Shown here in pieces: positions 1 through 64,000 of a stretch of 64,000 bases of DNA. Within the stretch, counting starts at the first letter, position 1, and the number at the start of each line of letters is the position of its first letter. The position numbers were made by a program, and so were the translations under genes. Location: positions 133,825-197,824 of IMG/VR virus record IMGVR_UViG_3300045988_163643; one strand, 5' to 3'. The notes under the pieces are model-generated. The model saw nothing but the letters and a program-made list of their open reading frames with translations, did no database searches and was not told the origin of the DNA. This DNA comes from a virus.

Positions 1-159
1 TTCAACGACTAGATAGGAATATCGTACACTCAAGCGAGTGGAAGTGGGTTGCCCTTAACAGGTAATGCTGAAGGTGAAGAAATAGTCTACTCTCATGTGA
101 AAGCATGAGCAGTTCATAAGAGAACGTACATAATGTAGCGAATTATGTAGAATATAAGG
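1..159 (+). mobile_element. group I intron, 3' portion (5' part lies upstream of the window)
   Basis: Shares core motifs with the other introns here: CAACGACTA at 3-11, GAAATAGTCTAC around 78-90, P9 hairpin CTCTCATGTGAAAGCATGAGCAG, and a terminal hairpin with GTAGCGA loop and tail AGAATATAAGG. Positions 39-115 are identical to 49052-49128. Confidence 0.8.
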
Positions 160-418
160 TTATACTGCAGAAGGTACTTTTAGAACTACTTCATTAGCTG
201 GAGACCAATACAAAAAAATAAAATTCTATAACTTAAAAGCACAAGTTTCAGCTGACTTAACTTTATCTGCTTCTGATGTTTCTGAATTCTCATTAAAATT
301 AGATATAATGGCAGATGATACTGGTAAAATATTAGATATAGAAAACACTGCTGGTGGTATATCTGCTGGATTTAATGAACCAGAAGTTGTTTCTATAAAA
401 ACTAAAGCTGATAAATAA
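160..418 (+). CDS. last exon of probable major tail (tube) protein (C-terminal ~85 aa)
   Basis: Open frame 161-415 plus TAA 416-418 (no ATG, so absent from the ORF track), reading YTAEGTFRTTSLAGDQYKKIKFYNLKAQ...VVSIKTKADK. It starts directly after the intron end. The function is inferred only from its position upstream of the chaperone-like ORFs and tape measure. Confidence 0.5.
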
Positions 419-439
419 TTAAATATATACTTGATAAAT

Positions 440-475
440 GGTGAGAGATAACTATTATCTCTTACCATTTTTTTT
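440..475 (+). terminator. rho-independent terminator
   Basis: Stem GGTGAGAGATA / TATCTCTTACC followed by a run of T (468-475). Confidence 0.75.
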
Positions 476-485
476 ATGCCCTAAT

Positions 486-521
486 AGTCTTATTTTAGAT
501 ATGTAAAATAAAAAGAAGGAG
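486..521 (+). promoter_or_regulatory. conserved late-gene leader or candidate promoter element
   Basis: AGTCTTATTTTAGATATGTAAAATAAAAAGAAGGAG lies directly before ATG 522. Near-identical elements occur at 19127-19162 and 37918-37958. Confidence 0.35.
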
Positions 522-1076
522 ATGATTTTTGTGGATAGATTAGCATTCACAAGCGATTTAATCGCAGACGATATAAGATGTAAATTAAAAGTTATAAGTA
601 AAGAGGATGGTGAACCTAGCTATATAACTGTATGGAATATAAAAGGAGAAAGAAGACAAGAAGTATTAAATGAATTAAATACTATTATGGAATTACATAA
701 TGAAGATGATGAAAAATTATTTAATATGTTTTATACTAACCTTATCTTAGAATTTACTGATTTAGTAATGGATACTGATGATGTATTATTTTTATTAAAT
801 GATAGCACATTAGCTGGAAAAATGTTAATGCAAGAATTTAGTGATATGATATATGAAATACAATATGAAATAGCTATGGATAACTTACAACAAACTAGAA
901 ATTTAGCTATGGCTTTAATAACTCAAACTGCAATAGATGAAATGAATTATGCACAAGAAAGAGTAGACCGTGCTAAAGATAAAAGAGATAAAAATATTTT
1001 TATAGATTTAGAAAAAGAAAAAAGAGAAAAACATCTTGCCTGTAAAAGAAAAGGAAATAAAAAATATAAAAAATAG
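522..1076 (+). CDS. hypothetical protein, possible tail assembly chaperone (positional)
   Basis: 184-aa ORF with a strong GGAG RBS and a lysine-rich C-terminus. It lies between the tail protein and tape measure genes. Confidence 0.45.
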   Translation: MIFVDRLAFTSDLIADDIRCKLKVISKEDGEPSYITVWNIKGERRQEVLNELNTIMELHNEDDEKLFNMFYTNLILEFTDLVMDTDDVLFLLNDSTLAGKMLMQEFSDMIYEIQYEIAMDNLQQTRNLAMALITQTAIDEMNYAQERVDRAKDKRDKNIFIDLEKEKREKHLACKRKGNKKYKK

Positions 1077-1079
1077 GAT

Positions 1080-1505
1080 GTGATTGAATTGGTTTTTGAT
1101 TCAATGGGACAACTAGAAGCATATGTATTAAGGGCAATGGATGATTGTGCTAAATTAAGTGCAGAAAAAATGTTAGATATAATGACAGAAGAATTAGAAA
1201 ATAGAGTTTATGATAATTATTTACCTAATATATATGTAAGAACAGGTGATTTGATGAATACACCTCAAATAATTTCTGCTAATTCAACTGGAATGCATAC
1301 AGAATTTGTAGATAATGGTGGTTGGTTTAGTTTAGTAGGTGCAACAAAAGGGCAACATTTCTTTGCATTAGAAGGATTAGAAGGTGGTCATTCTTGGGGA
1401 AGAGAAGCAACGAATGTTTACCCATTTGCTTACACTAGATGTCTTTCTGAGATACCAGATTATTATAGAAGTTGTTTAGTAGCATTTGGGATACCAATAG
1501 TTTAA
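1080..1505 (+). CDS. hypothetical virion-assembly protein (weak HK97 gp10-like / chaperone-like look)
   Basis: 141-aa ORF in the same frame as 522-1076, separated only by TAG GAT. Contains a Y.RTGDL motif. It has no convincing RBS of its own. Confidence 0.45.
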   Translation: MIELVFDSMGQLEAYVLRAMDDCAKLSAEKMLDIMTEELENRVYDNYLPNIYVRTGDLMNTPQIISANSTGMHTEFVDNGGWFSLVGATKGQHFFALEGLEGGHSWGREATNVYPFAYTRCLSEIPDYYRSCLVAFGIPIV

Positions 1506-1539
1506 TCAATCTATTAATAAGAAAGAGTGGTGGTAATTA

Positions 1540-2148
1540 GTGAACGAGATTGAAAAAATATATAAATTATATGTTCACATTTCCCCTAGTGGTAAAAGAT
1601 ATTATGGAATAACTTGTACTAAAGTTGAACAAAGATGGGGTTGTGATGGACAAAGATATAATAGACAACCATATTTTTGGAATGCTATACAAAAATATGG
1701 TTGGGATAATTTTGTTCATGAAGTTTTATTTGATGATTTAACAAAACATGAAGCTTGTATATTAGAACAATGTTATATTGCATTATATGATACTACTAAT
1801 AGAGAAAAGGGATATAACTGTTCTATAGGAGGAATAGAACATTCACATACTAAAGAAACAAAAGAAAAAATTAAAAAATCTATAAGTGGTGAAAATAATG
1901 GTATGTATGGTAAACATCATTCAGATGGAGCTAAAGAAAAAATGAGACAAAAAAAGAAAGATATATATTTAGGAAATAAAAATCCTAATGCTAAAAAAAT
2001 AAGATGTATTGAATTAAACAAAGTATTTGATACTGTTAAAGATGCTTTAGAATTTATTAATAGAACACGTAGTTCTCTATGTGATGCGATGAAACGTAAT
2101 GGTAAATGTGGTGGCTATCATTGGGAATACGTGGAGGAGGTGAATTAA
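1540..2148 (+). CDS. free-standing GIY-YIG homing endonuclease (I-TevI/Seg-like)
   Basis: N-terminal KLYVHISPSGKRYYGIT...R...E...N pattern, NUMOD3-like H..ETKEKI / HSDGAKEKM repeats, and a C-terminal GGYHWEY DNA-binding-type tail. Confidence 0.85.
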   Translation: MNEIEKIYKLYVHISPSGKRYYGITCTKVEQRWGCDGQRYNRQPYFWNAIQKYGWDNFVHEVLFDDLTKHEACILEQCYIALYDTTNREKGYNCSIGGIEHSHTKETKEKIKKSISGENNGMYGKHHSDGAKEKMRQKKKDIYLGNKNPNAKKIRCIELNKVFDTVKDALEFINRTRSSLCDAMKRNGKCGGYHWEYVEEVN

Positions 2149-2149
2149 T

Positions 2150-5100
2150 TTGAGTCAATTTGATATAAGAATTGGTACGCAACTAGATACTAGTAAAGCG
2201 TTACAAGAATTAATGGAATTTGTCAAAAAATATGACAATAAAGAAAAGATAAATATAGACATAGGTCAATCAAAAGGTGCTAATAATGTAAAGAATACAA
2301 CTAAAGCTATGAAAGAAATGCAAAAAATAGCTAAGGCATTAGGAAATACAAAGATTGACGTAGGTAGTAACATAGGTAAAGCAACCAATGAAGCTACTAA
2401 ATCATTAGAAAATAGCATAGACAAACAAGCAAAATCTATTGCTAAAATAACTAGTGGTGCACAAAGAGATTTAACTAAAGATGCTCAAAAGGGTATTGAA
2501 AATAGTCTTAAAGGTATTACTACAGAAATGAAAAATACCCAAAGAAATGTTGACAAGATGATTGGTACTCTTGAACGAGCTAAGAAGGTTGAGTTAATAG
2601 ACCAAAAAGGTTTAGATGAAGGATTAGCTAAATTAAAAGATATGAAAGCTAACCTTAGAATAGACAATGTTGGTGATGTAGAGAAAAAATTAGGCGAAGT
2701 AGCAAATGACTATAAAAGATTAATGTCAGATGCAACTAAAGAAGCATTTAATAATGTTGAAGTATCAGGATTATTAGAGGATTTAAAAGTTGTTAGAGAA
2801 GCTATGTCAGCTAAAAACATGGACTTAACTGGTGTTGATACTTTAATTTCTAAAGCTAAACAACTTACTTCTTTAAGTGTTGACCAAATGTTAAAACAAT
2901 ACAAAGAGTTAAGACAAGTATTTAGTAAAGAATTAAAGATACCATTAGGTTTAAATGGTGTAATGAATGCTGAAACTGCAATTAAAAATGTTTTAGATTA
3001 TAAAAACAAATTAACTGCTAAAATTTCAGTTGAAACAAATTCAGAGCAAGTAGATATTTTAAGAGATAAAATAGTAAGATGTGATGAAGTTGTTAAACAA
3101 CTTGAAGGAGACTTAAATTTAGTAGGTAGAAGTACAGCATTAAACTTAATGGAACAATCCAATGAAAGAGAATTAGATACATTAAGTGCTAAGTTAAAGA
3201 GATGTAAGAATGATTATGCTAACTTAGAAAAAGAAAGACAAAGATTAAATAGAGATAGTAGATACATTGGAACAGAAGATTTAAGTAATATAGAAAAACA
3301 ATCATTAGCTATAAAGAAAGCTCTTGATAGTTTAAATGTTGGAAATTTAAATACAGATAAAATAAATAAAGTTACTGGCGATATAAATAATTTAAGAAAA
3401 ACAATAGAATTAACTGGTAATTCAGCTAAAAAATTAGATATAGAAGCGACAGTTAAAGTAGATATGAAAACTGCTCAAGACCAATTAAATGGTATGTATT
3501 CTGCTTTAATAAAATCTAATAAATCCACTGTAATGGTTAAAAAATATAAAGATGAATTAGAAGGATTGTTTGATTTATCTAAGGCTAATCCAGGTATAGC
3601 ATTAGACAAAATAAGTGGTTTTATAGAAAAAGTAAATAAAGAAGCAAGTAATAAAGGTTTAGGCAAAATAACTGGTGGATTAGACCAATATAAACAATAT
3701 TTAAAAGATTATGAAACATTAGTTAAAAAAGCTAGTGGCACTACAGATATTGGTTTTGCAAAAGCTTACAAATCAGAAGTTACACAAATAGAAAAGGCAT
3801 TAGACCAATTAGAAAGTGGATTTAACCAAACTCAAAAATCTATGGCTAAAGCCTTGAGATTAGAATCACTTAATAAGAACACTCAAGAGTTTACTAATCA
3901 AGTTGAAAAATCTATTAAGAAAACTCAAGAATATAAAAAAGAGTTACAAACTCTTAATAAAGATGTAAATTTTGATGGTCTTACTTCTAAATTAGGTCAA
4001 AAAGTCAAAGAAGAATTTGACGGAATGATTAATAAAACTAATCAATTAGAAAAAAGACTTAATAATATGTTGTCATCTGGTAATGTAAATACTACTGAAT
4101 TATCTAAATTAAAATCAGAACTTGAAAGTACTTTTTCTGGACTTTCTAAACTTAAAGATACTAGTATAAAAATTAAAACTGATGAAACTATATCAGGACT
4201 TAATAAAATCAAAAAAGATTTAGAATCATTAGGTCAAGATACTAGTCAAATAGAAAGAGTTATTAATGCATTAAAAGAACTTAAAGCTAATTTCAATGGT
4301 GGTACAGCAGGTTATAAAGAATTAGCTAATGGAATAAAGGCTATTGGAAAAGATAATAACTTAGAAAAACTAAATAGTTCTTTAGAAAAATCAACTAAAA
4401 AATTTAATAACTTAGCTAAAGTTGTCGGAGAACTAAAAGTTAAAAATATAGGTAATATAGACCAAGGTGCTTTTCAATCTTTAGATAGTCAAGTTGCACG
4501 AATACAATCTCATATAGAAGGTTTAAATAAAAACGACATATCTTTAATAGATGTTAAAAAAGTTGAAGCAGAAGTAAATGAATTAAGCAACTGTGTAGAA
4601 AAAATGAGTAGTGAATTGACTCAGTATAGCAGATACTTAGAAGAATATAAAAGATTATCTAGTCAAGCAGGTAAAACAAACGATGTTAATTTAGCTACAA
4701 AATATCAACAAGAAGCAGAAGGTATAAAAGGTGTATTAACTCAATTAGAGAGTGAATTTACACAAGCTCAAAAATCTATTGCTCAAGGATTAAAAACCGA
4801 TGCTTTCTCTAATGCTAATGAAAAAATGTCTTCTGAAATTAATAAAACAATTAATACAGTTGATGGTCTTAAAGAAAAACTTAATACATTAGATAAAGAT
4901 GTACATTTTGAAAATATGACATCTGAATTAGGTAAAGAATTAAATAGTCAATTTAATACTTTAGCTAACAAAGGTGAAGAATTAAAAGATAAATTAAGTA
5001 AAATATTAGCATCTGATAATGTAGATATTTCTGCTTTAAGTAAAATTAAAAAAGAAATAAATGAGTTTGCAAGTGAAGTTAATAATTTAAAAAATTCTGC

Positions 5101-7265
5101 AATGGATAATGTTATTAGAGAATCTTTTGATAACATTAAAATACCTAATTTAAATAAACAACTAGAAGCAGTTAAAGATTTAATGTCACTTAAAAATATG
5201 GATACTAGTGGTATAGATGCCTTAATAGAAAGAACTAAAAAACTATCAAGCTTAAGCGTAGATAAAATAGGTCAAGAATTTAAGGAAATACAAAATGCAC
5301 TTGGTAAAGAAATTAATTTACGTTTAGGTACTAGTGGTATTAAAGATATAGAATCTGCATTAAAAGTCATATTACAATATAGAAATGAATTAAAAAATAA
5401 AATAGCAATTGAAACAGATTCATCAAAAGTAAAAGACCTTAATAGTCAATTAGAAAAAACTGAAAGCATAATAGAAAAACTTAAAGGTCAAACTAGTGGT
5501 GGACTTGGTGCAAGTTTAATTAGTGATGCCAACAATAATAACTTAAAACAATTAGAAGATACTGCTAATGGATTAAAGAAAACATTCTCTAATTTGGAAA
5601 GTGAAGTAAATAAATTAAACAACGAAGCATTGAATAAGGTTGATATAAGTCAATTAAGAGAAATGAATGAAGTTGTTAATGATGTAAAGAGAAATTTGGC
5701 ATCTATCGGAGAAGGAAATGTTAATGTTGATTCAATAAATAAAACAGCACAAGACATAGAAAAATTAAAGAGATTAATAGAAAATACTAAAAAAACAATT
5801 AGTGATATGAAATTAGAAGTTTCATTTAATATTAAATCAAATGAAGCAGAACAATATTTAGCAGGTTTTGAATCAGCTTTATTGAGGTTAGGTAAATCAA
5901 CTAGTGGAATAAATGCTTTAAAGAGTGAATTTGAAAGTATAAAAAATTCAGCTAATGGAAATTTAAGTAGTGCCATAAAAATGATTGATGACTTTATTAA
6001 TAAATTGAAACAAATGGGTAGCAAACAAGGTTTAGGTAATATAAGTGGTACTATGTCTCAGTACAAACAATATACTAGAGAATTACAACAAGCCATGAGT
6101 GGGGCGTTAAAATCTAGTGGTTCTGATACGGCTAAAGGATTCGAACAACAAGCCGAACGAATAAAAAGTGCCATAAAACGTTTAGTTTCAAGTTTCAAAG
6201 AATCACAAAGAGAATCAGCTAATGCTTTTAATGGTAGTACATTTAGTAATTTCTCTTCTAAATATGAAGCTGAAATAAACAAAGTTGAAAGAAGTATAAA
6301 TAAATTTAAATCATCAATGCAAAACTTAGATAAAGCTGTAAACTTCAAAGGTTTTCAAACTGATTTAGGAAGAGGTTTATCTGAACAATTTGACCAAATA
6401 ATGGCAAAAGCTGAACAATTAAGAGATAGACTAAAAAGTGCATTATCATCTGGTACTTTTGATATAAGTGAAATAAATAAAATAAAAGATGAATTAAAAC
6501 AAGTTGAGCAAGAGGCAGATTCATTAAAACAAAAATCTATAGTATTAAAATGTGCTGAAAGTATAACAGAATTAGAAAGACTTAGCAGTAAGATAAAAGA
6601 TATAGGTGGAGACACATCAAAAATAGAAGAATTAAAAAATAAATTTGTTACACTTGGTACAGGTATAAGAGAAGGTACTACTGGAATAGATGATGCAATT
6701 TCTAAAATGAAATCTTTATCTTCGGAAGCACAAAGAACTGCTAGTTCTTTTGAATCAACTGCTGGTAAAATAGGTTCTTTTGGTTCTAAAATACAAGGTT
6801 TCTTTAGTTCTATAAAGAATTCATTTAGTACTTTTACTATTGGTAATTTAATGGCTGATGGTATAAGCCGAGCTGTTTATGAAATAAAAGATACTATAAC
6901 AGGTTTAGATGAAGCAATGTCTGATTTTAAAAGAGTTGCTCCTGATAACTTTAGTTTAAATACATCTAATTTACAAAGTGTTGCTAACGAAGCAAGAGAA
7001 ATAGGTATTAGTGTTGGACAATCAGTAGAAGATGTTATTACTGGAATGAGTACTGCATTACAAGCAGGTGCAGGCGATATTAAAACTGCTTCTGAAATAG
7101 CAAAAAGTTCTGCAATATTCCAAAATGTTACAGATATGTCAGCAAAAAGTGCTTCAAAAGCTGTTTCTTCAATGATAAATCAATATTATGATATGGATTC
7201 AGCATTAAATCAAGTTGACCACGGTGTAGGTAAATCCGTAAAAGGATACAACAACTTAACAGAGG
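2150..7265 (+). CDS. tail tape measure protein, exon 1 of 5
   Basis: TTG start behind GGAGGTG. About 1,705 codons of coiled-coil-type sequence run into the TMP core (FKRVAPDNF...GISVGQSVEDVITGMSTALQAG). The ORF-track tail VTYSLLY* is intron read-through. Junction +/-2 nt. Confidence 0.85.
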
Positions 7266-7479
7266 TAACATACAGCCTCCTATATTAAGTAATTAGTATA
7301 GAAAATTTCTTTAATTGCTGGAAACTCCTAAAGCCTTACAAACTACAACGTAGAGTTAAAACTCAAGCGTGAATGTGGCGAAAGCAGAAAAAATTGTAAG
7401 GATTACCCAAGGTTAAATCCTAAAGGTGAATGAATGGACAATCAGCAGGTAAGATTCTAAATTAAATTATTTTAAATAT

Positions 7480-7508
7480 TTGACTTTTAATAATAAAATG
7501 AGTATAAT
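7480..7508 (+). promoter_or_regulatory. sigma-70-type promoter inside the intron, driving the endonuclease gene
   Basis: TTGACT (7480-7485), 17-nt spacer, TATAAT (7503-7508), then GAGGTG RBS and ATG 7532. Confidence 0.7.
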
Positions 7509-7531
7509 ATAAGTAAAGTGAGGTGATTAAA

Positions 7532-8428
7532 ATGGGAAGAAAATGGGATTATGAAAAAGTTAAAGAATATATAGAAAATTTTAAATATAAATTATTAAGT
7601 GAGGAATACAAAAATAATAAAATTAAATTATTAATTAAATGTGATAAAGGACATGTATTTAAATGTTCATTTCATAATTTTAAAGATAGAGACTCTAGAT
7701 GTCCGTATTGTAATGGTAAAAAAATAACATATGATATGGTCAAGTTTTACATTGAATCTTACAATTATAAATTATTAAATGAAGATTATGTTGATAATTC
7801 TACTAAATTGTTAATAGAATGCGATAAAGGGCATACGTTTAAAATGCGATGGAATAATTTTCAACAAGGGCAAAGATGTCCTATATGTGATAAAAGTCAT
7901 AAAAAGAATTATAAAGATGTAAAAATAGAATTAGAAAAAGAAGGTTATGAATTAATATCGAGCAAATATAAGAATAGTAAAGAAAAATTATTAATCATGT
8001 GTCCTAATGGTCATACATATGAAACAAGTTGGAATAATTTTCAAAGAGGAAGAAGATGTCCAATGTGTAATATAACAAAAGGAGAAAAAAAGATAAAAGA
8101 AATATTAGATAATAATAAAATAGAATATATGTATAATAAAAAATACTTTAAAGATTTAAAAGGAATAAATGGAGGATTATTAAGACCAGACTTTGTAATA
8201 CCATCATTAAGAATATGGATTGAATATGATGGTATACAACATTTTGAACCTAAAGATTTTGCTGGTAAAGGTGAAGAATGGGCTAAAAAAGAATTCGTTT
8301 TAAGAAAAATGAAAGATAAAATAAAAGATGAGTATGCTAAAGAACATGATTGGAAATTAATAAGAATACCTTATTGGGAATATGATAATATAGAAAACAT
8401 ATTAATAAAAGAATTAAATTTAAAATAA
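7532..8428 (+). CDS. intron-encoded homing endonuclease: 3 tandem Zn-ribbon modules plus Vsr/DUF559-like PD-(D/E)XK nuclease
   Basis: Three ~58-aa repeats (YKLL..EYKN...L.I.C..GH......NF..G.RCP.C) followed by GEKKIKEIL...LRPDFVIP...IEYDGIQH...IRIPYWEY. ATG 7532 is preferred over the track start at 7523 because of RBS spacing. Confidence 0.75.
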   Translation: MGRKWDYEKVKEYIENFKYKLLSEEYKNNKIKLLIKCDKGHVFKCSFHNFKDRDSRCPYCNGKKITYDMVKFYIESYNYKLLNEDYVDNSTKLLIECDKGHTFKMRWNNFQQGQRCPICDKSHKKNYKDVKIELEKEGYELISSKYKNSKEKLLIMCPNGHTYETSWNNFQRGRRCPMCNITKGEKKIKEILDNNKIEYMYNKKYFKDLKGINGGLLRPDFVIPSLRIWIEYDGIQHFEPKDFAGKGEEWAKKEFVLRKMKDKIKDEYAKEHDWKLIRIPYWEYDNIENILIKELNLK

Positions 8429-8607
8429 TTTAACAAGAATAAACTTCAACGACTAGAACGCAAGTTCGTAGGGTGTAAGCGATTGACACTCGAAATGGGA
8501 AACAATCAAAAACGGGTTGATGATATAGTCTGCTCTCATGGGAAACCATGAGCAGTTTTCATATAAAGAAAACGGATTAAGTGTAGCGAACTTAATTGAA
8601 CAAGAGG

Positions 8608-8754
8608 CAATGGACTTGGTCAATTATGCAGGCAATAATTTTGCGATTTCATCTGATGGTGTAACAGAAGCATTACAACGTGGTGGTTCTGTATTATCTA
8701 ACTATGGAGTAGATTTAAAAGATTCTATCGCAATGATAACTGGGGCAAATGAGT
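8608..8754 (+). CDS. tail tape measure protein, exon 2 of 5
   Basis: AMDLVNYAGNNFAISSDGVTEALQRGGSVLSNYGVDLKDSIAMITGANE is the hallmark TP901-type TMP core. The ORF-track N-terminus MGNHEQ...IEQE (8538-8607) is intron sequence. Confidence 0.8.
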
Positions 8755-9090
8755 TAAATATGGCTCTTTTATATAGTAATATATAATTAAATTTTCTTGA
8801 ATTGACAGGGACTCCCTTAGAGCTTTACACACTAACTTATGATAGAAATATACATAAGGGCATTGCTAACCACAATGATATAGTAAAAGAGGTAAAGATT
8901 GGGAAATCTGCATCTAAGATTCTAAGTTGTGTAAACAATATGAATAAAGTTCAACGACTAAGTATCCTAGTAGTCTAGGTAGTGGGAAACCTCCTATTGA
9001 AGGAGGAAGATATAGTCTCAACGTTTAGTGAAAGCTAAAGAAGTTCATAAGAGAACTGCGTAAGAATAACGAACTTATGTGAAGATATTG
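8755..9090 (+). mobile_element. group I intron (336 nt, no ORF)
   Basis: P1 GAGT/GCTC with U.G at 8754, TTGAATTGACAGGGACTCCCTTAGAGC core, CAACGACTA ... GATATAGTC, and terminal hairpin plus TGAAGATATTG. The U(-1)/terminal-G junction joins the exons in frame (GANE-S-LQDPARIG). Confidence 0.85.
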
Positions 9091-12000
9091 CATTACAAGA
9101 CCCCGCTCGTATAGGTAATGGGCTAAAATCTATAGCAATTAACCTTTCAGGTATTAAAACAAATGCCAAAACAGGTGCTCTTGAATTAAATAAAACAGCA
9201 AAAGCATTGCAAGAGACTGCTAAAATAGATATATTTACTGATAGTACTAAAACACAAGTTAAAGATATCGTTAGTATAATGGATGAAGTAAAAGATAAAT
9301 GGTCTTCTTTAACTGATGTTGAACAAAAAGGACTATCAGAAGCTATAGCTGGAAAAACCCAAGCCGGTGTATTCCAAGCATTAATGACAGGTTGGGAAAG
9401 AGTTCGTCAATATCAAAAAGAATACAATGAAGGTTGGATGATAGGTTCAGCTCAAAGAGAAAATGAAGTCTTTATGGACTCCATTGCTGGTAAATTTAAT
9501 ACTTTAAAAGAAAATCTTAAAGGATTATTAACTAGCAATGTTACAACAGATATGTTTAAAGGACTATTAGATGGTGCTAATAAAGTAGTAGAAGCAGTAG
9601 GAAAAATAAGTTCAAGCTTAGGTAGCATTGGTTCTGCTGGTGCATTAGTAGGTATTTCATCTTTCATAAAAACTTTATCAAATTTAGATAAAGTTAAAAC
9701 AATGGGAAGTGTATTTACTGGATTTGACAAAGTTTTAGGTGGGTTACAAGGTGCATCTGGTATTTCTGGTACAATTAGTACATTAACAGGTAGCTTTAAA
9801 GAATTAGGTGTTGGTGTAACTTTATCTAAAGTAGCATTAGGATTATTTAAAGGTGTACTAATGGGTATTGCATTTACTGCTGTTGTTGCAGGAATAAGTG
9901 CTTGTGTAAAAGCATGGAACGATTATACTCATGCAACAGAAAACGCAGTAAAGGCTTCTAAAGAAAGACAAGATGGATATAGAGATGAAGCACAAACTTT
10001 AAGTACTAAAAAATCAAGCCTACAAGAAATAGCTAAAGAATATGATAATTTAAATAATAAATCTGATAAAACTGCTGAAGATTTAACTAAATTAAATGAA
10101 TTAAAACAACAAATAGGACAAATAGCTCCTGACCTTGTTAAAGGATATGATTCAGCAGGCAATCCAATATTAAACCTTACTACTAGTATGCAGGGTTATA
10201 TAGCTGAATTAAATAAGGCAATTGCTAAACAACAAGAATTATATAACTATGAAACTAAAAAACAAGCACGAGAATATATGAAGAAAAATGACACTAAAAA
10301 TGGAGCTCAAGACCCAGAAAGAAATTCTTATGAAACTGAATTAAATAATCTTCAAAGTGCAAATGATAGAAAAACTAGAGAAGAAAAAAGATATACTGGT
10401 AGCTTAAAAAATATTATTAAAGATAGAAATAAATATAGAGAAGACCAAGAAAAAAGTATTAATGAAAGATTAGAAAGAATTAGAAATTCACAAACAGAAA
10501 TTAATAATAGAGATGCTACACTTGAAGATAATTATGTTAATGAATTTAATAAGAAAACTAAATTAGCCGAAAAAGAACAAAATAAATTTGCTACCTTTAT
10601 GAAAGGGTTAAATTGGGGTACTTATGGTGAAGCAGAAGCCAATAGAATGGCTAATGGTTTACAAAAATTATCTGAAAAGACAGCATTTACAACTCAAGAG
10701 ATGACAAAAGGATTATCAGGTAGCATGTCAAAAAAAGTTTCAGAAGAAATTTCTAAAGTAAATGCAGAATTCAAAAAAACAAATGCTATAAATGAATGGG
10801 GAAAAGGTTTAAGAAAAATAGCTAATGAAACAGGAAAATTTGATTTTTCAAATTGGAGTAATTACTTATCAGAAGTCCAAACTCGTTTTGAACAAGGAGT
10901 AAGTACTAATGAACAATATACACATTCATTAGGAATTATGGCTGATGCTATGGAAGATTTAACTGGTATAGATTCAGATGTATTCTTACCAGCTTTAAAA
11001 GGTGGAGCAGATTTAGAAGAAGCCTTTAAATCAGCAACTGAAGGTTTAAATGGTTTTATGAGTGCTTATGGTTCTTCTACTGCAAAATTACAACAAGGTG
11101 ATTCATTTGCTAAAAAATTAGAATCTCAATTTAAAGAACTTCAAAATTTTGAAACTGAATTTGAAGGTCAATATGAGATGCAAGGTAAAGTTAGTGTAGA
11201 TTGGTTAGTAGAACAAAAAGATAATGAAGATTTACCTAAACAATTAAGAACAATAATAGATGCAGTAACAAAAGATGGAGAAGTAACAGAAGTAGAAGAA
11301 AAATTAGTATTAGCTTGTGAAACAGAAATAAAAGATAAAGGTAAATTACAACAAAGTACAATAGATGCAATAAATCAAGTAATGGACGGAACTTGGGATG
11401 TAAATAAAACTATTGAAATAGGTGGTATGGAATTTACATCATCTGAAATAAAAGAATTAATGTCATTAGCTGACCAATTAGGTATATCTTTAGAAGGTTT
11501 AAATATTGGTGATACAGGATTAGACGGAGAAAACCAAAAAGCTCAAGCATTAAAAGATACAATAGATTCAATTACAGATAGAAATATAAAAGTAGCAATA
11601 GAAGCTGAAGGATTTGAAAATTCAGACCAAGTTAATAATATAATGTCAGTTGTTGACCAAATAGACGGAAAACAAGCTAAAGTTGATTTTATAGCAGATG
11701 CTTCTCAATATTTTAAGGAAAATGATAGTGTTGAATCAGCAATAAATGCTATGCCTGATGAGATAAAACTTAAATATAATATTGGTGTTGAAGGTGATGA
11801 AAGACTAGAAGGAATACAAAGTAGACTTGAAAAATTACCAAAAGATATTAGAACTATGGTATATGCTCAAACATATGGTGTTGAAAATGTTGAAATGCTA
11901 GAAAACATAGTAGATGCTTTTGGTGGAAAAACTGCAACAGCAATATTACAGTTAGATGGTATAGATGAAGCTCTTAGAAATGCTAGTACATTTGAAGAAC

Positions 12001-15000
12001 AATTAAAAATAATTGGAGATTTTATATGTCAACCTGGAGTAGAAATAGAAGGTAAAGATGACATAATTAAAACAATTGATGAAATATTAAAGAAGTTAAA
12101 AGAAACAGATGGGCAAGAAAGTAATCCTAAAATAAACGTAGAAGGAGATACTTCAGGTGCCGAGAAAGTAAAAAAAGAAGTAGATGAAGTAGGCAATAAA
12201 AAAGGGACAGCTAAAGCTGATGTAGATGGAGATACTTCAGGAGCTGAAAAAGTAGAAAAAGAAGTAGACAATGTAAATGGAAAAAAAGGTACTGCTGAAG
12301 CAAATGTGGATGGCAATACTGAAGGTGCTGAAAAAGTAGAAAAAGAAGTAGACAATGTAAATGGGAAAAAAGGTACTGCTAATGTAGATATTAAAGCAGA
12401 TACCTCTGAAGCTGAAAAAGCTAAAAAAGAAGTAGATAATTTAGCAGTCAACAAAAATGGTACAGTTACTTTATTAGTAAATGGTCAAGAAAAAATAGCT
12501 GAAGCTAAAATTAATAAAGGTCAATTAGAAGTAAATGGTCAAGCAGTTACAACTATTTCTGTTAACGGTAAAGACCAATTACCAATAGCTATTAATGAAA
12601 AAGGTCAATTAGAAGTAAATGGTCAAGCTATAACTAATATAGATGTTAATGGTAAAGACCAATTAACTTTAGCTAGAAATGAAAAAGGTCAATTAGAAGT
12701 AAATGGTCAAGCTATAACTAATATAGATGTTAATGGTAAAGACCAATTAACTTTAGCTAGAAATGAAAAAGGTCAATTAGAAGTAAATGGTCAAGCTATA
12801 ACTAATATAGATGTTAATGGTAAAGAAAAAGTTTCTGAAGCAAAAAAAGAAGTTGATGATTTAACCAAAGATAATAAAAATGTTAGTATTAATATTGATG
12901 TTTCATTAAAAGAAACTGTTGGTGAAATATTATCAAGATTTGGATTAAATAAGAAAACAGAAAATGTTGAAATTAATGTAACATGTAATGATAATGCAAC
13001 TCCAGTATTAGAAAAAATAATGGCAAGACAAGATAAAACTATACAAATAAAAGTAGATTGTCAAGATAATGCAACTTCTAAAATAAACAATATAACTAAA
13101 ATAGGAAATAAAACTGTAACAGTTACAATAAATTGTCAAGATAATGCAACTTCTAAAATAAATAGTATAGCTAGTATGGGTAATAAATCTGTAACAGTTA
13201 CTATAAATTGTCAAGACAACGCAAGTTCTACAATAAATAGAGTTACAAGTGCACCTTCTTCTAAAGCAATAAATGTTGTAGTAACTTGTACAAATGGTGG
13301 AGCAGTTCTTAATACTCTTTCTCAATTAGCTAGTAAAGTAATACCTAGTAAAAAATTTACTATAAATTGTACAGATAGTGCTAGTAGTGTAGTAAGTAGA
13401 GTTAATGGTTTAAAAATATCTGATAAGAAATTTACTATAAATTGTACAGATAATGCAACTGCTAAAATAAATAAGGTTATTAGTAAAAAAATACCAAATA
13501 AATCATTTACTATAAGTTGTAATGATAATGCTAGTGGTAAATTAAGTAGTATTATAAGTAAAATAAGTAATATTCGTAGTAAATCAGTAACAATTACTAC
13601 TAATCATGTAAGTACAGGTAAGAGTTCATCTATTGGTGAACCAACAGTTGTTGATTTACAACCTCAACCATTTAGTGCTCAAGCTTCTAATCCTCAAGTA
13701 CAATCATTAGGAGAACAAGTTCAAGTATTAAATGATAGTGTGCAACAACAAACTGACAATAACAATGAAGTTAGTGTAATGGCTAAGAAGACATATAAAG
13801 CTAATATTGATACAGGTTTAACAGTAAGTGCAGTTAAATATAATATTGATTTATTAACTAACATGACTAATATGCTTAAAAAATTAGGAACTCAAGTTGA
13901 TATATTAAAAGCTAAACAAGAAAGAACTTGGGGTACTGCAAGTGCTAAGTTACTTAGAAATCAAATTTCTTTACTAACTAAACAACAAGATTTAACTAAA
14001 ATAAATATTAAAAACATGGAAGGTATGGCTAAAAAACTTAAAGGTAGTTTACAAAAACAAGGATTTAAGTTTAAAGATGACGGAACAATAAGTAATTACA
14101 ATAGTAAACTTGTAAAAATGCAAAAAAATGTTGAAAGTTTAGAGAAAGCTGAAAAAGCACTAGAAGACCAAATAAGTAAAACTGAAAAACAAATTTCAAA
14201 ATCTGAAAAGAAATCTTCAAGTAAGAAAAAATCAACTAGTAAGAAAAAGAAAAGTACTAGTAAGAAAAAGAGTACGAGCAAAAAGAAGAAAACTTCAAGT
14301 AAAAAGAAATCAACTAAGAAAAAGAGCACTAAGAAGAAAACTACTAAGAAGAAGAGTGCTAGTAGAAGCAATAGAAAAACTACATCAAGTAAAGCTAGTA
14401 AAAAGAAGACTACTAAGAAGAAAAAATCAACTAGTAAGAAAAAGAGTACATCAACTAAGAAGAAGAGTACTAAAAAGAGTACTAAAAAGAAAACTACTTC
14501 TAAGAAGAAATCAACCACTAAGAAGAAGAGTACATCTTCAAGCAAGAAATCAAAAGCAACTAAAGCATTAGAAAAGAAAAAGAGCGGATTAGAAAAGAAA
14601 AAGGATGCAATAAGCAAACAATTAGAAAAAGCACAAAAAGAATTATCAGAAACTCAAAGCAAATTAAATGAATATTATAATTTACAATTTAGTGAAATTC
14701 CTGAAGCTCAACAACAATGGGAAGAATATGCTAATGCAATAGCTGAAGCTAAAGCAGAAATAATTAGATGTGAATTAGAAGCTAAAACATTCTTTAAGAC
14801 AATTAAGATGGAAATGAAAGATGCTATGATTAGCAGAAATGAAACTTGGGCAGATACATTTATGTTGAAGGCTGATTTAAGTAGTTGGTCTAAAGCAATA
14901 GGATATATTAAAGAAGCTAATAAATTATTAGCAAAAAATCAACAACATCAACAATCTAAATTAGAAACAGCTCAAGCAAGAGCGGAAGATAATAAAGCAT

Positions 15001-16578
15001 TTTTAAAGAAACAAGGATTTAAATTTGATAAAAATGGATATGTAACAGGTGCTGAAAAAACTTTACAAAAACTTAAAAAGAAGAAATCATCACAAGAATA
15101 CGATGCTATAAAAGAAGCATTTGATAGTTACGTTGATGATATGTATGAAAATATTCCTAAAGCTGAAAATGAATGGTGGAAATTAGAACAAGAAATAAAA
15201 GAAAATGAAAGACAAATAAAAGAAACTACTAAATCTATGAATGATTTAGTTAATTCAGCTAAAGTAGATAAATTAACTAGACAATTTGATGTACTTTCAA
15301 ATACTTTAGATATATTAGACCTTAAAATGGAACGTGCATATGGAGCTAATAAAATAGACTATATGAAACAACAACTTGATATATTATCTAATATGAAAAG
15401 TAAGAATCAAGAAATCATTAATCAAAATACTGAGTTATTAAATAATAGTAAGAAACAATTAGTTAAATATGGTGTTACATTTGATGAAGATGGTAATATA
15501 GATAATCTATCAAAAGCATTGAAAAAATTAGATAATCTACAAGATATGGAAGATTTAAAAGATTTAGCTGATGAATATAATGATTACAAAGATTCAATAG
15601 ATGATGCTAGTAAATCAATTGAAGAAGAAACTAATAAACAACTTGAATTAAAAGATTCAATGATGGAAATTAGAGAAGAAATGAGAAAACTTAGAGATGA
15701 TGCATGGGTTAAAACTTATGAAAATGGTCTAAAAGTTATTCAAAATCGTATTGATACAATAGATTCTTTATTAGATTTGGAAGATGAAAATCAATTTGGT
15801 TTACTAAATCAAAAAATTGAAGAATATAAGAATTTAACTAAAGCGACTGAGGATAGTTTGGCTTATCAAAAACATAGAAAAATCACTATGCAAAAAACAT
15901 TGATTGATTATGGTTTCACTATTAATGATGATGGTACAATAGATGGAACTGCTAATAAATTAGAACAACTTAAAAATACATTATCTGAAACTGAATTTGG
16001 TATAGTAAGTGATACATTAGAAGATTATTTTGATACTGCTTTAGATACAATTCCTGAATTAGAAAGAGAATTAATAAAATATCAAAAAGATTTAAAAGAT
16101 ATACAAAATACTAAACTAGAAAAGACTAAAACTATTGAAGAAAAAATTACTGAAATATATAATGATGAAATAGATAAAAGAACTAAAAAGATACAAGAAG
16201 AAGCAGAAACACAAACTAAAGCACTTAATAAAGCCAAAGAATCTTATCAGAGATGGAGAGACGAAGTTGACTATAAAGATGATTATAATAAACAATTAAA
16301 AACTGTTGAAGATTTACAAAAGAAAATAGAAATAGCAAAACGTGATGACAGCTTAACTGGACAAAAACGTTTAGCTGATTTGATGAAAGAATTAAAAGAA
16401 GAACAAGAAAATCTTGAAGATTTAGTTCAAGACAAAATAGATTCAGATATAAATAACATGTTTGATGACCAAATAGATAAAATAGAAGAAAATTCTGATG
16501 AAGAAGTTAAGAATTTGGAAAAAACATGGTCAGAAAGCAAAATAGCTGAAATGGTTAAACAAGCACTTGATACTGGAG
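9091..16578 (+). CDS. tail tape measure protein, exon 3 of 5
   Basis: Starts (S)LQDPARIGNGLKSIAINLSGIKTN..., continuing the TMP core. Then a hydrophobic GVGVTLSKVALGLFKGVLMGIAFTAVVAGISA segment, tandem repeats, a K/S/T-rich tract and long coiled coil. The ORF track begins only at internal M 9207. Confidence 0.85.
12135..12450 (+). repeat. in-frame tandem repeat, ~84-nt unit x ~4 (DVDGDTSGAEKVEKEVDNVNGKKGTAEA)
   Basis: Read directly from the DNA and translation of TMP exon 3. Confidence 0.85.
12510..12830 (+). repeat. in-frame tandem repeat, 84-nt unit (NEKGQLEVNGQAITNIDVNGKDQLTLAR)
   Basis: 12594-12677 and 12678-12761 are identical at the DNA level, and a third copy is truncated at about 12827. 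More diverged copies lie upstream. Confidence 0.9.
12960..13610 (+). repeat. in-frame ~75-nt repeat x ~9, one Cys per unit (INCQDNATSKINxIxxxGNKxVTVT)
   Basis: Periodic (I/V)xC(Q/T/N)DNA(T/S)... units in the TMP exon 3 translation. Confidence 0.8.
14205..14560 (+). repeat. low-complexity polybasic K/S/T tract (~120 aa) inside the TMP
   Basis: SKKKSTSKKKKSTSKKKSTSKKKKTSSKKKSTKKK... It also creates the spurious ORFs 14096..14617(-) and 14356..14571(+). Confidence 0.9.
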
Positions 16579-16925
16579 TAAATTAGCTCCTTTTACTAAG
16601 TAATTAGTATTAAAACTCATTGAATTGCTGGAACTTCCTAAAGCTAACTAAACTACAATATGGCTAGAAATGGCGAATATGAATGTGGCGAAAGCAGAAA
16701 AAATTAGTTAGATATTCATATGGTTAAATCCTAAGTGAATGTAAATGGATAATCAGCAGGGAAGTCCCTTTAAAATGGGAAACCTTCAACGACTATATAT
16801 ACTAGTAGTCTAGTTAGTGGTGAGCATCCTTATAGGATGATGATATAGTCTACTCTCATGTGAAAGCATGAGCAGTTCATAAGAGAACGGTATAAGGTTT
16901 AACGAACTTTATATGAATGTTAAGG
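16579..16925 (+). mobile_element. group I intron (347 nt, no ORF)
   Basis: P1 GGAGT/GCTCC, P2 TACTAAGTAATTAGTA, TTGAATTGCTGGAACTTCCTAAAGC, AATCAGCAGG, CAACGACTA ... GATATAGTCTAC, P9 hairpin, and tail TGAATGTTAAGG. Junction +/-1 nt (see the splice-junction finding). Confidence 0.8.
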
Positions 16926-17034
16926 TGTTTACAGATATCGATGGGAATATAAAAACTCTTCAAACAGCATTAATGGATTTTGCTAATGAAAGTTCTGATT
17001 ATTTTGGAGTTATGGGTAATGTTGCCCTAGTCGT
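16926..17034 (+). CDS. tail tape measure protein, exon 4 of 5 (109-nt micro-exon)
   Basis: This is the only open frame: (V)FTDIDGNIKTLQTALMDFANESSDYFGVMGNVALV. The other two frames hit stops. It is bounded by introns on both sides. Confidence 0.7.
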
Positions 17035-17227
17035 AGAGTAATTTGCGACTGAAAATAGATTTAATTGCAGGTAATTCCTAAAGCCTTACACCACAAGTAT
17101 TCTGAAAAGAGATACTGAAGGTACGAAAGTAGAAAAAACGTAAGGATGAATATAAGGTTAAACCCTAAGTATTCGTAATAATGGATGTTCATGCAGGTAA
17201 GATTCTAAATTAAATTATTTTAAATAT

Positions 17228-17256
17228 TTGACTTTTAATAATAAAATGAGTATAAT
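17228..17256 (+). promoter_or_regulatory. sigma-70-type promoter inside the intron
   Basis: TTGACT-N17-TATAAT, in a block nearly identical to 7455-7531. Confidence 0.7.
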
Positions 17257-17278
17257 ATAAGTAAAGCGAGGTGATTAA

Positions 17279-18607
17279 ATGGCAAAAAGAAAAAGATATA
17301 CATATCAAGATGTTAAAAATATTGTTGAAAATGAAAATTATGAATTAATAAGTACAGAAAATGAAATTATTGATGAAAAGGGATTTGTTAAAACATCAAC
17401 TAAAATAACAGTATGGTGTAAAAATGAAAATCATAATTATATAAAACCTCAATTAAGTAAGTTTCTCAAAGGGGGTAGATGTGGAAAGTGCAGAAATGAT
17501 AATAAAAAACTTGATTATAAATATGTAAAAGAATATGTTGAATCATTTGGATATAAATTATTATCAAAAGAGTATAAAAATAATTCAACGGATTTGTTAA
17601 TTGAATGTCCATTAGAACATAAGTTTAAAATGATTTTTAATAATTTTAAAAAAGGACAAAGATGTCCCAAATGTGGTGAAATAAAAAGAAGAGAAAAAAG
17701 AACGATATGGAATAAAGAAAAAATAATTAATTTTGTGAAAAATAGTAATTATGAATTTATCAAATTTGTTAAATTTGACAAATTAAACTCAAGAATATTA
17801 ATAAAATGTAATAATAAAAAACATGAGTCATATGAAGTTACTTTTGCTAATTTTAAAAATGGAAAAAGATGTCCGTACTGTTCTAATCATGTAAAATTTG
17901 ATTATAAATATGTAAAAGAATATATTGAATCATTTGGATACAAGTTATTATCAAAAGAATATAAAAATACAAATGAATATATTTTAATAAAATGCCCTGA
18001 TGAAAATCATAAACCTTATTTAGTTAAATTTTCTTCTTTTAAAAATCAAGAAACTAGATGTCCTTATTGTCAAAATAAAAAAAGAGGATTATATAGAAAG
18101 TTTGATTATAAATATGTAAAAGAATATGTTGAATCATTTGGATATAAATTGTTATCAAAAGAATATAAAAATTGTGATGAAAAACTAAAAATAGAATGTA
18201 ATAAAGGACATATTTATGAAGTATCTTTTTATTGTTTTAAAAATTTAAATACAAGATGTCCTATATGTAATGAGAGCAAGGGAGAAATAAAAATAAGAGA
18301 GATACTTAATAAATATGATATAAAATTTACTCCTCAAAAGAAATATAGTAAATTAATTGGAATTAAAGGCAGACAATTGTCTTATGATTTTTATTTACCT
18401 TTATATAACACATTGATAGAATATCAAGGAGAATATCATGATGGTACGGGATATAATCAAACTAAAGAAAAATTTGAAACCCAAAAAGAACACGATAAAA
18501 GAAAAAGAAATTACGCTAAAGACAATAACATAAAATTATTAGAAATATGGTATTATGATTTTGATAATATAGAAAATATATTAATAAAAGAATTGAATTT
18601 AAAATAA
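17279..18607 (+). CDS. intron-encoded homing endonuclease: 5 tandem Zn-ribbon modules plus Vsr/DUF559-like nuclease
   Basis: Five repeats ending in RCGKC / RCPKC / RCPYC / RCPYC / RCPIC, then GEIKIREIL...LSYDFYLP...IEYQGEYHDG...LEIWYYDFDNIENILIKELNLK. The C-terminal 14 aa match the 7532-8428 protein. Confidence 0.8.
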   Translation: MAKRKRYTYQDVKNIVENENYELISTENEIIDEKGFVKTSTKITVWCKNENHNYIKPQLSKFLKGGRCGKCRNDNKKLDYKYVKEYVESFGYKLLSKEYKNNSTDLLIECPLEHKFKMIFNNFKKGQRCPKCGEIKRREKRTIWNKEKIINFVKNSNYEFIKFVKFDKLNSRILIKCNNKKHESYEVTFANFKNGKRCPYCSNHVKFDYKYVKEYIESFGYKLLSKEYKNTNEYILIKCPDENHKPYLVKFSSFKNQETRCPYCQNKKRGLYRKFDYKYVKEYVESFGYKLLSKEYKNCDEKLKIECNKGHIYEVSFYCFKNLNTRCPICNESKGEIKIREILNKYDIKFTPQKKYSKLIGIKGRQLSYDFYLPLYNTLIEYQGEYHDGTGYNQTKEKFETQKEHDKRKRNYAKDNNIKLLEIWYYDFDNIENILIKELNLK

Positions 18608-18783
18608 TTTAACAAGAATAAACTTCAACGACTAGAACGCAAGTTCGTAGGGTGTAAGCGATTGACACTCGAAAAGGTCTACCCTTAATATTAAGGTGAA
18701 GAAATAGTCTAGTCACTCTAGGAAACTAGGTGCTTAGAATTAACTAAGGTTTATAGTGTAGCGACTATAAATAAATATTAACG

Positions 18784-19093
18784 TGATAGCTTAAAGAAAG
18801 AATTATTAGACAATCTTAATGTAGCATTGGAAACTATGAAAGAACTTCAAAAAATGTCAGATAATTATACAGCTCCTAATATAGATTATAGTAATACGGT
18901 ACTTCCAAAAGATAGTACTATTAATACTTCTCCACAAGTTTCTAGTAATGTTGAAACTAATAATATTACAATTGGAGATACAAATATTACAATTCAAGGT
19001 AGTGCAGATGATGTTACTTTAGGAAAAGTAGATGAAATGTTAAAAGATTACAAAGCAAGTATTTGTAAGGAAATTGTTAAAAATATGAAATAA
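18784..19093 (+). CDS. tail tape measure protein, exon 5 of 5
   Basis: (V)DSLKKELLDNLNVALETMKELQ...ITIGDTNITIQGSADDVTLGKVDEMLKDYKASICKEIVKNMK*. The five exons total 13,170 nt, which is 4,389 codons plus a stop, in frame. Confidence 0.8.
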
Positions 19094-19099
19094 ATTTAC

Positions 19100-19138
19100 G
19101 AAGGAAGGGTTAAAATATAACTCTTCCTTCTTATTTTA
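19100..19138 (+). terminator. rho-independent terminator overlapping the conserved leader element
   Basis: Stem GAAGGAAG / CTTCCTTC followed by TTATTTTA. Confidence 0.6.
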
Positions 19139-19169
19139 TATATGTAAGATAAAAGAAAGGAGAAAGAAT

Positions 19170-19952
19170 ATGGCAAGTAGTTTTTGGAATGGGGAATTTT
19201 ATTTTGATAATGTATATTCTGAAACTTTCAATGTTGTAATAATTGATTTTGATAGTTCGGATAGACTAAAACAAATAGGAAGTACAATTAATATAGAATT
19301 AAATGAAGAAAATACACTTAATGGAAAAAAGAGTTATATTGAAGGAACTCGCACTTCTGAAAATATAATTTTACAATTAATGAAAAAAAATGGTGATATA
19401 TGGAGTGATGGAGATATAATCAATGTATATAATTGGTTATTCCAAAAAGATTTTAAAAAATTCCAAACAGTAGATTATTCTAGTGGATATAATCTATGTT
19501 ATTATTTAAAAGCAGTAAGTTTTTCAAAATTTTTAACTCCTGATTTTAGGGGTTATTTAGAAATAGAATTTATGAGTTATGCTCCTTATTGCTATTCTAT
19601 ACCAACAAACAGACTTAGTTTGAGTGCCAATGGTCAATCAGGTGTTTTATTTAATTATAGTAATCTATATGAAACATATAAACCAAAAATTAAAATAACT
19701 GCTTCAAATAGTGATAATATTAAAATATTAAATAATACAAATGGTACTTTTGTAGAATTAAGTGGATTAAACAGTGGAGAAATAGTTACAGTAGATTGTG
19801 CTATGGGAACTGTAATAAACAGTGGTGGAGCTAATAGATTTGAAACATTAAAAAATTATAATTTATTAGAACTAGATAAAGGAAATAATAATATAACACT
19901 TACTGGAAGTGCAAATATAGAATTTATTTGCGAATTTCCTGTAATTATATAG
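19170..19952 (+). CDS. distal tail protein (Dit, Sipho_tail-like)
   Basis: 260 aa immediately after the TMP. The N-terminus ...FNGEFYFDNVYSETFNVVIIDFD and the size are typical of siphophage Dit. Confidence 0.65.
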   Translation: MASSFWNGEFYFDNVYSETFNVVIIDFDSSDRLKQIGSTINIELNEENTLNGKKSYIEGTRTSENIILQLMKKNGDIWSDGDIINVYNWLFQKDFKKFQTVDYSSGYNLCYYLKAVSFSKFLTPDFRGYLEIEFMSYAPYCYSIPTNRLSLSANGQSGVLFNYSNLYETYKPKIKITASNSDNIKILNNTNGTFVELSGLNSGEIVTVDCAMGTVINSGGANRFETLKNYNLLELDKGNNNITLTGSANIEFICEFPVII

Positions 19953-19963
19953 TAGGTGATTAA

Positions 19964-21649
19964 ATGAAAATAAGAGGTGCTAAAGATTCATACAATCTAA
20001 TATTAAGTAAAATGAATGGAAAAAAATTAGGTATCATACCTTGTTCTATTATAGAAAGTATGCAAAAGGGTGTTAAAACTGTTAGTGAATTTACATTTTC
20101 AGTTAATAAATATTATGGTGAAAATAATGAAATAAATCCTCTGTACGATGAACTTAAAACAGAAAGATTTATATTTTTAGATGAAGATGAATGTTATGTA
20201 ATAAAAAATATAAGTGAAGAAAATGAGAAGAAAAAAACTATAACAGCTTATTCGAGAGAAAAAAAATTATTTAAAAATATAGCAGAATTTGAGGATATTA
20301 CACTAACATTAAAAACTCCATATGCTGATATAGAAGGTTGTTTTAGTTTAGATGAATTATTATATGATGCAACTGGTTGGCATGTTGGATATGTAAGTCC
20401 TAAAGTTTTATATAAATCAAAAGAAACAATATTGGATAATGTTACAGGGGAAATAATAGTAGAATTGACAAAGGAAGAAAAATTAAGATACCAAGAAAGC
20501 GTATCATCAAATTGGTATGATTTTATTAATGATGATATATCAGAACAATTTGAATGTTTTCCTGTATTTAACAGCTATGATAAAACAGTTGATTTATATG
20601 ATGATGAAGAATTAGGTAATGACCCTAATTTAATGTTGTCTTATGACAATTATCTTAAGAGTATGGAAAAAGAAGATGATACAGAAGATATTACAACTGT
20701 ATTAATATTATCAGGAAATGATGATTTAACTATAAGTGAAGTTAATCCTAGTGGTGATACTTATGTGGAAAATTTTTCATATTTTATGGAAAATGAAGAA
20801 ATGAGTACTGAATTAATAAATGCATTAAATAAATATTATCAAATGGTAAATGTAAGAGCAGTAACATGGAATCAATTGAGAACAGAAAAAGAAGAAAAAA
20901 CTGCTACATTAACACAGAAGAAAAATAGATTATTAATAGTTTATGCACAAATGAAATCTATTGAATTTACTATGAAACAAACTACTGATGAAAAGTTTAA
21001 TGCTCAACAACAAGAAAGATTAGTAAAACTAAATGATGAAAAAGTATTATTAGAAAAAGAAGTAACGGAATTAGATGAAAACATTAGAAATATAGATGCT
21101 TCAATAGAAAATATAAATAAATTATGTAAGAAAAAATATGCAACTGATGAAAATGGTGTATTGATATTTACCGAGAGTTTATTGAATGAATTAAAAGATT
21201 TTATATATCAGGATACTTATAGTAATGATTCTATTACAGATGGATTAACCTTAATGAGAATAGGTAAAAAACAATTAAAAGAAAGTTGTTATCCTACTAA
21301 AACTTGGACTATTGATTCTGTTAATTTTATTGAAAAATTAATTGATAATGGTTTTAGACAACATTGGAATGGAGAATTAGGCTTAGGAGATATGATAGTA
21401 TTAAAAGGTGAAGAAACGATTGAAGTTGTATATTTAATAAATTATACACAAAATTTTAAAGATAAAACAATCGAATTACAATTATCTAATAAAAAAGATG
21501 AAAATACATTTTCACTATCAATAGGTGAGAGATTAACACAAGGTAAAGAGGCTTATGAAATAGCTAAAAAAAGTAGAAGTACTATTAATAGAGTAAATAA
21601 GAATAGAGTAGGACTTAATTATGACAAGATTAATAAAAAAATTTTATAG
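19964..21649 (+). CDS. tail-associated protein (Tal / prophage-tail N-terminal domain)
   Basis: 561 aa following Dit. The N-terminal pattern (ILSKMNGKKLGIIP...SEFTFSV...NPLYDELKTERFIFLDEDECYVIKNI) is typical of Gram-positive phage Tal proteins. Confidence 0.6.
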   Translation: MKIRGAKDSYNLILSKMNGKKLGIIPCSIIESMQKGVKTVSEFTFSVNKYYGENNEINPLYDELKTERFIFLDEDECYVIKNISEENEKKKTITAYSREKKLFKNIAEFEDITLTLKTPYADIEGCFSLDELLYDATGWHVGYVSPKVLYKSKETILDNVTGEIIVELTKEEKLRYQESVSSNWYDFINDDISEQFECFPVFNSYDKTVDLYDDEELGNDPNLMLSYDNYLKSMEKEDDTEDITTVLILSGNDDLTISEVNPSGDTYVENFSYFMENEEMSTELINALNKYYQMVNVRAVTWNQLRTEKEEKTATLTQKKNRLLIVYAQMKSIEFTMKQTTDEKFNAQQQERLVKLNDEKVLLEKEVTELDENIRNIDASIENINKLCKKKYATDENGVLIFTESLLNELKDFIYQDTYSNDSITDGLTLMRIGKKQLKESCYPTKTWTIDSVNFIEKLIDNGFRQHWNGELGLGDMIVLKGEETIEVVYLINYTQNFKDKTIELQLSNKKDENTFSLSIGERLTQGKEAYEIAKKSRSTINRVNKNRVGLNYDKINKKIL

Positions 21650-21664
21650 GAAGGAGTTGGTTTA

Positions 21665-24600
21665 ATGTTATTACCTAACATTCCTGCAACGACATATATA
21701 TCTTGGACTGGATTAGTAATAATTGATAAATCAGATAATACACCATACATAGTAAATGATGGTAAATCTTGTATGAAGTATATATATTGGGATATGAATG
21801 ATAATCCATATGTATTAAAAGAAAGTAATGAATGGATAAAAGAAACAGCAACTAAAAAAATGATATATATAAATGAAAATGGTATAGGAACACAAGTTCC
21901 CCATGATGATTATGATATTTATTATAATGATACTGGTAATGGAAGTTCTTCTCAATTAACAGGTGAAGCATTAGGTAAATATAATGAATTAAATGGAAAA
22001 TATATGACAATAAAAGAAGATGTAGATGGGATTAAACAAGTATTAGGTTCTACTGAAAGTGGTTCAGGTTCTTTAGTTGAAAGGGTTAATAAAATAGAAA
22101 AAACTGCTGAAGAAACTAAAGAAACAATATCCACTGTTGAAAAAAACTTTAGTAATAACAAAGAGTTAGAAGAATTAAGAAATAATATAAACGTTTCAAT
22201 GATAAATTTAGGTGAAACATTAGCTCAATATGAAGAATTGATAACAAAAGTATCAGAAGATATGGAGGTTTCATCTGATGAAAAAATAGATATATCAGCT
22301 ATACAAAACCAATTACTAGATAATTATACTGTTATGTCACAATATCATCAAGTTTTAATTGAAAGATTAAAAAGTTCAGAGGAAGATAATACCGATACAA
22401 TAAATAATTTAAATAAAAATTTAGATGCATTAAATACTTCTATTAATAATTTAAATTCATTAGTTAATGATTCTATAAGTGATAATACAATAGTTCCTAG
22501 TGAAATTACTACTATGTTAAATGCAATAGCTAATGTGGCTGTAAAAAATACTCAATATAAAAATGCAGTATCAGATGCAATATTATTAGGTATAGGTGGT
22601 AAATTAGTAGAAAGTATTTTAGACATAAGAAAAACTTCTAATAATTTTAGTCAAACAATATCTAAAATGGAAGAAGATATTGATGGTGAAACTGGCTTAA
22701 AAGTTTTAGTTCAAAAAAATGCTACTGCAATTAAACAAACTGCTGATAACCTAATATTGAATTATGTTAAGTATAATGAAACTACTTCTCAATTAACTAT
22801 TGGAGATAATGTAATTAAATTAGATGCAGGTAAAGTATTAATGACAGGAACATTAACTTGGGATAGTTTGGACGATTCAGCTAAAAAGAACTTAAAAGGT
22901 GAAGCAGGTTCTGCTCAATATGTAATGTTAGTTGGAGACCAAATATTTAAATACGATAAAGATGGAAATCCTAATGTTTCAGCAATAACTTTAAATGTTC
23001 AAGTATCCAATATACAAAATCCTGTATTCGACTGGTATTATAGAGATGCTAAAGTATCTAGTGAATGGACAAATATACCTAGCAATTCTAACTTAAGTTC
23101 ATTTATATTAAAACATGATGACCCAATATGGGGAAATAATTCAAATTCTATCACTATAAAAGTGGTATGTGGTGACTACACAGATGAAATGACTATTGTA
23201 AAATTACACGATGGTGTAATTGGTGAAGATGCTAAATCAGTATCAATTAATGGTAACCAATTATTTAGATACAAAGGTGGCTTTACAGAAACTCCAAATC
23301 CAACTTCAATTACTTTAACAGCCACTAGAAATAATATATCAGCTGATAAAACTTCAAGATGGTATTATAGGATTTCTGAAAGCGATGATTGGACTGAAAT
23401 AACTTCATCAAAAAACGCAAATACTTTAATAGTAAATCATGATAGTTATTTTGGTGATTCAAAAATATTAATGATAAGATATGAAGTAGAAACTTATTAT
23501 GATATTATGACATTAGCAAAAATCACTGATGGTGCAGATGGATATGCAGTATTGTTAACTAATGAAAATCATAGTGTTCCTTGTGATGAAAATGGTAATT
23601 ATACATTTGAAGCTATAAGTACTGCTTATACCTATGTAAAAGTTTATAAAGGATTATCGGAAGTTACTTCATTTAATTTAGAGAGAATAGATGATGGTTG
23701 TACTTCTGTTTATAGTAATGGAACAAGAAGATTAGATGTAACTTCATTATCTAAAAATATAGCTACTGTTACATTAAATATAACAGTAGATGGAAATACC
23801 TTCCAAAAAGTAATGACTATAACTAAATCAATTAAGGGAGAAAAAGGTGAAGAGGGTACAGGTGTTAATATAATTGGTAAACTAGAAAATAAAGACCAAT
23901 TACCTGCAACTGGTAAACCTGGAGATGCTTATGTTATAGATGGTTTATTATATGTTTGGTTAGAAGAAAATAATGGTTGGTCAGATGGTGTACCTTTTAG
24001 AGGAGAACAAGGTATCCCAGGTAAAAATGGTACTGACGGAAGAACCACTTATTTACATATAAAATACAGTAATGATGGTAAAACATTTACAAATAATAAT
24101 GGAGAAGATACTGGAGATTGGATAGGGCAATATACTGATTACATTGAAACTGATTCAACTAATTTTGCTGATTATAAATGGAAAAAAATAAAAGGTGAAG
24201 ATGGAGAAAAAGGTATAGTTGCAAATTTAACTAATGATACTCATATAGTACCTATTGAATCTGATGGTACTTTTGGAGAAGATTCTTTTAAAGGTTGTTC
24301 TACTAAGATAACTTTATCTTATGTTGGACAAGAATTAATCAATGGAGTTTCATATAGTGCTAAACCTAATAGCGATATAGAAGGTACTTTAGATACAAAA
24401 ACAGGGACTTATACAGTTACAAATTGGACAGGAGAAGCGAAAGGTACTTATGTTGATTTAATAGCTATTTATGATGGAGTATCATATACAAAAAGATTTA
24501 CAATTAACAGAGCAAAAAATCCTTTAGATGCGTATACTGTTGTATTAACAAATGAAGCACATATATTTCCTGGTGATATTTCTAATGCTTTAGCAAGTTT

Positions 24601-27600
24601 TACTACTTGTGATGTCTTAGTATATAGAGGAGACCAATTAGTTAAGGCTACTATTGGAACAATAGAAAACATACCTAAAGGAATGACAATCACTATTGAT
24701 AATAACAATACAATTACTCCTACTTTGAATATAAATGTTAATACTAACTTAACTGAAAACGGTGAATTAAGTATACCTATTACAGTTGGATTATTAAAGT
24801 TTACTAAAACATTTACTTATTCAATATCTTTTAAAGGTATGCAAGGAATTCCAGGTACTCCTGGTAAAGATGGTAAAGATGGGAATTCAGTAAGAGTATT
24901 GGGAAGATATGATAGTAAAGAACAATTAGATTCTACTCATCCTACTGGAAACGAAAATGGTGACGGATATATAATTGACAAAGATTTATGGGTATGGACA
25001 GAAAATCAATTTATAAATGTTGGTCAATTCCAAGGTGAAGATGGTACATCTACATATGTACATATTAGATATTCTAATGATGGAGTAACCTTTACTGGCA
25101 GTAATGGTGAAGAAGTTGGTACTTGGATGGGTATGTATGTAGATAATATTGAAGAAGATTCAACAGTATTTTCAAAATATAAATGGAAAAAAATAGAAGG
25201 TTCGGATGCTAAATTATTATCATTATCTGCAAGTAGACAAACAATAGCTTTTAATAGTGATAATACATTAAAAGATAATGCTGAAATAGTATTAACTGCT
25301 AATCAACAAAATTTTAATGATGTTATAACATGGTCTACAAGTCCTAATGTAGAATTAGGTAGTAGTGGTAATAATAGAACATTGAATCCAACAATATTTA
25401 CAAATAATAATCAAATAAAGATAACAGTAACTGGTGGAGGTTTAACTGATAGTATTACAATAGTAAAAGTATTAGATGGACAAAAAGGTTCAGATGGTAC
25501 TTCAGTTAAAATATTAGATTCTTATAATAGTAAAGAAGAATTAGACCAAGCTCATCCTGATGGAAATGAAAATGGTGACGGATATATAATTGATAAAGAT
25601 TTATGGGTGTGGAATGGTAATGAATTCATAAACGTTGGTCAAATAAAAGGAAATGATGGACAAAACGGTCAAGATGGTCTAAACGGTACTTCAGCTTATA
25701 TACATATAAAATATTCTAATGATGGTGGTGTAACATTTACTAATAATAATGGTGAAGATGCTGGAGATTATATGGGTGTATATACAGATGAGATTAAAGC
25801 AGATAGTACAAATCCTTCTGATTACACTTGGAGTTTGACTAAAGGTAATGATGGTTGGGATGCTTATACTGTCTTGCTAACAAATGAATCTCATACATTT
25901 GCAGGTAATTCATCAACTGCCCTAGTTGGTTCTGCAAACTGTGGTATTATAGGTTATAAAGGTGGTACTCAAGTAGCTACAACAATAGGCAATATTACAG
26001 GAATGCCAAAAGGTATGAGCGTATCAATAACAAATAATAGTACGACAAATGCTTATTTTATAGTTACAGTATCCAACAGTATGTCAACAAAAAATGGTAC
26101 ATTAACAATTCCTATTACAATTGATGGGATAACATTTACAAAAAAATTCACTTATGCTTTATCATTAAAAGGTGAAGATGGTACAGATGGTACTAATGGT
26201 TCAGATGCTAAATTATTATCATTATCAGCAAATAGACAAGCAATAGCATTTGATAAAAATAACTCTCCTAAAGATTCAACTGTTATAACCTTAACTGCTA
26301 ATCAACAAAATTTTAATGATGTTATAACATGGTCTACAAGTCCTAATGTTACTTTAAATGGTGAAGGAAACACAAGAACCTTATCAGTTAATAACTTTAC
26401 TAATAATTTAAAAATATCCATTACTATTAAAGCAGGTGACTTAAGTGATACTATAACATTAGTTAAAGTAATTGATGGTGTAGATGGAATAGATGGTTCT
26501 GATGGAACTGATGGTGTAGATGGATGTACTATTAACTTAACTAATGATAATCATAGTTTCGTAGCGAATGCAGAAGGACAAATTGAAATGCAACAAGCTG
26601 TTACTACAACAGTTATAGCTTATAAAGGTAGTGAGATTGTAACACCTAGTTTTGGTACAATGCCAACTGTTAATGGTTTAAAAATCACAAGAGATGGATT
26701 AACTATAACAATAGTTGCTTTAGTTGGAAGTACACTTGCTTCAAATGGCTCATTTAATATTCCTGTAATAATTGATGGAATAACTTTTAATAAAGCATTT
26801 AGTTATAGTAAAGTAAAATGTGGTGATGACGGAGCAGATGGATATACTATAATATTAACTAATGAGAATCATACATTTCCTTGTGAAAATAATGGAACTA
26901 TAGAAACAGCCATTACTACAACAACACAAGTAAAAGTTTATCAAGGTACTAAAGAAATAACGCCTACTATTGGTACTTTACCTACTGTAGATGGATTAAC
27001 ATTAAGTAAAAGTGGAACAACTATAACTATTACTGCTACAACAGGTAATAAATTGGCTTCATCTGGTAACTTTAGTGTTCCGATTATAATTAATGATGTT
27101 ACTTATTATAAAGTATTTAGTTGGGCGAAAGCATTTAAAGGTAATGCAGGACAAGATGGTAAGGCAGATTTACCAACTTGGATTACTGAATGGGATACTG
27201 GTAAGACAACAATCAATGGTTCAACTGTATTAACTCCTAAAATCTTTGCAGGTACAGTTAGTAATGGATTGCCAACTGGTGTTGCTATGGGTAAAAATGT
27301 ATTTGGAACTAGTGGTAGTTATAGTGGTGTTAATGGTATAGTTGGATATAAGAGCGGTACTAAAACTTATGAATTCAACACTAATGGAGAAGTATTGATA
27401 GGTAATAAAAATGCTTCACATATTAGTTGGGATGGTAGCAATTTAGAGATAGTAAGTGGTAGTAGTCCAGTTGCCAGTAAAGCTGATGTTGACAAAGTAA
27501 ATCAAAAGATTAATGAAATAAAAGAAAATGTAGATGATTATACAATAGTTATAACTAAAGATACAATAGTAACTAAATGTGATATAAATGGAAATATAAT

Positions 27601-27607
27601 AGATTAA
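21665..27607 (+). CDS. giant tail fibre / minor structural protein (1,980 aa) with collagen-like triplets and internal duplications
   Basis: Gly-X-Y runs (GEQGIPGKNGTDG, GMQGIPGTPGKDGKDG, GNDGQNGQDGLNG). Three copies of GDGYIIDKDLWVW...Y(L/V/I)HI(K/R)YSNDG...YKWKKI. The SDAKLLSLSA... modules are duplicated. Confidence 0.75.
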   Translation: MLLPNIPATTYISWTGLVIIDKSDNTPYIVNDGKSCMKYIYWDMNDNPYVLKESNEWIKETATKKMIYINENGIGTQVPHDDYDIYYNDTGNGSSSQLTGEALGKYNELNGKYMTIKEDVDGIKQVLGSTESGSGSLVERVNKIEKTAEETKETISTVEKNFSNNKELEELRNNINVSMINLGETLAQYEELITKVSEDMEVSSDEKIDISAIQNQLLDNYTVMSQYHQVLIERLKSSEEDNTDTINNLNKNLDALNTSINNLNSLVNDSISDNTIVPSEITTMLNAIANVAVKNTQYKNAVSDAILLGIGGKLVESILDIRKTSNNFSQTISKMEEDIDGETGLKVLVQKNATAIKQTADNLILNYVKYNETTSQLTIGDNVIKLDAGKVLMTGTLTWDSLDDSAKKNLKGEAGSAQYVMLVGDQIFKYDKDGNPNVSAITLNVQVSNIQNPVFDWYYRDAKVSSEWTNIPSNSNLSSFILKHDDPIWGNNSNSITIKVVCGDYTDEMTIVKLHDGVIGEDAKSVSINGNQLFRYKGGFTETPNPTSITLTATRNNISADKTSRWYYRISESDDWTEITSSKNANTLIVNHDSYFGDSKILMIRYEVETYYDIMTLAKITDGADGYAVLLTNENHSVPCDENGNYTFEAISTAYTYVKVYKGLSEVTSFNLERIDDGCTSVYSNGTRRLDVTSLSKNIATVTLNITVDGNTFQKVMTITKSIKGEKGEEGTGVNIIGKLENKDQLPATGKPGDAYVIDGLLYVWLEENNGWSDGVPFRGEQGIPGKNGTDGRTTYLHIKYSNDGKTFTNNNGEDTGDWIGQYTDYIETDSTNFADYKWKKIKGEDGEKGIVANLTNDTHIVPIESDGTFGEDSFKGCSTKITLSYVGQELINGVSYSAKPNSDIEGTLDTKTGTYTVTNWTGEAKGTYVDLIAIYDGVSYTKRFTINRAKNPLDAYTVVLTNEAHIFPGDISNALASFTTCDVLVYRGDQLVKATIGTIENIPKGMTITIDNNNTITPTLNINVNTNLTENGELSIPITVGLLKFTKTFTYSISFKGMQGIPGTPGKDGKDGNSVRVLGRYDSKEQLDSTHPTGNENGDGYIIDKDLWVWTENQFINVGQFQGEDGTSTYVHIRYSNDGVTFTGSNGEEVGTWMGMYVDNIEEDSTVFSKYKWKKIEGSDAKLLSLSASRQTIAFNSDNTLKDNAEIVLTANQQNFNDVITWSTSPNVELGSSGNNRTLNPTIFTNNNQIKITVTGGGLTDSITIVKVLDGQKGSDGTSVKILDSYNSKEELDQAHPDGNENGDGYIIDKDLWVWNGNEFINVGQIKGNDGQNGQDGLNGTSAYIHIKYSNDGGVTFTNNNGEDAGDYMGVYTDEIKADSTNPSDYTWSLTKGNDGWDAYTVLLTNESHTFAGNSSTALVGSANCGIIGYKGGTQVATTIGNITGMPKGMSVSITNNSTTNAYFIVTVSNSMSTKNGTLTIPITIDGITFTKKFTYALSLKGEDGTDGTNGSDAKLLSLSANRQAIAFDKNNSPKDSTVITLTANQQNFNDVITWSTSPNVTLNGEGNTRTLSVNNFTNNLKISITIKAGDLSDTITLVKVIDGVDGIDGSDGTDGVDGCTINLTNDNHSFVANAEGQIEMQQAVTTTVIAYKGSEIVTPSFGTMPTVNGLKITRDGLTITIVALVGSTLASNGSFNIPVIIDGITFNKAFSYSKVKCGDDGADGYTIILTNENHTFPCENNGTIETAITTTTQVKVYQGTKEITPTIGTLPTVDGLTLSKSGTTITITATTGNKLASSGNFSVPIIINDVTYYKVFSWAKAFKGNAGQDGKADLPTWITEWDTGKTTINGSTVLTPKIFAGTVSNGLPTGVAMGKNVFGTSGSYSGVNGIVGYKSGTKTYEFNTNGEVLIGNKNASHISWDGSNLEIVSGSSPVASKADVDKVNQKINEIKENVDDYTIVITKDTIVTKCDINGNIID
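23840..26480 (+). repeat. dispersed in-gene duplications (about 0.3-1 kb modules)
   Basis: For example, CTAATCAACAAAATTTTAATGATGTTATAACATGGTCTACAAGTCCTAATGT occurs at about 25300 and again at about 26290. The collagen-like plus HIKYSNDG module occurs three times. Confidence 0.8.
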
Positions 27608-27617
27608 GGAAGGTGAT

Positions 27618-29948
27618 ATGATGGCAAATCTTTCAATTATTGGTAGTCCTTCGACTACCAATAATAACCTTATAGTTAATTATAGTACGGATATTTCAGA
27701 TATTACTAATATAGAAATTAGTAATAATGGAAGCAATTATATAAGTGCAACAACTTTTTCAAACAGTTCTGCAATTTTTGACGTATCTAGTTGGAAAAAT
27801 GGTACTTATAATTCATGTACTTTAAGAGTCACATATGGTAAAACTGGAGAAGAAACACAATTACTTATTAATAATATAGGAAACATAACACAAACAGTAG
27901 GAAATTCATTTTATATAAAATATTCTACAAATAAAGCAGTAACAAAACATGAAGTTTCATGGGATGGTGGAAGTACGTTCTATGATAAAACTAGTGATGT
28001 AACTTCTAGTGGCAATAATTATTCTTTTCACCATGATGATAAAAGTAGTGTTGGAACTTATAGAATGGCTATAAGAGTTACTACTTTAAGTGGAGAAACC
28101 GTAACAAGTAATATATTTACATTAACTATAAATTCAGGAATGTCAGTAGATACCTATTATACTGTTAATTATCACTTACATAACGCTACTAGTTCTAATA
28201 CAGCCACTTCAATTAAAAAAGGTTCTAGTTACTCTACTACCGTTGCTCCTGAAAGTGGTTATAGAATAACTAAAATATACTGTGTGATGAATGGAGACGA
28301 TATAAGTGATTCAACAGTTAATGGTAACAATGTTCACATAAATAATGTTACCGGTGAGGTTCATGTTACTGTATATACAGAAGCAATTTCAGGTGGAGAT
28401 ACCGATACTTATTATGCAGTTAAATATCGTTTAAATAATGCTACTAGTTCTAACTCAAATACATCTGTTAAAAAAGGTTCTAGTTACTCTACTATTATTT
28501 CTCCTGAAAATGGTTACACAGTAACTGAAATTTATTGTGTAATGAACGGTATTAATGTAAGCAAGTCAGTTATTAGTGGTAATAATATTAATATACCTAA
28601 CGTTACTGGTGAAATTGTTATTTCGGTATATACAAAAACAACTGGTGGAAGTACAGATACTTATTATCCTGTAACTTATACTCTATTTGAATCAACAAGT
28701 ACTAATTCAGCTACTTCTATTAAAAAAGGTTCTAGCTATTCTACTACTGTTGCTCCTAAGAGTGGTTATAGAATAACTAAAATTTATTGTGTAATGGGTG
28801 GTACTGATATAAGTAGTTCAACTGTTAATGGTAATAATATTAGCATACCTAATGTTACAGGTGAAGTTTATATTACTGTATATACAGAAGCAATTTCAGG
28901 CACTAAGATTTATACAATAACTAGAAATGTAACTAATTGTACATCAACAGGAAGTGATACTTTAGATACTTCAATAACTACAACATTCCAAAGTGTAGTT
29001 GCACCTAATGATGGATGTGTATTAAAAACTTTAACTGTAAGTATGGGTGGAGTTGACTATACTAATGGTCTTGATGTTATAACAGATATGGAATGGAATG
29101 GAAAACCTGCTAAACTAATAACTATTAAAAACGTAAATGGTAATATAGTTATTAATGCAGTTGCCGAAAAAGAAACTAGTAAACCTGACATACCTGATAC
29201 ACCAATTGTAGATGATACTTTAGAAATATTACCTTCATGCACATATATTGATATTGCTGAAGGTGGAAGTAAAACAATATACTTTAAATTATCAAATAAA
29301 CCTATATCAAGTACAACTATAAATATTTCTTCATCATCTTCTTATTTAACACTTTCTACAAGTCAATTAACTTTTACTGCTGATAATTATCATATTGCTC
29401 AATCTGTAAATGTAACTTCTATTAGTGATAATAATAAAACTGATGACATGTATAATATAACCGTATCAGCAAATGGCTTAACAAGTAAAACAATAACAGT
29501 AGATGTTATAGATAGTGCTAATAGTAATTTTGAAGTGATTTATGACAATGGTACTTTAATTGATGGAGCTTCATTCTCATTAAGTAATGCAGTCAACAAT
29601 GGAACTTATATAAGTACTAATCAAAACCAAGATGTTAGTGTTGGTATAAGCAATCATCCATTAAGTTTTAATAAAAATGATAAAGTACATGTAGTTTTAG
29701 GATTAGGAACAAGTGACCCATCATCAATTTATTCTTTACGTAGTTTAGTTTTAGGCGATGGTTCAGCTAATAATATAAGTAATTCTAACATGATTAATGA
29801 AGTGCAAATAAATGAAGCGTTATCAAGTGATGGTAAAGTAGATACTTACTGGACAATAGCTGGTAATTTATCAAATATAACTTTAACATTCACATGTTAT
29901 TTCGCACGAGTTAATATTTATAAAATTTATATAGAAAGAGGGAAATAA
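27618..29948 (+). CDS. tail fibre / receptor-binding protein with repeated Ig-like modules (776 aa)
   Basis: Three TYY.V.Y.L.N.TSSN...KKGSSYST...P..GY..T.IYCVM.G...S...GNN..I.NVTGE modules plus a fourth diverged copy. Also one ISNITQT...KHEVSWDGG...TYRMAIRVTT module shared with the next gene. Confidence 0.7.
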   Translation: MMANLSIIGSPSTTNNNLIVNYSTDISDITNIEISNNGSNYISATTFSNSSAIFDVSSWKNGTYNSCTLRVTYGKTGEETQLLINNIGNITQTVGNSFYIKYSTNKAVTKHEVSWDGGSTFYDKTSDVTSSGNNYSFHHDDKSSVGTYRMAIRVTTLSGETVTSNIFTLTINSGMSVDTYYTVNYHLHNATSSNTATSIKKGSSYSTTVAPESGYRITKIYCVMNGDDISDSTVNGNNVHINNVTGEVHVTVYTEAISGGDTDTYYAVKYRLNNATSSNSNTSVKKGSSYSTIISPENGYTVTEIYCVMNGINVSKSVISGNNINIPNVTGEIVISVYTKTTGGSTDTYYPVTYTLFESTSTNSATSIKKGSSYSTTVAPKSGYRITKIYCVMGGTDISSSTVNGNNISIPNVTGEVYITVYTEAISGTKIYTITRNVTNCTSTGSDTLDTSITTTFQSVVAPNDGCVLKTLTVSMGGVDYTNGLDVITDMEWNGKPAKLITIKNVNGNIVINAVAEKETSKPDIPDTPIVDDTLEILPSCTYIDIAEGGSKTIYFKLSNKPISSTTINISSSSSYLTLSTSQLTFTADNYHIAQSVNVTSISDNNKTDDMYNITVSANGLTSKTITVDVIDSANSNFEVIYDNGTLIDGASFSLSNAVNNGTYISTNQNQDVSVGISNHPLSFNKNDKVHVVLGLGTSDPSSIYSLRSLVLGDGSANNISNSNMINEVQINEALSSDGKVDTYWTIAGNLSNITLTFTCYFARVNIYKIYIERGK

Positions 29949-32900
29949 GTATGGCGAATACAATAAATTCTACTAATAATCTCACATCCACAAAAATACC
30001 TGAATTATATATTAGATATTTCAATCCTAAACAAAAAGTTAATGAGACGATAAGTATTAAATATTATGTATCTGATAGTACTCAAGCTGAATATTTAAAT
30101 AAAGATGATAGTAAAACTTTTACAACTATTGTTAAAATAAAAGATAAAACATATAATAAAACTACTAAAGCTGGAGAATATTCAATAGATATAGGTTCGA
30201 TTGCTAATACTGGAGAAACTTATTTTAGTATTTATACTATAGATGACAATGGAGTAGCAAGTATTGAACAATTTTTTGATATACTAATAGTTAATGATTC
30301 ATACAATCAAGTGAACAATTATAATATGACAACTGCTGATTTATCTACATATAATATTACTGTTGGTGAAACTGCTAGTATATCACAAGCTAAAGCGAAT
30401 AATACAGGGTTGAATAACTTATTTAAAGCAGTTAAAAATAATGGTCATAATAAGATTACTATGCTAAATAAAGTTTATATGTTAGATTATCATTCTGATA
30501 AAGTAGTTTTACCTGACCATTTTACATTAGATATGAATGGAGCAACATTTAAAGCAACTCAATGTAATGATATTAACGTATCAAATTTAGTAGATTTAAG
30601 AGATTGTTTTGATTCTCATGTTAAAAATGGTAAGTTAATTGGTAACTATGATGGATTTGATTTTGAAGCAACAAAGACTAATACAAATTACAATATACCT
30701 GGTGAAGGTCTTGCAGTTGCTGAAATCAATGGAGCTAAATATTCTTCATTTGAAAATATGGAAATGGGATATTCAGTTGGATACAATTTAGGTGTGTTCG
30801 GTGGTAAACGAGCTGGATATGTAGGAACTCCTGGTAAATTAGCTTTTCCAAACGCATATTATATAAATGACCAAGGTAACACAGTTAGTAGTACTACTAT
30901 GAGTACAACAGAATCAATTGATATTTCAACATTATTAGATAGAGGTGAAATACAATGTAATGTGTACCTAGGTTATGGTGGATTGGCTTTAAATAAGGCA
31001 GAATTGTTTTTCCATTTTTATGATAGTCAATCTGCATATAAAACAACAATAAAATCAAGACAATATCAAGTAGTTAAAATACCAAGTGGTACAAAATATT
31101 TGAGAATTACTGGTTTTACTTCAACTACAACATCATCAGGTATGACAATATGTCATACAGGTGGTGCTACAAATTGTGAGTTAATTAATATAAAATCATA
31201 TAATACAAGAACATGTGCTATGCACCCTGGTATATACAATCATCTATTGATTAAAAATTGTTCATTTAATTATGTTGCTGATGAGAACGAATACAAAGTA
31301 ACAAAATTAGCCTTGGATTTTGAAGATGGATATGAGAACGGTAAAAATTTATTTTTCATAAATAATGAAGTTTATAACGGAACATCTGCCCTAACAATTC
31401 AAAGAGCTTTCAATAGTAATGTTATTAATTGTAGAAACTTTGGATTAGACATTAGAGGGCATATAAAAGGTGGTCTTTTTAAAAATAATTTCTTTAATGA
31501 TGGAAGTATTTATACAACTAGTTTTGAATCTCAATCACATATTAAGTTACACAATAATACATTTTTAAAAGTATTGAAATTTTTAAAATGGGATGATAAG
31601 GGAGATTATAGTACAATAGGTTTAACTAAGTTAGACTGTAAACAAAGTTATCAAAATAATTCTAATATCAATGTAATAATTGATAAAGCAGTTGAAAGTA
31701 GTAATGGAGGAGGAACTACTCCAACTACATTAACTATAAGCAATATTTCAAATATTACACAAACTGCTAACACAGAATTCTATATTCAATATTCAACAAA
31801 TAAAGCAGTAACAAAACATGAGGTATCATGGGATGGTGGAAGCGTGTTTTATGATAAAACTAGTGATGTAACTTCTAGTGGAACAAGTTATAAGTTTAAA
31901 CATGATAACTCAGGTAATGCAGGAACTTATAGAATGGCTATAAGAGTTACTACTTCAAGTGGAGAAACCGTAACAAGTAATGTGTTTACTGTTACTTTAA
32001 CAGATAATACATCTACTATTTATACAATAACTAATAATTTAACATATTGTACTACAAGTAATAGAGCTCAACATATAGATGCCAATACTAAATATTCTGC
32101 CACAATAACTGCTAACTCAGGATATACGTTAAGTACAATTACTGTAATTATGGGTGGCTCAGATGTAACAAGTAGTGTTGTTAATAATAATACTATAACT
32201 ATAAATTCTGTTACAGGAAACGTAGTTATCACTGCTAAAGCTACTGAACAAAGTACTCCTTCTCAAACCATAGGGAATATGACTAATGGAAAAGGCGTAA
32301 ATCAAAGTACTTATATTATAAATGATAATGCAGATTGTTGGGCGACAATTAATCCAGTAACAGTAGAACAAGGTGCTACTTACACATTACAAATGGATGC
32401 AACATGGGTTTGGTGTTATGCTTATGATGATAATGATAAATTTGTTAAAGAGTTATTCACTAGTACAGGTAACAATGATTATAAATATACATTTACTGCA
32501 CCAACTACTAAAATAAGATATGGCTGTTATGACCCTAATAAGTATTTAACATATTGTAATTTAACTAAAACAAGTAGTGGAAGTTCAGATACTTACTATA
32601 CAATTAGATATTATTTACATGATTCTATTAGTTCTAACACAAGTACTTCTATCAAAAAGGGTTCTAGTTATTCTACAACTATCACTCCTAAAAATGGTTA
32701 TAGAGTAAATTCGATATCTTGTATGATGGGTGGTAATGATGTAAGTAATTCAGTTGTTAGTGGTACTGCTGTTAATATACCTAATGTTACAGGTGATGTT
32801 TCTATTCTTGCAGATACAGAAGCAATTGGTGATACAAATACTTACTATACAGTTCATTATCATTTATCTGATTCTAGTAGCACTAACTTAACTACATCTG

Positions 32901-33690
32901 TTAAAGAAGGTTCTAGTTATTCTACTACTATTACTCCTAATAATGGTTATAGAATAAAAACAATATACTGTGTAATGGGTGGTACAGATATAAGTAGTTC
33001 AACTGTTAGTGGTAATAATATTAATATACCTAATGTTACTGGTGAAATTTATATTACTGTTATAACGGAAGCGATTTCTACACCTGAAACTGGTACTATA
33101 GGAAATATGACATATGGAAAAGGTATAAACCAAAGTACCCATGTTATAACTGATAATGCTGAATGTTGGGCAACAGTTAAGGCAGTAACAGTTGAAAAGG
33201 GTGCGACTTACACATTACAAATGGATGGTACTTGGGTATGGGGTTACGCTTTTGATGATAGTGATAATTATGTTAGTGAATTGTTTACAAGTAATGGTAA
33301 TAACAACTACACTTATACATTTACTGCACCTACAACTAAGATAAGATATGGATGTTATGACCCAGGTAAATATTTAACATATTGTAATTTAACTAAAACT
33401 TCAGGTGGTACTGAAACATTAACTATTAGCAATATTTCAAATATTACACAAACTGCTCAAACAGAATTTTATATTGAATATAGTACTAATATAGCAGTAG
33501 CAAAACATGAAGTATCATGGGATGGAGGAAATACATTCTACGATAAAACTAGTGATGTAACTGCTACTGGAACATCATATAAATTTAAGCATGACAATAA
33601 AGCTAGTGCTGGAACTTATAGAATGGCTATAAGAGTTACAACTTCATCAGGTGTTACTAAAACAAGTAATGTATTTACAGTTACTCTTAC
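27861..33690 (+). repeat. module repeats shared within and between the two fibre genes
   Basis: A ~90-aa module occurs at about 27861-28132, 31730-32000 and 33419-33690. TYY modules occur at about 28150-28900 and 32590-33070. A ~105-aa IGNMT.GKG.NQST...CNLTKTS module occurs at about 32270-32580 and 33100-33410. Confidence 0.8.
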
Positions 33691-36058
33691 AAGCACATCT
33701 ACTCCTACACCAGTATACGAATTAGCTGATACAGTATTTGATGGTTCTTCTAAATATGTAGACACTGGAGTAAAACCATTCAAGACTGCAAGTGATTACA
33801 CTATATTCATTGACTTTGATGATTATGGAGCCAGTCAAGGGCAACTGCCATATTTATTCCACTGTGCATATGAGAATGCCGACGGTGACGGATTAAAAGT
33901 ATATTATAATAACGAAGATAATCACTACTATATAATAGGAAATAGACAAAACACTAGCGATGGTACTTATGAATCTAGTTGGACATTAGTTGGTGGTAAA
34001 AATAATAAAATTGCTATAGCAATCTCTAAAGGTGTGGTTAGCCAGATAGTAATAAATGGCTCAGCTGTTGCAGTTACTAAGAATGCATACGACATGAACG
34101 ACTATTCATTAATACTAGGAGCTTATCAGGATGTAGAATGCAATAAGAGCAAATATTGGAAAGGTACAATACATACTTTCAAAGTATGGAATTCAGCTTT
34201 CACAGTAGCTCAACTAAAAGAACTATGTAACTCATCTAGTGGCGGTGGTAGTAACCCAGGCGGTGGCGATAGTGGTTCAAGTGATGCTTATAGACCAGGT
34301 AGAACTCTAATATGGGAAGATGATTTTACTGGCACAACTTTAAATACTGCTAACTGGGATTATGAAAACAACTATAGTAGACCAAATGAAGTTCAAAATT
34401 ATGTGGCAGGAACAAATAACGTATGGGTAGAAAATAGTAATCTTGTTATAAAAGCTAAAAGAGAAAGTTCTAATGGTAAAGAATGGTCAAGTGGTTGTAT
34501 CCATACAGATAACAAACGAGAATTCATGTATGGTAGATTTGAAGCTAAAATTAAGATACCACAAACAATAGGTTCATTCCCAGCATTTTGGACATTAGGA
34601 GGTAACTACGAAGAAGGCAATGGTATTACCTGGCCATACTGTGGTGAGATAGATATCATGGAACACAAACAAGGATATGCTTGGACTACAGCAGGAGCAT
34701 TATATAGAACAGACCTAGTATGGGACAACTGGGATGCGAAAGATTTAGGTAGGGTTGATTCAGGAAACATAGGAAGCTTCGATGATTACCATATCTATGC
34801 TATGGAATGGACTCATGACAAACTAGACTACTATGTAGACGATAGACTTATAGGACACTCAGACATAAGTGATGATAACACATGGTTCATGTTCCACCAA
34901 CCACATTATATACTACTAAATCAAGCTTTAGGTGCCGCCGGTGGTAGTGTTCCTAGCAATATGACTGAATATACTATGTATGTAGACTGGGTTAGAGTTT
35001 ATGCACCAGAAGAGGCACCGAGTGGTGGAGGTACTTCTAACCAAATTTGGTTTGAGGACACAAGTGCTAGACATATGGATAAATGGAGTAAGCTTGGCTT
35101 AATTCTTAAATTCAATGAAAGTTGGACTAATAAAGTAGTTACATGGAAATCTAGTAATACAGACATAGCTACTGTATGTGGCGGTAGAGTGGACTCTAAA
35201 GGAGTTGACGGAAGTTGTATTATAACTGCAACAACACTAGAAGGTAATTCAGCTAGCATAACTGTTAATGTAGGTTCTGGAGGAAGTAGTTCTGATAGTA
35301 CTGAATATGCTACATCATGTACATCAGCTTATATCTTAGATAAAATGTATCCGATGCCACAAAATCACGAAGCACTACCTAGTGGTGTAAATGATACTTG
35401 GGCAACTCAATCTCGTTGGGAAAACCAACAAAGACCTACTGCAATAGCACATAATTGTGGTCAAGCAAATTGTCCAGGTGCAGTAGCATTTAGGGCACTT
35501 GGTGCTTGGGCTAATGTTTATAGAGTTAAAAATTCAGGATTTAGTTCAAATACTGGAGTTGAGATGAGAAACATAAAAGTTTATGGTTGGTATAATGGTC
35601 AATGGGAAAAAGTACAAGATTTAGCAGTTCCTAATGGAAACTTCTACGCTGAAAGTTTCTCAGGTGATAGTAATACATATTTTAGTGATAGTATAAAAAC
35701 AACTAGTACTAGTAAAACTATAATCCTAAGAGAAGCTAATAAGGTTAATGGTGAGAACTGTATGTATCATCCATTTAGTAATATTAAAAACTTTGACACA
35801 AAATATCAATATGTATATACTTGTATAGACTTAAGAAAAGTAAAATGGAATGAAAGTGGTACAGATGATAGAGATAGTTCACATTACTGTGCAAGTTGTG
35901 GTGGCGACTGGTGGCTAGCAGAAGGGTTAACTTTCGATAGCAGTTGGCAACACAACAAAGGTATAGCTCAACCTAAAATAATAGAAATTACAAAAGAGTG
36001 GAGAAGATTCAGTATGACTACTGTTCCACAAAATTGGACAAATGGATTCCCACAATAG
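29951..36058 (+). CDS. multidomain tail-associated glycanase (2,035 aa): beta-helix, Ig-like repeats, LamG-like, GH16, Big_2
   Basis: Parallel beta-helix-like N-terminal part. GH16 signature ...FWTLG...WPYCGEIDIMEH (about 34644-34667). LamG-like block ...SKYWKGTIHTFKVWNSAF. Big_2-like VVTWKSSNTDIATV...ITATTLEGNSASITVNV. Confidence 0.75.
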   Translation: MANTINSTNNLTSTKIPELYIRYFNPKQKVNETISIKYYVSDSTQAEYLNKDDSKTFTTIVKIKDKTYNKTTKAGEYSIDIGSIANTGETYFSIYTIDDNGVASIEQFFDILIVNDSYNQVNNYNMTTADLSTYNITVGETASISQAKANNTGLNNLFKAVKNNGHNKITMLNKVYMLDYHSDKVVLPDHFTLDMNGATFKATQCNDINVSNLVDLRDCFDSHVKNGKLIGNYDGFDFEATKTNTNYNIPGEGLAVAEINGAKYSSFENMEMGYSVGYNLGVFGGKRAGYVGTPGKLAFPNAYYINDQGNTVSSTTMSTTESIDISTLLDRGEIQCNVYLGYGGLALNKAELFFHFYDSQSAYKTTIKSRQYQVVKIPSGTKYLRITGFTSTTTSSGMTICHTGGATNCELINIKSYNTRTCAMHPGIYNHLLIKNCSFNYVADENEYKVTKLALDFEDGYENGKNLFFINNEVYNGTSALTIQRAFNSNVINCRNFGLDIRGHIKGGLFKNNFFNDGSIYTTSFESQSHIKLHNNTFLKVLKFLKWDDKGDYSTIGLTKLDCKQSYQNNSNINVIIDKAVESSNGGGTTPTTLTISNISNITQTANTEFYIQYSTNKAVTKHEVSWDGGSVFYDKTSDVTSSGTSYKFKHDNSGNAGTYRMAIRVTTSSGETVTSNVFTVTLTDNTSTIYTITNNLTYCTTSNRAQHIDANTKYSATITANSGYTLSTITVIMGGSDVTSSVVNNNTITINSVTGNVVITAKATEQSTPSQTIGNMTNGKGVNQSTYIINDNADCWATINPVTVEQGATYTLQMDATWVWCYAYDDNDKFVKELFTSTGNNDYKYTFTAPTTKIRYGCYDPNKYLTYCNLTKTSSGSSDTYYTIRYYLHDSISSNTSTSIKKGSSYSTTITPKNGYRVNSISCMMGGNDVSNSVVSGTAVNIPNVTGDVSILADTEAIGDTNTYYTVHYHLSDSSSTNLTTSVKEGSSYSTTITPNNGYRIKTIYCVMGGTDISSSTVSGNNINIPNVTGEIYITVITEAISTPETGTIGNMTYGKGINQSTHVITDNAECWATVKAVTVEKGATYTLQMDGTWVWGYAFDDSDNYVSELFTSNGNNNYTYTFTAPTTKIRYGCYDPGKYLTYCNLTKTSGGTETLTISNISNITQTAQTEFYIEYSTNIAVAKHEVSWDGGNTFYDKTSDVTATGTSYKFKHDNKASAGTYRMAIRVTTSSGVTKTSNVFTVTLTSTSTPTPVYELADTVFDGSSKYVDTGVKPFKTASDYTIFIDFDDYGASQGQLPYLFHCAYENADGDGLKVYYNNEDNHYYIIGNRQNTSDGTYESSWTLVGGKNNKIAIAISKGVVSQIVINGSAVAVTKNAYDMNDYSLILGAYQDVECNKSKYWKGTIHTFKVWNSAFTVAQLKELCNSSSGGGSNPGGGDSGSSDAYRPGRTLIWEDDFTGTTLNTANWDYENNYSRPNEVQNYVAGTNNVWVENSNLVIKAKRESSNGKEWSSGCIHTDNKREFMYGRFEAKIKIPQTIGSFPAFWTLGGNYEEGNGITWPYCGEIDIMEHKQGYAWTTAGALYRTDLVWDNWDAKDLGRVDSGNIGSFDDYHIYAMEWTHDKLDYYVDDRLIGHSDISDDNTWFMFHQPHYILLNQALGAAGGSVPSNMTEYTMYVDWVRVYAPEEAPSGGGTSNQIWFEDTSARHMDKWSKLGLILKFNESWTNKVVTWKSSNTDIATVCGGRVDSKGVDGSCIITATTLEGNSASITVNVGSGGSSSDSTEYATSCTSAYILDKMYPMPQNHEALPSGVNDTWATQSRWENQQRPTAIAHNCGQANCPGAVAFRALGAWANVYRVKNSGFSSNTGVEMRNIKVYGWYNGQWEKVQDLAVPNGNFYAESFSGDSNTYFSDSIKTTSTSKTIILREANKVNGENCMYHPFSNIKNFDTKYQYVYTCIDLRKVKWNESGTDDRDSSHYCASCGGDWWLAEGLTFDSSWQHNKGIAQPKIIEITKEWRRFSMTTVPQNWTNGFPQ

Positions 36059-36073
36059 GAGAGTGATAAAACA

Positions 36074-37912
36074 ATGAGTAGTTATATAAGTAATTCGTTT
36101 TCAGTATCGGTCAATAGACCGACTACTGGAACAATTGAACCCGTATCAACCGTTAATATATACAAAAATGAAAAAATGTTACAAGCTGTAAGTGGTACAC
36201 CAGGAGACGGAGAGTATAAAGTTACAATAACAAATACAACAAATTGTAGTGCTAGTATAAAATCTGATAATAAAACTATATTATTAAATTCTGTAACAGG
36301 AAATAATGGTACAATAGAAATATCAGTAAATATTGAAAATAAAAAAACATATAGTAAAACTATTTCTGTTGCTAATGTTAATGATACATCTGTTTTAAGT
36401 AGTAATTTTAGTAGAATTGAACAAACTGCTAATAAAATAAGTTGGCTAGTAAAAAGTGGTACTAGTTCAAGTAATATGACATTAACAGATGAAGCACTGG
36501 ATATTATTTCAAAAAATATTAATATTACAGGTACAGTTACTTTTTCTAGTTTAGATAGTTATACTCAAAATAGAATAAATAGTTCATATAATTTGACTTC
36601 AGATTGGTCATATGGAGGAACAACTACAATTAATGGTGCTAAAATACAAACAGGTACAATAACTGCTGACCAAATAAGTGCTAATGCAATTACTGGTAAA
36701 AATATTACAGGTGGTACAATAAATATAGGTAGCGGTACATTTGTAGTTAATAAAAATGGTCAAATCATTGCAAGAACAGAACCTAACTCAAAAGGTCAAT
36801 ATTTGGAAATGAATAGTTCAAGTTATAAAATTTATAATGGTTCTAAAACTGTTGCTATGACTTTAGGTTTTAGAGATGTTACATTTGAGAATGGTAATAC
36901 TTCTACATCAACACCTTGTATATATTTAGGGGCAGATGGTATAAATAATCAAGGTGGTAGTAGTTATACTGCTGGAACAGGTAGATATTTTGGTAGAATA
37001 ATGGCTACTGATAGTCATACTTCAATGTCAAATACTCACGTTGGTGTTCCTTTGATGGAAATAAATTTCAACAGTAGATATACAGATTCTGATACAGGAA
37101 ATGCAATTGCAAGTCAGTTGAGATTTTTTGGTGATGGTGATATGATAATAGCTCCAGTTTGTGACCTTCAAATAAGAACCCATCAAAAAGATAATACGGT
37201 ATCGAAAGGCGGTTCAGAATATGAAGTAGCTTACTTTGCTTCAAGTTCATCTGAATGGTATTCTGGATTTATGAGAACTTATGCTGTGACAAATAATTTT
37301 AATAGTAAAGGTTTGTTCTTAGGAGATTATTATATGAGTTCTTCTGGTAATGGTTATAATTCTAGTCTAGGTGATTTTGTTAGTGCAGTTCTTGTAAAAG
37401 CAGGTAAAACAAGTTCAGGAGACAAAATGAGAACATTTAGACCACATACCGACAATGTTGCCTTATTAGGTACTGGTGGTTATAGATGGGCAAAACTTTA
37501 TTGTGGCAATAGTTCAATAAATACTTCAGATAGAAGATGTAAAACAAACATAAATTATCTTACTTCAGATAATGTAAAGGTTGCAAGTAAACCATTATTT
37601 AATGAAGATGAAATATGGAATTTTGTAAAAGATATTGATTTTGCAACATATAACTTTATAGATAATGAAACAGGAGGAGCTAAAGAAGATAATCAAATAG
37701 GATTTATTTTGCAAGATTTGATTCAAGCTTATCCTGATTTAACCAATTCTTTATTATTGGATAAAGGTAGTTATGATGTAGAAGAGGGTGAAGATGACAC
37801 AATAGTTCCTATGTTAGGATACAATAGTGGAAACTATGTTAATTTATTAGGTTGTGCTTTAAAACAAGCATTACAAAGAATAGAGAAATTAGAAGAACAA
37901 ATAAATAAATAG
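36074..37912 (+). CDS. tail fibre with C-terminal intramolecular chaperone (peptidase S74) domain
   Basis: C-terminus ...SINTSDRRCKTNINYL...IWNFVKDIDFATYNF...IGFILQDLIQ...LGCALKQALQRIEKLEEQINK matches the auto-cleaving S74 chaperone pattern. Confidence 0.75.
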   Translation: MSSYISNSFSVSVNRPTTGTIEPVSTVNIYKNEKMLQAVSGTPGDGEYKVTITNTTNCSASIKSDNKTILLNSVTGNNGTIEISVNIENKKTYSKTISVANVNDTSVLSSNFSRIEQTANKISWLVKSGTSSSNMTLTDEALDIISKNINITGTVTFSSLDSYTQNRINSSYNLTSDWSYGGTTTINGAKIQTGTITADQISANAITGKNITGGTINIGSGTFVVNKNGQIIARTEPNSKGQYLEMNSSSYKIYNGSKTVAMTLGFRDVTFENGNTSTSTPCIYLGADGINNQGGSSYTAGTGRYFGRIMATDSHTSMSNTHVGVPLMEINFNSRYTDSDTGNAIASQLRFFGDGDMIIAPVCDLQIRTHQKDNTVSKGGSEYEVAYFASSSSEWYSGFMRTYAVTNNFNSKGLFLGDYYMSSSGNGYNSSLGDFVSAVLVKAGKTSSGDKMRTFRPHTDNVALLGTGGYRWAKLYCGNSSINTSDRRCKTNINYLTSDNVKVASKPLFNEDEIWNFVKDIDFATYNFIDNETGGAKEDNQIGFILQDLIQAYPDLTNSLLLDKGSYDVEEGEDDTIVPMLGYNSGNYVNLLGCALKQALQRIEKLEEQINK

Positions 37913-37917
37913 ATTAA

Positions 37918-37958
37918 AGTCTTATAAATATAATGTAAAATAAAAATAAAGGAGAGAT
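37918..37958 (+). promoter_or_regulatory. conserved late-gene leader or candidate promoter element
   Basis: AGTCTTATAAATATAATGTAAAATAAAAATAAAGGAG. Compare 486-521 and 19127-19162. Confidence 0.35.
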
Positions 37959-37962
37959 ATTA

Positions 37963-38124
37963 ATGGATATAAAACTTGAAATTGCTTTTCAACAAGCAAT
38001 GGAAGAAATAGCAAATTTAAATCAAAGAGTGATTCTTGAAAAAAGTTTAAGAATACAAGTAGAAGAAGAAAATAAAGAATTAAAAGAAAAAATAGCAAAA
38101 TTAGAAAAAGATAATCCTCAATAA
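37963..38124 (+). CDS. small coiled-coil protein (53 aa), not in the ORF track
   Basis: ATG behind AAAGGAGAG. Translation MDIKLEIAFQQAMEEIANLNQRVILEKSLRIQVEEENKELKEKIAKLEKDNPQ*. Confidence 0.5.
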   Translation: MDIKLEIAFQQAMEEIANLNQRVILEKSLRIQVEEENKELKEKIAKLEKDNPQ

Positions 38125-38148
38125 ATATAAATAAAAGAAGGTGATAGA

Positions 38149-38628
38149 ATGAGTGATAACTTAATAAAAAAACCTTTAACTATTACTATTAATGAAAACA
38201 CTGCTAGTTTAAATGAACCTATGTATTTTTATCAAGAGGATAGATGGATAGATTTTGAATTCACTATAGCAGATGTAAAGTATAAATTTAATGAATACAG
38301 TGGTAATATATTAATTGAATCTAGTGCTTCTTATGCAGTAATTAAAGTATTAAAACCAAATGGTGATAAATTTATGACTGATAAATTACCAATACAAAAT
38401 AATAAAGTTATACTTTCTATAACAGATGAATTCGCTGATGAATGCGAAGAATGTGGAATTCACACAATGCAAATACATTTATATGATGATGAAAGAAATG
38501 ATTCAACAGGAAAAAAAATACAAGGTAGAGTTACTATTCCACCTGTAAATTTTGAAGTATATGAACCTATATTCCATGATGATAAAAGTATAGCAACTGT
38601 TTCTTGTGTAAGAGCAGATGATGAATAA
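38149..38628 (+). CDS. BppU-N-like baseplate protein (short paralogue)
   Basis: 159 aa. The N-terminal ~150 aa are collinear with the next ORF (LTITINENTASLNEPMYFYQEDRWIDFEF...IPPVNFEVYEPIF). Confidence 0.55.
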   Translation: MSDNLIKKPLTITINENTASLNEPMYFYQEDRWIDFEFTIADVKYKFNEYSGNILIESSASYAVIKVLKPNGDKFMTDKLPIQNNKVILSITDEFADECEECGIHTMQIHLYDDERNDSTGKKIQGRVTIPPVNFEVYEPIFHDDKSIATVSCVRADDE

Positions 38629-40031
38629 TGGCTGAAAATTATATTACAAAAAATATTATTGTTACTATAAATGGAACTACTGCACAATTAGATGAACCAC
38701 TATATTTATATCAGCGTGATAAAAATATAGATATATATTTTTTAATAAGGAATTTTAAATATGACTTTGTAAAAGGTACTCAAGAAATAATTAATATTGT
38801 TGAAAAAACAAATGCTAGTTATGCAACAATAAGAGTATTAAAACCTGAAATTTATGCAACAAAAATTGGAGAAGACGGTAAACCTCTTGGAGAAAATGGT
38901 AGAAAATTTATTAGTGACGAACCAATACCGGTTGTAGATGGAAAAGTTTTATTTACTATTACAGAAAGTTTTATAGATGAAGTAGAAGAAATAGGAAATT
39001 ATCAACTTCAAATTTCTTTATGGGATGAAAATCGAGGTGGTAAAATTACAATACCACCTATTCCTTTTGAAGTTTTAAAACCTATATTTCCAGATGAATA
39101 TGCTGAAAAATTTATACCAGGACAAATAGATATAACTAAAATAGGAATGTCAAGAATAGTTAATGATGATTATGTTATTAGTGGTAATAAAGGTAATGAA
39201 ATTAGTGCTATGGCTTTACGAGAAGACAGTGGTTTAGAAGAATGGAAATATGGACAAATAATTTCAGCTACAAGAATGAATGCTATAACATCTAATTTAA
39301 ATGATATATGGACTGAATTAAAAGAATTAGGCAAATCTATCGATATAAATGCTTCTAATGTAAAATACGATAATGCTTTATATCCAACTGTATCAAAAGC
39401 TTTAGATAAATTACTGTATATAAATTTAGCAATATCTAATTTTTCAGTAAAATTAGATGAAGCTTATTCTAATAATATCATTTGGGAATTAGGAAAAACT
39501 TTTAGTTTACCAATAATTATTAATTGGAGTTATAATAAAACAATGGAAGAAATAACAAATCAAACTCTAACACTTCCAAAAAGTGGAGTAATTAGCAATC
39601 TTGAAAAATCTTTAACATATACTTGCAACGATACAATAAATGGAAATGATAATTGTTCTTTTAAAATAACGGCTACCGATGGTAAAGAAACTATAAGTAG
39701 AACAATAACACTTACTTATTGTAATAAAATTTATTGGGGTACTTCAAGTAATACAACTTTTAACAATGATTTTATTTCTACTTTAAAAAACAGTACATTA
39801 AGCAATAATATAAAACGAACTATAAATGTTAATGCCACATCTGATGAATATATTTACTATGCTTTTCCCACAAGATTAGGAACTCCTGTATTTAAAGTTG
39901 GAGGATTTGAAGGTGGATTTAATAAAGTTAGCACAATCTACTTTACTAATTCTTATAATTATGTTGAAAAATATGATATTTATAAAAGTACAAATGCAGG
40001 ATTGGGAAATACGACGGTAGATATATCTTAG
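38628..40031 (+). CDS. BppU-like baseplate/fibre protein (467 aa)
   Basis: TAATG overlap with the previous ORF. Homologous N-domain (IIVTINGTTAQLDEPLYLYQRDKNIDIYF...IPPIPFEVLKPIF) plus a C-terminal extension. Confidence 0.6.
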   Translation: MAENYITKNIIVTINGTTAQLDEPLYLYQRDKNIDIYFLIRNFKYDFVKGTQEIINIVEKTNASYATIRVLKPEIYATKIGEDGKPLGENGRKFISDEPIPVVDGKVLFTITESFIDEVEEIGNYQLQISLWDENRGGKITIPPIPFEVLKPIFPDEYAEKFIPGQIDITKIGMSRIVNDDYVISGNKGNEISAMALREDSGLEEWKYGQIISATRMNAITSNLNDIWTELKELGKSIDINASNVKYDNALYPTVSKALDKLLYINLAISNFSVKLDEAYSNNIIWELGKTFSLPIIINWSYNKTMEEITNQTLTLPKSGVISNLEKSLTYTCNDTINGNDNCSFKITATDGKETISRTITLTYCNKIYWGTSSNTTFNNDFISTLKNSTLSNNIKRTINVNATSDEYIYYAFPTRLGTPVFKVGGFEGGFNKVSTIYFTNSYNYVEKYDIYKSTNAGLGNTTVDIS

Positions 40032-40047
40032 TAAAGGTGGTGATTTT

Positions 40048-40719
40048 ATGGCTATAGAAATTATAGATACCTTAAAACAGAAGAATAATGGTACTTTTGG
40101 TTTAGTAGATAGCAATGATATTATCGGTGGGTTTTATCAAACAGATAATATAACTGAAAGAAATTCCATACCTTTAAATAGAAGAAAGGAAGGTATGTTT
40201 TGTTGGGTTAAAGAAGAAAAAAAGGTTTTTCAACTAGTAGATGGATTAACTAATGAATGTTGGATTGAGTTTAAATCAGGTAGCTCAAATGGTGGAGGTA
40301 CTATAATAGATGGATATGCACATATATGGATAGGCGATAAACCACCAGAAGATAAAAATATGTTATGGTTAGATACTAATTCAGATGGAATATTAGAAGA
40401 TGAAACTGATATAGAAACAGTAAAAAAATTACTTAATAAAATATCTGATTTAGAAATAAAAATATCACTATTGACAAAAAGAGTTGCTTATTTAGAAAAA
40501 CATGGAGTCGTCAATCCTGATAAACCTGACACACCTGATACACCAATAAGTATCGGTTTATTATTAGAAGATGGAACACCTTTGTTACTTGAAGATGGAA
40601 CGCCTTTATTACTTGAAGAAGAAAAAAGTGAAGGTAGTAGTAATGTAATAAATGGAATATTATTAGAAGATAAAACAAATATATTATTAGAAGATAAGAC
40701 TCCATTATTATTAGAATAA
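40048..40719 (+). CDS. hypothetical tail-associated protein with C-terminal LLLEDG repeats
   Basis: 223 aa with a PDKPDTPDTP linker followed by GLLLEDGTPLLLEDGTPLLLEEE...ILLEDKTNILLEDKTPLLLE. Confidence 0.6.
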   Translation: MAIEIIDTLKQKNNGTFGLVDSNDIIGGFYQTDNITERNSIPLNRRKEGMFCWVKEEKKVFQLVDGLTNECWIEFKSGSSNGGGTIIDGYAHIWIGDKPPEDKNMLWLDTNSDGILEDETDIETVKKLLNKISDLEIKISLLTKRVAYLEKHGVVNPDKPDTPDTPISIGLLLEDGTPLLLEDGTPLLLEEEKSEGSSNVINGILLEDKTNILLEDKTPLLLE

Positions 40720-40739
40720 ATAGAGGAGATGATAAATAA

Positions 40740-42122
40740 ATGGCTACAGAAGGTAAAAAAATAAGTCAACTAACAGAAGTGTTAAGTGTTGACAAAGAAA
40801 ATGACTATATAATTGTACAACGTGGAGCAGATAATAAAAAGTTAAAATTAGCCAATGTAATGACAACAGATAATATGGGTGACAATTATGTTGATTTAAA
40901 ATCATATGAAGATAAAAGTGAATTTAGATTAATTATAAATGATGATGGAAAAGTTCAAGTATTTCCAAAGGAATGTGTTGAGGGTCATACTTATGCTGAA
41001 AATGATAATTTACAAATGCCTTTAAAATTAGCTAGTTATATAGGTAATTCTCAAACTGCATTATCTACTGTTAATAATGGAGGTATTGTTATTAATCAAA
41101 TTTATGGTGGTGGAGATTTAGTACCAACATCAACTTTACAAGCACCTAGCGTTAGTCATAGTTTTGTTGAATTATACAATCGTAATGTTGTAGATATTAA
41201 TTTAAAAGGATTATATTTACATTATAAAGGTAATGATGAAACTGTTTGGAAAACATTAGCGTTAAGAGGACTTTTACCAGCACACACTGCTTTTTTAATT
41301 AGAGGTAAACAACATGGAGATTTAATGAGTGATTTAGTAAGATGTAAAATATACGATTATGACCAAGAATGGATAGATTCTGATAAAAATGAACCTATTG
41401 CATTTAGTAGAAATGGTATGTCAATGTTTTTATCAACTAACTCAACTCCGCCTAATGCTAATGAAAACCCTAATAGATATCTTATAACAACTGATACTTC
41501 AGGTGTATCAACATTATCATATGTCAATGGATATTATGTAGATTTATTAGGTGTGGGTAGTGCTGATGGAACAAAAAACCCAGTTGCTTATGAAAAATTC
41601 TATTGGACTTGTATGGATAAAGATACTGCAATAAGAAGAATAGATTTTTATAATAATAAAAATAACAAATATGATACAAAAGCTATAAATTATAAAACTT
41701 GTAATATAGAACATTATAGACCAAGAAGTTTAAGAGATGGAATTTGGGATAACTATTGTGATAAAGCAACTATAAATGAAAACATACCTAATCTTATAGA
41801 TATAACTTTTGGTGAACAACCTACAACAAGACTTTTTACATGGCAATCTGTTTTAACAGATAATGGTTGTGTAAAACTTAGAAGAATAAAAGATAAAAGT
41901 GGAGTAGCAGTAACTGAAAATTGGAAAAAATATGAAAGTGAACGTGAAATAGTTAATAATCATGGTACATTTATGACAATACATAGAACTAAAATAACCA
42001 ATATAACACCTGGTTTATACGAATATCAATGTGGAGAAGAAGGTTATTGGTCAGATGTACAAATGATAGAAATGAGAGAATATACAGATAGTAGTACTAT
42101 TAAAATGCTTTGGACTACGGAT
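40740..42122 (+). CDS. LTD plus purple-acid-phosphatase-like metallophosphoesterase, exon 1 of 4
   Basis: Lamin-tail-domain signature SHSFVELYNRNVVDINLKGLYLHY and a PAP N-terminal-like beta domain. The exon ends ...KMLWTTD (motif I Asp). The TAA at 42123 is the first intron codon. Confidence 0.75.
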
Positions 42123-42446
42123 TAAATATTAGTCCCTATGTAAAGTGATTTATATAGCAAACCTCTTGAATTGCTGGGAAACCCTTAGAGCCTTAATACC
42201 ACAATATAAGAGAAATCATTATATGAAGGTTTGAAAAGTTTAAGGATTGGGTAATCAGCAGGTAAGATTCTAAGTTGTATAAACAATATGAATAAACTTC
42301 AACGAACAAGTATCCTAGTAGTCTAGGTAGTGGGAGGGGTCTCGAAAGAGATTGTGATATGCTCTACTCTCATGTGAAAGCATGAGCAGTTTTCTTTGAG
42401 TAAGAAAACGGGTAGAATAGTAACGATATTCTATTGAATATAAAGG
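42123..42446 (+). mobile_element. group I intron (324 nt, no ORF)
   Basis: P1 GGAT/GTCC with U.G at 42122 and a 3-bp extension, TTGAATTGCTGGGAAACCCTTAGAGCC core, and tail TGAATATAAAGG. The junction is in frame (TTD-QQG). The P7 strands diverge (CAACGAACA / GATATGCTC). Confidence 0.8.
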
Positions 42447-42570
42447 CAACAAGGTTTCACTCAACCTGAGTATGAAGCATGGAGAACTTGTGTTAAAGCT
42501 ATGCAAACTAGAACTGATTTTTATAATAATTATGGCTTACCTGTATTTGATTTTCATTTGAACACTGGAG
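42447..42570 (+). CDS. metallophosphoesterase, exon 2 of 4 (124 nt)
   Basis: Only open frame: QQGFTQPEYEAWRTCVKAMQTRTDFYNNYGLPVFDFHLNTG(D). Confidence 0.75.
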
Positions 42571-42935
42571 TAACAAATTAAGCTCCCTATGTAAATAAAT
42601 TGCATAGCAAACCCTTTGAATTGCTTGTAATCCCTAAAGTCAACTAAACTACAACGTGATTGGAAACGATGAGCGTGAATGTGGCGAAAGCAGAAAAAAT
42701 TAGTTGAATTGTATATGGTTAAATCCTAAGTACTATAAACAATGGGTGTCTAGCAGGTAAGATTCTAAGTTACTATAAGTAATATGAATAAACTTCAACG
42801 ACTATATATACTAGTAGTCTAGTTAGTGGAGGGCATCTCTTTATGGGATGATGATATAGTCTACTCTCATATGAAAGTATGAGCAGTTCATAAGAGAACG
42901 GTATAAAGTATAACGAACTTTATATGAATATTAGG
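42571..42935 (+). mobile_element. group I intron (365 nt, no ORF)
   Basis: P1 GGAGT/GCTCC, TTGAATTGCTTGTAATCCCTAAAG core, CAACGACTA ... GATATAGTCTAC, and tail TGAATATTAGG. Junction +/-1 nt. Confidence 0.8.
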
Positions 42936-43033
42936 ATATTTCACAAAATGCATCTAATTTATTTGAATGGTTGTATTACACTGATTATGGTGAAGAATTT
43001 TGTAGAAACATTCCTCACTTAACTGCATGTGGT
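42936..43033 (+). CDS. metallophosphoesterase, exon 3 of 4 (98 nt)
   Basis: (D)ISQNASNLFEWLYYTDYGEEFCRNIPHLTACG. Together with exon 2 this gives GDIS (motif II) and ends at the G of motif III. Confidence 0.75.
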
Positions 43034-43347
43034 AAATGTTAGCCACCTTTACATAGTGATATGTAATGAAAAACTCATTGAATTGCTGGAAAGTCCTAAC
43101 GTAAAGACGAGGATAATCAGCAGGGAAGTCCCTTTAAAATGGGAAACCTTCAACGACTATCCCTTAGATGTTGAAATACATCAATAGGAGTACGGCTCAA
43201 GTGATTGGAGTGGGTGAAAATCCCTTAAATGGAAGTGGTGAGCATCTCAATAGAGATGAAGATATAGTCTACTCTCATGTGAAAGCATGAGCAGTTTTCA
43301 TGTAAAGAAAACGGATTAAGTGTAGCGAACTTAATTGAATATAAAGG
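43034..43347 (+). mobile_element. group I intron (314 nt, no ORF)
   Basis: P1 TGGT/GCCA with U.G at 43033, TTGAATTGCTGGAAAGTCCTAACG core, CAACGACTATCCC ... GATATAGTCTAC, and tail TGAATATAAAGG. The junction is in frame (ACG-NNDLV). Confidence 0.85.
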
Positions 43348-44361
43348 AATAATGACCTCGTTGATAAAAAATATGGTTTTGCTTATGAACATTATGCTAC
43401 ATATGAAAATGTACCTAAATTAAATGATTATCATAAAGAAGTTCAAGCAACAACAGATTTTCCTATGGTATCTACATATTCTTTTGATTTAGGATTTACT
43501 CATTTTATATGTATAAATTCAAATCAAGAACAAATGTATAATGATTATGGTATAAATCAAACAGAATTTTTATTAAAACAAGCTTACTTCCTAGATAGAG
43601 ATTTATGGAAGGTTAGTAAAAGAACTACAAAACCTAAATGGGTAATTGTATATGCACATTTAAGTCCTTTTACTGTAACAAGAGCAAAAAGATTACAACA
43701 TTGGATACCTATACTTGAAAAATATAATGTAGATTTATTCTTATGTGGTCATAACCATACATATTCAAGAAGTATACCAATAAAATGTGGATATGAAAAA
43801 TCTGCATATGCAGATATGATAAATGAAAAAAATTATAATACCTATGTACCAAAAAGTGGTAAAAATTACACTTTAGTAAATGAAACAAAATTAAGTGGTA
43901 GTGAGATAACTAGAAGTGCTAACATATCTCAAGGTGTTTATTATGTGATGTTCCAAGCAGGTGGTGCTAAACAAAGTGGTAAAGAAAAAGCTATTGATTT
44001 AAGTACTATGACATTCTTAAATAGCACTGGTGGAACAGTAACAAGTGGTACTGAATATACTAAACATTTCCATAGTGGAACAAATAGACCTTGGTGGTAT
44101 GAATATACTAGCTCTTTACCAGTACAACCTTGTTTTGCAACTTTAGATATTTCACCAACATCAATAAAAATGAGTATGAATTATGTTAAAGAAGTAGAAG
44201 CTATAGATAAAGAAACTGGCGTAATGACTGTAGATAAATACGACCCAAATAAACATACAATTGTTAACTTTGATAATTTAACAATAAATTATTCAGATAG
44301 AAATCCAGCTTATAGAACTGGAGTATCTGCTCCTTATTATGACGAGAATAAAAATTATTAA
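43348..44361 (+). CDS. metallophosphoesterase, exon 4 of 4
   Basis: NNDLVDKKYG...WVIVYAHLSPF...DLFLCGHNHTYSRS (PAP motifs III-V). The four exons total 2,619 nt, which is 872 codons plus a stop. The ORF track begins only at internal M 43465. Confidence 0.8.
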   Translation, partial: NNDLVDKKYGFAYEHYATYENVPKLNDYHKEVQATTDFPMVSTYSFDLGFTHFICINSNQEQMYNDYGINQTEFLLKQAYFLDRDLWKVSKRTTKPKWVIVYAHLSPFTVTRAKRLQHWIPILEKYNVDLFLCGHNHTYSRSIPIKCGYEKSAYADMINEKNYNTYVPKSGKNYTLVNETKLSGSEITRSANISQGVYYVMFQAGGAKQSGKEKAIDLSTMTFLNSTGGTVTSGTEYTKHFHSGTNRPWWYEYTSSLPVQPCFATLDISPTSIKMSMNYVKEVEAIDKETGVMTVDKYDPNKHTIVNFDNLTINYSDRNPAYRTGVSAPYYDENKNY

Positions 44362-44374
44362 AGGAGATGATTAA

Positions 44375-47087
44375 ATGTCTATTAAAAGATGTATTGTTAA
44401 AGACGGAAAAGAACAATGGATAGAAGTTGCTGGAGGAAGTAGCACTATAAATACAGGTGAAGCGATAAACGTTAGTATAAAAGATAATAACGATTTATTT
44501 GAAAGTACAAACGTCGAAGGAGCCTTAAGTGAGTTAGGAACTGATTTGCAAAATGTTAGCAATAAATTAACAAATCACGTAAACAATTCTTCTATACATG
44601 GTGGAGGTGGAGGTGGTGGTAGTATGCCTACCATCACTTCTGATTTTACTATAAATAAATCAGATGGTATAAGCGAAATAGAAATACCAATATTTTTTAA
44701 TTCACCTAACTTAGGTGAAGGTTTAGCTTATATATTAGTTAGTAATGTTGAAGTAGGTACACAAACTGTTCAACAAGGTAACAATACGATTATAGTTCCT
44801 CCTTTGGGAGCTGGTAAAAATATAATTATATCAATATATGTAAAAGATAGAGCAGGTTTAATATCTAACCAAATAAACTGGACAGTAACAAGTGGTGGTA
44901 TAACATTAACAATGCTTACTGACACAAGTGCAGATTATGGTGTTACAAGTAGAATAGTTTTATCATATACAATATCTTCTATGACTGGTGAAGATATTAA
45001 AGTTTATTTTGATGTAGATGGCACAACATATGAAACAAAAGGTACTAATGGATATAACACTTATGAAATTACAGGATTAGATATAGGTGTACATACTATA
45101 ACTTATTGGGCGACATCAGCAGAATATGAAACAAAACATAGTACATTTACACTAATAGTAGTAAGTAAAGACCAAATAATATTATCAACTCAATTTGATT
45201 CAACAATTGAATATGAAAGTGGTATACCAATTAGTATACCATATAGATTATCAGTAGATAGAGATGATGATTTTATTGTAAATTTATATATAAATAATGT
45301 TTTAGATAAAACCATAGTAACTAGACCAACTTCATTGTATTGGACTATATCATCATTAGACCCTGGTGATTATACTTTAAAAATAGAAGCAAAAAATGAA
45401 TCTTTAGGAATGAATAATCATATAGAATTTGAATGTAAAGTTATTCAAAGTGAATATACTAGAATACAACCAGTAATAGATAGTTCTTTAATAGCTTGGT
45501 TTGATGCAACAAATAGAACTAACAATGATAGCGATAGGGATGTTTGGACTGATAAAATAAAAGGCAATAAAGGTTATCTTTATAATTTTAACTATGGTTC
45601 TAATGGATGGTTAAAACAAAGTGGTAAGGAAATTAGTGAACTTGTTATGAATGGTACTGCTTATGTTGAAATAGACATGACACCTTTTGCTGATAACTTT
45701 AAAAATGGTGGTGTAATCGAATTAGTATTTAAAACTAGAGATGTTGGTAATAGTAATGCTAGAGTTTTAGATATAACAGATACACTATCACCATATAAAG
45801 GTGTTTATATTGATACAAGAGAAGCATATTTATCTACTTCATCACAATCTATAAATGGTTCTATAGGTGAAGATGAATATATACAAGTGTTATATAATAT
45901 AGATAGAATTAACAAATATTGTCATATAGTTGTTAATGGAGTAATAATAAAATCTTGTAAATTAGCTGATAGTGGTAGTGGTACTTCTGCTATATTAGAA
46001 TCATTAGCTCATTCTAAAAAGATTTATTTAAATTCCCAAAAAGGAACTAATAATTTTGGCTCTTGTGAAATAGCACATTTGAGAATATATGATAGAAACT
46101 TTACTTTTGATGAAATATTGCAAAACTTTTTATCAAATTACGATGATTTAAAAGTACAAAAAAGTAAATCGGATTTTAATAATCCATTAAAGAATATAAT
46201 GCCTATCATGAATATAACTGCTGACCAAAAACGTTTAGATGATATGACAGATACAAATAGAGTTGAAGTTGCTATGACATATACATCTCCTAATGCAGAT
46301 TTATATGGACAAACTTTAACTAACGCTAGTAACTGTTTAATGTATTGGCAAGGTACATCTTCTATAGCATATAATATTAAAAACTTTAATATATTACTTA
46401 GAGATGAAAATAGACAACCAATAATGTATAGTCCTTTTAAAAATTGTATACCACAAGATTTATTTTGTCTAAAAGCAAACTTAATGGAATCTACTAATGC
46501 TCATAACGTAGGTATAGCTGAATATGTTCATGATTACTTATATACAACTTTGAATCCTGCACAAAAAATAGATAGTAGAGCTAGTAGAACAGTACAAGGT
46601 TTCCCTATATTACTTTATATAAATGGTGAATTACAAGGTGTATATGACTTCAACTTAGATAGATATTCAACAAAAGCGTTTGGATATGAATTAGATGAAT
46701 ATAAAGATACTTGTAGAGCATATGAAATTTCAGCAAATACTAATAAAACTGCTGGTGCATTTATTCCTTGGACTAAGGAAACTGGTGTAGATGAATGGAC
46801 ATGGTATAAAAATGACTTTGTAGGTATATATCCTGAACGTATACAAAATTCAATTAATGATGATTTCTCTGCATTAAAAACATTAATATCATTTGTGCAT
46901 GATTCTACTGATGAAGTTTTTACTACAAATTTCGCTACATATTTTGATAAAGAATCAGTAATAAGATATTACATTTTAGTTCTAGTACTTGGTTTAGTGG
47001 ATAGTTTAGGAAAAAATATGAAGCTAGTAACATTTGATGGTGTTAAATGGGAAATACAAGTATATGATGCTGATACGGCTTTTGGGT
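44375..47087 (+). CDS. giant fibre-like protein with LamG-like and CotH-like domains, exon 1 of 3
   Basis: N-terminal VEGALSELG and a poly-Gly stretch, Ig-like repeats, and a LamG-like block (...AHLRIYDRNFTFDEI). CotH-like segments VQGFPILLYINGELQGVYDFNLDR and KNMKLVTFDGVKWEIQVYDADTAFG. The 30-aa ORF tail after 47087 is intron read-through. Confidence 0.7.
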
Positions 47088-47165
47088 TAATAATAGCTCA
47101 AATAAAACCTTTTCTGATATACGGCGAAACTCCTGGAGAGGACAACGCCTTCCAACTATTATTTA

Positions 47166-47194
47166 TTGACAAATTATAAAAATATATGTATAAT
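47166..47194 (+). promoter_or_regulatory. sigma-70-type promoter inside the intron
   Basis: TTGACA (47166-47171), 17-nt spacer, TATAAT (47189-47194), then AGGAGG RBS 47218-47223. Confidence 0.7.
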
Positions 47195-47230
47195 ATAAAT
47201 ATAAAGAGAATATATATAGGAGGTGATTAT

Positions 47231-48088
47231 GTGTGTAAGAAAGAGAATAGTTTTGCACAATGGTTTATAAATGAATTTGGATTAGAAAAATTTAACACTG
47301 TCATAAATCATGAAAAAAATAAATCATTAGGCATAGATATTTGGAACGTATCAAAGAGAAGTGGTTGTAAAATTTGGTTTAAATGTGAAAATAAAGATTA
47401 TCACGAATATCAACTTACAGCCGATAAATATTTTATTGGTAATAGATGTAAATATTGTGGCAGAACAAAATATGTTCATCCAAGAGATTCGTTAGGTCAA
47501 TATATAATTGATAACTTTGGAGAAGATTTTTTAAATAGAATATGGTCAACAAAAAATAAAAAATCGCCTTTTGAATATACTATTGGAACTGAGAAGAAAG
47601 TTTGGTTTAATTGTATCAATGGTATTCATGAACCAAAATTAAGACAAATAAAAAATTCTGTTGCTAACGACTTTAAATGCCCATTTTGTTTAAAAAATTG
47701 CCATATTTCAAAATTAGAAAAGAAAGTGTTTTTATATTTAAAAAGCATTTTTAAAAACATAAATAGAGAAAGCAATTGTAATTTAATACCCAAAAATCCT
47801 AAAACTAATAAAATAATGCCTTATGATAATGAGATAGTGGACATAAAATTAATAATAGAAGTACATGGAAAACAGCATTATGAATTATCAGTAGATACAA
47901 GTGCATGGTTACATGGATTATCACCAGAAGAATATCTTCATAAAAGAAAATTGTATGATAGGTATAAAAGAATGTACGCAAAGTCCAATGGTTATTATTA
48001 TTTAGAAATACCTTATTGGGCTGATGATTTAGAGGAAACTTGGAAAATTATGATTGATGATAAAATAAAAGAAATATTAAGTCAATAA
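47231..48088 (+). CDS. intron-encoded homing endonuclease: Zn-ribbon modules plus Vsr/DUF559-like nuclease (divergent member)
   Basis: WFKCENKDYHEYQ...NRCKYCG and VWFNCINGIHEP...FKCPFCL modules, then ...PYDNEIVDIKLIIEVHGKQHYE...YLEIPYW. The GTG 47231 start is preferred because the track ATG at 47186 overlaps the -10 box. Confidence 0.7.
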   Translation: MCKKENSFAQWFINEFGLEKFNTVINHEKNKSLGIDIWNVSKRSGCKIWFKCENKDYHEYQLTADKYFIGNRCKYCGRTKYVHPRDSLGQYIIDNFGEDFLNRIWSTKNKKSPFEYTIGTEKKVWFNCINGIHEPKLRQIKNSVANDFKCPFCLKNCHISKLEKKVFLYLKSIFKNINRESNCNLIPKNPKTNKIMPYDNEIVDIKLIIEVHGKQHYELSVDTSAWLHGLSPEEYLHKRKLYDRYKRMYAKSNGYYYLEIPYWADDLEETWKIMIDDKIKEILSQ

Positions 48089-48280
48089 ATAATAGGGGAA
48101 CAACGACTGAGCGAAAAGGACTTACTATAAAGTAAGTATGCAACAGTCTGAACTCACACTATAACTCAAAATATTAAGAAATGTGAGAAGGAAAGTCATC
48201 AGTAACCAGACTGATTAAAGAAGAACTTTCCTCGCCAACTTAGGTTGGTCGGTAGCCTTTATGGTGAAAGTAACAGAATG

Positions 48281-48732
48281 TAGATAATACAGGAGCATTG
48301 AAATATGATGTAGATATAGAAGTTGACCCTGAACATTTCAATACTGCCGATTCAGTATTATGGACTAGAATTAGAGAATTATTCTATAACGATATAGTTG
48401 CTGAATATAATAATATGAGAAATCAAAACTTAACACCTGAAAAAATATATGAAAGTGTATTTACAAATCAAATAGAAAAAATACCTGAAAGTCAATATAA
48501 TCTTAGTACACAAAAGAAATATCTTGATACAGGTGAAAATATTATGATGTCTAATGGTAACAGATATTATAATTTGAAACGTTGGATAAAAGAAAGATTT
48601 ATATATTGTGATACTTTATTTGATTACACTCCTACAACTGCTAAGTATGTAACTGTACGTTCAGGAGTAGAAGGTAAGGCTTATTTGGATATAGAAACTT
48701 ATTATCCTATGTATATAACTATAGAATGGAGG
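48281..48732 (+). CDS. CotH-like giant protein, exon 2 of 3
   Basis: (L)DNTGALKYDVDIEVDPEHFNTADSVLWTRIRELFYNDIVAEYNNMRN...YITIEWR. Both ends are uncertain by a few nt. The ORF-track tail KQYSSYIEKSV* is probably intron sequence. Confidence 0.6.
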
Positions 48733-49194
48733 AAACAATATTCCTCGTACATAGAGAAATCTGTGTAGGACACAACTTTAATTGCAGGTAATGGGTAAAG
48801 CTCTACACCACAATATATCTGAAAAGAATATATGAAGGTACGAAAGTAGAAACAACGTAGAGATTCTCATACGGTTAAATCCTAAGTGAGAAGTGATTAG
48901 ATTCACACAATCCCTGTTCATGCAAGGAAGTTCCTAAGTGATAATCTTGTATCATATGGAAAACCTTCAACGACTATCCTGGAAAGATAAGTGAAATCCT
49001 TATCAATAGGAGTACGGCTCAAGCGATTGGAGTGGGTGAAAATCCCTTAAATGGAAGTGGGTTGCCCTTAACAGGTAATGCTGAAGGTGAAGAAATAGTC
49101 TACTCTCATGTGAAAGCATGAGCAGTTCTTTATTAAATTTTTAACATTTAATAAAGAACGATATGTATGTAGCGAATACATATGAATACAAAGG
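48733..49194 (+). mobile_element. group I intron (~462 nt, no ORF)
   Basis: TTAATTGCAGGTAATGGGTAAAGC core (same subtype as 17035-18783), CAACGACTATCC ... GAAATAGTCTAC, P9 hairpin, and tail TGAATACAAAGG with terminal G 49194. The 3' exon is in frame from 49195. The 5' junction is ambiguous (48732-48741). Confidence 0.75.
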
Positions 49195-52100
49195 AATCAG
49201 GCTGATGGAAGTGGTCGCCAAACATTAAAAATAGGTAGAAATAAAAAAGTAAGATTTAATGGTGAAGTTCAAGCAAAAGACCAAGAAGTTCTTATTTATG
49301 GTGCTCCACATTTAAAAACAATAAGTGGAATGGATGGTATAAAACCACGACATTTATTATTAAATAATGCTCATAAATTAACTGCCGTTGAATGTCCAAA
49401 TAATACAGAACTAATAAATATTCAAATTGATAACTGTTCTTATTTACAAAGATTGGACTTAAGAGGTTGTAGTTCTTTAGGTAATTTAACATCTTCGCAA
49501 GTACTTATAGTTGATGGGTGTAACAATTTAAGATATTTAAATGCATACGGTACAATAATTACATCAATAAGAACCAACCAAGAAGGTGGAAACTTAGTTG
49601 AATTATATGTACCACAAACTTTACAAACATTATCATTAAGAAATCAATATAGTTTAACAACTATAGGAATACCTAATGCTAATGTTCATGGAAATAGTAG
49701 ATTATTTGAACTTAGAAATAAAGCTAGTAAAATAGCAACATTTTCATTAATAAATTGTCCTCTAGTCAATAGATTGACTTATAATTCATCATATAATGTT
49801 AATCATAATTTCTTTGATATACATGGAAATGAAAGAACTTCAAGTGAAATATCTTCTTTAACTTATGTTGAAAAATGGAGAAGATTAATGGATTGGGGAA
49901 ATGGATTAGCTAATGCTAGTGAAATTCATATAGAAAATAGTTGTCTTGATATTGAAGAAATGTCATTTAGAGGTAGTAGTAAATTAGAAAATTTAACATT
50001 AAGAAATTTACCTAATTTAAAGACATTAATGATAGGAGGAAATTGTTCGGGTTATAGATGGAACTCACAAAATAATAATTATGAATCAGATAGATATGAT
50101 ACTTATGGTGAATTTGATTGGTCAGGATTAGTTATAAGAGATTGTCCTAATATAGAAGATTTTAGATTTCAAGAATTATTCCCATTTAATTGGAATGGTG
50201 GTTGGGATGGTAACTTAAGTTATCTTACATTCAAAGAAGGTACTAATTCAATAAATCTTGGTGAAAAATTTCCTAACTTAAAAACATTCTTCTGTAATTT
50301 ACCTACTCAAAATATACATCAAATAATTTTACCTCAATCGTTAACTTGTTTAAATACAAGTGCATGGCAAACAAAACATGATGAAGGTTATCCTCACGAA
50401 GTTAAATTAGAAAAATTTAATATAGATAGTATTTATTTTGAAGGAGAACATACAGATGATTATGTAGGAGTTGATTTAGGGAATCATTTAATGCATGATG
50501 TTAGAATAGTAGCACCTTATTCAACTGAACTAGTAGGATTAAATATTAAAAATGAATGGGTTAATCCTATATTTCAAACATTTAAAGAAGATGGTCATGA
50601 AGCAAGACCTTCATTAACACCTCAAGGTAAAATTGATTTATCTGAATTTAAATGGAAAAGGATATCAAATTGGTTTCAATATATCGACTTTACTAAAGGA
50701 ACTTGTGAAGTGGTACAACCTACTAATTGGGATAGTTTCTTGAAAAATATTGAAAGAGCTGGTGGTATGTTCTATCGTTGTAAGAATCCTAATTTCACTT
50801 GGGAATTTGCAATGAAATTCTTTGGTAAAATGGCTGATACAAGTGATAAAAATACAATGTATAAATATGCACAATTGAAAGAACAAACTAGTTTTGAAGA
50901 AGATGCAGTAGATATGATTTCTAGTAAAAATGCATTTTATTATGATTATCAAGCTAGACCATTTCAAGGAACTAATTTAAAATATGTTAAATCTATACAA
51001 TTAACAGGAACTGATGGATGTTATGGTTTATTTTATGATTGTGAAAGTATTATAAAAGTTGGAAACATAAGTATGACTGGAAATAATAATAACTGGTATG
51101 GTAATGGTGATATGTTTAATGGAGCTATAAATCTTGAAGAAGTAGGAAATATTTATTCAACAAGAAATAAAGAAAATGGAACTGCAATTAATGGCAGTTG
51201 GTATTTTCAAAATTGTAAAAAATTAAGAAAAATAGGTAGAATTGACATGTCGTTAAATAATGGCAATTATATGTTTGATGGATGCATTTCTTTAGTAGAT
51301 GGAAGTATAGAACAATTGCCATATACTGGGGATATGACAACTGCTTATTCCATGTTTAGAAATACTAGATTTACAACAATTGAGTTAGAAAACTTATCTA
51401 GCTTAGAAAATGCAGATAATATGTTTTCTGCTAATCCTAATTTAAAAACAATTCATTTACCAAATATAGGCAGAACAAGTCCTTTAAATAATTTAACAAA
51501 TACATTTAATAGTGATAGTTCTTTAACAAAAATAACAATTGAAGGAGATACTTTGCCAATTGGATTAAAAAGTATGGCTGGTACTTTTAATGGTTGTATT
51601 TCATTGACTTCATTACCACCAATTCCTCAAGATTTTACTTATGATATAAATATGCAATATTGTTGTTATAATTGTGATTCTTTAACTGATGATACAATTT
51701 ATAAGGTAATACCATATAGATGTACACATACTCAATACATGTACTCTCATTGTGATGGATTAATTAATCCAGTAGTAGAAGTTAAATCAGATAATGTTTA
51801 CGCTAGACAAATGTTTGAACGTTGTAAAAATATTAAAACATTAACAGTTAATTTTACAGGTAGATTGTTAAGAGAAAGTATGTATTTTGCTCAATATTGT
51901 ACAAATATGACAGAATTTAACATGAAGTTTCCAGATTCTTTATATATGCATGATTACTATGAAACAGGTGTCGGTCATTATAATATGTTAGAGTATTGTG
52001 AAAATTTATCTATTGTAAATTTAGATATGAGTAGTTTATCAAAAACTAACACTAGAAGTGATTTTGGTGCTATGTTTTATCAAGATAAACATATTACAGA

Positions 52101-52458
52101 AATACATGGATTAGATTTAACATATTTAAAGAAATTTACACATCCATTAACTAATGGTGGGCAAAATCATTATGATTGGCATAATGATTCTATCACATAT
52201 GGTGGTTCATATGATGACTTAAGGGTATTTGAATTAACTGGTAAATTAAATACAAGTTATAACTTTAGAAATATAACTACAATAACACATACTAAAGAAA
52301 TATTAAAACATCTTGATGTTGTTACTAATGAAACTTTAGGTTTGACTTATAATATTATGGATGCTATTGATGATGAATTAAATGAATATGTTGACCCTGA
52401 ATTAAAACAATTAGCTCTTACTGCAAGAGATAATGGATGGACTTTTGTAGTTGTATAG
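49195..52458 (+). CDS. CotH-like giant protein, exon 3 of 3 (leucine-rich / BspA-type repeat region)
   Basis: NQADGSGRQTLKIGRNKKVRF... is open in frame 135 nt upstream of the track start at 49330. LRR-like LxLxxC segments and repeated MF.(G/R)C motifs (MFYRC, MFNGA, MFDGC, MFSAN, TFNGC, MFERC). The three exons total 6,429 nt, or 2,142 codons. Confidence 0.7.
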   Translation, partial: NQADGSGRQTLKIGRNKKVRFNGEVQAKDQEVLIYGAPHLKTISGMDGIKPRHLLLNNAHKLTAVECPNNTELINIQIDNCSYLQRLDLRGCSSLGNLTSSQVLIVDGCNNLRYLNAYGTIITSIRTNQEGGNLVELYVPQTLQTLSLRNQYSLTTIGIPNANVHGNSRLFELRNKASKIATFSLINCPLVNRLTYNSSYNVNHNFFDIHGNERTSSEISSLTYVEKWRRLMDWGNGLANASEIHIENSCLDIEEMSFRGSSKLENLTLRNLPNLKTLMIGGNCSGYRWNSQNNNYESDRYDTYGEFDWSGLVIRDCPNIEDFRFQELFPFNWNGGWDGNLSYLTFKEGTNSINLGEKFPNLKTFFCNLPTQNIHQIILPQSLTCLNTSAWQTKHDEGYPHEVKLEKFNIDSIYFEGEHTDDYVGVDLGNHLMHDVRIVAPYSTELVGLNIKNEWVNPIFQTFKEDGHEARPSLTPQGKIDLSEFKWKRISNWFQYIDFTKGTCEVVQPTNWDSFLKNIERAGGMFYRCKNPNFTWEFAMKFFGKMADTSDKNTMYKYAQLKEQTSFEEDAVDMISSKNAFYYDYQARPFQGTNLKYVKSIQLTGTDGCYGLFYDCESIIKVGNISMTGNNNNWYGNGDMFNGAINLEEVGNIYSTRNKENGTAINGSWYFQNCKKLRKIGRIDMSLNNGNYMFDGCISLVDGSIEQLPYTGDMTTAYSMFRNTRFTTIELENLSSLENADNMFSANPNLKTIHLPNIGRTSPLNNLTNTFNSDSSLTKITIEGDTLPIGLKSMAGTFNGCISLTSLPPIPQDFTYDINMQYCCYNCDSLTDDTIYKVIPYRCTHTQYMYSHCDGLINPVVEVKSDNVYARQMFERCKNIKTLTVNFTGRLLRESMYFAQYCTNMTEFNMKFPDSLYMHDYYETGVGHYNMLEYCENLSIVNLDMSSLSKTNTRSDFGAMFYQDKHITEIHGLDLTYLKKFTHPLTNGGQNHYDWHNDSITYGGSYDDLRVFELTGKLNTSYNFRNITTITHTKEILKHLDVVTNETLGLTYNIMDAIDDELNEYVDPELKQLALTARDNGWTFVVV

Positions 52459-52470
52459 GAGAGTGATAAA

Positions 52471-53043
52471 ATGAAAATTTATGTAAATAATTTAGGAATA
52501 ACTTGTGTTGAACCTGATGAAGGATATCTTCTTAAAAAAGGAGATATGATATGTAAAAAAGCATACCTAGGTATCAATGATAGAGCTGAATTATATGAAC
52601 AAATAGTTGATGAAAATTATGTTTATAAAGAAAAAGATGAAAAAGAAGAAGTAACGGAAACTTCTTCTTTAGATTCTATTAAGACTGAATTAATTAAATT
52701 AAGTAAATCAAAGTTATCTACTTACTTAGAAGAACATCCTTTATTTTCTAAAGCTAAATATGAAGATGGTAGATATTATAATGTAGATAGCGACCATCAA
52801 TCAAGAATTGCTTCACAATTATTATTATATCAAGGTAATATGTCTTTAGGTTTAGAGTATCAATTAACATGGAATGATACAGGTAGTGTATGTGAAAATT
52901 GGACTTTTGAAGAATTGTTTAGATTATCCAATGAAATAAATGCTTATATAAAACCGATAATAAAAAAACAACAAGAAATAGAAGTAGATATAAGAAATAC
53001 TAAAACTAAAGAAGAATTAGATAAAATAGAAATAAAATATTAA
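52471..53043 (+). CDS. hypothetical protein (possibly fibre-associated/assembly)
   Basis: 190-aa ORF with a GGAGAG RBS immediately after the giant gene. No motif that I can name with confidence. Confidence 0.55.
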   Translation: MKIYVNNLGITCVEPDEGYLLKKGDMICKKAYLGINDRAELYEQIVDENYVYKEKDEKEEVTETSSLDSIKTELIKLSKSKLSTYLEEHPLFSKAKYEDGRYYNVDSDHQSRIASQLLLYQGNMSLGLEYQLTWNDTGSVCENWTFEELFRLSNEINAYIKPIIKKQQEIEVDIRNTKTKEELDKIEIKY

Positions 53044-53063
53044 CAAGTGTAAAAGTCTTATTA

Positions 53064-53099
53064 TACCTATGAGAGTAAATACTTTCATAGGTATTTTTT
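53064..53099 (+). terminator. rho-independent terminator
   Basis: Stem ACCTATGAGAG / CTTTCATAGGT followed by TTTTTT. It is preceded by the AAAAGTCTTATTATAC motif. Confidence 0.75.
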
Positions 53100-53167
53100 A
53101 TTTGAAAAAAAATAAAAAATAGATGAGAACTTCCGGCTCATTTATTTAAAGAAATTTGGTGATAATA

Positions 53168-53560
53168 ATGAAAAATAATACAATTAAAGACATAATATTA
53201 TTTGTAATATTTGGTTTATTATATTGTGGACTTGAAATATTATGGAGAGGATATACACATCCATCTATGTTTGTAGTAGGTGGCATATGTTGTTTACTAG
53301 TTGGATTGATTAATGAAATAACTCCTAATATGCCTATGTGGTTACAATGTTTATTAAGTGCTATTATCATAACAATAATAGAATTTTTAAGTGGATGTAT
53401 TCTTAATTTATGGTTAAATTTAAGTGTATGGAATTATACAAATATGCCATTGAATCTATTAGGGCAAGTATGTTTACCTTTTTCAGTAGCATGGTTTTTC
53501 TTATCATATATAGCTATAAAACTAGATGATTGGCTAAGAAGAATATTATTTCATGAATAA
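53168..53560 (+). CDS. small integral membrane protein (about 4 TM segments)
   Basis: Hydrophobic stretches IILFVIFGLLYCGL, MFVVGGICCLLVGLI, LQCLLSAIIITIIEFLSGCIL and VCLPFSVAWFFLSYIAI. ATG 53168 is preferred over the TTG at 53156. Confidence 0.6.
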   Translation: MKNNTIKDIILFVIFGLLYCGLEILWRGYTHPSMFVVGGICCLLVGLINEITPNMPMWLQCLLSAIIITIIEFLSGCILNLWLNLSVWNYTNMPLNLLGQVCLPFSVAWFFLSYIAIKLDDWLRRILFHE

Positions 53561-53588
53561 GTAACTATTAATAAAAGTCTTATTATAC

Positions 53589-53624
53589 TCATGTAAAGAG
53601 TTATTTCTTTACATGAGTTTTTTT
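53589..53624 (+). terminator. rho-independent terminator
   Basis: Stem CTCATGTAAAG / CTTTACATGAG followed by TTTTTTT. It is preceded by AAAAGTCTTATTATAC. Confidence 0.8.
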
Positions 53625-53648
53625 ATTTAAAATTAAGGAGATGATAAA

Positions 53649-54035
53649 ATGAGAGTAAATTTAACAATAGATAATAAAGATAAAATTATTGAATTTCATT
53701 ATAAGAAGGTGAAAGGAAATATTACAATTAAATTCATTGACGATGATACTGGTGAAGTTATAAAAACAAAAATATTATCTGATTTAGAACTTGGTACACA
53801 TAATATAAAACCTACAGAAATAGAAGGGTACAAATTCGTAGGGGAAGAGATTGTTGAAGAAATAGAAGAAGACGAAGAAGATTATGATGAAGAATACGAT
53901 GAAGATGAAATAGATGATGATGAATATGACGAAGAGATAGAAGAAGATGATGATGAAATAGAAGAATTAGAAGACGACGAATTAGATTCTATTAAAAAAT
54001 TTGTAGATGGATTAAGTGGAAAGGATGGGAAATAA
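53649..54035 (+). CDS. MucBP-like beta domain fused to a polyacidic tail
   Basis: GNITIKFIDDDTGEVIKTKILSDLELGTHNIKPTEIEGYKFVGEE followed by about 45 residues that are almost all E/D (EEIEEDEEDYDEEYDEDEIDDDEYDEEIEEDDDEIEELEDDELD). Confidence 0.6.
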   Translation: MRVNLTIDNKDKIIEFHYKKVKGNITIKFIDDDTGEVIKTKILSDLELGTHNIKPTEIEGYKFVGEEIVEEIEEDEEDYDEEYDEDEIDDDEYDEEIEEDDDEIEELEDDELDSIKKFVDGLSGKDGK

Positions 54036-54419
54036 ATGGATAATAAAGAATTATTAGAACAATTAAAAAAATGTCTTAGCATATGTGATAGTTTAAAAGC
54101 TGAGAAAGAAGAATTAATACGACAATTAGAAGAAGAAAAACAAACAAATGAACAATTATCTAAAACTTTAGTTGAAGCAAACAATGCAGTCGTTGAAACA
54201 ATAGATGTCTTAGGTAAAACAAATAATTCTATTATGGAATTTAAAGAAGGCGTTTTAAATTATCAAGCTTATGTAACGGTTTCATTAGATAATATGTATA
54301 AAAAGGTTAATAGTATCATAGAAAATGAAGAAGTAAGAAAAGAAGATTTAAGTAAATTTAAAGACGAAGTAGAAAATGTAATAAAAGAATTAGAAGAATT
54401 AAATAAAGAATTAAGCTGA
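54036..54419 (+). CDS. coiled-coil protein, unknown function
   Basis: 127-aa ORF abutting the previous stop, with heptad-like E/K/L-rich sequence. Confidence 0.55.
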   Translation: MDNKELLEQLKKCLSICDSLKAEKEELIRQLEEEKQTNEQLSKTLVEANNAVVETIDVLGKTNNSIMEFKEGVLNYQAYVTVSLDNMYKKVNSIIENEEVRKEDLSKFKDEVENVIKELEELNKELS

Positions 54420-54429
54420 GGTGAATTCA

Positions 54430-55374
54430 ATGGATAAAAAAGAAAAAGAAGATGATAAAAAAGTAGATGTGCTTAGCAGTTCTTTATCAACAACAGTTAA
54501 GAAAAATTACGCAATGGAACAAAGTAAAATTAAATTATTTTGGAATAAAGGAATCACTGGAGAAGGAATAAAAGTTGGAATAGTTGACACAGGTTTACAA
54601 TTAGACCATCCTATGTATAATGGAAAAATATTATGTGGTAAAAATTTCTCTAATGATGGTAATTCTGAAGATAATTTATCTAGTAATCATTATCATGGAA
54701 CTGCCGTAACATCTTTAGTATGTGGCGATTATATGAATTATCAAGCTTATGGTATAGCACCTGATTGTAAAATTGTAATAGGTAAAGCTATGAATGATAA
54801 AGGTGTAGGTAATGCTACTAATATAGCCAATGCAATAACATATTGTGTACAACAAGGAGTAGATATAATAAATTGTTCTTTGGGGTGTGTAGATGATACA
54901 CAAGTATTAAGAAATGCTGTAAATTTAGCAGTTTCAAATGGTATATCAATAGTTTGTGCTAGTGGTAATGATGGGCATAATGATACAGATGGAAGTGTTA
55001 GAGAAGTAAGATACCCAGGTGCTTATGGTGAAAGTATTTGTGTAGGTGCAATAGATATAAATTTTAAGGTAACTGATTTTAGTAATTCAAATGAATTTGT
55101 TGATGTTGTAGCACCAGGACAAGATATATTATGTGCCTATCCTGGTGATAAATATGCCATAATAAGTGGAACTTCATTTGCTACACCTATAATAAGTGGA
55201 ATATTAGCATTACTTAAACAAAAATTTAGAATAGACTTTAAAAGAGACCCAGTTGAATCAGAATTATATGGTATGTTATTAAAATATACCAGAGAGATTA
55301 AAGGAGTTCCAAGAAGTATGCAAGGGAACGGTTACATAGATTGTTCAATACGTAGGGAAAAAATTATAAAATAA
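54430..55374 (+). CDS. subtilisin-like serine protease (peptidase S8)
   Basis: Catalytic triad contexts VGIVDTGL (Asp), NHYHGTAVTSL (His) and ISGTSFATPIISG (Ser). ATG 54430 follows a GAGGTG RBS. Confidence 0.85.
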   Translation: MDKKEKEDDKKVDVLSSSLSTTVKKNYAMEQSKIKLFWNKGITGEGIKVGIVDTGLQLDHPMYNGKILCGKNFSNDGNSEDNLSSNHYHGTAVTSLVCGDYMNYQAYGIAPDCKIVIGKAMNDKGVGNATNIANAITYCVQQGVDIINCSLGCVDDTQVLRNAVNLAVSNGISIVCASGNDGHNDTDGSVREVRYPGAYGESICVGAIDINFKVTDFSNSNEFVDVVAPGQDILCAYPGDKYAIISGTSFATPIISGILALLKQKFRIDFKRDPVESELYGMLLKYTREIKGVPRSMQGNGYIDCSIRREKIIK

Positions 55375-55392
55375 ATAGAAAGGAGAAATAAA

Positions 55393-56571
55393 ATGTTTGA
55401 TAAGGATAATAAATTTGGATTTATTAGTAATAATGAAAATTCAAATAATAACATAGAAGGATTAGATAAAATTAAGACAGATATAAATAATATTAAAAGT
55501 GATTTAGGTGATGAAGAATTAACTACTGTTAATAAAGATGTTAAAGGTGCGATAAATGAAGTTAATGCACAATATAAAGATATTGCGAAAAATAAACAAA
55601 TATTGTTAGTAACTCAAGAACAATATGAAAATCTTATCTCTGGTAAAGACGTTACTATTGATGGTGTCAAATATACTTATGATGAAAACATTATATATGG
55701 AATAACAGACGATATTGCTTCTAATAATATACTAACTAGCCCTAATGGGACAGAATATATTCTCAAAGTCGACGACAATGGTAATCTATCTACCGAAATA
55801 AAACCAATAATTTGTACTTCTGTATCACTAAATAAATCCAACTTGACTTTTAATTCGAAGTCTGAACAGACATTAACTGCCACATTTACTCCAGTTAATA
55901 CTTCTGAAGGTAAAGTTTGGAGTTCAAGTAATGAGTCTGTAGCAAAAGTAGCAAATGGTATTGTGACTCCTGTTTCTAATGGTCAATGCACTATAAAAAT
56001 AACTTGTGGAACAAAAAGTGCTACTTGTTCAGTAGTTATAAATATGCCTGTAGAAATTAAAGACTTTACAAATTATGCTTATAATACAGATACTTTTACA
56101 AATCCTACTTCAACTAATCTACAAAATAACAAGACTTATTATACGATATATAATTTGAACAAAACTATAAATGATGGAGTAATGACATTAACAAAAAAAG
56201 ATAACTTAACATCAAACGATAACGCTTATTTATTAATAAAATTAGGAATTGCTGATAATAATACTTATTATTGTAGAGCTAAAATTAAAACTAATGGTAG
56301 TCAGCTTACAGCCGGAAATAATCAAAAACAAGATAAAGATAGTGTCCTTAATGATGGAGAATGGCATTTAGTAAGTTATATTTTTAAAGATAGTAATGCT
56401 AATATGAATAGTTTTACTATTGAATGTGCAACTTTAAATAGTGGAGAATCTGTTCAAATCAAAGAACTTATGAAAATTAATTTAACTGAGATATATGGAA
56501 TTAACGATGAGCCGACGAAGGAAGTTTGTGATACTATATTTACTACTTATAAAACTGGATTAATAGGGTAG
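55393..56571 (+). CDS. fibre-like protein with Big_2 domain and C-terminal putative binding domain
   Basis: N-terminal ...VKGAINEVNAQYKDI fibre motif. Big_2-like SLNKSNLTFNSKSEQTLTATFTPVN...VAKVANGIVTPVSNGQCTIKITCG. Confidence 0.6.
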   Translation: MFDKDNKFGFISNNENSNNNIEGLDKIKTDINNIKSDLGDEELTTVNKDVKGAINEVNAQYKDIAKNKQILLVTQEQYENLISGKDVTIDGVKYTYDENIIYGITDDIASNNILTSPNGTEYILKVDDNGNLSTEIKPIICTSVSLNKSNLTFNSKSEQTLTATFTPVNTSEGKVWSSSNESVAKVANGIVTPVSNGQCTIKITCGTKSATCSVVINMPVEIKDFTNYAYNTDTFTNPTSTNLQNNKTYYTIYNLNKTINDGVMTLTKKDNLTSNDNAYLLIKLGIADNNTYYCRAKIKTNGSQLTAGNNQKQDKDSVLNDGEWHLVSYIFKDSNANMNSFTIECATLNSGESVQIKELMKINLTEIYGINDEPTKEVCDTIFTTYKTGLIG

Positions 56572-56579
56572 GTGAGAAT

Positions 56580-58535
56580 ATGTTGTACAAAAATAGAAAT
56601 AAAATATCTAAATTTATATATAGGGGTAATCCTATAAAATTAATACTTCCTAATAAAAATACTCATATCCCCCCTATTAGTCCAACAGAATATTGGGAAG
56701 CACCAATACAAGAAGCATCAACATATAAACCTTGGAGTTATTCAGAGTTGATTTCTAAATATGATGAACTTGTAGCACAATCACCTAATTATATAACAAA
56801 ATATAGATATGAAAAAAATGGAGTTCCAGTATTAACAAAAAATGGCAATTTCGAAATGTTTCATTATGTTCTAGAACCTGAAAAATATACCAAAACATTC
56901 TTTATACAAGCTGGTATACATGGCAATGAAATGGATGCGAAACAACAACTTCTAAAAGTGGTTAATATACTTGTAAATAAAGTTAATGAACCTGGATACG
57001 AGAATTGGAAAAATATTAGAAATAATGTAAGGCTGGTTATAATACCCTGTGTCTCACCTTATGGTCACGAAACTAGTACTATGAATATACCTTATAATGA
57101 TGCTCAAGGAGGCATAAATCCAAATAGGAACTACGATTTTAACCATCAATATGCAATACCAGGTACCGGTGTAGGTGGAAGTATTGTTATGGAGTTAGAA
57201 GAATGTCAACACACTTTTGATGTTATGAATAAAATAGGAGTTGAAAATATAGATTATGCCATGGATTGGCATGATGGAGGAGCTATTCAGAAGCACTTTT
57301 GGATTAATTACAGTGTAGATGGATATAATAGAAATATGGTTAATAATTTAGTGGCTCATTTTATTGATAAATTTAATATAGAAAGCCCAATTATACCAGA
57401 TTGTAAAGATGGAGCTACAACAGGTATTGCGTCAATGTTTTTCGCTAAATCTTTAGGATTAAATGGTAGCGTTGTTGAATGGTTAGGTGGATTACTAGGT
57501 TATGATTTCCAAAGTGACCAAATGACAAAAAGTTTAGAATTAAGAGGTAATATGATATTACAAGCTTACAAATTAAATAAAAAGGGTTGGGAAATATATG
57601 AAGAACCATCGCAACAATATTTTAAATTTGATTATCCTAAAGCGTTTACAGTAGATAGTCTTAGAAAAGATGAAGCAGAAGATGTAACTAAAGTTACAGA
57701 TGATAAAATTTATTCAAGATGGGATAAATTACAAATTAAATACCCTTCATTAATAACTAAATCAGCTAAACTTGGTTTAAGTTCGGCTGGTCAACCTATA
57801 TATACTTATACATTTGGTACTGGTAGTCAAAAAGTATTATATATTGGTGGAGTAATGAGATATGGAGGGACACATAAAATCGATGAATTTGCAATATATG
57901 AACTTATAGAATATTTATGCAATGACTATATCGTTAAACAATCAAGATTTTTGCGAGATTTGAAAGATAATTATAAGATTATAGTACTCCCTTGCATTGA
58001 TAATGTTGCCACAAATAATTCAGAACAAGGAAAAAATGGAATTAATAATATGATATTAAATAGAGATAAATGGGAAATTGTAAATGGAAAATGTCAACCT
58101 ACAGCATATGCGTTAAGTGTCCATGATGTACCTATTGTAAAGAATATAATAGATAGTAACAAAGATTTAAAAGTTATAGTCAGTGGAGGAGAAATAATGA
58201 CTGGGTATTCCCTAAATACCCAAGACTATTTAACTGATTATGAGACAAGTATAATTGTACCTAAAAACCAAAGCATTTCAAATTTAACAAATTATAAAAC
58301 ATATCTTGAAAATGATAGAGATGAAGATGTAGTAATTGAAACTACTAAAGGTACTACTTTTGGCGATTATGCTTACGACAATTATCAAATACCTACATAT
58401 TATGTTCAACTTAAAGTTTCTAAAAAATTCATTAAATTATCAGAATACCATAATTTAACTGAAGATGAATATTTATATTGTAATTATGAAGCAGGAAGAA
58501 GAATGTCAAACATAGTTAACTTATTCTTAATATAA
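56580..58535 (+). CDS. tandem M14-like zinc carboxypeptidase domains (second copy degenerate)
   Basis: First domain FFIQAGIHGNEMDAKQ (HxxE zinc motif)...NPNRNYDF...DWHDGG. Second domain VLYIGGVMRYGGTHKIDEF lacks the HxxE motif. Confidence 0.6.
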   Translation: MLYKNRNKISKFIYRGNPIKLILPNKNTHIPPISPTEYWEAPIQEASTYKPWSYSELISKYDELVAQSPNYITKYRYEKNGVPVLTKNGNFEMFHYVLEPEKYTKTFFIQAGIHGNEMDAKQQLLKVVNILVNKVNEPGYENWKNIRNNVRLVIIPCVSPYGHETSTMNIPYNDAQGGINPNRNYDFNHQYAIPGTGVGGSIVMELEECQHTFDVMNKIGVENIDYAMDWHDGGAIQKHFWINYSVDGYNRNMVNNLVAHFIDKFNIESPIIPDCKDGATTGIASMFFAKSLGLNGSVVEWLGGLLGYDFQSDQMTKSLELRGNMILQAYKLNKKGWEIYEEPSQQYFKFDYPKAFTVDSLRKDEAEDVTKVTDDKIYSRWDKLQIKYPSLITKSAKLGLSSAGQPIYTYTFGTGSQKVLYIGGVMRYGGTHKIDEFAIYELIEYLCNDYIVKQSRFLRDLKDNYKIIVLPCIDNVATNNSEQGKNGINNMILNRDKWEIVNGKCQPTAYALSVHDVPIVKNIIDSNKDLKVIVSGGEIMTGYSLNTQDYLTDYETSIIVPKNQSISNLTNYKTYLENDRDEDVVIETTKGTTFGDYAYDNYQIPTYYVQLKVSKKFIKLSEYHNLTEDEYLYCNYEAGRRMSNIVNLFLI

Positions 58536-58594
58536 TATACACAATATGAATCAATTGCGTAATTAAAAATTATAAAATATAAGGTGGTGATAAA

Positions 58595-60511
58595 ATGCGA
58601 ATCAAAAAAATTTATTTCAATAGACTTTATAATCAATGGAAAGGTGAACCTTTATATGTAGAAGACGGTTTAAGAGATGATTGTTTATACGTTAGAATAA
58701 TGGATGTTAAATATGAAGATGGTTCAATAAATGCAGTAACTGCTGATTTTAAAGATTTAAATGGTTATTCGTATTCTGTTCTAGGAGAAACAGATTACAA
58801 GAAAAGATTAGCCATATTTAAAATACCTTTATCAATATTAAGTAATAATGGTATTTATGAAGTAGCTTTTTCAATATCTTATAATTCTAAAAATACAGAT
58901 AAAAATTATAAAAAAACTGCTATTCAAACTTTTGAAATTGTAGATGCTATTGAATCAGATGATGAAGCTATCCAAAATGACCCTAAGTATCCTATATTAA
59001 CTGATTTAATTAATCAATTAGCAGATTATAAAATAGATATGACTGAATATCCTAAAAAAGAAGAAGTTAACGAAATAATAGATTTAAAATTTGATGATTT
59101 TCCAATTGATAAAATAATAGAAAAAATTCGAAAAGATGGATATATAACACAAGATAAAGTAAACGACATATTAAGAGATTATGTAAAGAAATTTGATTTA
59201 GGTGATTATGCTAAAAGAACTGATTTAAATAAATATGTTACTTACATAAATTTTAATAATACATTGGATAGATATATCTTAAAGAAAACAGTTGAAGATA
59301 ATTATGTTTTAAAAGAAAGTGGAAAGCAATTATCTACCCATGATTTTACAGATGAATTATATAATAAATTAATAGGTATTGATATAAATAATATTGAAAT
59401 TGATTTACATGAATATCAAAAAATAGTAGACAATAATTTAGAGACAAATAATAAAGAAATAACTAAAGCTATAAATGAAGTAAATAAGAAGATACCAACT
59501 AAAACTAGTCAATTAGAAAATGATAGTTATTATGTTGTTAGAAATGAATTACATAATCATAATAATATAGATGTATTAAATAATATTACATCTTCTGATA
59601 TAAACAATTGGAATAATAAATCTGATTTTAGTGGTCGATATAACGACCTTGAAGGATTACCAAAAATACCTTCAAAAGTATCTGAATTAACTAATGATAA
59701 TAATTATGTTAATGATAATTATGTAATTAGAAAAATAGCTGAAGCTAGTTTAAATAAAGATATTGACTTAAGTGACTATGCTACTAAGAATTTTGTAATT
59801 GATACTTTAGCATCAGATGTTAAAAACTTGACATTAGTTAATTCAAGTGCTAAAGTTAGTCAAAATATTATAGATTATTTAAATGAAATTGTTAAATGCT
59901 TTTTAAGTAATAATACAATTAAAAATAATAAGATAAAATATTATTATATATTAAGAGGTAAAATAAATCCATTAGATGATGAATTCCAATTAAGTGTTAA
60001 TGATGAATTTTATACTAATGTTTCTTATATTTCTATGTTAAATATAGAATGTAAAATGTTAACAACATTTCTATTTACTAATGAAGGAATGATGAGATTA
60101 GAGACACCAGTTGAAACAGTTGTTAGTAGTGATGGAACTTATATAAATTTATCTGTCACTGAATTAGGTAGTGTTTATCTTAACAATAGCAATAACAATG
60201 TTAATGATGTTAGTGTAGATGATATTATACAAACAATTATAAGTGATGATAAGAATAACTTATCTGAATTTAAAACATATTCAAATTCTATGATTGAAAA
60301 TAGATTATTAGAGGTTAATGCTGATATAACTGAAGTTTCAGATAATCTAAGTGGAGTTGGAAATAGAGTAAACTACTTGGAACAAAGAGAAACTTATTTA
60401 ACTGAATCTTTAAATAATATTAAAAATTTACCTCAATTATCTTTTAATGAAAATGGAGAATTAGTTGTAATTATTAATGGAGTTAGTAAAACATTTGTAC
60501 CTAAAGGATAG
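58595..60511 (+). CDS. tail fibre / baseplate-like protein
   Basis: 638 aa with a BppU-N-like start (...IFKIPLSILSNNGIYEVAFSISY...FEIVDAI). Fibre motifs KAINEVNKKIPTKTSQLENDSYYV and SKVSELTNDNNYV. Confidence 0.6.
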   Translation: MRIKKIYFNRLYNQWKGEPLYVEDGLRDDCLYVRIMDVKYEDGSINAVTADFKDLNGYSYSVLGETDYKKRLAIFKIPLSILSNNGIYEVAFSISYNSKNTDKNYKKTAIQTFEIVDAIESDDEAIQNDPKYPILTDLINQLADYKIDMTEYPKKEEVNEIIDLKFDDFPIDKIIEKIRKDGYITQDKVNDILRDYVKKFDLGDYAKRTDLNKYVTYINFNNTLDRYILKKTVEDNYVLKESGKQLSTHDFTDELYNKLIGIDINNIEIDLHEYQKIVDNNLETNNKEITKAINEVNKKIPTKTSQLENDSYYVVRNELHNHNNIDVLNNITSSDINNWNNKSDFSGRYNDLEGLPKIPSKVSELTNDNNYVNDNYVIRKIAEASLNKDIDLSDYATKNFVIDTLASDVKNLTLVNSSAKVSQNIIDYLNEIVKCFLSNNTIKNNKIKYYYILRGKINPLDDEFQLSVNDEFYTNVSYISMLNIECKMLTTFLFTNEGMMRLETPVETVVSSDGTYINLSVTELGSVYLNNSNNNVNDVSVDDIIQTIISDDKNNLSEFKTYSNSMIENRLLEVNADITEVSDNLSGVGNRVNYLEQRETYLTESLNNIKNLPQLSFNENGELVVIINGVSKTFVPKG

Positions 60512-60613
60512 TCTAAAAGTCTTATTAAATAAGTGAAGAAATATAATATAAAATAAAAATAATTAACATATAATAAATCTTTAAGCATATTATATATCAA
60601 GGGGTGATGATAT

Positions 60614-61975
60614 ATGAAGTTTAAAGATTTAAATAAAATAAAAAATGGTATTGTGAAAATTGGAACTACAATAATATTGATATTTTCAATAAGTTTAAAT
60701 TCTATTTTTATAAGTTTTGGAAATATCAATTATTCTAATGATACACAAATATTGAATGAGGTGAATGAAGAAGTGAAAACTCAAAATGGTTTTACATTGT
60801 TAGAAAATGCTAAAGAAGTAAGAGATTGGTTAGCAAGACAAAAAGTAACTAGAAAAATTACTAAACTACAAGTACACCATATGGATTTGCCAAATTATAA
60901 AACATGGGAAAAAACCGATAAAAAGTTATTTGATGAACCACATTTTGGGAGAACACAATCTTTAAATAGTTACGGAAAGTCTACATGGGGTAGTGGAGCT
61001 AGTGATGGACATGGTCATTATATTGCACAACACTTTAATGTTTTTCCTGATGGAAAAATAACAACTGGTAGAAACCTAAATTCTACTCCAATAGGAATTA
61101 GAGGATGGAATACAAATGCTATTTGCATTGAGATTTATGGGTGCTTCGACAAAGGTCATGATAAAATGTCATCTGCTCAAAAAGAAGCAGTAATATATCT
61201 TTATGGTGAATTATGTAAGAGATTTGATATTCCAGTAAACACAACTCATATAAGACCACATTGTTGGTTTACTGCCGGTGGTACTTATCTTGGAAAATAT
61301 AACCCTAATAGAAGTGCTAAAACTTGTCCAGGAACAAACTTTTGGGGAGTTGGATGTAGTCCTGAAGGCTTTGCTAAATTTATAGCAGATATTAAAAATT
61401 ATGTCAATGGTAAAGGTATTAAAGTTCCAGTTATTAAGAAAGTAGACAGAACAGGAGAAAAAGATGTACCTAATTATACAGTACAAGTAATAACAGACTC
61501 ATTAAATGTAAGATATGGAGCTAGTACATCATATGATAAAATATCAACACTTAAAAAAGGTGACAAGGTTGTAATTACTCATGAAAAAGATAATTGGGGA
61601 TTAATACAAGGTGCTAAAGGTTGGATATCTTTAAATGATAAATATGTGAAAAAAGTTGAAATTAAAAAAGAAGATGAAGTAAAAAAAGATACAGATACAA
61701 AAAAAGATGAATCACAAGAAAGTGAAACAACTTTTTATAGAGTTGTAACAGGTTCTTATTCAGATAGAGATAATGCTATAGTAGAACAAAATAAATTAAA
61801 AAAATTAGGATATGATGCATTCTTAGTTACTGCTAAAGTTAATAAAAAAATAATATTTAGAGTAGTAGCTGAATCTTTTAAAGATAAAAAAGATGCTGAA
61901 AATTTAATAGCACAATTGAAGAAAAAAGGTTATGACCCTTTTATAGTTATATATGTAAAAAATAATACAAATTAA
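60614..61975 (+). CDS. endolysin: N-terminal membrane anchor, N-acetylmuramoyl-L-alanine amidase (Amidase_2), SH3-like and SPOR domains
   Basis: Hydrophobic IVKIGTTIILIFSISLNSIFISFG. Amidase_2 pattern LQVHHMD...HFNVFPDGKI...NAICIEIYG...HIRPHCWF...KTCPG. SH3-like YTVQVITDSLNVRYGAS...GWISLNDKYV. SPOR-like TFYRVVTGSYSDRDNA...GYDAFLV and FRVVAESFKDKKDAENL...GYDPFIV. Confidence 0.8.
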   Translation: MKFKDLNKIKNGIVKIGTTIILIFSISLNSIFISFGNINYSNDTQILNEVNEEVKTQNGFTLLENAKEVRDWLARQKVTRKITKLQVHHMDLPNYKTWEKTDKKLFDEPHFGRTQSLNSYGKSTWGSGASDGHGHYIAQHFNVFPDGKITTGRNLNSTPIGIRGWNTNAICIEIYGCFDKGHDKMSSAQKEAVIYLYGELCKRFDIPVNTTHIRPHCWFTAGGTYLGKYNPNRSAKTCPGTNFWGVGCSPEGFAKFIADIKNYVNGKGIKVPVIKKVDRTGEKDVPNYTVQVITDSLNVRYGASTSYDKISTLKKGDKVVITHEKDNWGLIQGAKGWISLNDKYVKKVEIKKEDEVKKDTDTKKDESQESETTFYRVVTGSYSDRDNAIVEQNKLKKLGYDAFLVTAKVNKKIIFRVVAESFKDKKDAENLIAQLKKKGYDPFIVIYVKNNTN

Positions 61976-61989
61976 GGAGAAGATAAGAT

Positions 61990-62259
61990 ATGATAGATTT
62001 AAATATTTTAACAAATTATGTAGTTTTACTAGTGGTAGGAATTTGTGTTTGTATAGGATATATACTTAAGAATAGTTGTCCTAAACTAGATAATAGATAT
62101 ATACCACTTATAATGGGATTATTAGGATTAGTACTTAATATTTGGTTAAGTAATTGGCAAATTAGTGGTGAAATAGTATTAGGTGGATTATTTAGTGGAT
62201 TAGCTAGCGTTGGATTGCACCAGTCATTCAAACAATTAATCAACCAAGATAAAAAATAA
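61990..62259 (+). CDS. holin
   Basis: 89 aa with hydrophobic segments VVLLVVGICVCIGYIL, IPLIMGLLGLVLNIWL and IVLGGLFSGLASVGL plus a charged C-terminus QLINQDKK. It is adjacent to the endolysin. Confidence 0.7.
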   Translation: MIDLNILTNYVVLLVVGICVCIGYILKNSCPKLDNRYIPLIMGLLGLVLNIWLSNWQISGEIVLGGLFSGLASVGLHQSFKQLINQDKK

Positions 62260-62299
62260 GACATTTTTCTCTAGTAGATAATATAGAGGAGATGATAAA

Positions 62300-62839
62300 A
62301 TGGAAGAAATTTGGAAAGATATAATTGGATATGAAGGATATTATGAAGTATCTAATTTAGGAAGAATTAGATGTTGTGAAAGAATAGATAAAATAGGTAG
62401 ACATAAAAAAAGTAAAATATTAAAACCATATAAACAACATGATGGATATTTAAAAATATGTTTACATAAGGATTGTAAACAAGAAAAATTTATGGTTCAT
62501 AGATTAGTAGCTCAAATTTTCATACCTAATGAAGATGAATTATCTGAAGTTAATCATATAAATGGTAAAAAAGATGATAATAGAGTTGAAAATTTAGAAT
62601 GGGTTACAAGAGAAGAAAATATGCGACATGCTTTTAATACAGGTTTAGCAACAGCATGGAATAAAAAGAAAGTTATATGTATAGAAACGGGGAAAATATT
62701 TGAATCTACTTCTGAAGCTGAAAGAGTAATGGGATTATGCGTTAATAAAGTTTCTGCTGTATGTAGAGGAGTTAGAAAAAGCACTGGTGGATATACATTT
62801 ATGTATTATGAAAACTATATTAATAATACTAAAGGCTAG
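62300..62839 (+). CDS. free-standing HNH homing endonuclease (NUMOD4 plus HNH_3, I-HmuI-like)
   Basis: EIWKDIIGYEGYYEVSNLGRIR (NUMOD4) and VNHINGKKDDNRVENLEWVTREENMRH (HNH). Confidence 0.85.
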   Translation: MEEIWKDIIGYEGYYEVSNLGRIRCCERIDKIGRHKKSKILKPYKQHDGYLKICLHKDCKQEKFMVHRLVAQIFIPNEDELSEVNHINGKKDDNRVENLEWVTREENMRHAFNTGLATAWNKKKVICIETGKIFESTSEAERVMGLCVNKVSAVCRGVRKSTGGYTFMYYENYINNTKG

Positions 62840-62868
62840 AGATTATTTTCTCTAGCCTTTATTTTTTT
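62831..62868. terminator. bidirectional rho-independent terminator between converging gene blocks
   Basis: Stem AAAGGCTAGAG / CTCTAGCCTTT flanked by an A-run and a T-run. It overlaps the HNH stop codon. Confidence 0.75.
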
Positions 62869-62885
62869 ATAATATTTTTAATTTT

Positions 62886-63125
62886 TTATTTAAAACTCAA
62901 TACAATATCGTGTGCTTTTATGATTTGATTATATTTATATTCATCTATGATTTCGTCAATACTATCATATATTCTTACGTTATTAGTTGTTTCAGTTAAA
63001 TCTATAGTAATAGCTTTTTGTCTAATATAATCCCAGCCTATTAATAAATAACTATTTCCATCTATAATTATATCTCCACCAGTAGCTGAATCTCCTTTAG
63101 GATAGTTTTTCTTTTTAATTTCCAT
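62886..63125 (-). CDS. hypothetical protein (79 aa)
   Basis: ORF with GGAGAAATGA-type RBS context downstream of thyX on the minus strand. No recognisable motif. Confidence 0.5.
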   Translation of the reverse strand: MEIKKKNYPKGDSATGGDIIIDGNSYLLIGWDYIRQKAITIDLTETTNNVRIYDSIDEIIDEYKYNQIIKAHDIVLSFK

Positions 63126-63145
63126 ATATCATTTCTCCTTTATTT

Positions 63146-63883
63146 TTATTTTAATTTATCATAAGGTCTACCACATGTCATGTTCTTTTCCGGACATTTA
63201 CCTTTAACGCAAGGTGCACCAGCATATTTAAATAAGGTAGGTGCTACTTCTCTACATAGTTTTAACATCTCATTAGCTAATTCGCATATAGGTTCTTGTG
63301 CTCTATGACAACATCTTTTATTAAAGAAATGTAATAATTCTCTTACATTCATAGTCATTACTATTTTAGTTTCACAAGCATTAGGTAACATTCCTCTTGC
63401 GTTTTCATTTGCTACTTTTTCTGCATTCATACCATTAGTTGGATAATCATTTGTTTCTACATATTCTTTTATTATTTTTTGCCATTTAATATATTTGTCT
63501 AATATTTCCATCATATCTTCATGCCATTCATCTGCCATATTCATTTCTTTTACTACATTAGGAGTAGTGTGTTTAAATGTTTCATCAAGATTAACATATC
63601 TTTGAGATTGTTGACTATATGAAGCTACCCTGTGACGGACAATTTGATGTGAAATTGTTCTATCAATTCCTTCAATAGCAAATGTAAATGAAACATGTTC
63701 TAATGGACTATCGTGACCTATTTCAACTAGATGTGTTAAAAATTTTTCTATTTTTTCAGGAGTAAGTTTCTCCATTATTTCATCTACACCAACTTTACTA
63801 TAACATAATTTTGCAGATTGGGCAATTACTTCTTCTGGATTTGGTGTATGTGCTAATATTTTCACTTTTAATAAATCATTCAT
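63146..63883 (-). CDS. thyX: FAD-dependent thymidylate synthase ThyX
   Basis: ThyX signature QIVRHRVASYSQQSQRY (RHRxxSxxxxSxR) plus SPLEHVSFTF. 245 aa. Confidence 0.9.
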   Translation of the reverse strand: MNDLLKVKILAHTPNPEEVIAQSAKLCYSKVGVDEIMEKLTPEKIEKFLTHLVEIGHDSPLEHVSFTFAIEGIDRTISHQIVRHRVASYSQQSQRYVNLDETFKHTTPNVVKEMNMADEWHEDMMEILDKYIKWQKIIKEYVETNDYPTNGMNAEKVANENARGMLPNACETKIVMTMNVRELLHFFNKRCCHRAQEPICELANEMLKLCREVAPTLFKYAGAPCVKGKCPEKNMTCGRPYDKLK

Positions 63884-64000
63884 AATATCTCTCTCCTTTT
63901 TATATTATTATTATCACTTATTTTCTTTTTCTTCTATTTCTTTTTGCATTTCTTTTCTTGCTACTTCTTTGTACATTGTTTAATAATATTTGAAAAGAAT

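What the first reader, a model, noticed from the sequence alone, without database searches (positions are those of the whole stretch)
1..49194. Ten group I introns packed into four late structural genes
Ten elements share the same ribozyme core: TTGAATTGCTGG/TTAATTGCAGG...CCTAAAG, AATCAGCAGG, CAACGACTA...GATATAGTC(T), a CTCTCATGTGAAAGCATGAG hairpin, and a terminal hairpin with G/ATAACGA-type loop plus a UGAAnAUAArG tail.

They lie at 1-159, 7266-8607, 8755-9090, 16579-16925, 17035-18783, 42123-42446, 42571-42935, 43034-43347, 47088-48280 and 48733-49194.

From memory, the 3' halves closely resemble the T4 td intron (AACGACUAUCCC..., GAUAUAGUCUG..., UAACGACCUUAUCUGAACAUAAUG). Removing them rejoins otherwise fragmentary ORFs in frame and restores conserved protein motifs.

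Introns are separated by micro-exons of only 98-147 nt. This density, and the location in tail, tape-measure and fibre genes rather than nucleotide-metabolism genes, goes well beyond the classical T4, SPO1 or Twort cases.
Basis: partly seen in the sequence, partly recalled or inferred. Interest (0 to 1): 0.88.

Follow-up and report, generated by a model that had tools for sequence, protein, structure and literature searches.

The report
Mobile group I introns crowding phage tail genes
Ten self-splicing, mobile RNA introns interrupt four late (tail-region) genes of an uncultured large phage; this is a very dense example of a known thing, and about half of them appear to splice after a G instead of the near-universal U.

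Summary
All ten elements are group I introns. Removing them gives uninterrupted ORFs:
- a 4383-aa tape measure protein;
- an 872-aa metallophosphoesterase;
- a 2142-aa CotH/LRR protein.
Full Pfam domains and invariant catalytic motifs are restored.

- Nine introns form one td/lysK/AR9-like family. The ninth (47088-48280) is a different group I class that RF00028 does not detect; covariation supports it.
- Intron 5 starts at 17017, not 17035.
- The first element is only the 3' end of an intron.

Relatives about 93% identical (IMG/VR contigs) lack five of the ten introns precisely. They carry at least six more at other sites, so the introns are actively mobile. Three introns carry phrog_559 (VSR-like) homing endonuclease genes, each with its own perfect sigma-70 promoter.

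The novelty claim is overstated:
- Twort orf142, a tail tube gene, has three introns.
- AR9 gp188 is joined from six pieces with an 11-nt micro-exon.
- Jug phages average 18.5 introns per genome.

The unexpected part is the 5' splice site. In introns 2, 4, 5, 7 and 10 the last exon base is G paired to C, and the U·G wobble is absent or displaced to +1. Intron-less alleles, invariant motifs and dN/dS all support this. It needs RNA confirmation.

The parts
1..159 (+). I1: 3' end (J6/7-P7 to omega G) of a group I intron in the major tail (tube-position) protein gene. The 5' part lies outside the window.
   Evidence: It shares the P7, P7', P9, P9.1 and P9.2 motifs, and its BLAST matches to I10 (48% of its length) are 100% identical. 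The homologue in L009 is a complete intron with an endonuclease ORF.
160..418 (+). Last exon of the major tail / virion structural protein gene.
   Evidence: Only one frame is open. The spliced L009 orthologue matches phrog_2729 'virion structural protein' at E = 2.4e-18.
1540..2148 (+). Free-standing GIY-YIG homing endonuclease gene between the tail chaperone ORFs and the tape measure gene. It is not an intron.
   Evidence: It matches phrog_314 at E = 9e-29. It is a 612-nt insertion absent from all five relatives that cover the site.
2150..7265 (+). Tape measure protein (TMP) exon 1.
   Evidence: It lies in frame with the other TMP exons; the spliced TMP is 4383 aa.
7266..8607 (+). I2: group I intron (1342 nt) with an endonuclease gene in the P6 loop. 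P1 is GAGG|U / GCCUC.
   Evidence: It is absent precisely in all five relatives that cover the site; for example L009 reads NNLTE|AMDLV. Its core is homologous to I4 and I7.
7480..7508 (+). Perfect sigma-70 promoter (TTGACT-17-TATAAT) for the I2 endonuclease gene.
   Evidence: It is one of only three such sites in the 64-kb window, and all three precede an intron endonuclease ORF.
7532..8428 (+). I2 homing endonuclease ORF: treble-clef zinc fingers plus a VSR-like nuclease.
   Evidence: It matches phrog_559 at E = 1.4e-72 and Pfam DUF4379 and CapR.
8608..8754 (+). TMP micro-exon 2 (147 nt).
   Evidence: It forms part of the PhageMin_Tail domain, which is complete only after splicing.
8755..9090 (+). 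I3: group I intron (336 nt, no ORF). P1 is GAGU|U / GGCUC, with the canonical U·G.
   Evidence: It is absent precisely in three relatives, which read ANE|SLQ. Helices covary.
9091..16578 (+). TMP exon 3.
   Evidence: In frame with the other exons.
16579..16925 (+). I4: group I intron (347 nt, no ORF). P1 is GGAG|U / GCUCC, so the base at -1 is G.
   Evidence: It is present in all relatives. Its homologue in L016 scores 91.8 bits with RF00028. A 41%-identical intron-less TMP (L020) aligns without a gap across ALDTG|VFTDIDG.
16926..17016 (+). TMP micro-exon 4 (91 nt, corrected).
17017..18783 (+). I5: group I intron (1767 nt) with an endonuclease gene in P6.
   Evidence: It is absent in five relatives, which read GVMG|DSLKKE. 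The same intron family occupies a different TMP site (window position 16361) in the relatives, and its ORF-free form there scores 54 bits with RF00028.
17228..17256 (+). Perfect sigma-70 promoter for the I5 endonuclease gene.
17279..18607 (+). I5 homing endonuclease ORF.
   Evidence: It matches phrog_559 at E = 1.8e-89.
18784..19093 (+). TMP exon 5.
   Evidence: dN/dS is 0.11-0.20 in the predicted frame only.
40740..42122 (+). Metallophosphoesterase gene (G3) exon 1.
   Evidence: Pfam hits to Pur_ac_phosph_N, Metallophos and LTD.
42123..42446 (+). I6: group I intron (324 nt). P1 is GGAU|U / AGUCC, with the canonical U·G. It splits motif TD|QQG.
   Evidence: RF00028 scores it 62.5 bits. It is absent precisely in three relatives.
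42447..42570 (+). G3 micro-exon 2 (124 nt).
   Evidence: dN/dS is 0.03 in the predicted frame.
42571..42935 (+). I7: group I intron (365 nt). P1 is GGAG|U / GCUCC, so the base at -1 is G. It splits motif TG|D.
   Evidence: RF00028 scores it 65.1 bits. The invariant NTGD motif is restored only by this junction.
42936..43033 (+). G3 micro-exon 3 (98 nt).
43034..43347 (+). I8: group I intron (314 nt). P1 is GUGGU|A / GCCAC, with the canonical U·G. It splits motif CG|NND.
   Evidence: RF00028 scores it 100.5 bits, E = 7.7e-25. Junction confirmed.
43348..44361 (+). G3 exon 4.
   Evidence: dN/dS is 0.13-0.20 in the predicted frame. Relatives carry a further intron at position 43750, inside the GHNH motif.
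44375..47087 (+). CotH/LRR protein gene (G4) exon 1.
   Evidence: On its own this exon covers only positions 5-216 of the 322-position CotH profile.
47088..48280 (+). I9: group I intron of a different class (1193 nt) with an endonuclease gene in P6. P1 is UUGGGU|U / AGCUCAA, with the canonical U·G.
   Evidence: The manual structure P1-P3-P4-P5-P6-P7-P3'-P8-P7'-P9-P9.x is 98.2% paired, with 14 pairs changed on both sides against 0-1 in the slid controls. Relatives carry a 272-nt ORF-free form. RF00028 gives no hit.
47166..47194 (+). Perfect sigma-70 promoter (TTGACA-17-TATAAT) for the I9 endonuclease gene.
47231..48088 (+). I9 homing endonuclease ORF, with a GTG start after AGGAGGTGA.
   Evidence: It matches phrog_559 at E = 7.4e-17 and Pfam DUF4379.
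48281..48732 (+). G4 exon 2 (452 nt).
   Evidence: Joining it to exon 1 extends the CotH match to positions 5-318 of 322.
48733..49194 (+). I10: group I intron (462 nt, no ORF). P1 is GAGG|AA / UUCCUC, so the base at -1 is G and there is no U·G pair at all.
   Evidence: It is absent precisely in two relatives, which read EWR|NQADG. Its 3' half resembles I8 and I1.
49195..52458 (+). G4 exon 3 (LRR region).
   Evidence: dN/dS is 0.19-0.25 in the predicted frame only.

Best explanation
The window is the tail-and-lysis region of an uncultured, low-GC (28%) large siphovirus-like phage. Its nearest cultured relatives are the C. difficile phiCD211-like phages. A population of mobile group I introns has colonised its late genes.

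The ten introns interrupt four genes:
- the major tail protein gene (at least 1 intron);
- the tape measure gene (4 introns);
- a metallophosphoesterase gene (3 introns);
- a CotH/LRR gene (2 introns).

Nine belong to one recombining family, related to the T4 td, Staphylococcus phage K lysK and AR9/PBS1 introns. One (I9) is a separate class.

How it works, with shown and inferred steps marked:
- Inferred: each gene is transcribed as one precursor.
- Shown by sequence: each intron pairs the last 3-6 exon bases with its own guide sequence (P1) and ends in G.
- Inferred: each intron folds its P3-P9 core and removes itself by the two guanosine-dependent transesterifications. That excision is precise follows from the exon frames, intron-less alleles and dN/dS.
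- Inferred: three introns (I2, I5, I9) carry phrog_559 zinc-finger/VSR-like homing endonuclease genes in the P6 loop, each with its own consensus promoter and Shine-Dalgarno site. These are taken to cut intron-less alleles during co-infection, so that repair copies the intron and its flanking exon sequence.
- Inferred: ORF-free introns spread by co-conversion with close neighbours, by endonucleases acting in trans, or by occasional reverse splicing into similar short targets. I4 and I7 both follow ACTGGAG in different genes.
- Shown by comparing relatives: endonuclease genes are gained and lost within the introns.
For: Ribozyme identity:
- RF00028 hits I6, I7 and I8. In relatives it hits the I4 homologue at 91.8 bits and the I5-family intron at 54 bits.
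- The nine family members are mutually homologous.
- In the nine, P8, P9, P9.1 and P9.2 are 92-100% paired, with 25 pair columns changed on both sides.
- The I9 structure has 14 compensatory pairs, including pairs in P3 and P7.
- The terminal base is G in 10 of 10 window introns, and in every further intron of the relatives whose 3' junction was read.
- A P1 hairpin containing the junction is the minimum-free-energy fold at all nine 5' ends.

Precise removal:
- Three uninterrupted ORFs result.
- The metallophosphoesterase aligns to phage G gp352 and the crAss002 phosphatase, restoring the motifs.
- The TMP aligns without a gap to the intron-less homologue L020.
- After splicing, CotH covers 5-318/322 at 67.9 bits, against 5-216 at 52.4 bits for exon 1 alone. 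PhageMin_Tail covers 2-201/201 at 76.7 bits, against 2-69 at 21.5 bits.
- dN/dS is 0.03-0.25 in the predicted frame of downstream exons and about 1-2 in the other frames.

Mobility:
- I2, I3, I5, I6 and I10 are exactly absent in some relatives.
- Relatives carry extra introns at window positions ~8625, 9126, 9350, 16237, 16361 and 43750, and extra ORF insertions inside I4, I7, I8 and I9.
- Exon codons next to occupied sites differ synonymously from empty alleles in ways that build P1.

Endonucleases. Promoters.

Family spread: at least 119 IMG/VR stretches and 281 phage records.
Against: - No RNA data: splicing itself was not observed.
- RF00028 does not reach threshold for I2, I3, I4, I5, I9 or I10 in the window.
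- Five of the nine complete introns lack the U·G wobble at the inferred 5' splice site, which is a near-universal feature of group I introns (established knowledge: Michel & Westhof comparative rule). In these five, self-splicing efficiency, or a need for a helper protein, is open.
- I6 in the window has an A·C mismatch in P7.
- Endonuclease activity and target sites are inferred from family membership only.
Confidence: 0.88

Rival explanations
1. The five introns with G at -1 (I2, I4, I5, I7, I10) splice canonically, after the U that pairs with the guide-sequence G, or they do not splice accurately at all. The mRNA is then frame-shifted and the proteins are truncated. On this view these insertions are damaging, or they act as regulatory 'off' alleles, rather than being neutral passengers.
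For: - In I2, I4, I5 and I7 a U·G pair exists one base inside the intron.
- The homologous lysK, AR9 and AR1086-1 introns cleave right after such a U.
- I2 and I5 occur only in the window lineage, so selection on their downstream exons could not be tested.
Against: - Canonical cleavage combined with omega G gives a stop codon within 0-33 codons for I2, I4, I5 and I7 (read from the sequence). The tape measure protein would lose two thirds of its length.
- I4 and I7 are fixed in all six lineages, and the exons downstream of them are under purifying selection in exactly the frame that requires the G(-1) junction.
- The invariant metal-ligand Asp of NTG|D is restored only by that junction.
- I10 has no U·G pair at all.
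Confidence: 0.07
2. The elements are decayed intron or endonuclease remnants that no longer splice. The flanking ORF pieces are pseudogene fragments or are translated separately.
For: Seven of the ten fall below the RF00028 threshold. Gene callers would report fragmented ORFs.
Against: - Every helix that was checked keeps its pairing through compensatory changes.
- The micro-exons of 91-147 nt are conserved at dN/dS 0.03.
- Pfam domains and catalytic motifs continue across the junctions.
- Intron-less alleles are collinear with the spliced product.
- RF00028 also misses clear homologues elsewhere, so a miss says little.
Confidence: 0.03
3. The intervening sequences are another kind of element: inteins, group II introns, or Clostridioides-type IStrons (a group I intron fused to an IS200/605 element).
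For: The host range fits IStrons, since the nearest relatives are Clostridia phages. The elements also interrupt conserved motifs, as inteins do.
Against: - Reading on from the upstream exon meets a stop codon within 1-9 codons of the 5' junction in every intron, so they cannot be inteins (and read from the sequence).
- No Hint or intein domain and no transposase was found; the ORFs are phrog_559 endonucleases.
- No group II hit appears in either Rfam scan.
- The 3' ends are ribozyme helices P9-P9.2, not IS ends.
Confidence: 0.01

Closest known systems
Staphylococcus phage K lysK intron and T4 td intron (phage 'IA2-type' group I introns)
   Same: They share the core motifs (UUCAACGACUA, GAUAUAGUC, the P9 GAAA hairpin, the P9.1 hairpin GUUC-AUAAGA-GAAC, the P9.2 loop GUAGCGA/UAACGA) and the same P1 style (GGGU…GCCC). 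BLAST identity to the lysK, SEP1, PBS1 and AR9 introns is 70-80% over half the intron.
   Different: lysK splices after the U of the U·G pair (HTG|DG). Half of the window's introns place that U inside the intron. The host genes here are tail-module genes rather than lysin or nucleotide-metabolism genes.
Bacillus jumbo phage AR9/PBS1 introns (gp204 virion structural protein, 3 pieces; gp188 virion RNAP beta subunit, 6 pieces)
   Same: They are homologous intron cores (80.8-85.5% identity in the megablast matches). A single gene for a virion protein carries multiple introns, with micro-exons as short as 11 nt and with endonuclease ORFs.
   Different: All four AR9 5' junctions examined here are canonical U·G. 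The endonucleases are HNH/AP2, not phrog_559. The phage is a myovirus of Bacillus.
Staphylococcus phage Twort orf142 (three group I introns, exon skipping)
   Same: It has three closely related introns in one late gene, which was later identified as the tail tube protein (PMC11878797, discussion).
   Different: There are fewer introns per region. From my own knowledge, not checked here, the Twort ribozymes use the canonical U·G.
Bastillevirinae terminase introns carrying phrog_559 (VSR-fold) endonucleases
   Same: The intron-encoded endonuclease family is the same (phrog_559; PMC11878797, Table 2). Some genes hold 2-3 introns. RF00028 often detects only part of an intron.
   Different: The host genes there are terminase, DNA polymerase and ribonucleotide reductase. 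That paper explicitly notes that introns were confined to DNA-metabolism and packaging genes.
Intron-rich huge gut phages (Jug phages, crAss-like phages)
   Same: They carry many group I introns per genome (18.5 on average; 2513 in 136 genomes) that fragment essential genes, and splicing of 37 of 76 predicted introns was supported by metatranscriptome reads (PMC12880540).
   Different: Those introns are about 206 nt long and are spread over 360-402 kb. Here there are 10 in 49 kb, concentrated in the tail module, and up to 10 distinct sites in one tape measure gene across the lineage.
Cluster J mycobacteriophage capsid and tail gene introns; C. difficile phage AR1086-1
   Same: Group I introns in virion structural genes have been shown to splice (PMC3706429). 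AR1086-1 carries an unannotated homologue (80% identity) in its tape measure gene, near the same domain.
   Different: Those cases have a single intron per gene.

Membership tests
Group I intron (Rfam RF00028) | Catalytic core P3-P9 scores above the curated covariance-model threshold (50 bits). | tested here: met
   I6 scores 62.5, I7 65.1 and I8 100.5 bits. In relatives, the I4 homologue scores 91.8 bits and the ORF-free I5-family intron 54 bits.
Group I intron (Rfam RF00028) | The same threshold test applied to I2, I3, I4, I5, I9 and I10 in the window itself. | tested here: inconclusive
   No hit at the gathering score or at E <= 1, and none for ORF-free I9 at E <= 10. The model also misses the clear homologue in phage AR1086-1, so a miss reflects low sensitivity (large P5/P6 inserts, endonuclease ORFs). 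Apart from I9, membership rests on homology to the introns that were hit.
Group I intron (Rfam RF00028) | P3/P7 pseudoknot, with P4-P6 and P8 nested inside, maintained by compensatory changes. | tested here: met
   I9: 57 pairs, 98.2% paired, 14 pairs changed on both sides (3 in P3, 1 in P7), against 0-1 in the slid controls. Main family: the peripheral helices P8, P9, P9.1 and P9.2 covary, and its core pairing is carried by the Rfam alignments.
Group I intron (Rfam RF00028) | The intron ends in G (omega G). | tested here: met
   Holds for 10 of 10 window introns, with junctions fixed by frame or by intron-less alleles, and for every further intron of the relatives whose 3' junction was read.
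Group I intron (Rfam RF00028) | P1 helix between the end of the 5' exon and an internal guide sequence. | tested here: met
   P1 is the minimum-free-energy fold at all nine 5' ends. The guide sequence is complementary to a different exon sequence at each site. Intron-bearing alleles carry synonymous exon changes that build P1.
Group I intron (Rfam RF00028) | The last exon base is U, in a U·G wobble with the guide sequence. | tested here: not met
   Met for I3, I6, I8 and I9. Not met for I2, I4, I5, I7 and I10, where -1 is G paired with C. In the relatives it is also not met at R16361 (G), the I1 homologue (G), major-tail intron A (A), R16237 (C-G) and R43750 (U-A). I still file them as group I introns because the core, omega G and P1 are present; this feature is reported as a deviation.
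Group I intron (Rfam RF00028) | Guanosine-dependent self-splicing. | not testable with these tools
   This needs in vitro transcription with GTP, or cDNA from infected cells.
Subgroup IA2 (T4 td-like phage introns) | Extra helices P7.1/P7.2 between P7 and P3', plus P9.1/P9.2, and sequence kinship with td/lysK. | tested here: inconclusive
   P9.1 and P9.2 are present in all nine. There is a long insert between P7 and P3' in I1, I8 and I10 and a short hairpin in I3, I4, I6 and I7. BLAST kinship to the lysK and AR9 introns is shown. No subgroup-specific models were available. I9 does not fit this subgroup.
Homing endonuclease family phrog_559 (zinc-finger + VSR-like nuclease) | Profile match over the nuclease and DNA-binding regions, and location inside an intron loop. 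| tested here: met
   E-values are 1.4e-72, 1.8e-89 and 7.4e-17, and Pfam DUF4379 and CapR also match. All three ORFs sit in the P6 loop. Cleavage activity was not tested. Sequence search found no relative with a solved structure.
Intein | In-frame insertion with Hint splicing motifs and no stop codons. | tested here: not met
   Reading on from the upstream exon meets a stop codon within 1-9 codons of every 5' junction (and the sequence), and there are no Hint domains.
Group II intron / IStron | Domain V/VI RNA with a reverse transcriptase, or a group I intron fused to an IS200/605 transposase. | tested here: not met
   No group II family appears in either Rfam scan. The ORFs are endonucleases, not reverse transcriptase or TnpA/TnpB.

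The most novel reading that the evidence does not exclude
In this phage lineage, a family of otherwise ordinary td/lysK-like group I ribozymes chooses its 5' splice site without the U·G wobble.

- In at least eight insertion sites the last exon base is a purine: G at seven sites (five of them in this window) and A at one. It sits in a Watson-Crick pair with the guide sequence.
- At most of these sites the wobble U is the first base of the intron.
- On this reading the mobile unit carries its own U, and cleavage occurs one phosphate upstream of the canonical position.

If so, these RNAs define the splice site by the register of P1/P10, or with help from a protein, rather than by wobble recognition. 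That would loosen the target rule that is thought to limit where group I introns can settle, and it may explain how one family could occupy so many sites in a few genes.
Probability: 0.55. Interest if true: 0.72.

Novelty: new member of a known kind. Interest (0 to 1): 0.52.

Why it matters
This is one of the densest local accumulations of mobile group I introns seen in a phage. The window has ten in 49 kb. Across a set of about 93%-identical genomes there are at least 17 distinct insertion sites, ten of them in one tape measure gene.

Occupied and empty alleles exist side by side. That makes this a natural system for studying three things:
- intron and endonuclease gain and loss;
- co-conversion of flanking exon sequence;
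- intron-mediated competition between co-infecting phages (compare PMC11620839).

On the practical side, it shows that gene callers and RF00028 badly under-report such introns. Seven of ten are missed here, and an unannotated one sits in the tape measure gene of a cultured C. difficile phage. As a result, tail genes of large Firmicutes phages are mis-annotated as fragments.

If the inferred purine at -1 is confirmed at RNA level, it bears on how group I ribozymes recognise their 5' splice site. It also bears on how freely such introns, or engineered trans-splicing and circularising ribozymes, can be retargeted.

Tried and rejected
1. RF00028 with permissive thresholds, run on the whole window, on 8700-17200, and on the 272-nt ORF-free I9 homologue. 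It added nothing beyond the three gathering-score hits, so I turned to homology, covariation and intron-less alleles instead.

2. Alternative junctions for the G(-1) introns. None works (reasoned):
- An upstream U (for example ACU|GGAG) deletes the invariant Gly of NTGD.
- Moving both junctions +1 makes omega a non-G, turns the invariant Asp into Val (I7) and creates a UAA stop (R16361).
- Other G bases in the 3' tail give stop codons.

3. I rejected it because five intron-less alleles lack the six extra residues, and because the same intron at another site has an in-frame UAA upstream of that helix.

4. An automatic splice-site finder (open frame plus best P1), meant to survey the -1 base in more than 100 family members from IMG/VR. 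It failed on my own known junctions by picking P2 or chance hairpins, so I dropped it.

5. Literature searches for natural group I introns without U at -1 found nothing relevant. This is absence of evidence only.

6. A sequence search of the I2 endonuclease against PDB chains gave no meaningful match.

7. A possible link between J8/7 sequence variants and the non-canonical sites: in the sequences, I2, I4 and I7 read AUGAUAUAGUC and I1, I5 and I10 read AAGAAAUAGUC, against the usual AAGAUAUAGUC. The link is broken by I6, whose relatives have the I4-type J8/7 but a canonical junction.

8. Megablast of 30 kb of the window against cultured phages matched only the intron cores. The phage itself is not in that collection.

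Full report
**1. What is in the sequence**

The window is AT-rich (GC about 0.28 throughout). It is coded almost entirely on the + strand.

Megablast against 50,697 cultured phage records matches nothing except short pieces of the ten elements. Those pieces hit introns of the Bacillus jumbo phages PBS1, AR9 and Goe21, and a few other phages.

Gene content, in order:
- the end of a virion structural / major tail protein gene;
- two chaperone-position ORFs;
- a very long tape measure gene;
- Dit;
- a minor tail protein, then several very large tail proteins;
- a metallophosphoesterase (G3);
- a CotH/LRR protein (G4);
- a tail-fibre-like protein;
- further downstream, an amidase-type endolysin.

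The minor tail protein is 37-41% identical to that of the C. difficile phiCD211-like siphophages. The source is therefore probably a large siphovirus of a low-GC Firmicute.

**2. The ten elements**

RF00028 at its gathering score finds three introns:

| Intron | Coordinates | Bits |
|---|---|---|
| I6 | 42113-42386 | 62.5 |
| I7 | 42539-42883 | 65.1 |
| I8 | 43023-43291 | 100.5 (E = 7.7e-25) |

More permissive scans add none. This is a sensitivity problem, for two reasons:
- In relatives the I4 homologue scores 91.8 bits and the ORF-free form of the I5-type intron scores 54 bits.
- The model gives no hit at all on a clear homologue in C. difficile phage AR1086-1.

I1-I8 and I10 are related to each other by BLAST in a mosaic way. 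For example, I4 matches I7 over 89% of its length at 80% identity, I2 matches I7 over 92% at 68%, and I1's matches to I10 are 100% identical.

Across the nine copies, the helices P8, P9, P9.1 and P9.2 stay 92-100% paired. Twenty-five pair columns change on both sides.

**3. I9 is a different intron**

I9 (47088-48280) has no similarity to the other nine. It gets no RF00028 hit, even on its 272-nt endonuclease-free homologue.

Five variants from the window and its relatives were aligned. They support a group I topology: P1, P3, P4, P5, P6, P7, P3', P8, P7', P9 and two further 3' hairpins.
- 98.2% of cells are paired.
- 14 pairs are changed on both sides, including three in P3 and one in P7.
- Controls with the 3' partner slid by 1-3 columns show 0-1 such pairs.

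The endonuclease ORF sits in P6.

**4. Splicing restores the genes**

With the corrected I5 boundary, the tape measure protein is 4383 aa.

Metallophosphoesterase (G3). The three junctions fall exactly at the metal-binding motifs: TD|QQG, TG|DI and CG|NNDL. The spliced protein aligns to intron-less Bacillus phage G gp352 and to the crAss002 phosphatase with these residues invariant.

Pfam domains before and after splicing:

| Domain | Exon 1 alone | After splicing |
|---|---|---|
| CotH | profile 5-216 of 322, 52.4 bits | 5-318 of 322, 67.9 bits |
| PhageMin_Tail (TMP core) | 2-69 of 201, 21.5 bits (below threshold) | 2-201 of 201, 76.7 bits |

A 41%-identical intron-less tape measure homologue (L020) aligns without a gap across the I4 and I5 junctions.

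**5. Relatives show mobility directly**

IMG/VR holds several contigs of 147-204 kb that are about 93% identical to the window.

Window introns that are exactly absent in some relatives:

| Intron | Status in relatives |
|---|---|
| I2 | absent in all five that cover the site |
| I3 | absent in three |
| I5 | absent in five |
| I6 | absent in three |
| I10 | absent in two |

Differences in the other direction:
- Relatives carry introns at window positions ~8625, 9126, 9350, 16237, 16361 and 43750. The last one lies inside the GHNH motif of G3.
- Relatives carry extra ORF insertions inside I4, I7, I8 and I9.
- Some relatives carry an ORF-free I9.

The tape measure gene therefore has ten known insertion sites in this lineage. 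Six of them lie within about 250 codons of its core domain.

Intron-bearing alleles differ from empty ones by synonymous changes next to the junction. Those changes extend P1: GAG G against GAA G, GAG U against GAA U, ACG GAU against ACU GAC, and UGG AGG against UGG CGU.

I4 and I7 follow the same heptamer, ACTGGAG, in two different genes. The I5-type intron occupies two different GGG sites. This suggests occasional movement to new sites.

**6. Endonucleases**

I2, I5 and I9 each carry an ORF of phrog_559 (E = 1.4e-72, 1.8e-89 and 7.4e-17). All three match the treble-clef zinc-finger domain DUF4379, and the I2 and I5 ORFs also match CapR. This family was recently described, with a VSR fold, in Bastillevirinae terminase introns (PMC11878797).

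The only three perfect TTGAC[AT]-N17-TATAAT sites in the whole window, on either strand, lie just upstream of these three ORFs. Each is followed by a GAGGTGA ribosome-binding site.

A fourth endonuclease gene (1540-2148) is of the GIY-YIG type (phrog_314). It is free-standing and forms a 612-nt insertion absent from all relatives that cover the site.

**7.

- I5 starts at 17017, not 17035. The helix AGUCGU/GCGACU that looked like P1 is P2. The true P1 is GGG|U…GCCC. Two results show this: the intron-less alleles read GVMG|DSLKKE, and the same intron at site 16361 in relatives has an in-frame UAA between the two candidate positions.
- I9 is not of the same family as the other nine.
- I1 is a fragment, cut off by the start of the window.

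**8. The unexplained feature: the 5' splice site**

I fixed each junction from frame, from intron-less alleles or from invariant residues, and required a terminal G. That requirement can be met at every site read, in the window and in the relatives.

The last exon base and its guide-sequence partner are then:

| Pair at -1 | Sites |
|---|---|
| U·G (canonical) | I3, I6, I8, I9, and three sites in relatives |
| G-C | I2, I4, I5, I7, I10, R16361, and the I1 homologue |
| A-U | major-tail intron A in L009 |
| C-G | R16237 |
| U-A | R43750 |

In seven of the ten non-canonical cases the first intron base is a U that pairs with the 5' G of the guide sequence. A wobble is present, but it lies one position inside the intron.

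The guide base that pairs with +1 can usually also pair with the first base of exon 2 (P10). So the helix geometry is otherwise normal.

Canonical cleavage after that U would add one base and give early stop codons. Shifting both junctions by one is excluded, for the reasons listed under 'tried and rejected'.

Selection supports the non-canonical junctions. Among lineages that all carry I4, I7 and I10, the downstream exons have dN/dS of 0.03-0.25 in exactly the frame required, and about 1-2 in the other two frames.

As a control, the same reasoning applied to the lysK intron, to four AR9 introns and to the AR1086-1 intron returns the canonical U·G each time.

I found no paper describing such exceptions. 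I have no RNA data. I therefore report this as a well-supported inference about the mature mRNA, with the mechanism unknown.

**9. Comparison with what is known**

Introns in phage structural genes, several introns per gene, and tiny exons are all documented:
- Twort orf142 is a tail tube gene with three introns (PMC11878797).
- AR9 gp204 is joined from three pieces. AR9 gp188 is joined from six pieces and has an 11-nt micro-exon.
- Cluster J mycobacteriophages splice introns in capsid and tail genes (PMC3706429).
- Jug phages average 18.5 introns per genome, and crAss-like phages also carry multiple introns (PMC12880540).

The intron family itself is widespread. It occurs in at least 119 IMG/VR stretches and 281 cultured phage records.

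What is unusual here is threefold:
- the local density (13.4% of 49 kb);
- the concentration in a tape measure gene and two tail-module enzymes;
- the apparent relaxation of the U(-1) rule.

**10. Verdict**

The finding is real and correctly interpreted in its essentials. I class it as a new member of a known kind, with one feature (purine at -1) that would be of real interest to ribozyme specialists if RNA data confirm it.

Noticed in passing
window 1540-2148: A free-standing GIY-YIG homing endonuclease gene (phrog_314, E = 9e-29) sits between the tail chaperone ORFs and the tape measure gene. It is a 612-nt insertion absent from all five relatives that cover the site.
   Followed up: partly
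window 2150-19093 (spliced): The tape measure protein is 4383 aa. It contains long internal repeats (for example the EVNGQAITNIDVNGKDQL and NCQDNATSKIN units) and a Lys/Ser/Thr-rich low-complexity stretch. At about 1.5 Å per residue (a rule of thumb, not tested here) this would imply a tail of roughly 650 nm.
   Followed up: no
window 42300-42365 (I6): P7 of I6 differs from its homologues in relatives. GACUA/UAGUC has become GAACA/UGCUC, which gives one compensatory C-G pair and one A·C mismatch. P8 is also replaced by a different but fully paired hairpin. The RF00028 score drops from about 92-95 bits in relatives to 62.5 bits.
   Followed up: partly
window positions ~8625, 9126, 9350, 16237, 16361, 43750 (empty here); L004, L008, L009, L010, L012, L014-L019: Relatives carry introns at six sites that are empty in the window. 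At least two further intron families are involved, for example one starting …CCUGGUUGUCGAGUAAUCGGCUUC. The site at 43750 lies in the GHNH motif of the metallophosphoesterase, so all four known G3 intron sites abut catalytic motifs.
   Followed up: partly
window 16572-16578 and 42564-42570: I4 and I7 are about 80% identical introns inserted after the same heptamer, ACTGGAG, in two unrelated genes. The I5-type intron sits after GGG at two different tape measure sites (window 17016, and 16361 in relatives). This hints at movement to new sites guided by the internal guide sequence.
   Followed up: no
L149 (C. difficile phage AR1086-1, OR397124.1) 9001-9320: An unannotated group I intron, 80% identical to I8 over the aligned pieces (56% of I8), splits what look like two halves of the tape measure gene (CDS 7138-9021 and 9322-15534). 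RF00028 gives no hit on this locus.
   Followed up: partly
L016 11050-11740 and L017 10486-11177 (window 19170-19177): Two relatives have a 697-nt insertion right at the start codon of the Dit gene, and it duplicates ATGGCAAG. It looks like an inserted small gene rather than an intron.
   Followed up: no
window 40740-52458 versus L002 (crAss002 gp19-gp20): The gene pair 'phosphatase followed by a very large LRR-containing protein' is also adjacent in Bacteroides phage crAss002 (gp19 phosphatase, gp20 transferase/LRR) and in Bacillus phage G (gp352-gp353). It may be a conserved virion-associated module.
   Followed up: no
window 8608-8754: The 147-nt micro-exon is a multiple of three, and both of its junctions are in phase 1. 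Twort- or SIOphi-style exon skipping would therefore stay in frame. Skipping both G3 micro-exons together (124 + 98 = 222 nt) would also stay in frame.
   Followed up: no
window 53060-53098: A weak match to the Staphylococcus small RNA TEG147 (29.3 bits against a 56.1-bit threshold, E = 0.12). It is probably chance.
   Followed up: no
L024 9130-9936 (window 48215-48218): One relative has a second insertion of about 805 nt in the 3' peripheral helices of I9, in addition to the P6 endonuclease ORF. That makes the intron 2003 nt long.
   Followed up: no

What the first reader, a model, noticed from the sequence alone, without database searches (positions are those of the whole stretch)
2150..19093. 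A 4,389-codon tape measure protein assembled from five exons
Exons 2150-7265, 8608-8754, 9091-16578, 16926-17034 and 18784-19093 total 13,170 nt in one frame. The TP901-type TMP core (…NFAISSDGVTEALQRGG…ITGANE / LQDPARIGNGLKSIA…) is split by introns 1 and 2. The C-terminal …ITIQGSADDV… end sits in exon 5.

At the usual figure of about 0.15 nm of tail per TMP residue, this predicts a tail of several hundred nm (about 650 nm). That would be at the extreme of known siphophages.
Basis: inference. Interest (0 to 1): 0.7.

Follow-up and report, generated by a model that had tools for sequence, protein, structure and literature searches.

The report
Giant intron-split phage tape measure gene
This is one very long phage tail "ruler" gene (4,383 codons) interrupted by four self-splicing group I introns, which predicts an unusually long tail (about 600-700 nm), though both intron-split and giant tape measure genes are already known.

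Summary
Window 2150-19093 encodes a single tape measure protein (TMP) in five exons separated by four group I introns. Introns 1 and 4 carry homing-endonuclease ORFs.

J1 and J2 match intron-less alleles in close IMG/VR relatives at nucleotide level. J3 matches more distant phages at protein level.

The fourth junction is wrong by 18 nt. Exon 4 ends at 17016, not 17034, so the product is 4,383 aa, not 4,389.

Splicing rebuilds a complete PF10145 domain (76.9 bits, against 28.4 for exon 2 alone). Dit and tail-tip genes follow directly.

TMP length is conserved across relatives: 4,356 aa in a 93%-identical relative and 4,376 aa in a clade only about 40-58% identical.

A tail of roughly 610-700 nm is a reasonable but untested inference. 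It would be very long but below Thermus phages P23-45/P74-26 (5,002-aa TMP, tails of 800 nm to almost 1 µm).

Group I introns in TMP genes were described in 2008 and are annotated in phiCD211, so this is a new member of a known kind.

One oddity remains: introns 1, 3 and 4 seem to splice after a G rather than the near-universal U.

The parts
2133..2140 (+). Shine-Dalgarno-like GGAGGAGG, 9 nt upstream of the TTG start at 2150
   Evidence: Sequence read. The homologous ORF in L005 starts at the equivalent codon.
2150..7265 (+). TMP exon 1 (aa 1-1705 plus 1 nt). Helical N-terminal extension built from ancient internal duplications, then the start of the PF10145 core.
   Evidence: ORF. PHROG TMP hits. 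Repeats aa 168-780 ~ 957-1555. AF2 model of aa 1-1100 is all α-helical. Homologues of 1,702-1,796 aa at 38-39% identity.
7266..8607 (+). Intron 1, group I, with an ORF inserted in the P6 loop
   Evidence: Core elements align with introns 2, 3 and the three introns at 42-43 kb. Two sub-threshold RF00028 pieces. Absent from L005, with a gapless junction.
7523..8428 (+). Intron-1 homing-endonuclease ORF. Probable ATG at 7532, 298-301 aa.
   Evidence: phrog_559 1.4e-72 and phrog_9084; Pfam DUF4379/CapR zinc-ribbon repeats. Promoter-like TTGACT-17-TATAAT at 7480-7508.
8608..8754 (+). TMP exon 2 (147 nt), the middle of the PF10145 core (NFAISSDGVTEALQRGG...ITGANE)
8755..9090 (+). Intron 2, group I, no ORF. 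Canonical U at -1 and G at the 3' end.
   Evidence: RF00028 63.2 bits (gathering score 50) in a narrow scan. Absent from L006/L007, with a gapless junction.
9091..16578 (+). TMP exon 3 (aa 1755-4250). Contains the end of the PF10145 core, a hydrophobic segment, tandem-repeat modules, a K/S/T-rich tract and a charged helical C-terminal region.
   Evidence: phrog_10871 2.5e-179. 2,141 homologues. Composition and TM-like segment aa 1993-2030.
6986..9353 (+). PF10145 PhageMin_Tail domain (aa ~1613-1842), encoded across exons 1-3 and split by introns 1 and 2
   Evidence: Spliced protein scores 76.9 bits (cutoff 33.2) over profile positions 2-201 of 201. Exon 2 alone scores 28.4 bits.
12127..13563 (+). 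In-frame tandem repeats: 84-nt (28-aa) units x3.7 and x3.9, and 75-nt (25-aa) units
   Evidence: TRF. The region is predicted β-rich at low confidence.
14206..14493 (+). K/S/T-rich low-complexity tract (about aa 3460-3590)
16579..16925 (+). Intron 3, group I, no ORF
   Evidence: RF00028 91.0 bits. Present at the same site in L005-L008. The first codon of the 3' exon varies synonymously: G|TG, G|TC, G|TA.
16926..17016 (+). TMP exon 4 (91 nt).
17017..18783 (+). Intron 4, group I, with an ORF in the P6 loop. P1 = GGG.U/GCCC at 17014-17027; the hairpin 17031-17049 is P2.
   Evidence: Aligns with the other introns. 91% identical to an ORF-less sibling in L006 that scores 59.7 bits against RF00028. 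Absent from L005-L008.
17279..18607 (+). Intron-4 homing-endonuclease ORF (442 aa), same family as the intron-1 ORF
   Evidence: phrog_559 1.8e-89. Promoter-like site at 17228-17256.
18784..19093 (+). TMP exon 5 including the stop codon (C-terminal 103 aa)
19100..19130 (+). Terminator-like hairpin (13-bp stem plus T run) just after the TMP stop codon

Best explanation
Window 2150-19093 is one tape measure gene of an uncultivated, low-G+C siphophage with an SPβ/phiCD211-like tail module. Related contigs are 173-204 kb long.

How it works. The primary transcript carries four group I introns of one IA2-like lineage. Introns 1 and 4 host homing-endonuclease genes in their P6 loops, each with its own consensus-like promoter. 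Self-splicing joins five exons into an mRNA for a 4,383-aa TMP.

Protein layout:
- about 1,550 aa of α-helical N-terminal region, made by ancient internal duplications;
- a PF10145 core;
- a Gly/Ser-rich and hydrophobic segment;
- repeat modules;
- a charged helical C-terminal part.

As in other long-tailed phages, the TMP is expected to lie inside the tail tube and set its length. The predicted tail is about 610-700 nm.

The introns are selfish mobile elements that target the two most conserved parts of the gene. They are tolerated because they splice out precisely.

Shown versus inferred. Shown: gene structure, intron identity, junctions and family membership. Inferred: splicing in vivo, the ruler function of the whole length, and the tail length.
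For: Gene structure:
- One frame with a single stop after removing four segments.

Intron identity:
- RF00028 scores above the gathering score for intron 2 (63.2 bits) and intron 3 (91.0 bits).
- An ORF-less sibling of intron 4 scores 59.7 bits and is 91% identical to it.
- An alignment of seven introns recovers P2-P9, with compensatory changes in 29 of 53 pairs.

Junctions:
- Intron-less alleles align without gaps at J1, J2 and the corrected J4 in IMG/VR relatives of 87-94% aa identity.
- J3 aligns without gaps at protein level in C. difficile phages.

TMP identity:
- PF10145 reaches 76.9 bits only after splicing.
- Dit, a minor tail protein and a tail protein lie downstream. Tail genes lie upstream. 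A distant relative (L010) has SPβ-like structural genes upstream of its TMP.

Length conservation:
- 4,383 aa here, 4,356 aa in L005 and 4,376 aa in L010 at about 40-58% identity.

Structure:
- The N-terminal 1,100 aa are predicted entirely α-helical.

Calibration:
- SPβ has a 320 nm tail (PMC8270828). Its TMP, YomI, is 2,285 aa (my own knowledge).
- P23-45 has a 5,002-aa TMP and an 800 nm tail (bioRxiv 10.1101/2022.12.01.518664).
Against: - There are no RNA, protein or EM data, so splicing and tail length are inferred.
- Introns 1 and 4 do not reach the Rfam gathering score directly, because their ORFs interrupt them.
- In introns 1, 3 and 4 the 5' exon must end in G, one nucleotide before the wobble U of P1. 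This breaks the near-universal rule that U sits at -1, so the splicing chemistry is not fully understood.
- About 540 aa (aa 2751-3290) are predicted β-rich at low confidence, and a ~130-165-aa K/S/T-rich tract follows. The 0.15 nm per residue figure may not apply to these parts.
- TMPs can be proteolytically processed.
Confidence: 0.87

Rival explanations
1. The pieces are expressed as separate proteins (a 1,712-aa 'minor tail protein', a 2,459-aa 'TMP' and small ORFs), as automatic annotation would call them. Splicing is absent or irrelevant.
For: - Each intron brings a stop codon within 2-10 codons of the 5' splice site.
- GenBank annotates phiCD211 this way, as a 541-aa 'Minor tail protein' plus a 2,176-aa 'TMP'.
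- Databases hold hundreds of 1,712-1,720-aa fragments.
Against: - Exons 2, 3, 4 and 5 have no start codon or ribosome-binding site at their 5' ends.
- The PF10145 domain would be cut into three non-functional parts.
- Relatives carry the same sequence uninterrupted at each of J1, J2 and J4.
- L010 has aa 1797-4376 as one ORF.
- The intervening segments are group I ribozymes.
Confidence: 0.04
2. The gene is spliced into one 4,383-aa protein, but not all of it acts as a ruler. The duplicated N-terminal ~1,300 aa, the β-rich repeats or the K/S/T tract may be removed, folded or used for another purpose. P23-45 is a precedent, since its TMP N-terminus is an RNA polymerase. The tail would then be much shorter than 650 nm, for example 350-500 nm.
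For: - phiCD211-type relatives lack about 1,200 aa of the N-terminal region. phrog_13137 positions 75-482 align only with aa 1293-1705.
- The middle repeats are predicted β-rich, not helical.
- The P23-45 precedent (bioRxiv 10.1101/2022.12.01.518664).
Against: - The N-terminal extension has no enzymatic domain and is all-helical.
- It is a duplication of the TMP's own N-terminal helical segment.
- Total length is held within 0.6% between clades that are only about 40-58% identical (4,383, 4,376 and 4,356 aa). That is what selection on a ruler predicts.
Confidence: 0.2
3. One or more introns, especially those with G at -1, splice poorly or imprecisely. The locus would then yield mostly truncated or frameshifted TMP, as in a decaying or defective phage.
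For: - Non-canonical 5' splice sites at introns 1, 3 and 4.
- Introns 1 and 4 do not reach the Rfam threshold.
Against: - The same intron 3 sits at the same site in all four close relatives that cover this site (L005-L008). The first codon of the 3' exon varies only synonymously, and the downstream exons are 93% identical in frame.
- L005 assembled with the same junction rules gives an intact 4,356-aa ORF.
- The exon-1 protein cluster has 365 members from many samples. This points to a thriving phage lineage.
Confidence: 0.06

Closest known systems
Group I introns in TMP genes of Bacillus cereus-group prophages (TMP-IVS1/2/3; Tourasse & Kolstø 2008, PMC2504315)
   Same: - IA-type group I introns, some carrying homing-endonuclease genes, inserted at several sites in a Firmicute phage TMP gene.
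- Presence or absence varies between related phages.
- Related introns have adapted their P1 to different sites.
- Introns also occur in a neighbouring tail gene.
   Different: - There the TMPs are just over 1,200 aa, with at most two introns per gene over three sites.
- Here one 4,383-aa gene carries four introns. At least 11 insertion sites are seen across five related genomes.
- Several introns here have G rather than U at -1.
TMP of Clostridioides difficile phages phiCD211/phiCDIF1296T and relatives (LN681537, CP011970, MF547663, CP069348)
   Same: - Closest named relatives, at 30-37% aa identity.
- Large siphophages of about 131 kb, described as having 'intriguingly long tails' (PMC9784644).
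- The TMP core is interrupted by an annotated Intron_gpI.
- The C-terminal region is homologous.
   Different: - Their TMP is about 2,700 aa from the annotated pieces (541 + 2,176 aa). They lack about 1,200 aa of the duplicated N-terminal region.
- Their introns sit at other codons: after ESVQN, and after NYAG in pCD1602_4.
- There are no introns at J3 or J4.
Giant TMP of Thermus phages P23-45/P74-26
   Same: A TMP of several thousand residues that sets an extraordinarily long siphophage tail. P23-45 has a 5,002-aa TMP and an 800 nm tail, and P74-26 a tail of almost 1 µm (bioRxiv 10.1101/2022.12.01.518664; PMC10034513).
   Different: - No sequence relationship was found.
- That TMP is longer, and its N-terminal part is an RNA polymerase.
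- No introns in that gene were mentioned in the abstract and passages I read.
- The hosts are Gram-negative thermophiles.
SPβ YomI tape measure protein
   Same: - Homologous core, about 23% identity over 93% of a 755-aa query.
- The distant relative L010 has SPβ-like structural genes (YonD, YomX, YomW, YomV, YomU, YomN) upstream of its TMP.
- SPβ's 320 nm tail gives about 0.14 nm per residue.
   Different: - YomI is 2,285 aa and uninterrupted.
- It is annotated as a putative/lytic transglycosylase in several GenBank records. No such domain was found here.

Membership tests
Tape measure protein (PF10145 PhageMin_Tail / TP901-type) | PF10145 domain above the Pfam gathering score | tested here: met
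   The spliced protein scores 76.9 bits against a cutoff of 33.2, over profile positions 2-201 of 201. Before splicing, exon 2 alone scores 28.4 bits.
Tape measure protein (PF10145 PhageMin_Tail / TP901-type) | Position in the tail module, between tube/chaperone genes and Dit/Tal | tested here: met
   Dit (PF22768, DUF6558) lies at 19170-19952 and a minor tail protein at 19964-21649. Two small ORFs lie upstream; their positional counterpart in L010 hits YomN. A frameshifted chaperone pair was not examined.
Tape measure protein (PF10145 PhageMin_Tail / TP901-type) | Long, mostly α-helical protein with a Gly-rich/hydrophobic segment after the core | tested here: met
   aa 1-1100 are predicted all helix. 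A TM-like segment lies at aa 1993-2030. However, aa 2751-3290 are predicted β-rich at low confidence.
Tape measure protein (PF10145 PhageMin_Tail / TP901-type) | Protein length determines tail length | not testable with these tools
   Only indirect support: length is conserved at 4,383, 4,356 and 4,376 aa across diverged relatives.
Group I intron (Rfam RF00028) | Covariance-model score at or above the gathering score (50 bits) | tested here: inconclusive
   Met for intron 2 (63.2 bits) and intron 3 (91.0 bits). Intron 1 gives only 23.8 + 16.5 bits in two pieces around its ORF. Intron 4 gives no direct hit, but its 91%-identical ORF-less sibling scores 59.7 bits.
Group I intron (Rfam RF00028) | Conserved P3-P9 core supported by covariation | tested here: met
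   In the alignment of seven introns (with the ORFs removed from introns 1 and 4), P2, P3, P4, P5, P6, P8 and P9 are recovered. 29 of 53 pairs show compensatory changes. The P7 strands GACUA/UAGUC are conserved.
Group I intron (Rfam RF00028) | Terminal guanosine (ωG) at the 3' splice site | tested here: met
   All four introns end in G at the junction that the intron-less alleles require.
Group I intron (Rfam RF00028) | U at -1 forming the U·G wobble pair at the 5' splice site | tested here: not met
   Met only in intron 2. In intron 1 the -1 nucleotide is G (intron-less L005 reads GAAGCG, ours GAGG|CA). Introns 3 and 4 are formally ambiguous because a U follows at both boundaries. The sibling of intron 4 at aa 4178 is unambiguously G|U. 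The wobble U is the first intron nucleotide.
Group I intron (Rfam RF00028) | Precise excision restores the host ORF; intron-less alleles exist | tested here: met
Group I intron (Rfam RF00028) | GTP-dependent self-splicing | not testable with these tools
   Needs in vitro transcription and splicing, or cDNA.
Intron-encoded homing endonuclease | Nuclease-family ORF in a peripheral loop of the intron, with variable presence of intron and ORF among relatives | tested here: met
   phrog_559, phrog_9084 and phrog_7140 hits. Both ORFs sit in the P6 loop. The same intron types occur with and without an ORF in relatives, for example 357 nt versus 1,501 nt at J3. Nuclease activity was not tested.

The most novel reading that the evidence does not exclude
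This phage lineage carries a family of group I introns that splice after a G. The cleavage-site pair would be G-C, and the conserved wobble U would be the first intron nucleotide rather than the last exon nucleotide.

The sites showing this are TMP codons 1705, 4137, 4178, 4250 and 4280, plus a phosphatase-like gene at 42570|42571. That would be a natural exception to the rule that U·G selects the 5' splice site. It sits in a gene family so intron-dense that one relative appears to have seven introns and a 13-nt micro-exon in its TMP gene.
Probability: 0.5. Interest if true: 0.6.

Novelty: new member of a known kind. Interest (0 to 1): 0.5.

Why it matters
It adds a second, unrelated lineage of siphophages with TMPs above 4,000 residues, found in mesophilic, probably clostridial hosts. 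Conserved TMP length across diverged relatives suggests very long tails are selected for.

It shows how such a TMP grew: by internal duplication of an approximately 790-aa helical block and by 25-28-aa tandem repeats.

It is a practical warning for annotation. Gene callers and whole-contig Rfam scans cut this gene into 'minor tail protein', 'hypothetical' and 'TMP' pieces. TMP-length-based predictions of tail length or morphotype would therefore be badly wrong.

The dense, polymorphic intron load and the apparent G(-1) splice sites make the locus a good natural system for studying intron homing and 5' splice-site choice.

Tried and rejected
1. Alternative J1 (5' splice site after U7266, 3' splice site after G8581, supported by a 4-bp P10, adding VVANLIEQE). 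The extra sequence also belongs to a 3' tail conserved in all seven introns.

2. Rejected because it adds 18 nt (6 aa) relative to eight intron-less homologues. GUCGU...GCGAC is P2, not P1.

3. Canonical 'U at -1' readings for introns 1, 3 and 4 and the 42571 intron. These require introns ending in C, U or A, or give a stop codon (GGG UAA at the aa 4178 sibling site) or a frameshift.

4. Whole-window Rfam scans, at the gathering threshold and at E<=10 over 12.5 kb. They missed all four TMP introns. Only narrow scans found introns 2 and 3.

5. Megablast against 50,697 phage records found no close relative.

6. A scan of GTDB species genomes found no relative, so the host remains unknown.

7. 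A PDB sequence search with the core found nothing.

8. No lysozyme or peptidase domain was found in the TMP.

9. Garneau et al. 2018 (the phiCD211 paper, PMC5772226) is not in the held library. No measured tail length for phiCD211 could be cited.

Full report
**Observation**

The region lies in a low-G+C (about 27%) phage tail module. Two very long + strand ORFs dominate it: 2150-7288 (1,712 aa) and 9207-16586 (2,459 aa). Around them sit short ORFs and two ORFs of 301 and 442 aa.

So the arithmetic is correct.

PHROG tape measure profiles run on from one segment to the next:
- phrog_13137 ends at position 482 in exon 1 and resumes at 482 in exon 2.
- phrog_4211 covers 410-703, then 715-760, then 765 onwards in exons 1-3.
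- phrog_10871 covers 1921-1953 in exon 4 and 1954-2053 in exon 5.

**What the gaps are**

All four gaps are group I introns of one lineage. Whole-window Rfam scans missed them. Narrow scans give RF00028 at 63.2 bits for 8745-9040 and 91.0 bits for 16570-16872, against a gathering score of 50.

Introns 1 and 4 are interrupted by ORFs inserted in the P6 loop. Intron 1 yields only two sub-threshold pieces and intron 4 none.

With the ORFs removed, both align along their whole length with introns 2 and 3 and with three further introns at 42113-43347. A consensus fold recovers P2, P3, P4, P5, P6, P8, P9 and a conserved 3' tail hairpin, with compensatory changes in 29 of 53 pairs.

An ORF-less sibling of intron 4 in a related contig scores 59.7 bits. 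It is 91% identical to intron 4 from the first intron base onwards.

The two intron ORFs belong to PHROG 559/9084 (annotated as HNH or homing endonuclease) and carry CapR/DUF4379 zinc-ribbon repeats. Each is preceded by the best promoter-like match in the 18-kb region, TTGACT-17-TATAAT.

**Junctions**

Relatives provide intron-less alleles.
- IMG/VR contigs of 173-204 kb (L005-L008) carry the same gene at 87-94% aa identity, with a different set of introns.
- The spliced J1 (7265|8608) aligns without gaps to intron-less L005.
- The spliced J2 (8754|9091) aligns without gaps to intron-less L006/L007.
- J3 (16578|16926) has an intron in every close relative. It is validated without gaps at protein level by four C. 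difficile phage loci (L001-L004) that have no intron there. The first codon of the 3' exon also varies only synonymously (G|TG, G|TC, G|TA) among relatives.

17034|18784 inserts 18 nt relative to L005-L008 and 6 aa relative to the C. difficile phages. 17016|18784 aligns without gaps, 82/90 nt.

Structurally, GGGU/GCCC at 17014-17027 is P1, with a 6-nt loop as in intron 3.

The corrected gene is 13,152 nt and encodes 4,383 aa.

**Identity as a TMP**

After splicing, the core scores 76.9 bits against PF10145 (cutoff 33.2) over the entire profile, spanning J1 and J2. Exon 2 alone scores 28.4 bits and exons 1 and 3 do not hit.

Downstream lie Dit (19170-19952), a minor tail protein and a large tail protein. 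Upstream lie a structural-protein exon and two small ORFs. In the distant relative L010, the ORF in the corresponding position just upstream of the TMP hits YomN, and the genes further upstream are SPβ-like (YonD, YonB, YomX, YomW, YomV, YomU).

The start is TTG 2150, behind GGAGGAGG.

**Anatomy of the protein**

- aa 1 to about 1555 is K/L/E/N-rich. It contains an ancient duplication: aa 168-780 resembles aa 957-1555 at 30-36% identity, with a sub-repeat at aa 506-700, 818-1020 and 1293-1491.
- An AlphaFold model of aa 1-1100, built on nine sequences, is entirely α-helical with mean pLDDT 69.8.
- The PF10145 core follows at aa ~1613-1842.
- Next comes a Gly/Ser-rich stretch with a TM-like segment at aa 1993-2030.
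- Tandem 28-aa and 25-aa repeats follow. They are predicted β-rich at low confidence.
- A K/S/T-rich tract of roughly 130-165 aa comes next, then a charged region with a weak ~150-aa periodicity.
- No enzymatic domain was found.

**Relatives and length**

The closest named phages are the ~131-kb C. difficile siphophages phiCD211/phiCDIF1296T at 30-37% identity. GenBank annotates their TMP as a 541-aa 'Minor tail protein', an Intron_gpI and a 2,176-aa 'TMP'.

Among 2,141 homologues of the region aa 1755-2754, the longest single ORFs in the best 150 are 3,287, 3,071 and 2,928 aa.

The ~1,700-aa N-terminal part is shared by a second clade at 38-39% identity. In L010, the TMP is 1,796 aa, then one endonuclease-bearing intron after NYAG, then 2,580 aa. 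The total is 4,376 aa.

L005 assembled with my junction rules gives 4,356 aa in six exons. Total length is therefore held within 0.6% while sequence has diverged to about 40-58% identity. That fits selection on a ruler.

**Tail length**

- At 0.15 nm per residue the prediction is 657 nm.
- SPβ (320 nm tail, PMC8270828; YomI 2,285 aa, my own knowledge) gives 0.14 nm per residue, so 614 nm.
- P23-45 (800 nm, 5,002 aa; bioRxiv 10.1101/2022.12.01.518664) gives 0.16 nm per residue, so 701 nm.

This is inference. The non-helical parts and possible processing add uncertainty. It would be among the longest known tails but below P23-45 (800 nm) and P74-26, described as the longest known tail at almost 1 µm (PMC10034513).

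**What is known already**

Group I introns at three sites in TMP genes of B. cereus-group prophages, with up to two per gene, were described in 2008. Introns in tail tube and terminase genes were reported in the same paper (PMC2504315). Introns in capsid and tail genes of Cluster J mycobacteriophages are spliced in late expression (PMC3706429).

The kind is therefore known. What is new is the combination and scale:
- four introns in one 4,383-aa gene;
- at least 11 insertion sites across five related genomes (codons 1705, ~1710, 1714, 1754, 1767, 1842, 1878, 4137, 4178, 4250, 4280);
- the sites cluster in the two most conserved parts of the gene.

**Unexplained point**

The intron-less alleles and the reading frame force the 5' exon to end in G at introns 1, 3 and 4. 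The U that pairs with the guide-sequence G is then the first intron base.

The case is unambiguous at J1 and at the aa 4178 sibling of intron 4. There, a U-exonic reading gives GGG UAA. It also holds for the 42571-42935 intron, where only G|AU gives the conserved GD of metallophosphatase motif II.

Intron 2 and several introns in relatives are canonical. [quoted passage not shown]

**Verdict**

The finding is real and correctly interpreted, with one boundary error. It is a striking but not unprecedented example, so moderate interest.

Noticed in passing
window 1-418: The window opens inside another group I intron of the same lineage. It shows P7, P9 and the conserved 3' tail, ending ...tgtagaatataagg at about 160. 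An exon of a virion structural protein (phrog_2729) follows, with its stop at about 416-418. So the tail gene upstream of the TMP is also intron-split.
   Followed up: partly
window 1540-2148: A free-standing GIY-YIG/NUMOD3 homing-endonuclease gene (phrog_314) sits exactly between the 141-aa ORF and the TMP start. It is absent from relative L005, where the TMP starts 35 nt after the homologous ORF. Its 3' end supplies the GGAGGAGG ribosome-binding site of the TMP.
   Followed up: partly
window 40740-44361 (introns 42123-42446, 42571-42935, 43034-43347): A calcineurin-like metallophosphatase domain (PF00149, 36.3 bits after splicing), fused to a tail-associated N-terminal part, is split by three group I introns within about 1.2 kb. 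Relatives keep introns at the same sites.
   Followed up: partly
window 7265|7266, 16578|16579, 17016|17017, 42570|42571; L006 18203-18204, 19717-19718: 5' splice sites follow G, not U. The wobble U of P1 is the first intron nucleotide. All seven complete introns in the window can be read as starting with UAA.
   Followed up: partly
L006 7771-8509: This relative appears to carry two adjacent introns separated by a 13-nt micro-exon (AAATTACGCTGGT, encoding the NYAG codons). That gives seven introns and eight exons in its TMP gene. Whether the first of these two introns is a group I intron was not verified.
   Followed up: partly
window 7480-7508 and 17228-17256: The two best σ70-type promoter matches in 18 kb (TTGACT-17-TATAAT, 11 of 12) lie in homologous positions inside introns 1 and 4, about 20 nt upstream of the endonuclease ORFs. 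This suggests the endonucleases are expressed independently of the late TMP transcript.
   Followed up: no
window 19100-19130: A strong terminator-like hairpin (13-bp stem plus T run) lies between the TMP stop codon and the Dit gene.
   Followed up: no
window 12503-12826: An 84-nt (28-aa) repeat occurs in 3.9 copies at 92% nucleotide identity, so the duplication is recent. At 0.15 nm per residue, 28 aa is about 4.2 nm, which by my recollection is close to one tail-tube ring. This is consistent with stepwise tail-length change.
   Followed up: no
window 8745-9040 and 16570-16872: Method note. Rfam cmscan at the gathering threshold on the whole 64-kb window, and at E<=10 on 12.5 kb, missed two introns that score 63 and 91 bits when scanned in ~400-nt windows. 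Filter loss can hide group I introns that carry large P5 insertions.
   Followed up: yes

Follow-up and report, generated by a model that had tools for sequence, protein, structure and literature searches.

A likely intron-encoded homing endonuclease with a CapR-like zinc module array and a Vsr-like (EDxHD-type) nuclease domain in a phiCD211-like clostridial phage

Described relatives and the endonuclease genes of the locus

The combination of a tandem zinc module array with a Vsr-like nuclease domain was treated as implicitly novel in a sequence-only reading of the locus studied here, yet this architecture has already been described (PMC10448857, PMC12350094). Arrays with variable numbers of CapR-like modules were reported in 2023 (PMC10448857), and a paper from 2025 presents the same architecture as a large outgroup of the EDxHD/Vsr homing endonucleases, in which three to five domains of ~60 aa related to CapR, DUF4379 and DUF723 are followed by a Vsr/EDxHD-like nuclease of ~100 aa, and of which the genes are mostly located in phage group I introns (PMC12350094). 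The prototype of the EDxHD enzymes is I-Bth0305I, which acts as a homodimer (PDB 3r3p; PMC3239194). The enzyme, which alone in this branch has been characterised, cuts beside its intron insertion site; in 3r3p the residues D196 and H213 are mutated, and residue roles are given (PMC3239194). CapR binds DNA and requires its cysteines for binding (PMC8096241). Furthermore, Taylor et al. assigned the Hef-type enzymes to the Vsr-like family (PMC3239194), and endonuclease activity has been reported for Hef (PMC3322345).

The locus lies within a 64-kb stretch of DNA, which we analysed as a whole and call the window. The host genome is a phiCD211-like clostridial phage, and its introns interrupt tape-measure and CotH-like genes. 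Three open reading frames (ORFs) of the modular type were found exactly where the sequence-only reading had placed them, and they are the only such copies within the window:

17279..18607, plus strand: endonuclease ORF p1, 442 aa, pI 9.4
7532..8428, plus strand: paralog p2, 298 aa counted from the ATG after the ribosome-binding site
47231..48088, plus strand: paralog p3, two DUF4379-type modules and a nuclease domain with the motif IIEVHGKQH

The p3 gene could start at 47186 or 47231, of which the GTG at 47231, behind GGAGGTG, is likelier. Its earlier description as a third, diverged copy holds, with a DUF4379 match of 41.5 bits, two more diverged modules and a nuclease domain. None of the zinc ligands or catalytic residues is lost in p1, p2 or p3, and the three proteins show the traits by which the outgroup is recognised, namely tandem CapR/DUF4379 modules, a Vsr-like C-terminal domain and location in a group I intron. 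Against the phage protein families, p1 matches PHROG 559 with an E-value of 1.8e-89; PHROGs 9084 and 7140 were matched as well, and all three are labelled as homing or intron-encoded nucleases. A search of NCBIfam gave no match, and the PDB yielded nothing significant when p1 or its C-terminal domain was searched as a single sequence or as a profile.

Host introns, expression signals and intron-less alleles

The location of the ORFs inside introns, as proposed earlier, is supported by uninterrupted homologs, by intron-less alleles in close relatives and by profile matches of the intron halves. The introns and their signals are:

17017..18783, plus strand: group I intron I4 of the tape-measure gene, hosting p1, 1767 nt, U...G (alternative 17018-18784)
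17014..17027, plus strand: P1 of I4 as predicted from sequence, GGGU (17014-17017), loop AAUGUU, GCCC (17024-17027)
17210..17225, plus strand: P6 extension of I4, 5' strand, pairing with 18597-18612
17228..17256, plus strand: promoter-like site of I4, TTGACT-17 nt-TATAAT, upstream of p1
17268..17274, plus strand: ribosome-binding site GAGGTGA, 4 nt ahead of the p1 ATG
18597..18612, plus strand: P6 extension of I4, 3' strand, spanning the last p1 codons and the stop (18605-18607)
7266..8607, plus strand: group I intron I1 of the tape-measure gene, hosting p2
47088..48280, plus strand: intron of the CotH-like gene, hosting p3, junction inferred between FGL and DNTG
47166-47194, plus strand: promoter-like TTGACA-17-TATAAT of p3
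47219-47225, plus strand: ribosome-binding site GGAGGTG of p3

For I4, the uninterrupted sequence GGAGTTATGGGTGATTCATTAAAG (junction between GVMG and DSLKK) is present in IMG/VR relatives whose proteins are 97% identical. Because this intron-less allele could be read, the I4 boundary is fixed within one nucleotide; of the two marks of a group I intron, a 5' exon closed by the U of a U.G pair and an intron closed by G, the allele permits either the U at -1 or the G at the intron end, not both. Three other pairs of splice sites (17035-18789, 17023-18789 and 17018-18796) are in frame and plausible, but are contradicted by the intron-less allele of the relatives. At the I1 site, an IMG/VR relative that is 100% identical across 70 aa has an uninterrupted junction between NLTE and AMDLV, and the U is clearly missing from the mature sequence.

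Around the ORFs, Rfam RF00028 matched no intron, whether the gathering threshold or E-values were used. Since the ORF interrupts the ribozyme, I1 and I4 escape Rfam, and a profile built from three Rfam-verified introns of the window was used as a replacement. Against this profile, the 5' half of I4 (17019-17212) matched with E 1.8e-8 and the 3' half of I1 (8432-8602) with E 2.1e-22. Furthermore, both ends of I4 align with those of the sister introns, its P1 aligns column by column with GUGGU/GCCAC, the P1 of the intron at 43034, which is Rfam-verified, and the core element CTTCAACGACTA is common to the group I introns compared. The hairpin GUCGU/GCGAC, which was considered as P1 of I4, is P2. 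The p3 intron was matched neither by Rfam nor by the intron profile; its junction is spanned without a break by alignments to uninterrupted CotH homologs, and it has a P1 of UUUGGGU/GCUCAAA.

For the P6 extension of I4, RNAduplex predicts a perfect 16-bp duplex of -18.2 kcal/mol, and the same duplex occurs in I1. The ORFs of both tape-measure introns are predicted to lie in the terminal loop of P6. The protein tail ...ELNLK, directly before the stop, recurs in many homologs that are otherwise diverged, which would be explained if the last codons form the P6 strand. Upstream of p1, the promoter-like site is the best consensus match of the region (11/12) and has an identical copy at 7480-7508 in I1; in this AT-rich stretch, 19 promoter-like matches were counted versus 15 expected by chance.

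Intron-less alleles for both tape-measure sites were found in close relatives by a protein-guided locus search. No spliced junction was matched when viral, genome and metagenome collections were searched for the exact patterns, of which the early ones for I4 used a wrong junction. The junction sequences are:

I4, expected ligated exons: AUGGGUGAUAGC
I1, expected ligated exons: ACAGAGGCAAUGG
p1 intron-less junction, derived from the window: GATTATTTTGGAGTTATGGGTGATAGCTTAAAGAAAGAATTATTAGAC
p1 intron-less junction of the relative: GGGTGATTCATTAAAGAAAGAATTGTTAAAT
p2 intron-less junction, two versions: AACTTAACAGAGGCAATGGACTTGGTC and AACTTAACTGAAGCGATGGATTTAGTG

Around the I1 insertion site, 7/12 synonymous differences fall within +-15 nt (Fisher p = 3e-4), with no amino-acid change across 70 residues. 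A homing site would be expected to show such a cluster of synonymous differences. Since the intron-less alleles differ near the insertion sites, they may be resistant versions and not natural substrates.

Nuclease domain and zinc module array

CxxC mapping and alignment gave 5, 3 and 2 modules in p1, p2 and p3, and the domains of p1 and p2 are arranged as follows:

17279..17491, plus strand: p1 zinc module 1, aa 1-71
17492..17674, plus strand: p1 zinc module 2, aa 72-132, ligands C110, H114, C129, C132
17675..17881, plus strand: p1 zinc module 3, aa 133-201, DUF4379 match at 172-204
17882..18070, plus strand: p1 zinc module 4, aa 202-264, CapR match at 218-264
18071..18268, plus strand: p1 zinc module 5, aa 265-330
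18269..18604, plus strand: p1 Vsr-like (EDxHD-type) nuclease domain, aa 331-442, 112 aa
7532-7711, 7712-7888 and 7889-8068, plus strand: p2 zinc modules 1-3
8069-8425, plus strand: p2 nuclease domain

The C-terminal consensus of the sequence-only reading fits, and the tail DNIENILIKELNLK is identical in p1 and p2. The earlier assignment of the C-terminal domain to a Vsr/DUF559-like fold is supported by structure prediction. Modelled alone with AlphaFold (AF2), the nuclease domain reached a pLDDT of 96.1 and a pTM of 0.86, and the best PDB match in Foldseek was Vsr (1cw0/1vsr) with probability 1.0 and a TM of 0.72 to 1cw0, while the Foldseek E-values were modest (3.6e-3) despite this probability. 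Other PDB matches were AbaSI, PvuRts1I, RAP-domain proteins and a DUF559 protein. At the level of Pfam, DUF559 scored 13.5 bits on p2, under the cutoff of 20.6, and the best E-value of DUF559 and Vsr (PF04480, PF03852) against 28 C-terminal domains was 5e-3, below the gathering threshold; these matches indicate the same clan as Vsr/DUF559.

The predicted catalytic residues of p1 are E336, D370, (E381), Q383 as the 'x' of EDxHD, H387 and D406. In an hhalign comparison with Vsr (E 0.0083), E336/D370/Q383/H387/D406 align with E25/D51/H64/H69/D97, and the catalytic columns are invariant in alignments of 28 and 69 sequences. The D/Q of IEY(D/Q)G is not a conserved acid but occupies the variable 'x' position, which is N208 in I-Bth0305I, H64 in Vsr, and Q, D, N, S or H across the family.

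PHROG 559 and many GenBank records carry the label HNH. However, no Pfam HNH family scored above cutoff, the sole HNH-related match being Endonuclease_7 on p2 (E 0.065, below cutoff), and the domain has a Vsr-like fold. Judged by the predicted structure, the HNH label is a misnomer for proteins of the p1 type. Likewise, no Pfam match to a T5orf172/GIY-YIG nuclease domain was obtained in p1 to p3.

The relation to the EDxHD enzyme I-Bth0305I suggested earlier is correct, though distant, as hhalign and a bridging relative indicate. For this comparison we used residues 12-90 of 3r3p from the alignment of Vsr against the PDB, with D196 and H213 restored. D370/Q383/D406 align with D196/N208/D222, whereas the correspondence of H387 to H213 rests on a reading of the motif (DFYL...IE.xG..H...DKRK) outside the printed alignment. 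The direct similarity is weak, with pairwise E-values of 1.3e-3 to 1.7e-2. A profile search of the PDB with the nuclease domain did not find 3r3p, nor was it among the best 50 Foldseek matches. The bridge is provided by P0014, a relative with 7 such modules: its nuclease domain has 3r3p as its only PDB match (E 1.1e-4) and matches the nuclease profile of the window with 95.7% probability. Through P0014, homology to I-Bth0305I is clear. More broadly, the nuclease profile matches about 44,000 cluster representatives, from phages and also giant viruses. In annotations, members of this family regularly appear under the wrong names 'HNH endonuclease', 'restriction enzyme' or 'hypothetical protein'.

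The N-terminal part of p1 consists of zinc modules only, and no Pfam match to NUMOD2 or a helix-turn-helix was found there. Five modules in p1 and three in p2 agree with the earlier count, and the earlier module consensus fits p1 modules 2, 4 and 5 nearly letter for letter. The proposed module length of ~58 aa is close to the 59-71 aa measured in p1 and p2, but too short for p3, where the modules span 77-91 aa. Each module has Cys/His/Cys/Cys zinc ligands, and the corresponding columns are conserved to C 99%, H 98%, C 99% and C 100% across 495 modules of 120 homologs. Pfam matches on p1 were above cutoff for CapR (39.7 bits, cutoff 24.2) and DUF4379 (37.1 bits, cutoff 24.5), and both score higher on p2 than on p1. 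The former label "zinc ribbon" should be replaced, since a treble-clef/CapR-like zinc finger fits the Pfam CapR match and the AF2 model better: a beta hairpin carries the C-x(2-4)-H knuckle, then follows a short helix, and the CxxC lies in the loop after it; in p1 modules 2 and 4 a further helix begins at or just past the CxxC. The full-length AF2 model of p1 reached a pLDDT of 91 and a pTM of 0.44, the latter being expectedly low because the modules would be independently folded beads.

The copy number of the modules is indeed variable, with 5, 3 and 2 in the window, 2-8 among 120 homologs found by the whole protein, and 0-7 among 147 relatives found through the nuclease domain alone. All p1 modules are basic (pI 8.7-9.9). 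The N-terminal halves of modules 2, 4 and 5 are 94-97% identical at the nucleotide level, versus only ~40% protein identity of their C-terminal halves. Between proteins, module identity is 0.44 at the same position and 0.44 at different positions, compared to 0.50 within one protein. As sharing a position does not raise the similarity of modules, a fixed module order is not supported, and the identity comparison likewise gave no evidence that the modules fall into a few types.

The earlier comparison to programmable binders is neither supported nor contradicted by these results. One might speculate that the CapR-like modules constitute a combinatorial, re-assortable recognition system in which module number sets the target length and the conserved half serves as a handle for swapping, although we regard this as improbable. 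Each module of ~60 aa could then read a short, fixed DNA stretch via variable residues of the hairpin, the recognition residues could lie around and past the His ligand, and the conserved N-terminal half could be a recombination handle by which specificity cassettes are swapped. If true, such arrays would lend themselves to engineering in the way of zinc fingers or TALEs, and the three paralogs, together with the natural target alleles known from relatives, would be a ready test set.

Proposed function and comparison with known systems

Taken together, p1 is likely an intron-encoded homing endonuclease in which a CapR-like treble-clef array is joined to a C-terminal Vsr-like (EDxHD-type) nuclease. 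The protein would be made during infection, and its basic zinc modules would bind a long DNA stretch at the intron-less tape-measure allele of a co-infecting relative, with TTTGGAGTTATGGGT^GATTCATTAAAGAAAG as the proposed target site. The nuclease would then cut nearby, D370 and D406 holding Mg2+ and H387 acting as general base, and repair from the intron-bearing genome would copy intron and gene into the cut allele. The 3- and 2-module paralogs may act likewise, each at its own site, and module number may shift through recombination between repeats.

Other explanations have to be weighed against this one. Genes of this kind have given rise to CapR, a DNA-binding fragment that was domesticated (PMC8096241), and Barth et al., who describe cases of repurposing among endonuclease-related genes, state that homing is not inferable from the sequence by itself (PMC10448857). 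The window also holds at least ten related introns versus three endonuclease genes. It could therefore be envisioned that p1 was domesticated or repurposed, either as a CapR-like regulator, as a nuclease directed against rival phages or satellites, or as a maturase for the introns of the genome. We consider this unlikely, however, given a complete nuclease domain with every catalytic residue kept, a gene in the classical position within a mobile intron, and an intron presence that varies among close relatives at exactly these sites, where synonymous divergence clusters as well.

It is even harder to believe that p1 is a decaying remnant that lost its activity after intron fixation and is only transiently intact. 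The reading frame is without frameshifts or stops, 20/20 zinc ligands are kept, the cassette of promoter and ribosome-binding site is 98% identical between the two introns, and 12 metagenome contigs carry the identical protein with the same surroundings. Homing endonuclease genes often degenerate after fixation (PMC13619312), and p1 has Q instead of D in IEY(D/Q)G; yet Q, D, N, S and H are all seen at this position, and the active I-Bth0305I has N. Very improbable, finally, is a C-terminal domain that acts in a Vsr-like manner, as a nicking/mismatch or restriction-like enzyme for which the intron is nothing but a safe gene site. The closest structural match is Vsr, and viral relatives are often annotated as 'restriction endonuclease' or 'DUF2726', but the zinc site and the mismatch-intercalating elements of Vsr are absent from the p1 sequence (hhalign; PMC3239194), the characterised I-Bth0305I cuts beside its intron insertion site (PMC3239194), and members of the family recur in introns (PMC12350094).

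The interpretation of p1 as a homing endonuclease brings no change to the known working of such enzymes. What the locus offers are paralogs with 2, 3 and 5 modules, defined insertion sites and, at both tape-measure sites, intron-less alleles that occur naturally in close relatives, which makes it convenient for relating module number and sequence to target length and specificity.

Among the known systems, I-Bth0305I shares with p1 the Vsr-like C-terminal catalytic domain, an N-terminal DNA-binding part and the location in a phage group I intron, but its N-terminal region is of the NUMOD2/helix-turn-helix type instead of zinc modules (PMC3239194), and its ORF interrupts P5, whereas that of p1 lies in P6. 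Compared to the outgroup (PMC12350094), the present case differs in its phiCD211-like clostridial phage, its tape-measure and CotH-like targets, and its paralogs of 2 to 5 modules. The T5orf172 (GIY-YIG-related) enzymes of ICP1 and other phages carry variable tandem copies of the same CapR/DUF723/DUF4379 zinc module family, the number of which is altered by repeat recombination; their nuclease is T5orf172 and not Vsr-like, and their genes are mostly free-standing, not intron-borne (PMC10448857). The satellite protein CapR, with its cysteine-dependent DNA binding, has the module in common with p1 (PMC8096241). Vsr/DUF559/RAP/PvuRts1I-type domains have the fold and the catalytic constellation of p1, while Vsr differs in the structural zinc site that p1 lacks and in its biological role. 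Homologs of p1 sit in introns of other phages as well, such as Staphylococcus phage Machias, whose intron-borne endonuclease in the RNA polymerase gene aligns over 93% of p1. The 'Hef' proteins of Campylobacter phages align over about 90% of p1, but the Hef genes (T4-like and Campylobacter phages) are free-standing, unlike p1. I-TevI from the td intron of T4 is also modular: its DNA-binding part includes a zinc finger, its ORF is looped out from P6, and it has its own expression signals; its GIY-YIG nuclease is N-terminal, and its single zinc finger is a spacer and not an array.

Reading frames and zinc modules

All three endonuclease reading frames proposed by the sequence-only reading are present in the window, and tblastn with p1 and p3 as queries detected no fourth copy there. 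Their layout follows from CxxC mapping and alignment:

17279-18607: p1, 442 aa; five modules (aa 1-71, 72-132, 133-201, 202-264, 265-330) and a 112-aa C-terminal domain
7532-8428: p2; three modules and a 119-aa C-terminal domain
47231-48088: p3; two more diverged modules and a 132-aa C-terminal domain (longest ORF at this locus begins at 47186)

The combination of a module array with a nuclease is confirmed, and its structural interpretation is supported by Pfam, AlphaFold2 (AF2), Foldseek-type PDB matches and hhalign. In Pfam, the modules match PF21817 (CapR homology domain) and PF14311 (DUF4379, described there as 'probable treble clef zinc finger') above curated cutoffs, over several stretches per protein. 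Counted over 495 distinct modules taken from the top 120 database homologs, the four ligand positions hold C (99%), H (98%), C (99%) and C (100%); the consensus reads ..K.TYEeVKeYIESFGYkLLS.EYkN..tKL.ikCPkGH.YevtF.nFK.G.RCP.C, and variability is highest on or just after the beta hairpin of the Cys/His knuckle. Full-length p1 was modeled with a mean pLDDT of 91.3 and a pTM of 0.44, as expected for a string of beads that fold independently. Each module runs from a helix through a beta hairpin to a short helix, with CxxC in the next loop; in modules 2 and 4 an additional helix begins at or just past CxxC. The modeled geometry is nearer to the treble clef than to the proposed Zn ribbon. All modules are basic (pI 8.7-9.9).

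Modules 2, 4 and 5 of p1 have a common 69-nt N-terminal half (94-97% nucleotide identity), while their C-terminal halves have just 12-14 of 32-34 residues in common. Between homologs, modules that share an array position resemble each other no more than those from different positions, and modules within a protein are slightly more alike than those of different proteins. Judged from these sequences, the history of the arrays fits intragenic duplication, shuffling and gene conversion. The module comparison across homologs gave no sign of a fixed module order or a small alphabet of module types, and the suggested likeness to programmable binders is an unlikely but possible reading that the present analysis does not support.

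The C-terminal nuclease domain

A PDB profile search with the C-terminal domain returned nothing significant, and Pfam gave only sub-threshold matches for 28 such domains, all in one clan (DUF559 in 15 and RAP in 11 of the 28, best 7e-7; also DUF7255, DUF2726 and PvuRts1I-like_N). Modeled alone (AF2; pLDDT 96.1, pTM 0.86), the domain matched E. coli Vsr best (1cw0; probability 1.0, TM 0.72, E 3.6e-3; also 1vsr), besides the Vsr-like nuclease domains of AbaSI and PvuRts1I, RAP-domain mitoribosomal proteins and the DUF559 protein 3hrl. The full-length p1 model gave the same ranking.

By hhalign, E336, D370, Q383, H387 and D406 of p1 align to Vsr E25, D51, H64, H69 and D97. In I-Bth0305I, the EDxHD prototype, D196, N208, H213 and D222 correspond to Vsr D51, H64, H69 and D97, and the crystal construct bears D196A and H213A (Taylor et al., PMC3239194); both residues were restored in the comparison sequence before alignment. 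The family profile aligned with it over 73 columns (E 1.3e-3), placing D370, Q383 and D406 on D196, N208 and D222. H387 fell one or two residues ahead of H213, beside an extra Trp of I-Bth0305I, in the computed alignment; read by the motif common to both sequences (DFYL...IE.xG..H...DKRK), it would correspond to H213. Since Q383 aligns with Vsr H64 and I-Bth0305I N208, the pattern D...E.(D/Q)G..H holds as a Vsr-like match in which D/Q is the variable 'x' of EDxHD. Counts at 'x' among 147 relatives found via the nuclease alone are D 112, Q 25, N 5, S 2 and H 1.

The suspected relation to I-Bth0305I was borne out through P0014, a database relative with seven modules of the p1 kind (match to p1 at 1.3e-104) that ends in ...LDIWIP..AIEYNGAYWH..RDKIK. 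The only PDB match of its nuclease domain is I-Bth0305I (3r3p; E 1.1e-4, BLASTP 1e-9), and the same domain matches the nuclease profile of the window (95.7% probability, E 8.7e-9), which settles the homology. Relatives with five to eight such zinc modules listed for the I-Bth0305I-type nuclease are P0006, P0014, P0036, P0054, P0062, P0066, P0079 and P0084. They carry AIE(Y/F)NGxYWH (I-Bth0305I-type) in place of IEY(D/Q)GxxH; thus the arrays have been combined with at least two Vsr-like nuclease sub-types. In P0121, P0123 and P0125 (~600 aa), the nuclease profile matches two separate stretches each, which suggests two nuclease domains per protein.

Introns, splice junctions and ORF placement

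The window derives from a large phiCD211-like clostridial phage. Clostridioides phage tape-measure proteins align in one piece across its spliced exons, and phiCD211 has an annotated group I intron of its own in this gene. Rfam recognizes three ORF-less group I introns (42113-43291), 3 of 10 at its gathering threshold; a profile built from these three matched further copies.

Group I introns and intron pieces of the window (profile matches in brackets)
38-159: partial copy (E 1.4e-16)
7266-8607: I1, hosts p2 (3' half, 8432-8602, E 2e-22)
8755-9090 (full-length, 8761-9086, E 3e-30)
16579-16925: I3 (full-length, 16584-16925, E 6e-48)
17017-18783: I4, hosts p1 (5' half, 17019-17212, E 2e-8)
42123-42446
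42571-42935
43034-43347
47088-48280: hosts p3
48742-49194 (full-length, E 1e-27)

At least 10 group I introns or intron pieces per 64 kb is an unusual density. Four lie in the tape-measure gene and two in a CotH-like gene (its homologs run without a break at the p3 intron); three lie within 1.2 kb of a purple-acid-phosphatase-like gene whose remaining micro-exons measure 124 and 98 nt.

The splice sites of the p1 intron were set by intron-less alleles of IMG/VR relatives. Contigs of 97% protein identity read ...GGAGTTATGGGTGATTCATTAAAG... (GVMG/DSLKK), which sets this intron at 17017-18783, or with a one-T shift. The p2 intron is missing from a contig that is 100% identical across 70 aa (NLTE/AMDLV), giving 7266-8607, and a separate relative has no intron at 8755-9090. 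Spliced accordingly (2150-7265, 8608-8754, 9091-16578, 16926-17016, 18784-19093), the tape-measure gene comprises 4,383 codons without a stop, assuming a TTG start at 2150. The protein contains a long low-complexity Lys/Ser/Thr-rich tract (SKKKSTSKKKKSTSKKK...), and several families of internal repeats occur in it, e.g., NGQAITNIDVNGKDQLTLARNEKGQLEV.

At the p2 site (window 7235-7265 and 8608-8640 against 2540-2600 of locus L023 of a near-identical relative), the alleles differ by 12 synonymous and no amino-acid changes over 70 residues; 7 of these changes are no more than 15 nt from the insertion point on either side (Fisher p = 3e-4). This clustering could be a co-conversion tract, mark a target resistant to cleavage or reflect adaptation of the exon to P1 pairing. 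At the p1 site, the alleles use different Ser codons (AGC and TCA) 4-6 nt downstream, and enrichment of differences near the insertion was not significant (p = 0.18).

Classically, a group I intron follows a 5' exon whose final U belongs to a U.G pair, and its own last nucleotide is G. Half of eight introns cannot obey both rules: I1 (7262-7266/8607), I3 (16575-16579/16925), I4 (17014-17017/18783) and the Rfam-verified 42571-42935 (42567-42571/42935). Their mature junction requires an exon-final G, one nucleotide ahead of that U, as read from intron-less alleles for I1 and I4 and from the essential Asp of NTG-D-ISQNA for 42571-42935; in I4 and I3 a repeated U is equally compatible with the other rule-breaking split, which puts U at the intron end. 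Canonical junctions occur in the remaining four (8755-9090, 42123-42446, 43034-43347, 47088-48280), and all eight have a common P1 design.

The p1 and p2 ORFs break the ribozyme at stem P6, which reads GGUAAGAUUCUAAGUU...AUGAAUAAACUUCAACGACUA in the ORF-less sister introns and is lengthened here by a perfect 16-bp duplex. The 3' strand of this duplex is formed by the final codons and stop codon of the ORF, which probably explains the tail ...NIENILIKELNLK in many otherwise diverged homologs. Promoter-like sequences precede p1 and p2 (TTGACT-17-TATAAT) and p3 (TTGACA-17-TATAAT), and each ORF has a GAGGTGA-type ribosome-binding site upstream. The p2 and p1 introns share 98% identity over a 91-nt 5' flank (7445-7535 vs. 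17193-17282; promoter and ribosome-binding-site cassette) and a 113-nt 3' end (8383-8495 vs. 18562-18674; final ~15 codons and 67 nt of intron core). Their ORF bodies differ (three modules with a D-type nuclease in p2, five with a Q-type in p1). Thus both elements are mosaics.

Abundance and relation to known systems

Homologs occur in 533 phage records, and 2,519 of the proteins scored as candidates in the family search reach E <= 1e-5. In BFVD, 304 structures match at E <= 1e-3, giant-virus proteins included, and the nuclease profile, run at E <= 1e-3, picks up 44,458 cluster representatives (21,910 at E <= 1e-10). Module counts range from 2 to 8 in one sample (mode 4) and from 0 to 7 in another (mode 3). 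In PHROG 559 and many GenBank records the family is labeled 'HNH endonuclease', 'restriction enzyme' or 'hypothetical protein'; members so labeled lack an HNH motif.

For the p1 element we infer DNA binding, cleavage and homing. A homolog lies inside an RNA polymerase gene intron of Staphylococcus phage Machias. CapR binds DNA in a cysteine-dependent manner (Netter et al., PMC8096241), and T5orf172 endonucleases carry variable tandem CapR/DUF723/DUF4379 repeats whose copy number is altered through inter-repeat recombination (Barth et al., PMC10448857). A 2025 paper on phage group II introns describes 'three to five ~60aa domains' akin to CapR, DUF4379 and DUF723 ahead of a Vsr/EDxHD-like nuclease of ~100 aa, in genes that mostly reside in phage group I introns (PMC12350094). 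The architecture is thus already covered in the literature, and the p1 element is a further member of an already known and very common kind.

What the first reader, a model, noticed from the sequence alone, without database searches (positions are those of the whole stretch)
42100..43360. Three introns sit exactly on catalytic motifs I, II and III of a metallophosphatase
After splicing the protein reads ...LWTTD|QQG..., ...FDFHLNTG|DISQN... and ...LTACG|NNDLV.... Later come VYAHLSPF and LCGHNHTYSRS, the purple-acid-phosphatase-type motif series (D, GD..Y-like, GN(H/N)D, H, GH.H).

Each intron interrupts the codons of a metal-ligand motif. The exons between them are only 124 and 98 nt. This fits the idea that homing elements target the most conserved, least mutable DNA, but three in one active site is striking.
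Basis: partly seen in the sequence, partly recalled or inferred. Interest (0 to 1): 0.7.

Follow-up and report, generated by a model that had tools for sequence, protein, structure and literature searches.

The report
Three introns split phage phosphatase active site
A tail-region phosphatase gene of an uncultured gut phage is cut by three self-splicing group I introns, each placed right at a codon for a metal-binding residue; this is a clear and unusually dense example of the known habit of mobile introns to settle in the least changeable parts of genes.

Summary
Rfam finds three full-length group I introns at 42123-42446, 42571-42935 and 43034-43347. Removing them gives an 872-aa protein with a purple-acid-phosphatase-like metallophosphatase domain. 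The junctions fall at D461|Q462 (motif I), inside the D503 codon (motif II) and at G535|N536 (motif III). All three residues are invariant in 41 homologues.

Comparison with about 200 related loci extends the finding.
- A fourth site, G669|H670 (motif V), is often occupied, and some phages carry four introns in this gene.
- Three rarer sites exist. None was seen at motif IV.
- The window's introns have no endonuclease gene. Relatives carry endonuclease-bearing versions at sites I, II, III and V.
- Ribozymes and endonucleases both cluster by site.
- Phages about 96% identical differ in which sites are filled.
- Exons downstream of intron 1 are under purifying selection (dN/dS about 0.1).

The homing interpretation is supported, but the principle is already known, so this is a new member of a known kind.

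Two extras deserve follow-up. The window holds nine related introns, of which Rfam reports three. Intron 2 and several relatives must be excised one nucleotide upstream of the expected U·G wobble pair, which is not canonical.

The parts
40740..42122 (+). Exon 1 (residues 1-461). It holds an N-terminal region, a lamin-tail-like domain, the purple-acid-phosphatase N-terminal domain and strand beta-1. It ends with the motif I Asp codon GAT (42120-42122).
   Evidence: ORF 40740-42125. Pfam LTD 112-191 (below cutoff) and Pur_ac_phosph_N 350-440. D461 is invariant. Codon map.
42123..42446 (+). Intron 1: group I intron, 324 nt, no ORF. Canonical junctions: U42122 pairs with the guide-sequence G, and the intron ends in G42446.
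   Evidence: Rfam RF00028, 62.5 bits. Orthologues in L009 and L010 score 92-95 bits. Compensatory changes in P3 and P8 and one A x C mismatch in P7 relative to the orthologues.
42447..42570 (+). Exon 2 (124 nt; residues 462-502 plus the first base of the D503 codon).
   Evidence: Translation matches homologues: QQGFTQPEY...FDFHLNTG.
42571..42935 (+). Intron 2: group I intron, 365 nt, no ORF. It splits the codon of the bridging Asp D503 as G|AT. The 5' junction is not after a U. U42571, which pairs with the guide-sequence G, belongs to the intron.
   Evidence: Rfam 65.1 bits. Empty-site alleles read ACAGGAG|ACATT and occupied alleles read ACTGGAG[T...G]ATATT. Splicing after U42571 gives a frameshift and a stop.
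42936..43033 (+). Exon 3 (98 nt; the rest of the D503 codon through G535).
   Evidence: Translation (D)ISQNASNLFEWLYY...LTACG matches homologues.
43034..43347 (+). Intron 3: group I intron, 314 nt, no significant ORF. It lies between G535 and N536 (motif III, GNND).
   Evidence: Rfam 100.5 bits, E 7.7e-25. Its 3' half is about 81% identical to an intron in the Bacillus phage AR9/PBS1 virion protein gene.
43348..44361 (+). Exon 4 (residues 536-872 plus stop). It holds motif III N536 (43348-43350), motif IV H639 (43657-43659), motif V G669-H670-N671-H672 (43747-43758) and a C-terminal beta domain. The motif V site, G669|H670 (between 43749 and 43750), is empty here and occupied in many relatives.

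Best explanation
One gene, 40740-44361 on the + strand, encodes an 872-aa virion or tail-module protein. Its catalytic domain is a binuclear metallophosphatase of the purple-acid-phosphatase type. The gene is interrupted by three self-splicing group I introns. After transcription each ribozyme removes itself, and the four exons are joined into one reading frame.

The introns sit at the motif I Asp, the motif II bridging Asp and the motif III Asn because they descend from mobile introns spread by site-specific homing endonucleases. Such an element persists best where the target DNA cannot drift, because it encodes invariant residues, and where imprecise loss would destroy the enzyme. In this phage the three copies have lost their endonuclease genes. 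They now persist as passive, splicing-competent passengers.

Shown here: intron identity, exact positions relative to conserved residues, endonuclease-bearing versions at the same sites, site-specific lineages, presence/absence differences among near-identical phages, and purifying selection on downstream exons.

Inferred: actual self-splicing, endonuclease cleavage specificity, and the enzyme's substrate. My guess for the substrate is a phosphodiester in a cell-envelope polymer such as teichoic acid, given the tail-fibre neighbourhood.
For: - Rfam hits above the gathering score for all three introns.
- The in-frame 872-aa product has Pfam Metallophos and Pur_ac_phosph_N domains.
- The ligand residues are invariant.
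- PDB profile alignment, the structure model and Foldseek all point to purple acid phosphatases.
- Intron-less homologues at 54-75% identity read through the sites.
- Junction counts in about 200 loci, by the residue the junction follows: 461: 10; 502: 16; 535: 22; 669: 17.
- L009 and L010 carry four introns; Rfam detects three in L009 and four in L010.
- Intron ORFs match PHROG 559, 9084 and 7140, annotated as HNH, homing and intron-encoded endonuclease.
- Endonucleases at one site are 52-98% identical (site V) or 65% (site II), against 31-46% between sites.
- Ribozyme cores also cluster by site.
- Empty and filled alleles occur within the 96% clade, with short tracts of synonymous differences beside site I.
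- dN/dS is 0.09-0.12 for the downstream exons and 0.08-0.10 for exon 1.
- P3 and P8 of intron 1 show compensatory changes.
Against: - No RNA data: splicing is inferred, not observed.
- Intron 2 lacks the canonical U at -1, so its splicing chemistry or efficiency is uncertain.
- Intron 1 in this window has a mismatch in P7 and a lower Rfam score than its orthologues (62.5 against 92-95 bits).
- The window's own introns carry no endonuclease, so homing is history, not present activity.
- Site III endonucleases of L001 and of L033/L036 are no closer to each other than to other sites (37-40%), so one site was invaded more than once, or endonuclease genes were swapped.
- The motif I assignment rests on profile start positions, invariance and the model, not on a residue-level structural superposition.
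Confidence: 0.85

Rival explanations
1. Site choice is set mainly by the ribozyme, not by endonucleases. Introns spread within the genome by reverse splicing, or by recombination at short matches to the guide sequence. The motifs are hit because GD, GN and GH all start with a Gly codon (GGN) that fits the GG-rich 5' exon preference of this intron family.
For: - All four major sites follow or lie next to a Gly or Asp codon of the form GGN or GAU.
- The site II lineage recurs in the tape-measure gene at 16.6 kb with an identical 7-nt 5' exon, ACTGGAG, but an unrelated 3' exon.
- The site V (L005-type) lineage is sister to the 17.0 kb intron, with 5' exon GGG in both.
- A site-II-type ribozyme sits at site III in L056.
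- The window's introns have no endonuclease.
Against: - Endonuclease-bearing versions exist at every major site, and the endonucleases are site-specific lineages.
- GGN codons are common in the gene, yet the filled sites are nearly all invariant motifs.
- The same codon junction is used across 30-96% identical hosts, which needs a longer conserved target than 4-5 nt.
- This rival is probably complementary to homing, explaining jumps to new sites, rather than an alternative to it.
Confidence: 0.25
2. The gene is a decaying pseudogene that tolerates insertions, and the introns mark a dead active site.
For: Three to four interruptions in 1.3 kb. A non-canonical junction at intron 2. A P7 mismatch in intron 1.
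Against: - dN/dS of downstream exons is 0.09-0.12, equal to exon 1.
- All five spliced models give 872 aa without stops.
- All ligand residues are retained.
- Ribozyme helices show compensatory changes.
Confidence: 0.03
3. The introns have been taken over for regulation: splicing efficiency controls the timing or amount of the phosphatase during infection.
For: Only circumstantial. There are nine related introns in late or structural genes of this 64-kb window. Alternative splicing and exon skipping are reported for other phage introns (PMC11878797).
Against: Presence and absence of each intron vary freely among near-identical phages. That argues against a required function.
Confidence: 0.05

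Closest known systems
Group I introns in Bastillevirinae (Bacillus) phage DNA polymerase and terminase genes (PMC11878797)
   Same: Phage genes are split by two or three group I introns, many with homing endonuclease ORFs in a loop. Rfam gives only partial matches for the endonuclease-bearing ones. The endonucleases are assigned through PHROG families.
   Different: The host gene here is a tail-module metallophosphatase, not a replication or packaging gene. Up to four introns occur per gene, with seven insertion sites across relatives. Nothing here has been validated experimentally.
Staphylococcus phage Twort orf142 with three group I introns (Landthaler and Shub 1999; recalled from memory, not read here)
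   Same: Three short, related, ORF-less group I introns lie in one small stretch of one phage gene, in an intron-rich genome.
   Different: As far as I recall, the function of orf142 and its active-site relation were not defined. Here each intron maps to a named metal-ligand motif.
Statistical preference of introns and inteins for conserved sites (PMC2814812); four clustered intein sites in haloarchaeal MCM (PMC10643990)
   Same: Selfish splicing elements with homing endonucleases sit at the most conserved, functionally critical residues. Several sites cluster in one protein, and occupancy varies between strains.
   Different: Those cases are replication and nucleotide-metabolism proteins and, for MCM, inteins. 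This case is RNA introns in a phosphatase.
Bacillus phage AR9/PBS1 gene g205 (virion protein, annotated as a three-piece join)
   Same: A structural gene of a phage is split by two group I introns homologous to those here (about 81% identity over the 3' core of intron 3). The junctions I infer from sequence and reading frame are canonical, with a U·G pair at the 5' splice site.
   Different: A different host protein. The inferred AR9 junctions are canonical, whereas intron 2 here is offset by one nucleotide.
Plant purple acid phosphatases (PDB 3zk4, 6gja, 1kbp) and phage 'phosphatase' genes of crAss-like phages and Bacillus phage G gp352
   Same: The same fold and motif order: an N-terminal beta domain followed by the metallophosphatase domain. 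Phage homologues are 24-31% identical over 65-83% of the length.
   Different: The motifs are variants: TDQQ instead of GDxG, GDxxQ instead of GDxxY (so no tyrosinate ligand), and GNND instead of GNHE/D. There are extra N-terminal lamin-tail-like and C-terminal domains. The substrate is unknown.

Membership tests
Group I intron (Rfam RF00028) | Covariance-model score at or above the family gathering score over the full model | tested here: met
   62.5, 65.1 and 100.5 bits against a cutoff of 50, model positions 1-253 each.
Group I intron (Rfam RF00028) | Terminal G (omega G) immediately before the 3' exon | tested here: met
   The introns end in ...AAAGG|CAA...UUAGG|AU and ...AAAGG|AAU, consistent with the reading frame.
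Group I intron (Rfam RF00028) | 5' splice site after a U that forms a U·G wobble with the internal guide sequence | tested here: inconclusive
   Met for intron 1 (GGAU|, guide GUCC). Compatible for intron 3 (GUGGU|, guide GCCAC). Not met for intron 2: reading frame and empty-site alleles put the junction at GGAG|U, so the wobble U is intron nucleotide +1.
Group I intron (Rfam RF00028) | Self-splicing started by guanosine | not testable with these tools
   Indirect support only: purifying selection on downstream exons and compensatory changes in P3 and P8.
Mobile (homing) group I intron | Intron-encoded homing endonuclease | tested here: not met
   The window's three introns have no ORF over 52 aa. 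Versions of the same introns in relatives carry ORFs of 242-363 aa matching PHROG 559, 9084 and 7140.
Mobile (homing) group I intron | Presence/absence differences at a fixed site among close relatives, with the same site used in distant hosts | tested here: met
   The 96% clade shows at least nine different occupancy patterns. Hosts 30-43% identical use the same codon junctions.
Calcineurin-like metallophosphatase (Pfam PF00149), purple acid phosphatase type | Profile match above the curated cutoff, plus the PAP N-terminal domain | tested here: met
   Metallophos 32.7 bits (cutoff 21.5) and Pur_ac_phosph_N 33 bits (cutoff 30). Homologues match the full profile.
Calcineurin-like metallophosphatase (Pfam PF00149), purple acid phosphatase type | Five ordered motifs: D..., GDxx(Y/D), GN(H)(D/E), H, GHxH | tested here: met
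   TTD461QQ, GD503ISQ, GN536ND, H639 and GH670NH672, all invariant. Motifs III-V align to PAP structures. The variants Q506 for Tyr and N537 for His are noted.
Calcineurin-like metallophosphatase (Pfam PF00149), purple acid phosphatase type | Beta-alpha-beta-alpha-beta sandwich fold with the motifs at the C-terminal ends of strands | tested here: met
   AlphaFold2 pLDDT 87.1, with a strand directly before each motif. Foldseek against PAPs gives E 7e-22 to about 1e-16 and target TM-score up to 0.67. No residue-level superposition was available.
Calcineurin-like metallophosphatase (Pfam PF00149), purple acid phosphatase type | Metal-dependent phosphoester hydrolysis | not testable with these tools
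   No assay was possible.

The most novel reading that the evidence does not exclude
Several lineages of these phage group I ribozymes may choose their 5' splice site one nucleotide upstream of the guide-sequence wobble. The lineages are intron 2 here, the window introns at about 7.3, 16.6 and 17.0 kb, the site V introns of L005, L019 and L002, and the introns of L054 and L056. In them, nucleotide -1 is G paired with C (or U paired with A), and the U·G pair is formed by the intron's own first nucleotide. If so, this is a natural departure from the near-universal U(-1)·G rule. It would let the introns settle in targets that have no U at the junction, such as GG(A)G|AU of the GD motif and GGG|CAC of the GH motif.
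Probability: 0.35. Interest if true: 0.65.

Novelty: new member of a known kind. Interest (0 to 1): 0.42.

Why it matters
This is a clean, quantifiable illustration of how selfish splicing elements map the least changeable residues of an enzyme. Four of the five metallophosphatase motifs are marked by independent intron lineages.

It gives a natural series of empty and filled alleles, with and without endonucleases, that could be used to study the homing cycle in gut phages.

It shows that standard annotation breaks this gene into fragments (461, 505 or 668 aa) and that Rfam misses two thirds of the introns in this window. Intron load in uncultured phages is therefore likely underestimated.

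The one-nucleotide offset at the 5' splice site, if confirmed by RNA data, would interest ribozyme specialists and people who design group I based circular-RNA or trans-splicing tools.

Tried and rejected
- Megablast of the gene against 50,697 phage records found only an intron-core match to AR9/PBS1. No close cultured relative exists.
- PHROGs has no family for the spliced protein.
- A profile of residues 440-545 alone found nothing in the PDB. Motif I was therefore placed through Pfam profile start positions in homologues and through the structure model.
- Rfam in E-value mode added no introns, although nhmmer profiles built from the introns found six more.
- I tested every alternative junction for intron 2: after U42571 with either G; after U42566; and other 3' sites. 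All give frameshifts, stops, loss of the invariant Gly or Asp, or an intron that does not end in G (and reasoning from the sequence).
- I considered a sequencing error as the cause of the intron 2 offset. I rejected it because the same junction recurs in dozens of independent assemblies.
- The pseudogene reading was rejected by dN/dS.
- A literature search for natural non-U 5' splice sites was unproductive. Two queries were malformed and one returned nothing specific.
- Host identification stayed vague. Relatives are binned with low-GC Bacilli, Clostridium and Mollicutes-like genomes from gut samples.
Full report
WHAT IS THERE

The window is AT-rich (about 28% G+C). Around the finding it carries a phage tail module: a distal-tail-protein homologue, a Peptidase_S74 fibre (annotated in the syntenic locus L001), and a CotH-domain protein. 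Rfam's group I intron model matches three times on the + strand at 42113-42386, 42539-42883 and 43023-43291. The scores are 62.5, 65.1 and 100.5 bits against a gathering score of 50, and each match spans the whole model.

I set the boundaries from the guide-sequence pairing, the terminal G and the reading frame. That gives exons 40740-42122, 42447-42570, 42936-43033 and 43348-44361, and introns of 324, 365 and 314 nt. None of the introns has a meaningful ORF.

THE PROTEIN AND ITS MOTIFS

Pfam finds the purple acid phosphatase N-terminal domain (350-440) and the Metallophos domain (495-674), both above their curated cutoffs. It also finds a sub-threshold lamin-tail domain.

A search of 5.8 billion proteins gave 268 relatives. 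Dozens are uninterrupted proteins of 860-880 aa, 54-75% identical to the query. In an alignment of 41 sequences, D461, G502, D503, G535, N536, N537, D538, H639, G669, H670 and H672 are invariant.

Several lines place the motifs:
- The PDB profile search aligns GNND, H639 and GHNH with GNHE, the motif IV His and GHVH of plant purple acid phosphatases.
- For motif I, the Pfam profile starts at position 1-5 within the strand K/RxLWTTD in six homologues. This puts the Asp at about profile position 8.
- An AlphaFold2 model (pLDDT 87.1) has a beta strand ending just before each motif: 454-459 before D461, 497-500 before G502-D503, 530-532 before G535-N536, 633-637 before H639, and 665-669 before H670.
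- Foldseek's best hits are purple acid phosphatases and phytases, followed by PhoD.

The junctions are therefore D461|Q462, inside the D503 codon (G|AT), and G535|N536. Under a uniform model, three insertions all touching one of seven ligand codons has p of about 1e-6.

WHAT RELATIVES SHOW

I fetched about 200 loci encoding relatives from viral, genome and metagenome collections and mapped their exons with tblastn.

Occupancy in the clade about 96% identical to the window varies widely:
- I+II+III (the window)
- II+III
- II+III+V
- I+II
- I+III
- I+II+III
- I+III+V
- I+II+III+V (L009, L010)

Here V is a fourth site, G669|H670 in motif V. Rfam confirms three of the four introns in L009 and all four in L010.

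Homologues only 30-43% identical carry introns at exactly the same junctions: site I in L058; site II in L039 and L188; site III in L033, L036, L056 and L188; site V in L019, L036, L042 and L055.

Junction counts by the residue the junction follows are 461: 10; 502: 16; 535: 22; 669: 17. Rarer sites lie in the T466 codon (L041), after about residue 510 (L054, L180, L191, L194) and near residue 305 (L201). No locus had an intron at motif IV.

ENDONUCLEASES AND LINEAGES

Many of these introns are 1.1-1.5 kb long and carry ORFs of 242-363 aa in the same loop. The ORFs match PHROG 559, 9084 and 7140, annotated as HNH, homing and intron-encoded endonuclease. Pfam sees only zinc-finger modules, DUF4379 and CapR.

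Endonuclease-bearing versions exist at site I (L130, L131), site II (L010, L039), site III (L001, L033, L036) and site V (many loci). Site V endonucleases are 52-98% identical to one another and the two at site II are 65% identical, against 31-46% between sites. Site III holds two unrelated lineages.

Ribozyme cores, with the ORFs removed, also cluster by site. The tape-measure introns at 16.6 and 17.0 kb are sisters of the site II and site V lineages. Within the 96% clade, filled site I alleles all read ACG GAT|CAA CAA GGW, while empty ones read ACW GAC CAA CAG GGC.

All of this fits homing, followed by endonuclease loss in the copies present in this window.

IS THE GENE ALIVE?

Between the window and four relatives, dN/dS is 0.08-0.10 for exon 1 and 0.09-0.12 for everything downstream of intron 1. 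All spliced models are 872 aa without stops.

Intron 1 differs from its orthologues by compensatory changes in P3 and P8, plus one A x C mismatch in P7. The introns must therefore be removed accurately in vivo.

AN UNEXPLAINED DETAIL

Intron 2's guide sequence GCUCC pairs with GGAGU (42567-42571). By the usual rule, cleavage would follow U42571. That gives a frameshift and a stop.

Empty alleles in the same clade read ACAGGAG|ACATT, so U42571 belongs to the inserted element. The junction is GGAG|U...GG|AU, with G-C at -1 and the U·G pair at +1.

Reading frame plus a terminal G force the same one-nucleotide offset in these introns:
- the window introns at about 7.3, 16.6 and 17.0 kb
- the site V introns of L005, L019 and L002
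- the introns of L054 and L056

L041 has C-G at -1. The site I lineage follows the canonical rule, and so do the junctions I infer for the homologous AR9 g205 introns. I cannot tell whether these ribozymes select the site differently or whether my P1 model is incomplete. RNA data are needed.

COMPARISON WITH WHAT IS KNOWN

The tendency of group I introns and inteins to sit in conserved, functionally critical sites has been shown statistically (PMC2814812). Two or three group I introns per gene are documented in phage DNA polymerase and terminase genes (PMC11878797). Clustered, variably occupied intein sites are known in MCM (PMC10643990).

The closest cultured-phage homologues of the protein are Bacillus phage G gp352 (31%) and the 'phosphatase' of crAss-like phages (about 26%). 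I found no paper linking group I introns to a phage metallophosphatase.

This is therefore a new and unusually complete example of a known phenomenon, not a new mechanism.

VERDICT

- Observation: confirmed.
- Interpretation: supported.
- Novelty: new member of a known kind.
- Interest: moderate. It is raised somewhat by the four-motif pattern, by the intron density (nine in 64 kb, six of them invisible to Rfam) and by the splice-site offset.

Noticed in passing
window 1-150, 7266-8606, 8754-9098, 16579-16925, 17018-18783, 48735-49194 (+ strand; boundaries approximate): Six more group I introns of the same family bring the window to nine. Rfam reports none of these six, even at E<=0.1. nhmmer profiles built from the phosphatase introns find their 5', middle and 3' core segments.
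   Followed up: partly
window 2150-19093: A giant tape-measure-like reading frame is split by four of those introns. It consists of ORFs of 1712 and 2459 aa plus short exons at about 8607-8753, 16926-17017 and 18784-19093. Two of the four introns carry endonuclease ORFs (7523-8428, 301 aa; 17279-18607, 442 aa).
   Followed up: partly
window 47186-48088: A 300-aa ORF directly after the CotH-domain gene (44375-47179) matches the same endonuclease families (PHROG 559 and 9084, Pfam DUF4379). I did not resolve whether it is free-standing or lies in an unrecognised intron. The CotH ORF may run into non-coding sequence at its 3' end.
   Followed up: no
window 42570/42571 and 42935/42936; also 7265/7266, 16578/16579, 17017/17018; L005 4039/4040; L054 about 5373; L056 4451/4452: The 5' splice junctions lie one nucleotide upstream of the nucleotide that pairs with the guide-sequence G. 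Nucleotide -1 is G-C in most cases. This is forced by reading frame, a terminal G and empty-site alleles.
   Followed up: partly
L041 7258-8584; L054 about 5374-6730 (also L180, L191, L194); L201 about 536-798: Three further, rarer intron sites occur in the same gene in distant relatives: in the T466 codon, after GDISQNANRS (about residue 510), and near residue 305. These are conserved patches but not metal ligands.
   Followed up: partly
window 42297-42308 and 42356-42368 (intron 1, P7 strands): Intron 1 of the window reads GAACA/UGCUC where its L009 and L010 orthologues read GACUA/UAGUC. That is one compensated pair and one A x C mismatch in P7. Its Rfam score is about 30 bits lower than that of the orthologues.
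   Followed up: partly
L130 7384-8473 and other intron ORFs: The endonuclease ORFs pair repeated treble-clef zinc fingers with a C-terminal stretch (...FDFY...EFDGEQHF...HD...K...). From memory this looks like a Vsr or PD-(D/E)xK-type nuclease rather than HNH, despite the PHROG label. Not tested.
   Followed up: no
L203 (Bacillus phage AR9 KU878088, 173392-176547): AR9 g205 'virion protein' is annotated as a three-piece join. Its two introns are homologous to those here. The small ORFs g206 and g207 annotated inside them are probably not genes.
   Followed up: partly
residues 506 and 537 of the spliced protein (window 42944-42946, 43351-43353): The family conserves Q (nearly invariant) where purple acid phosphatases have the Fe-binding Tyr (GDxxY). 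It has an invariant N where they have the catalytic His (GNHE/D). The chemistry or metal pair may therefore differ from classical purple acid phosphatases.
   Followed up: no
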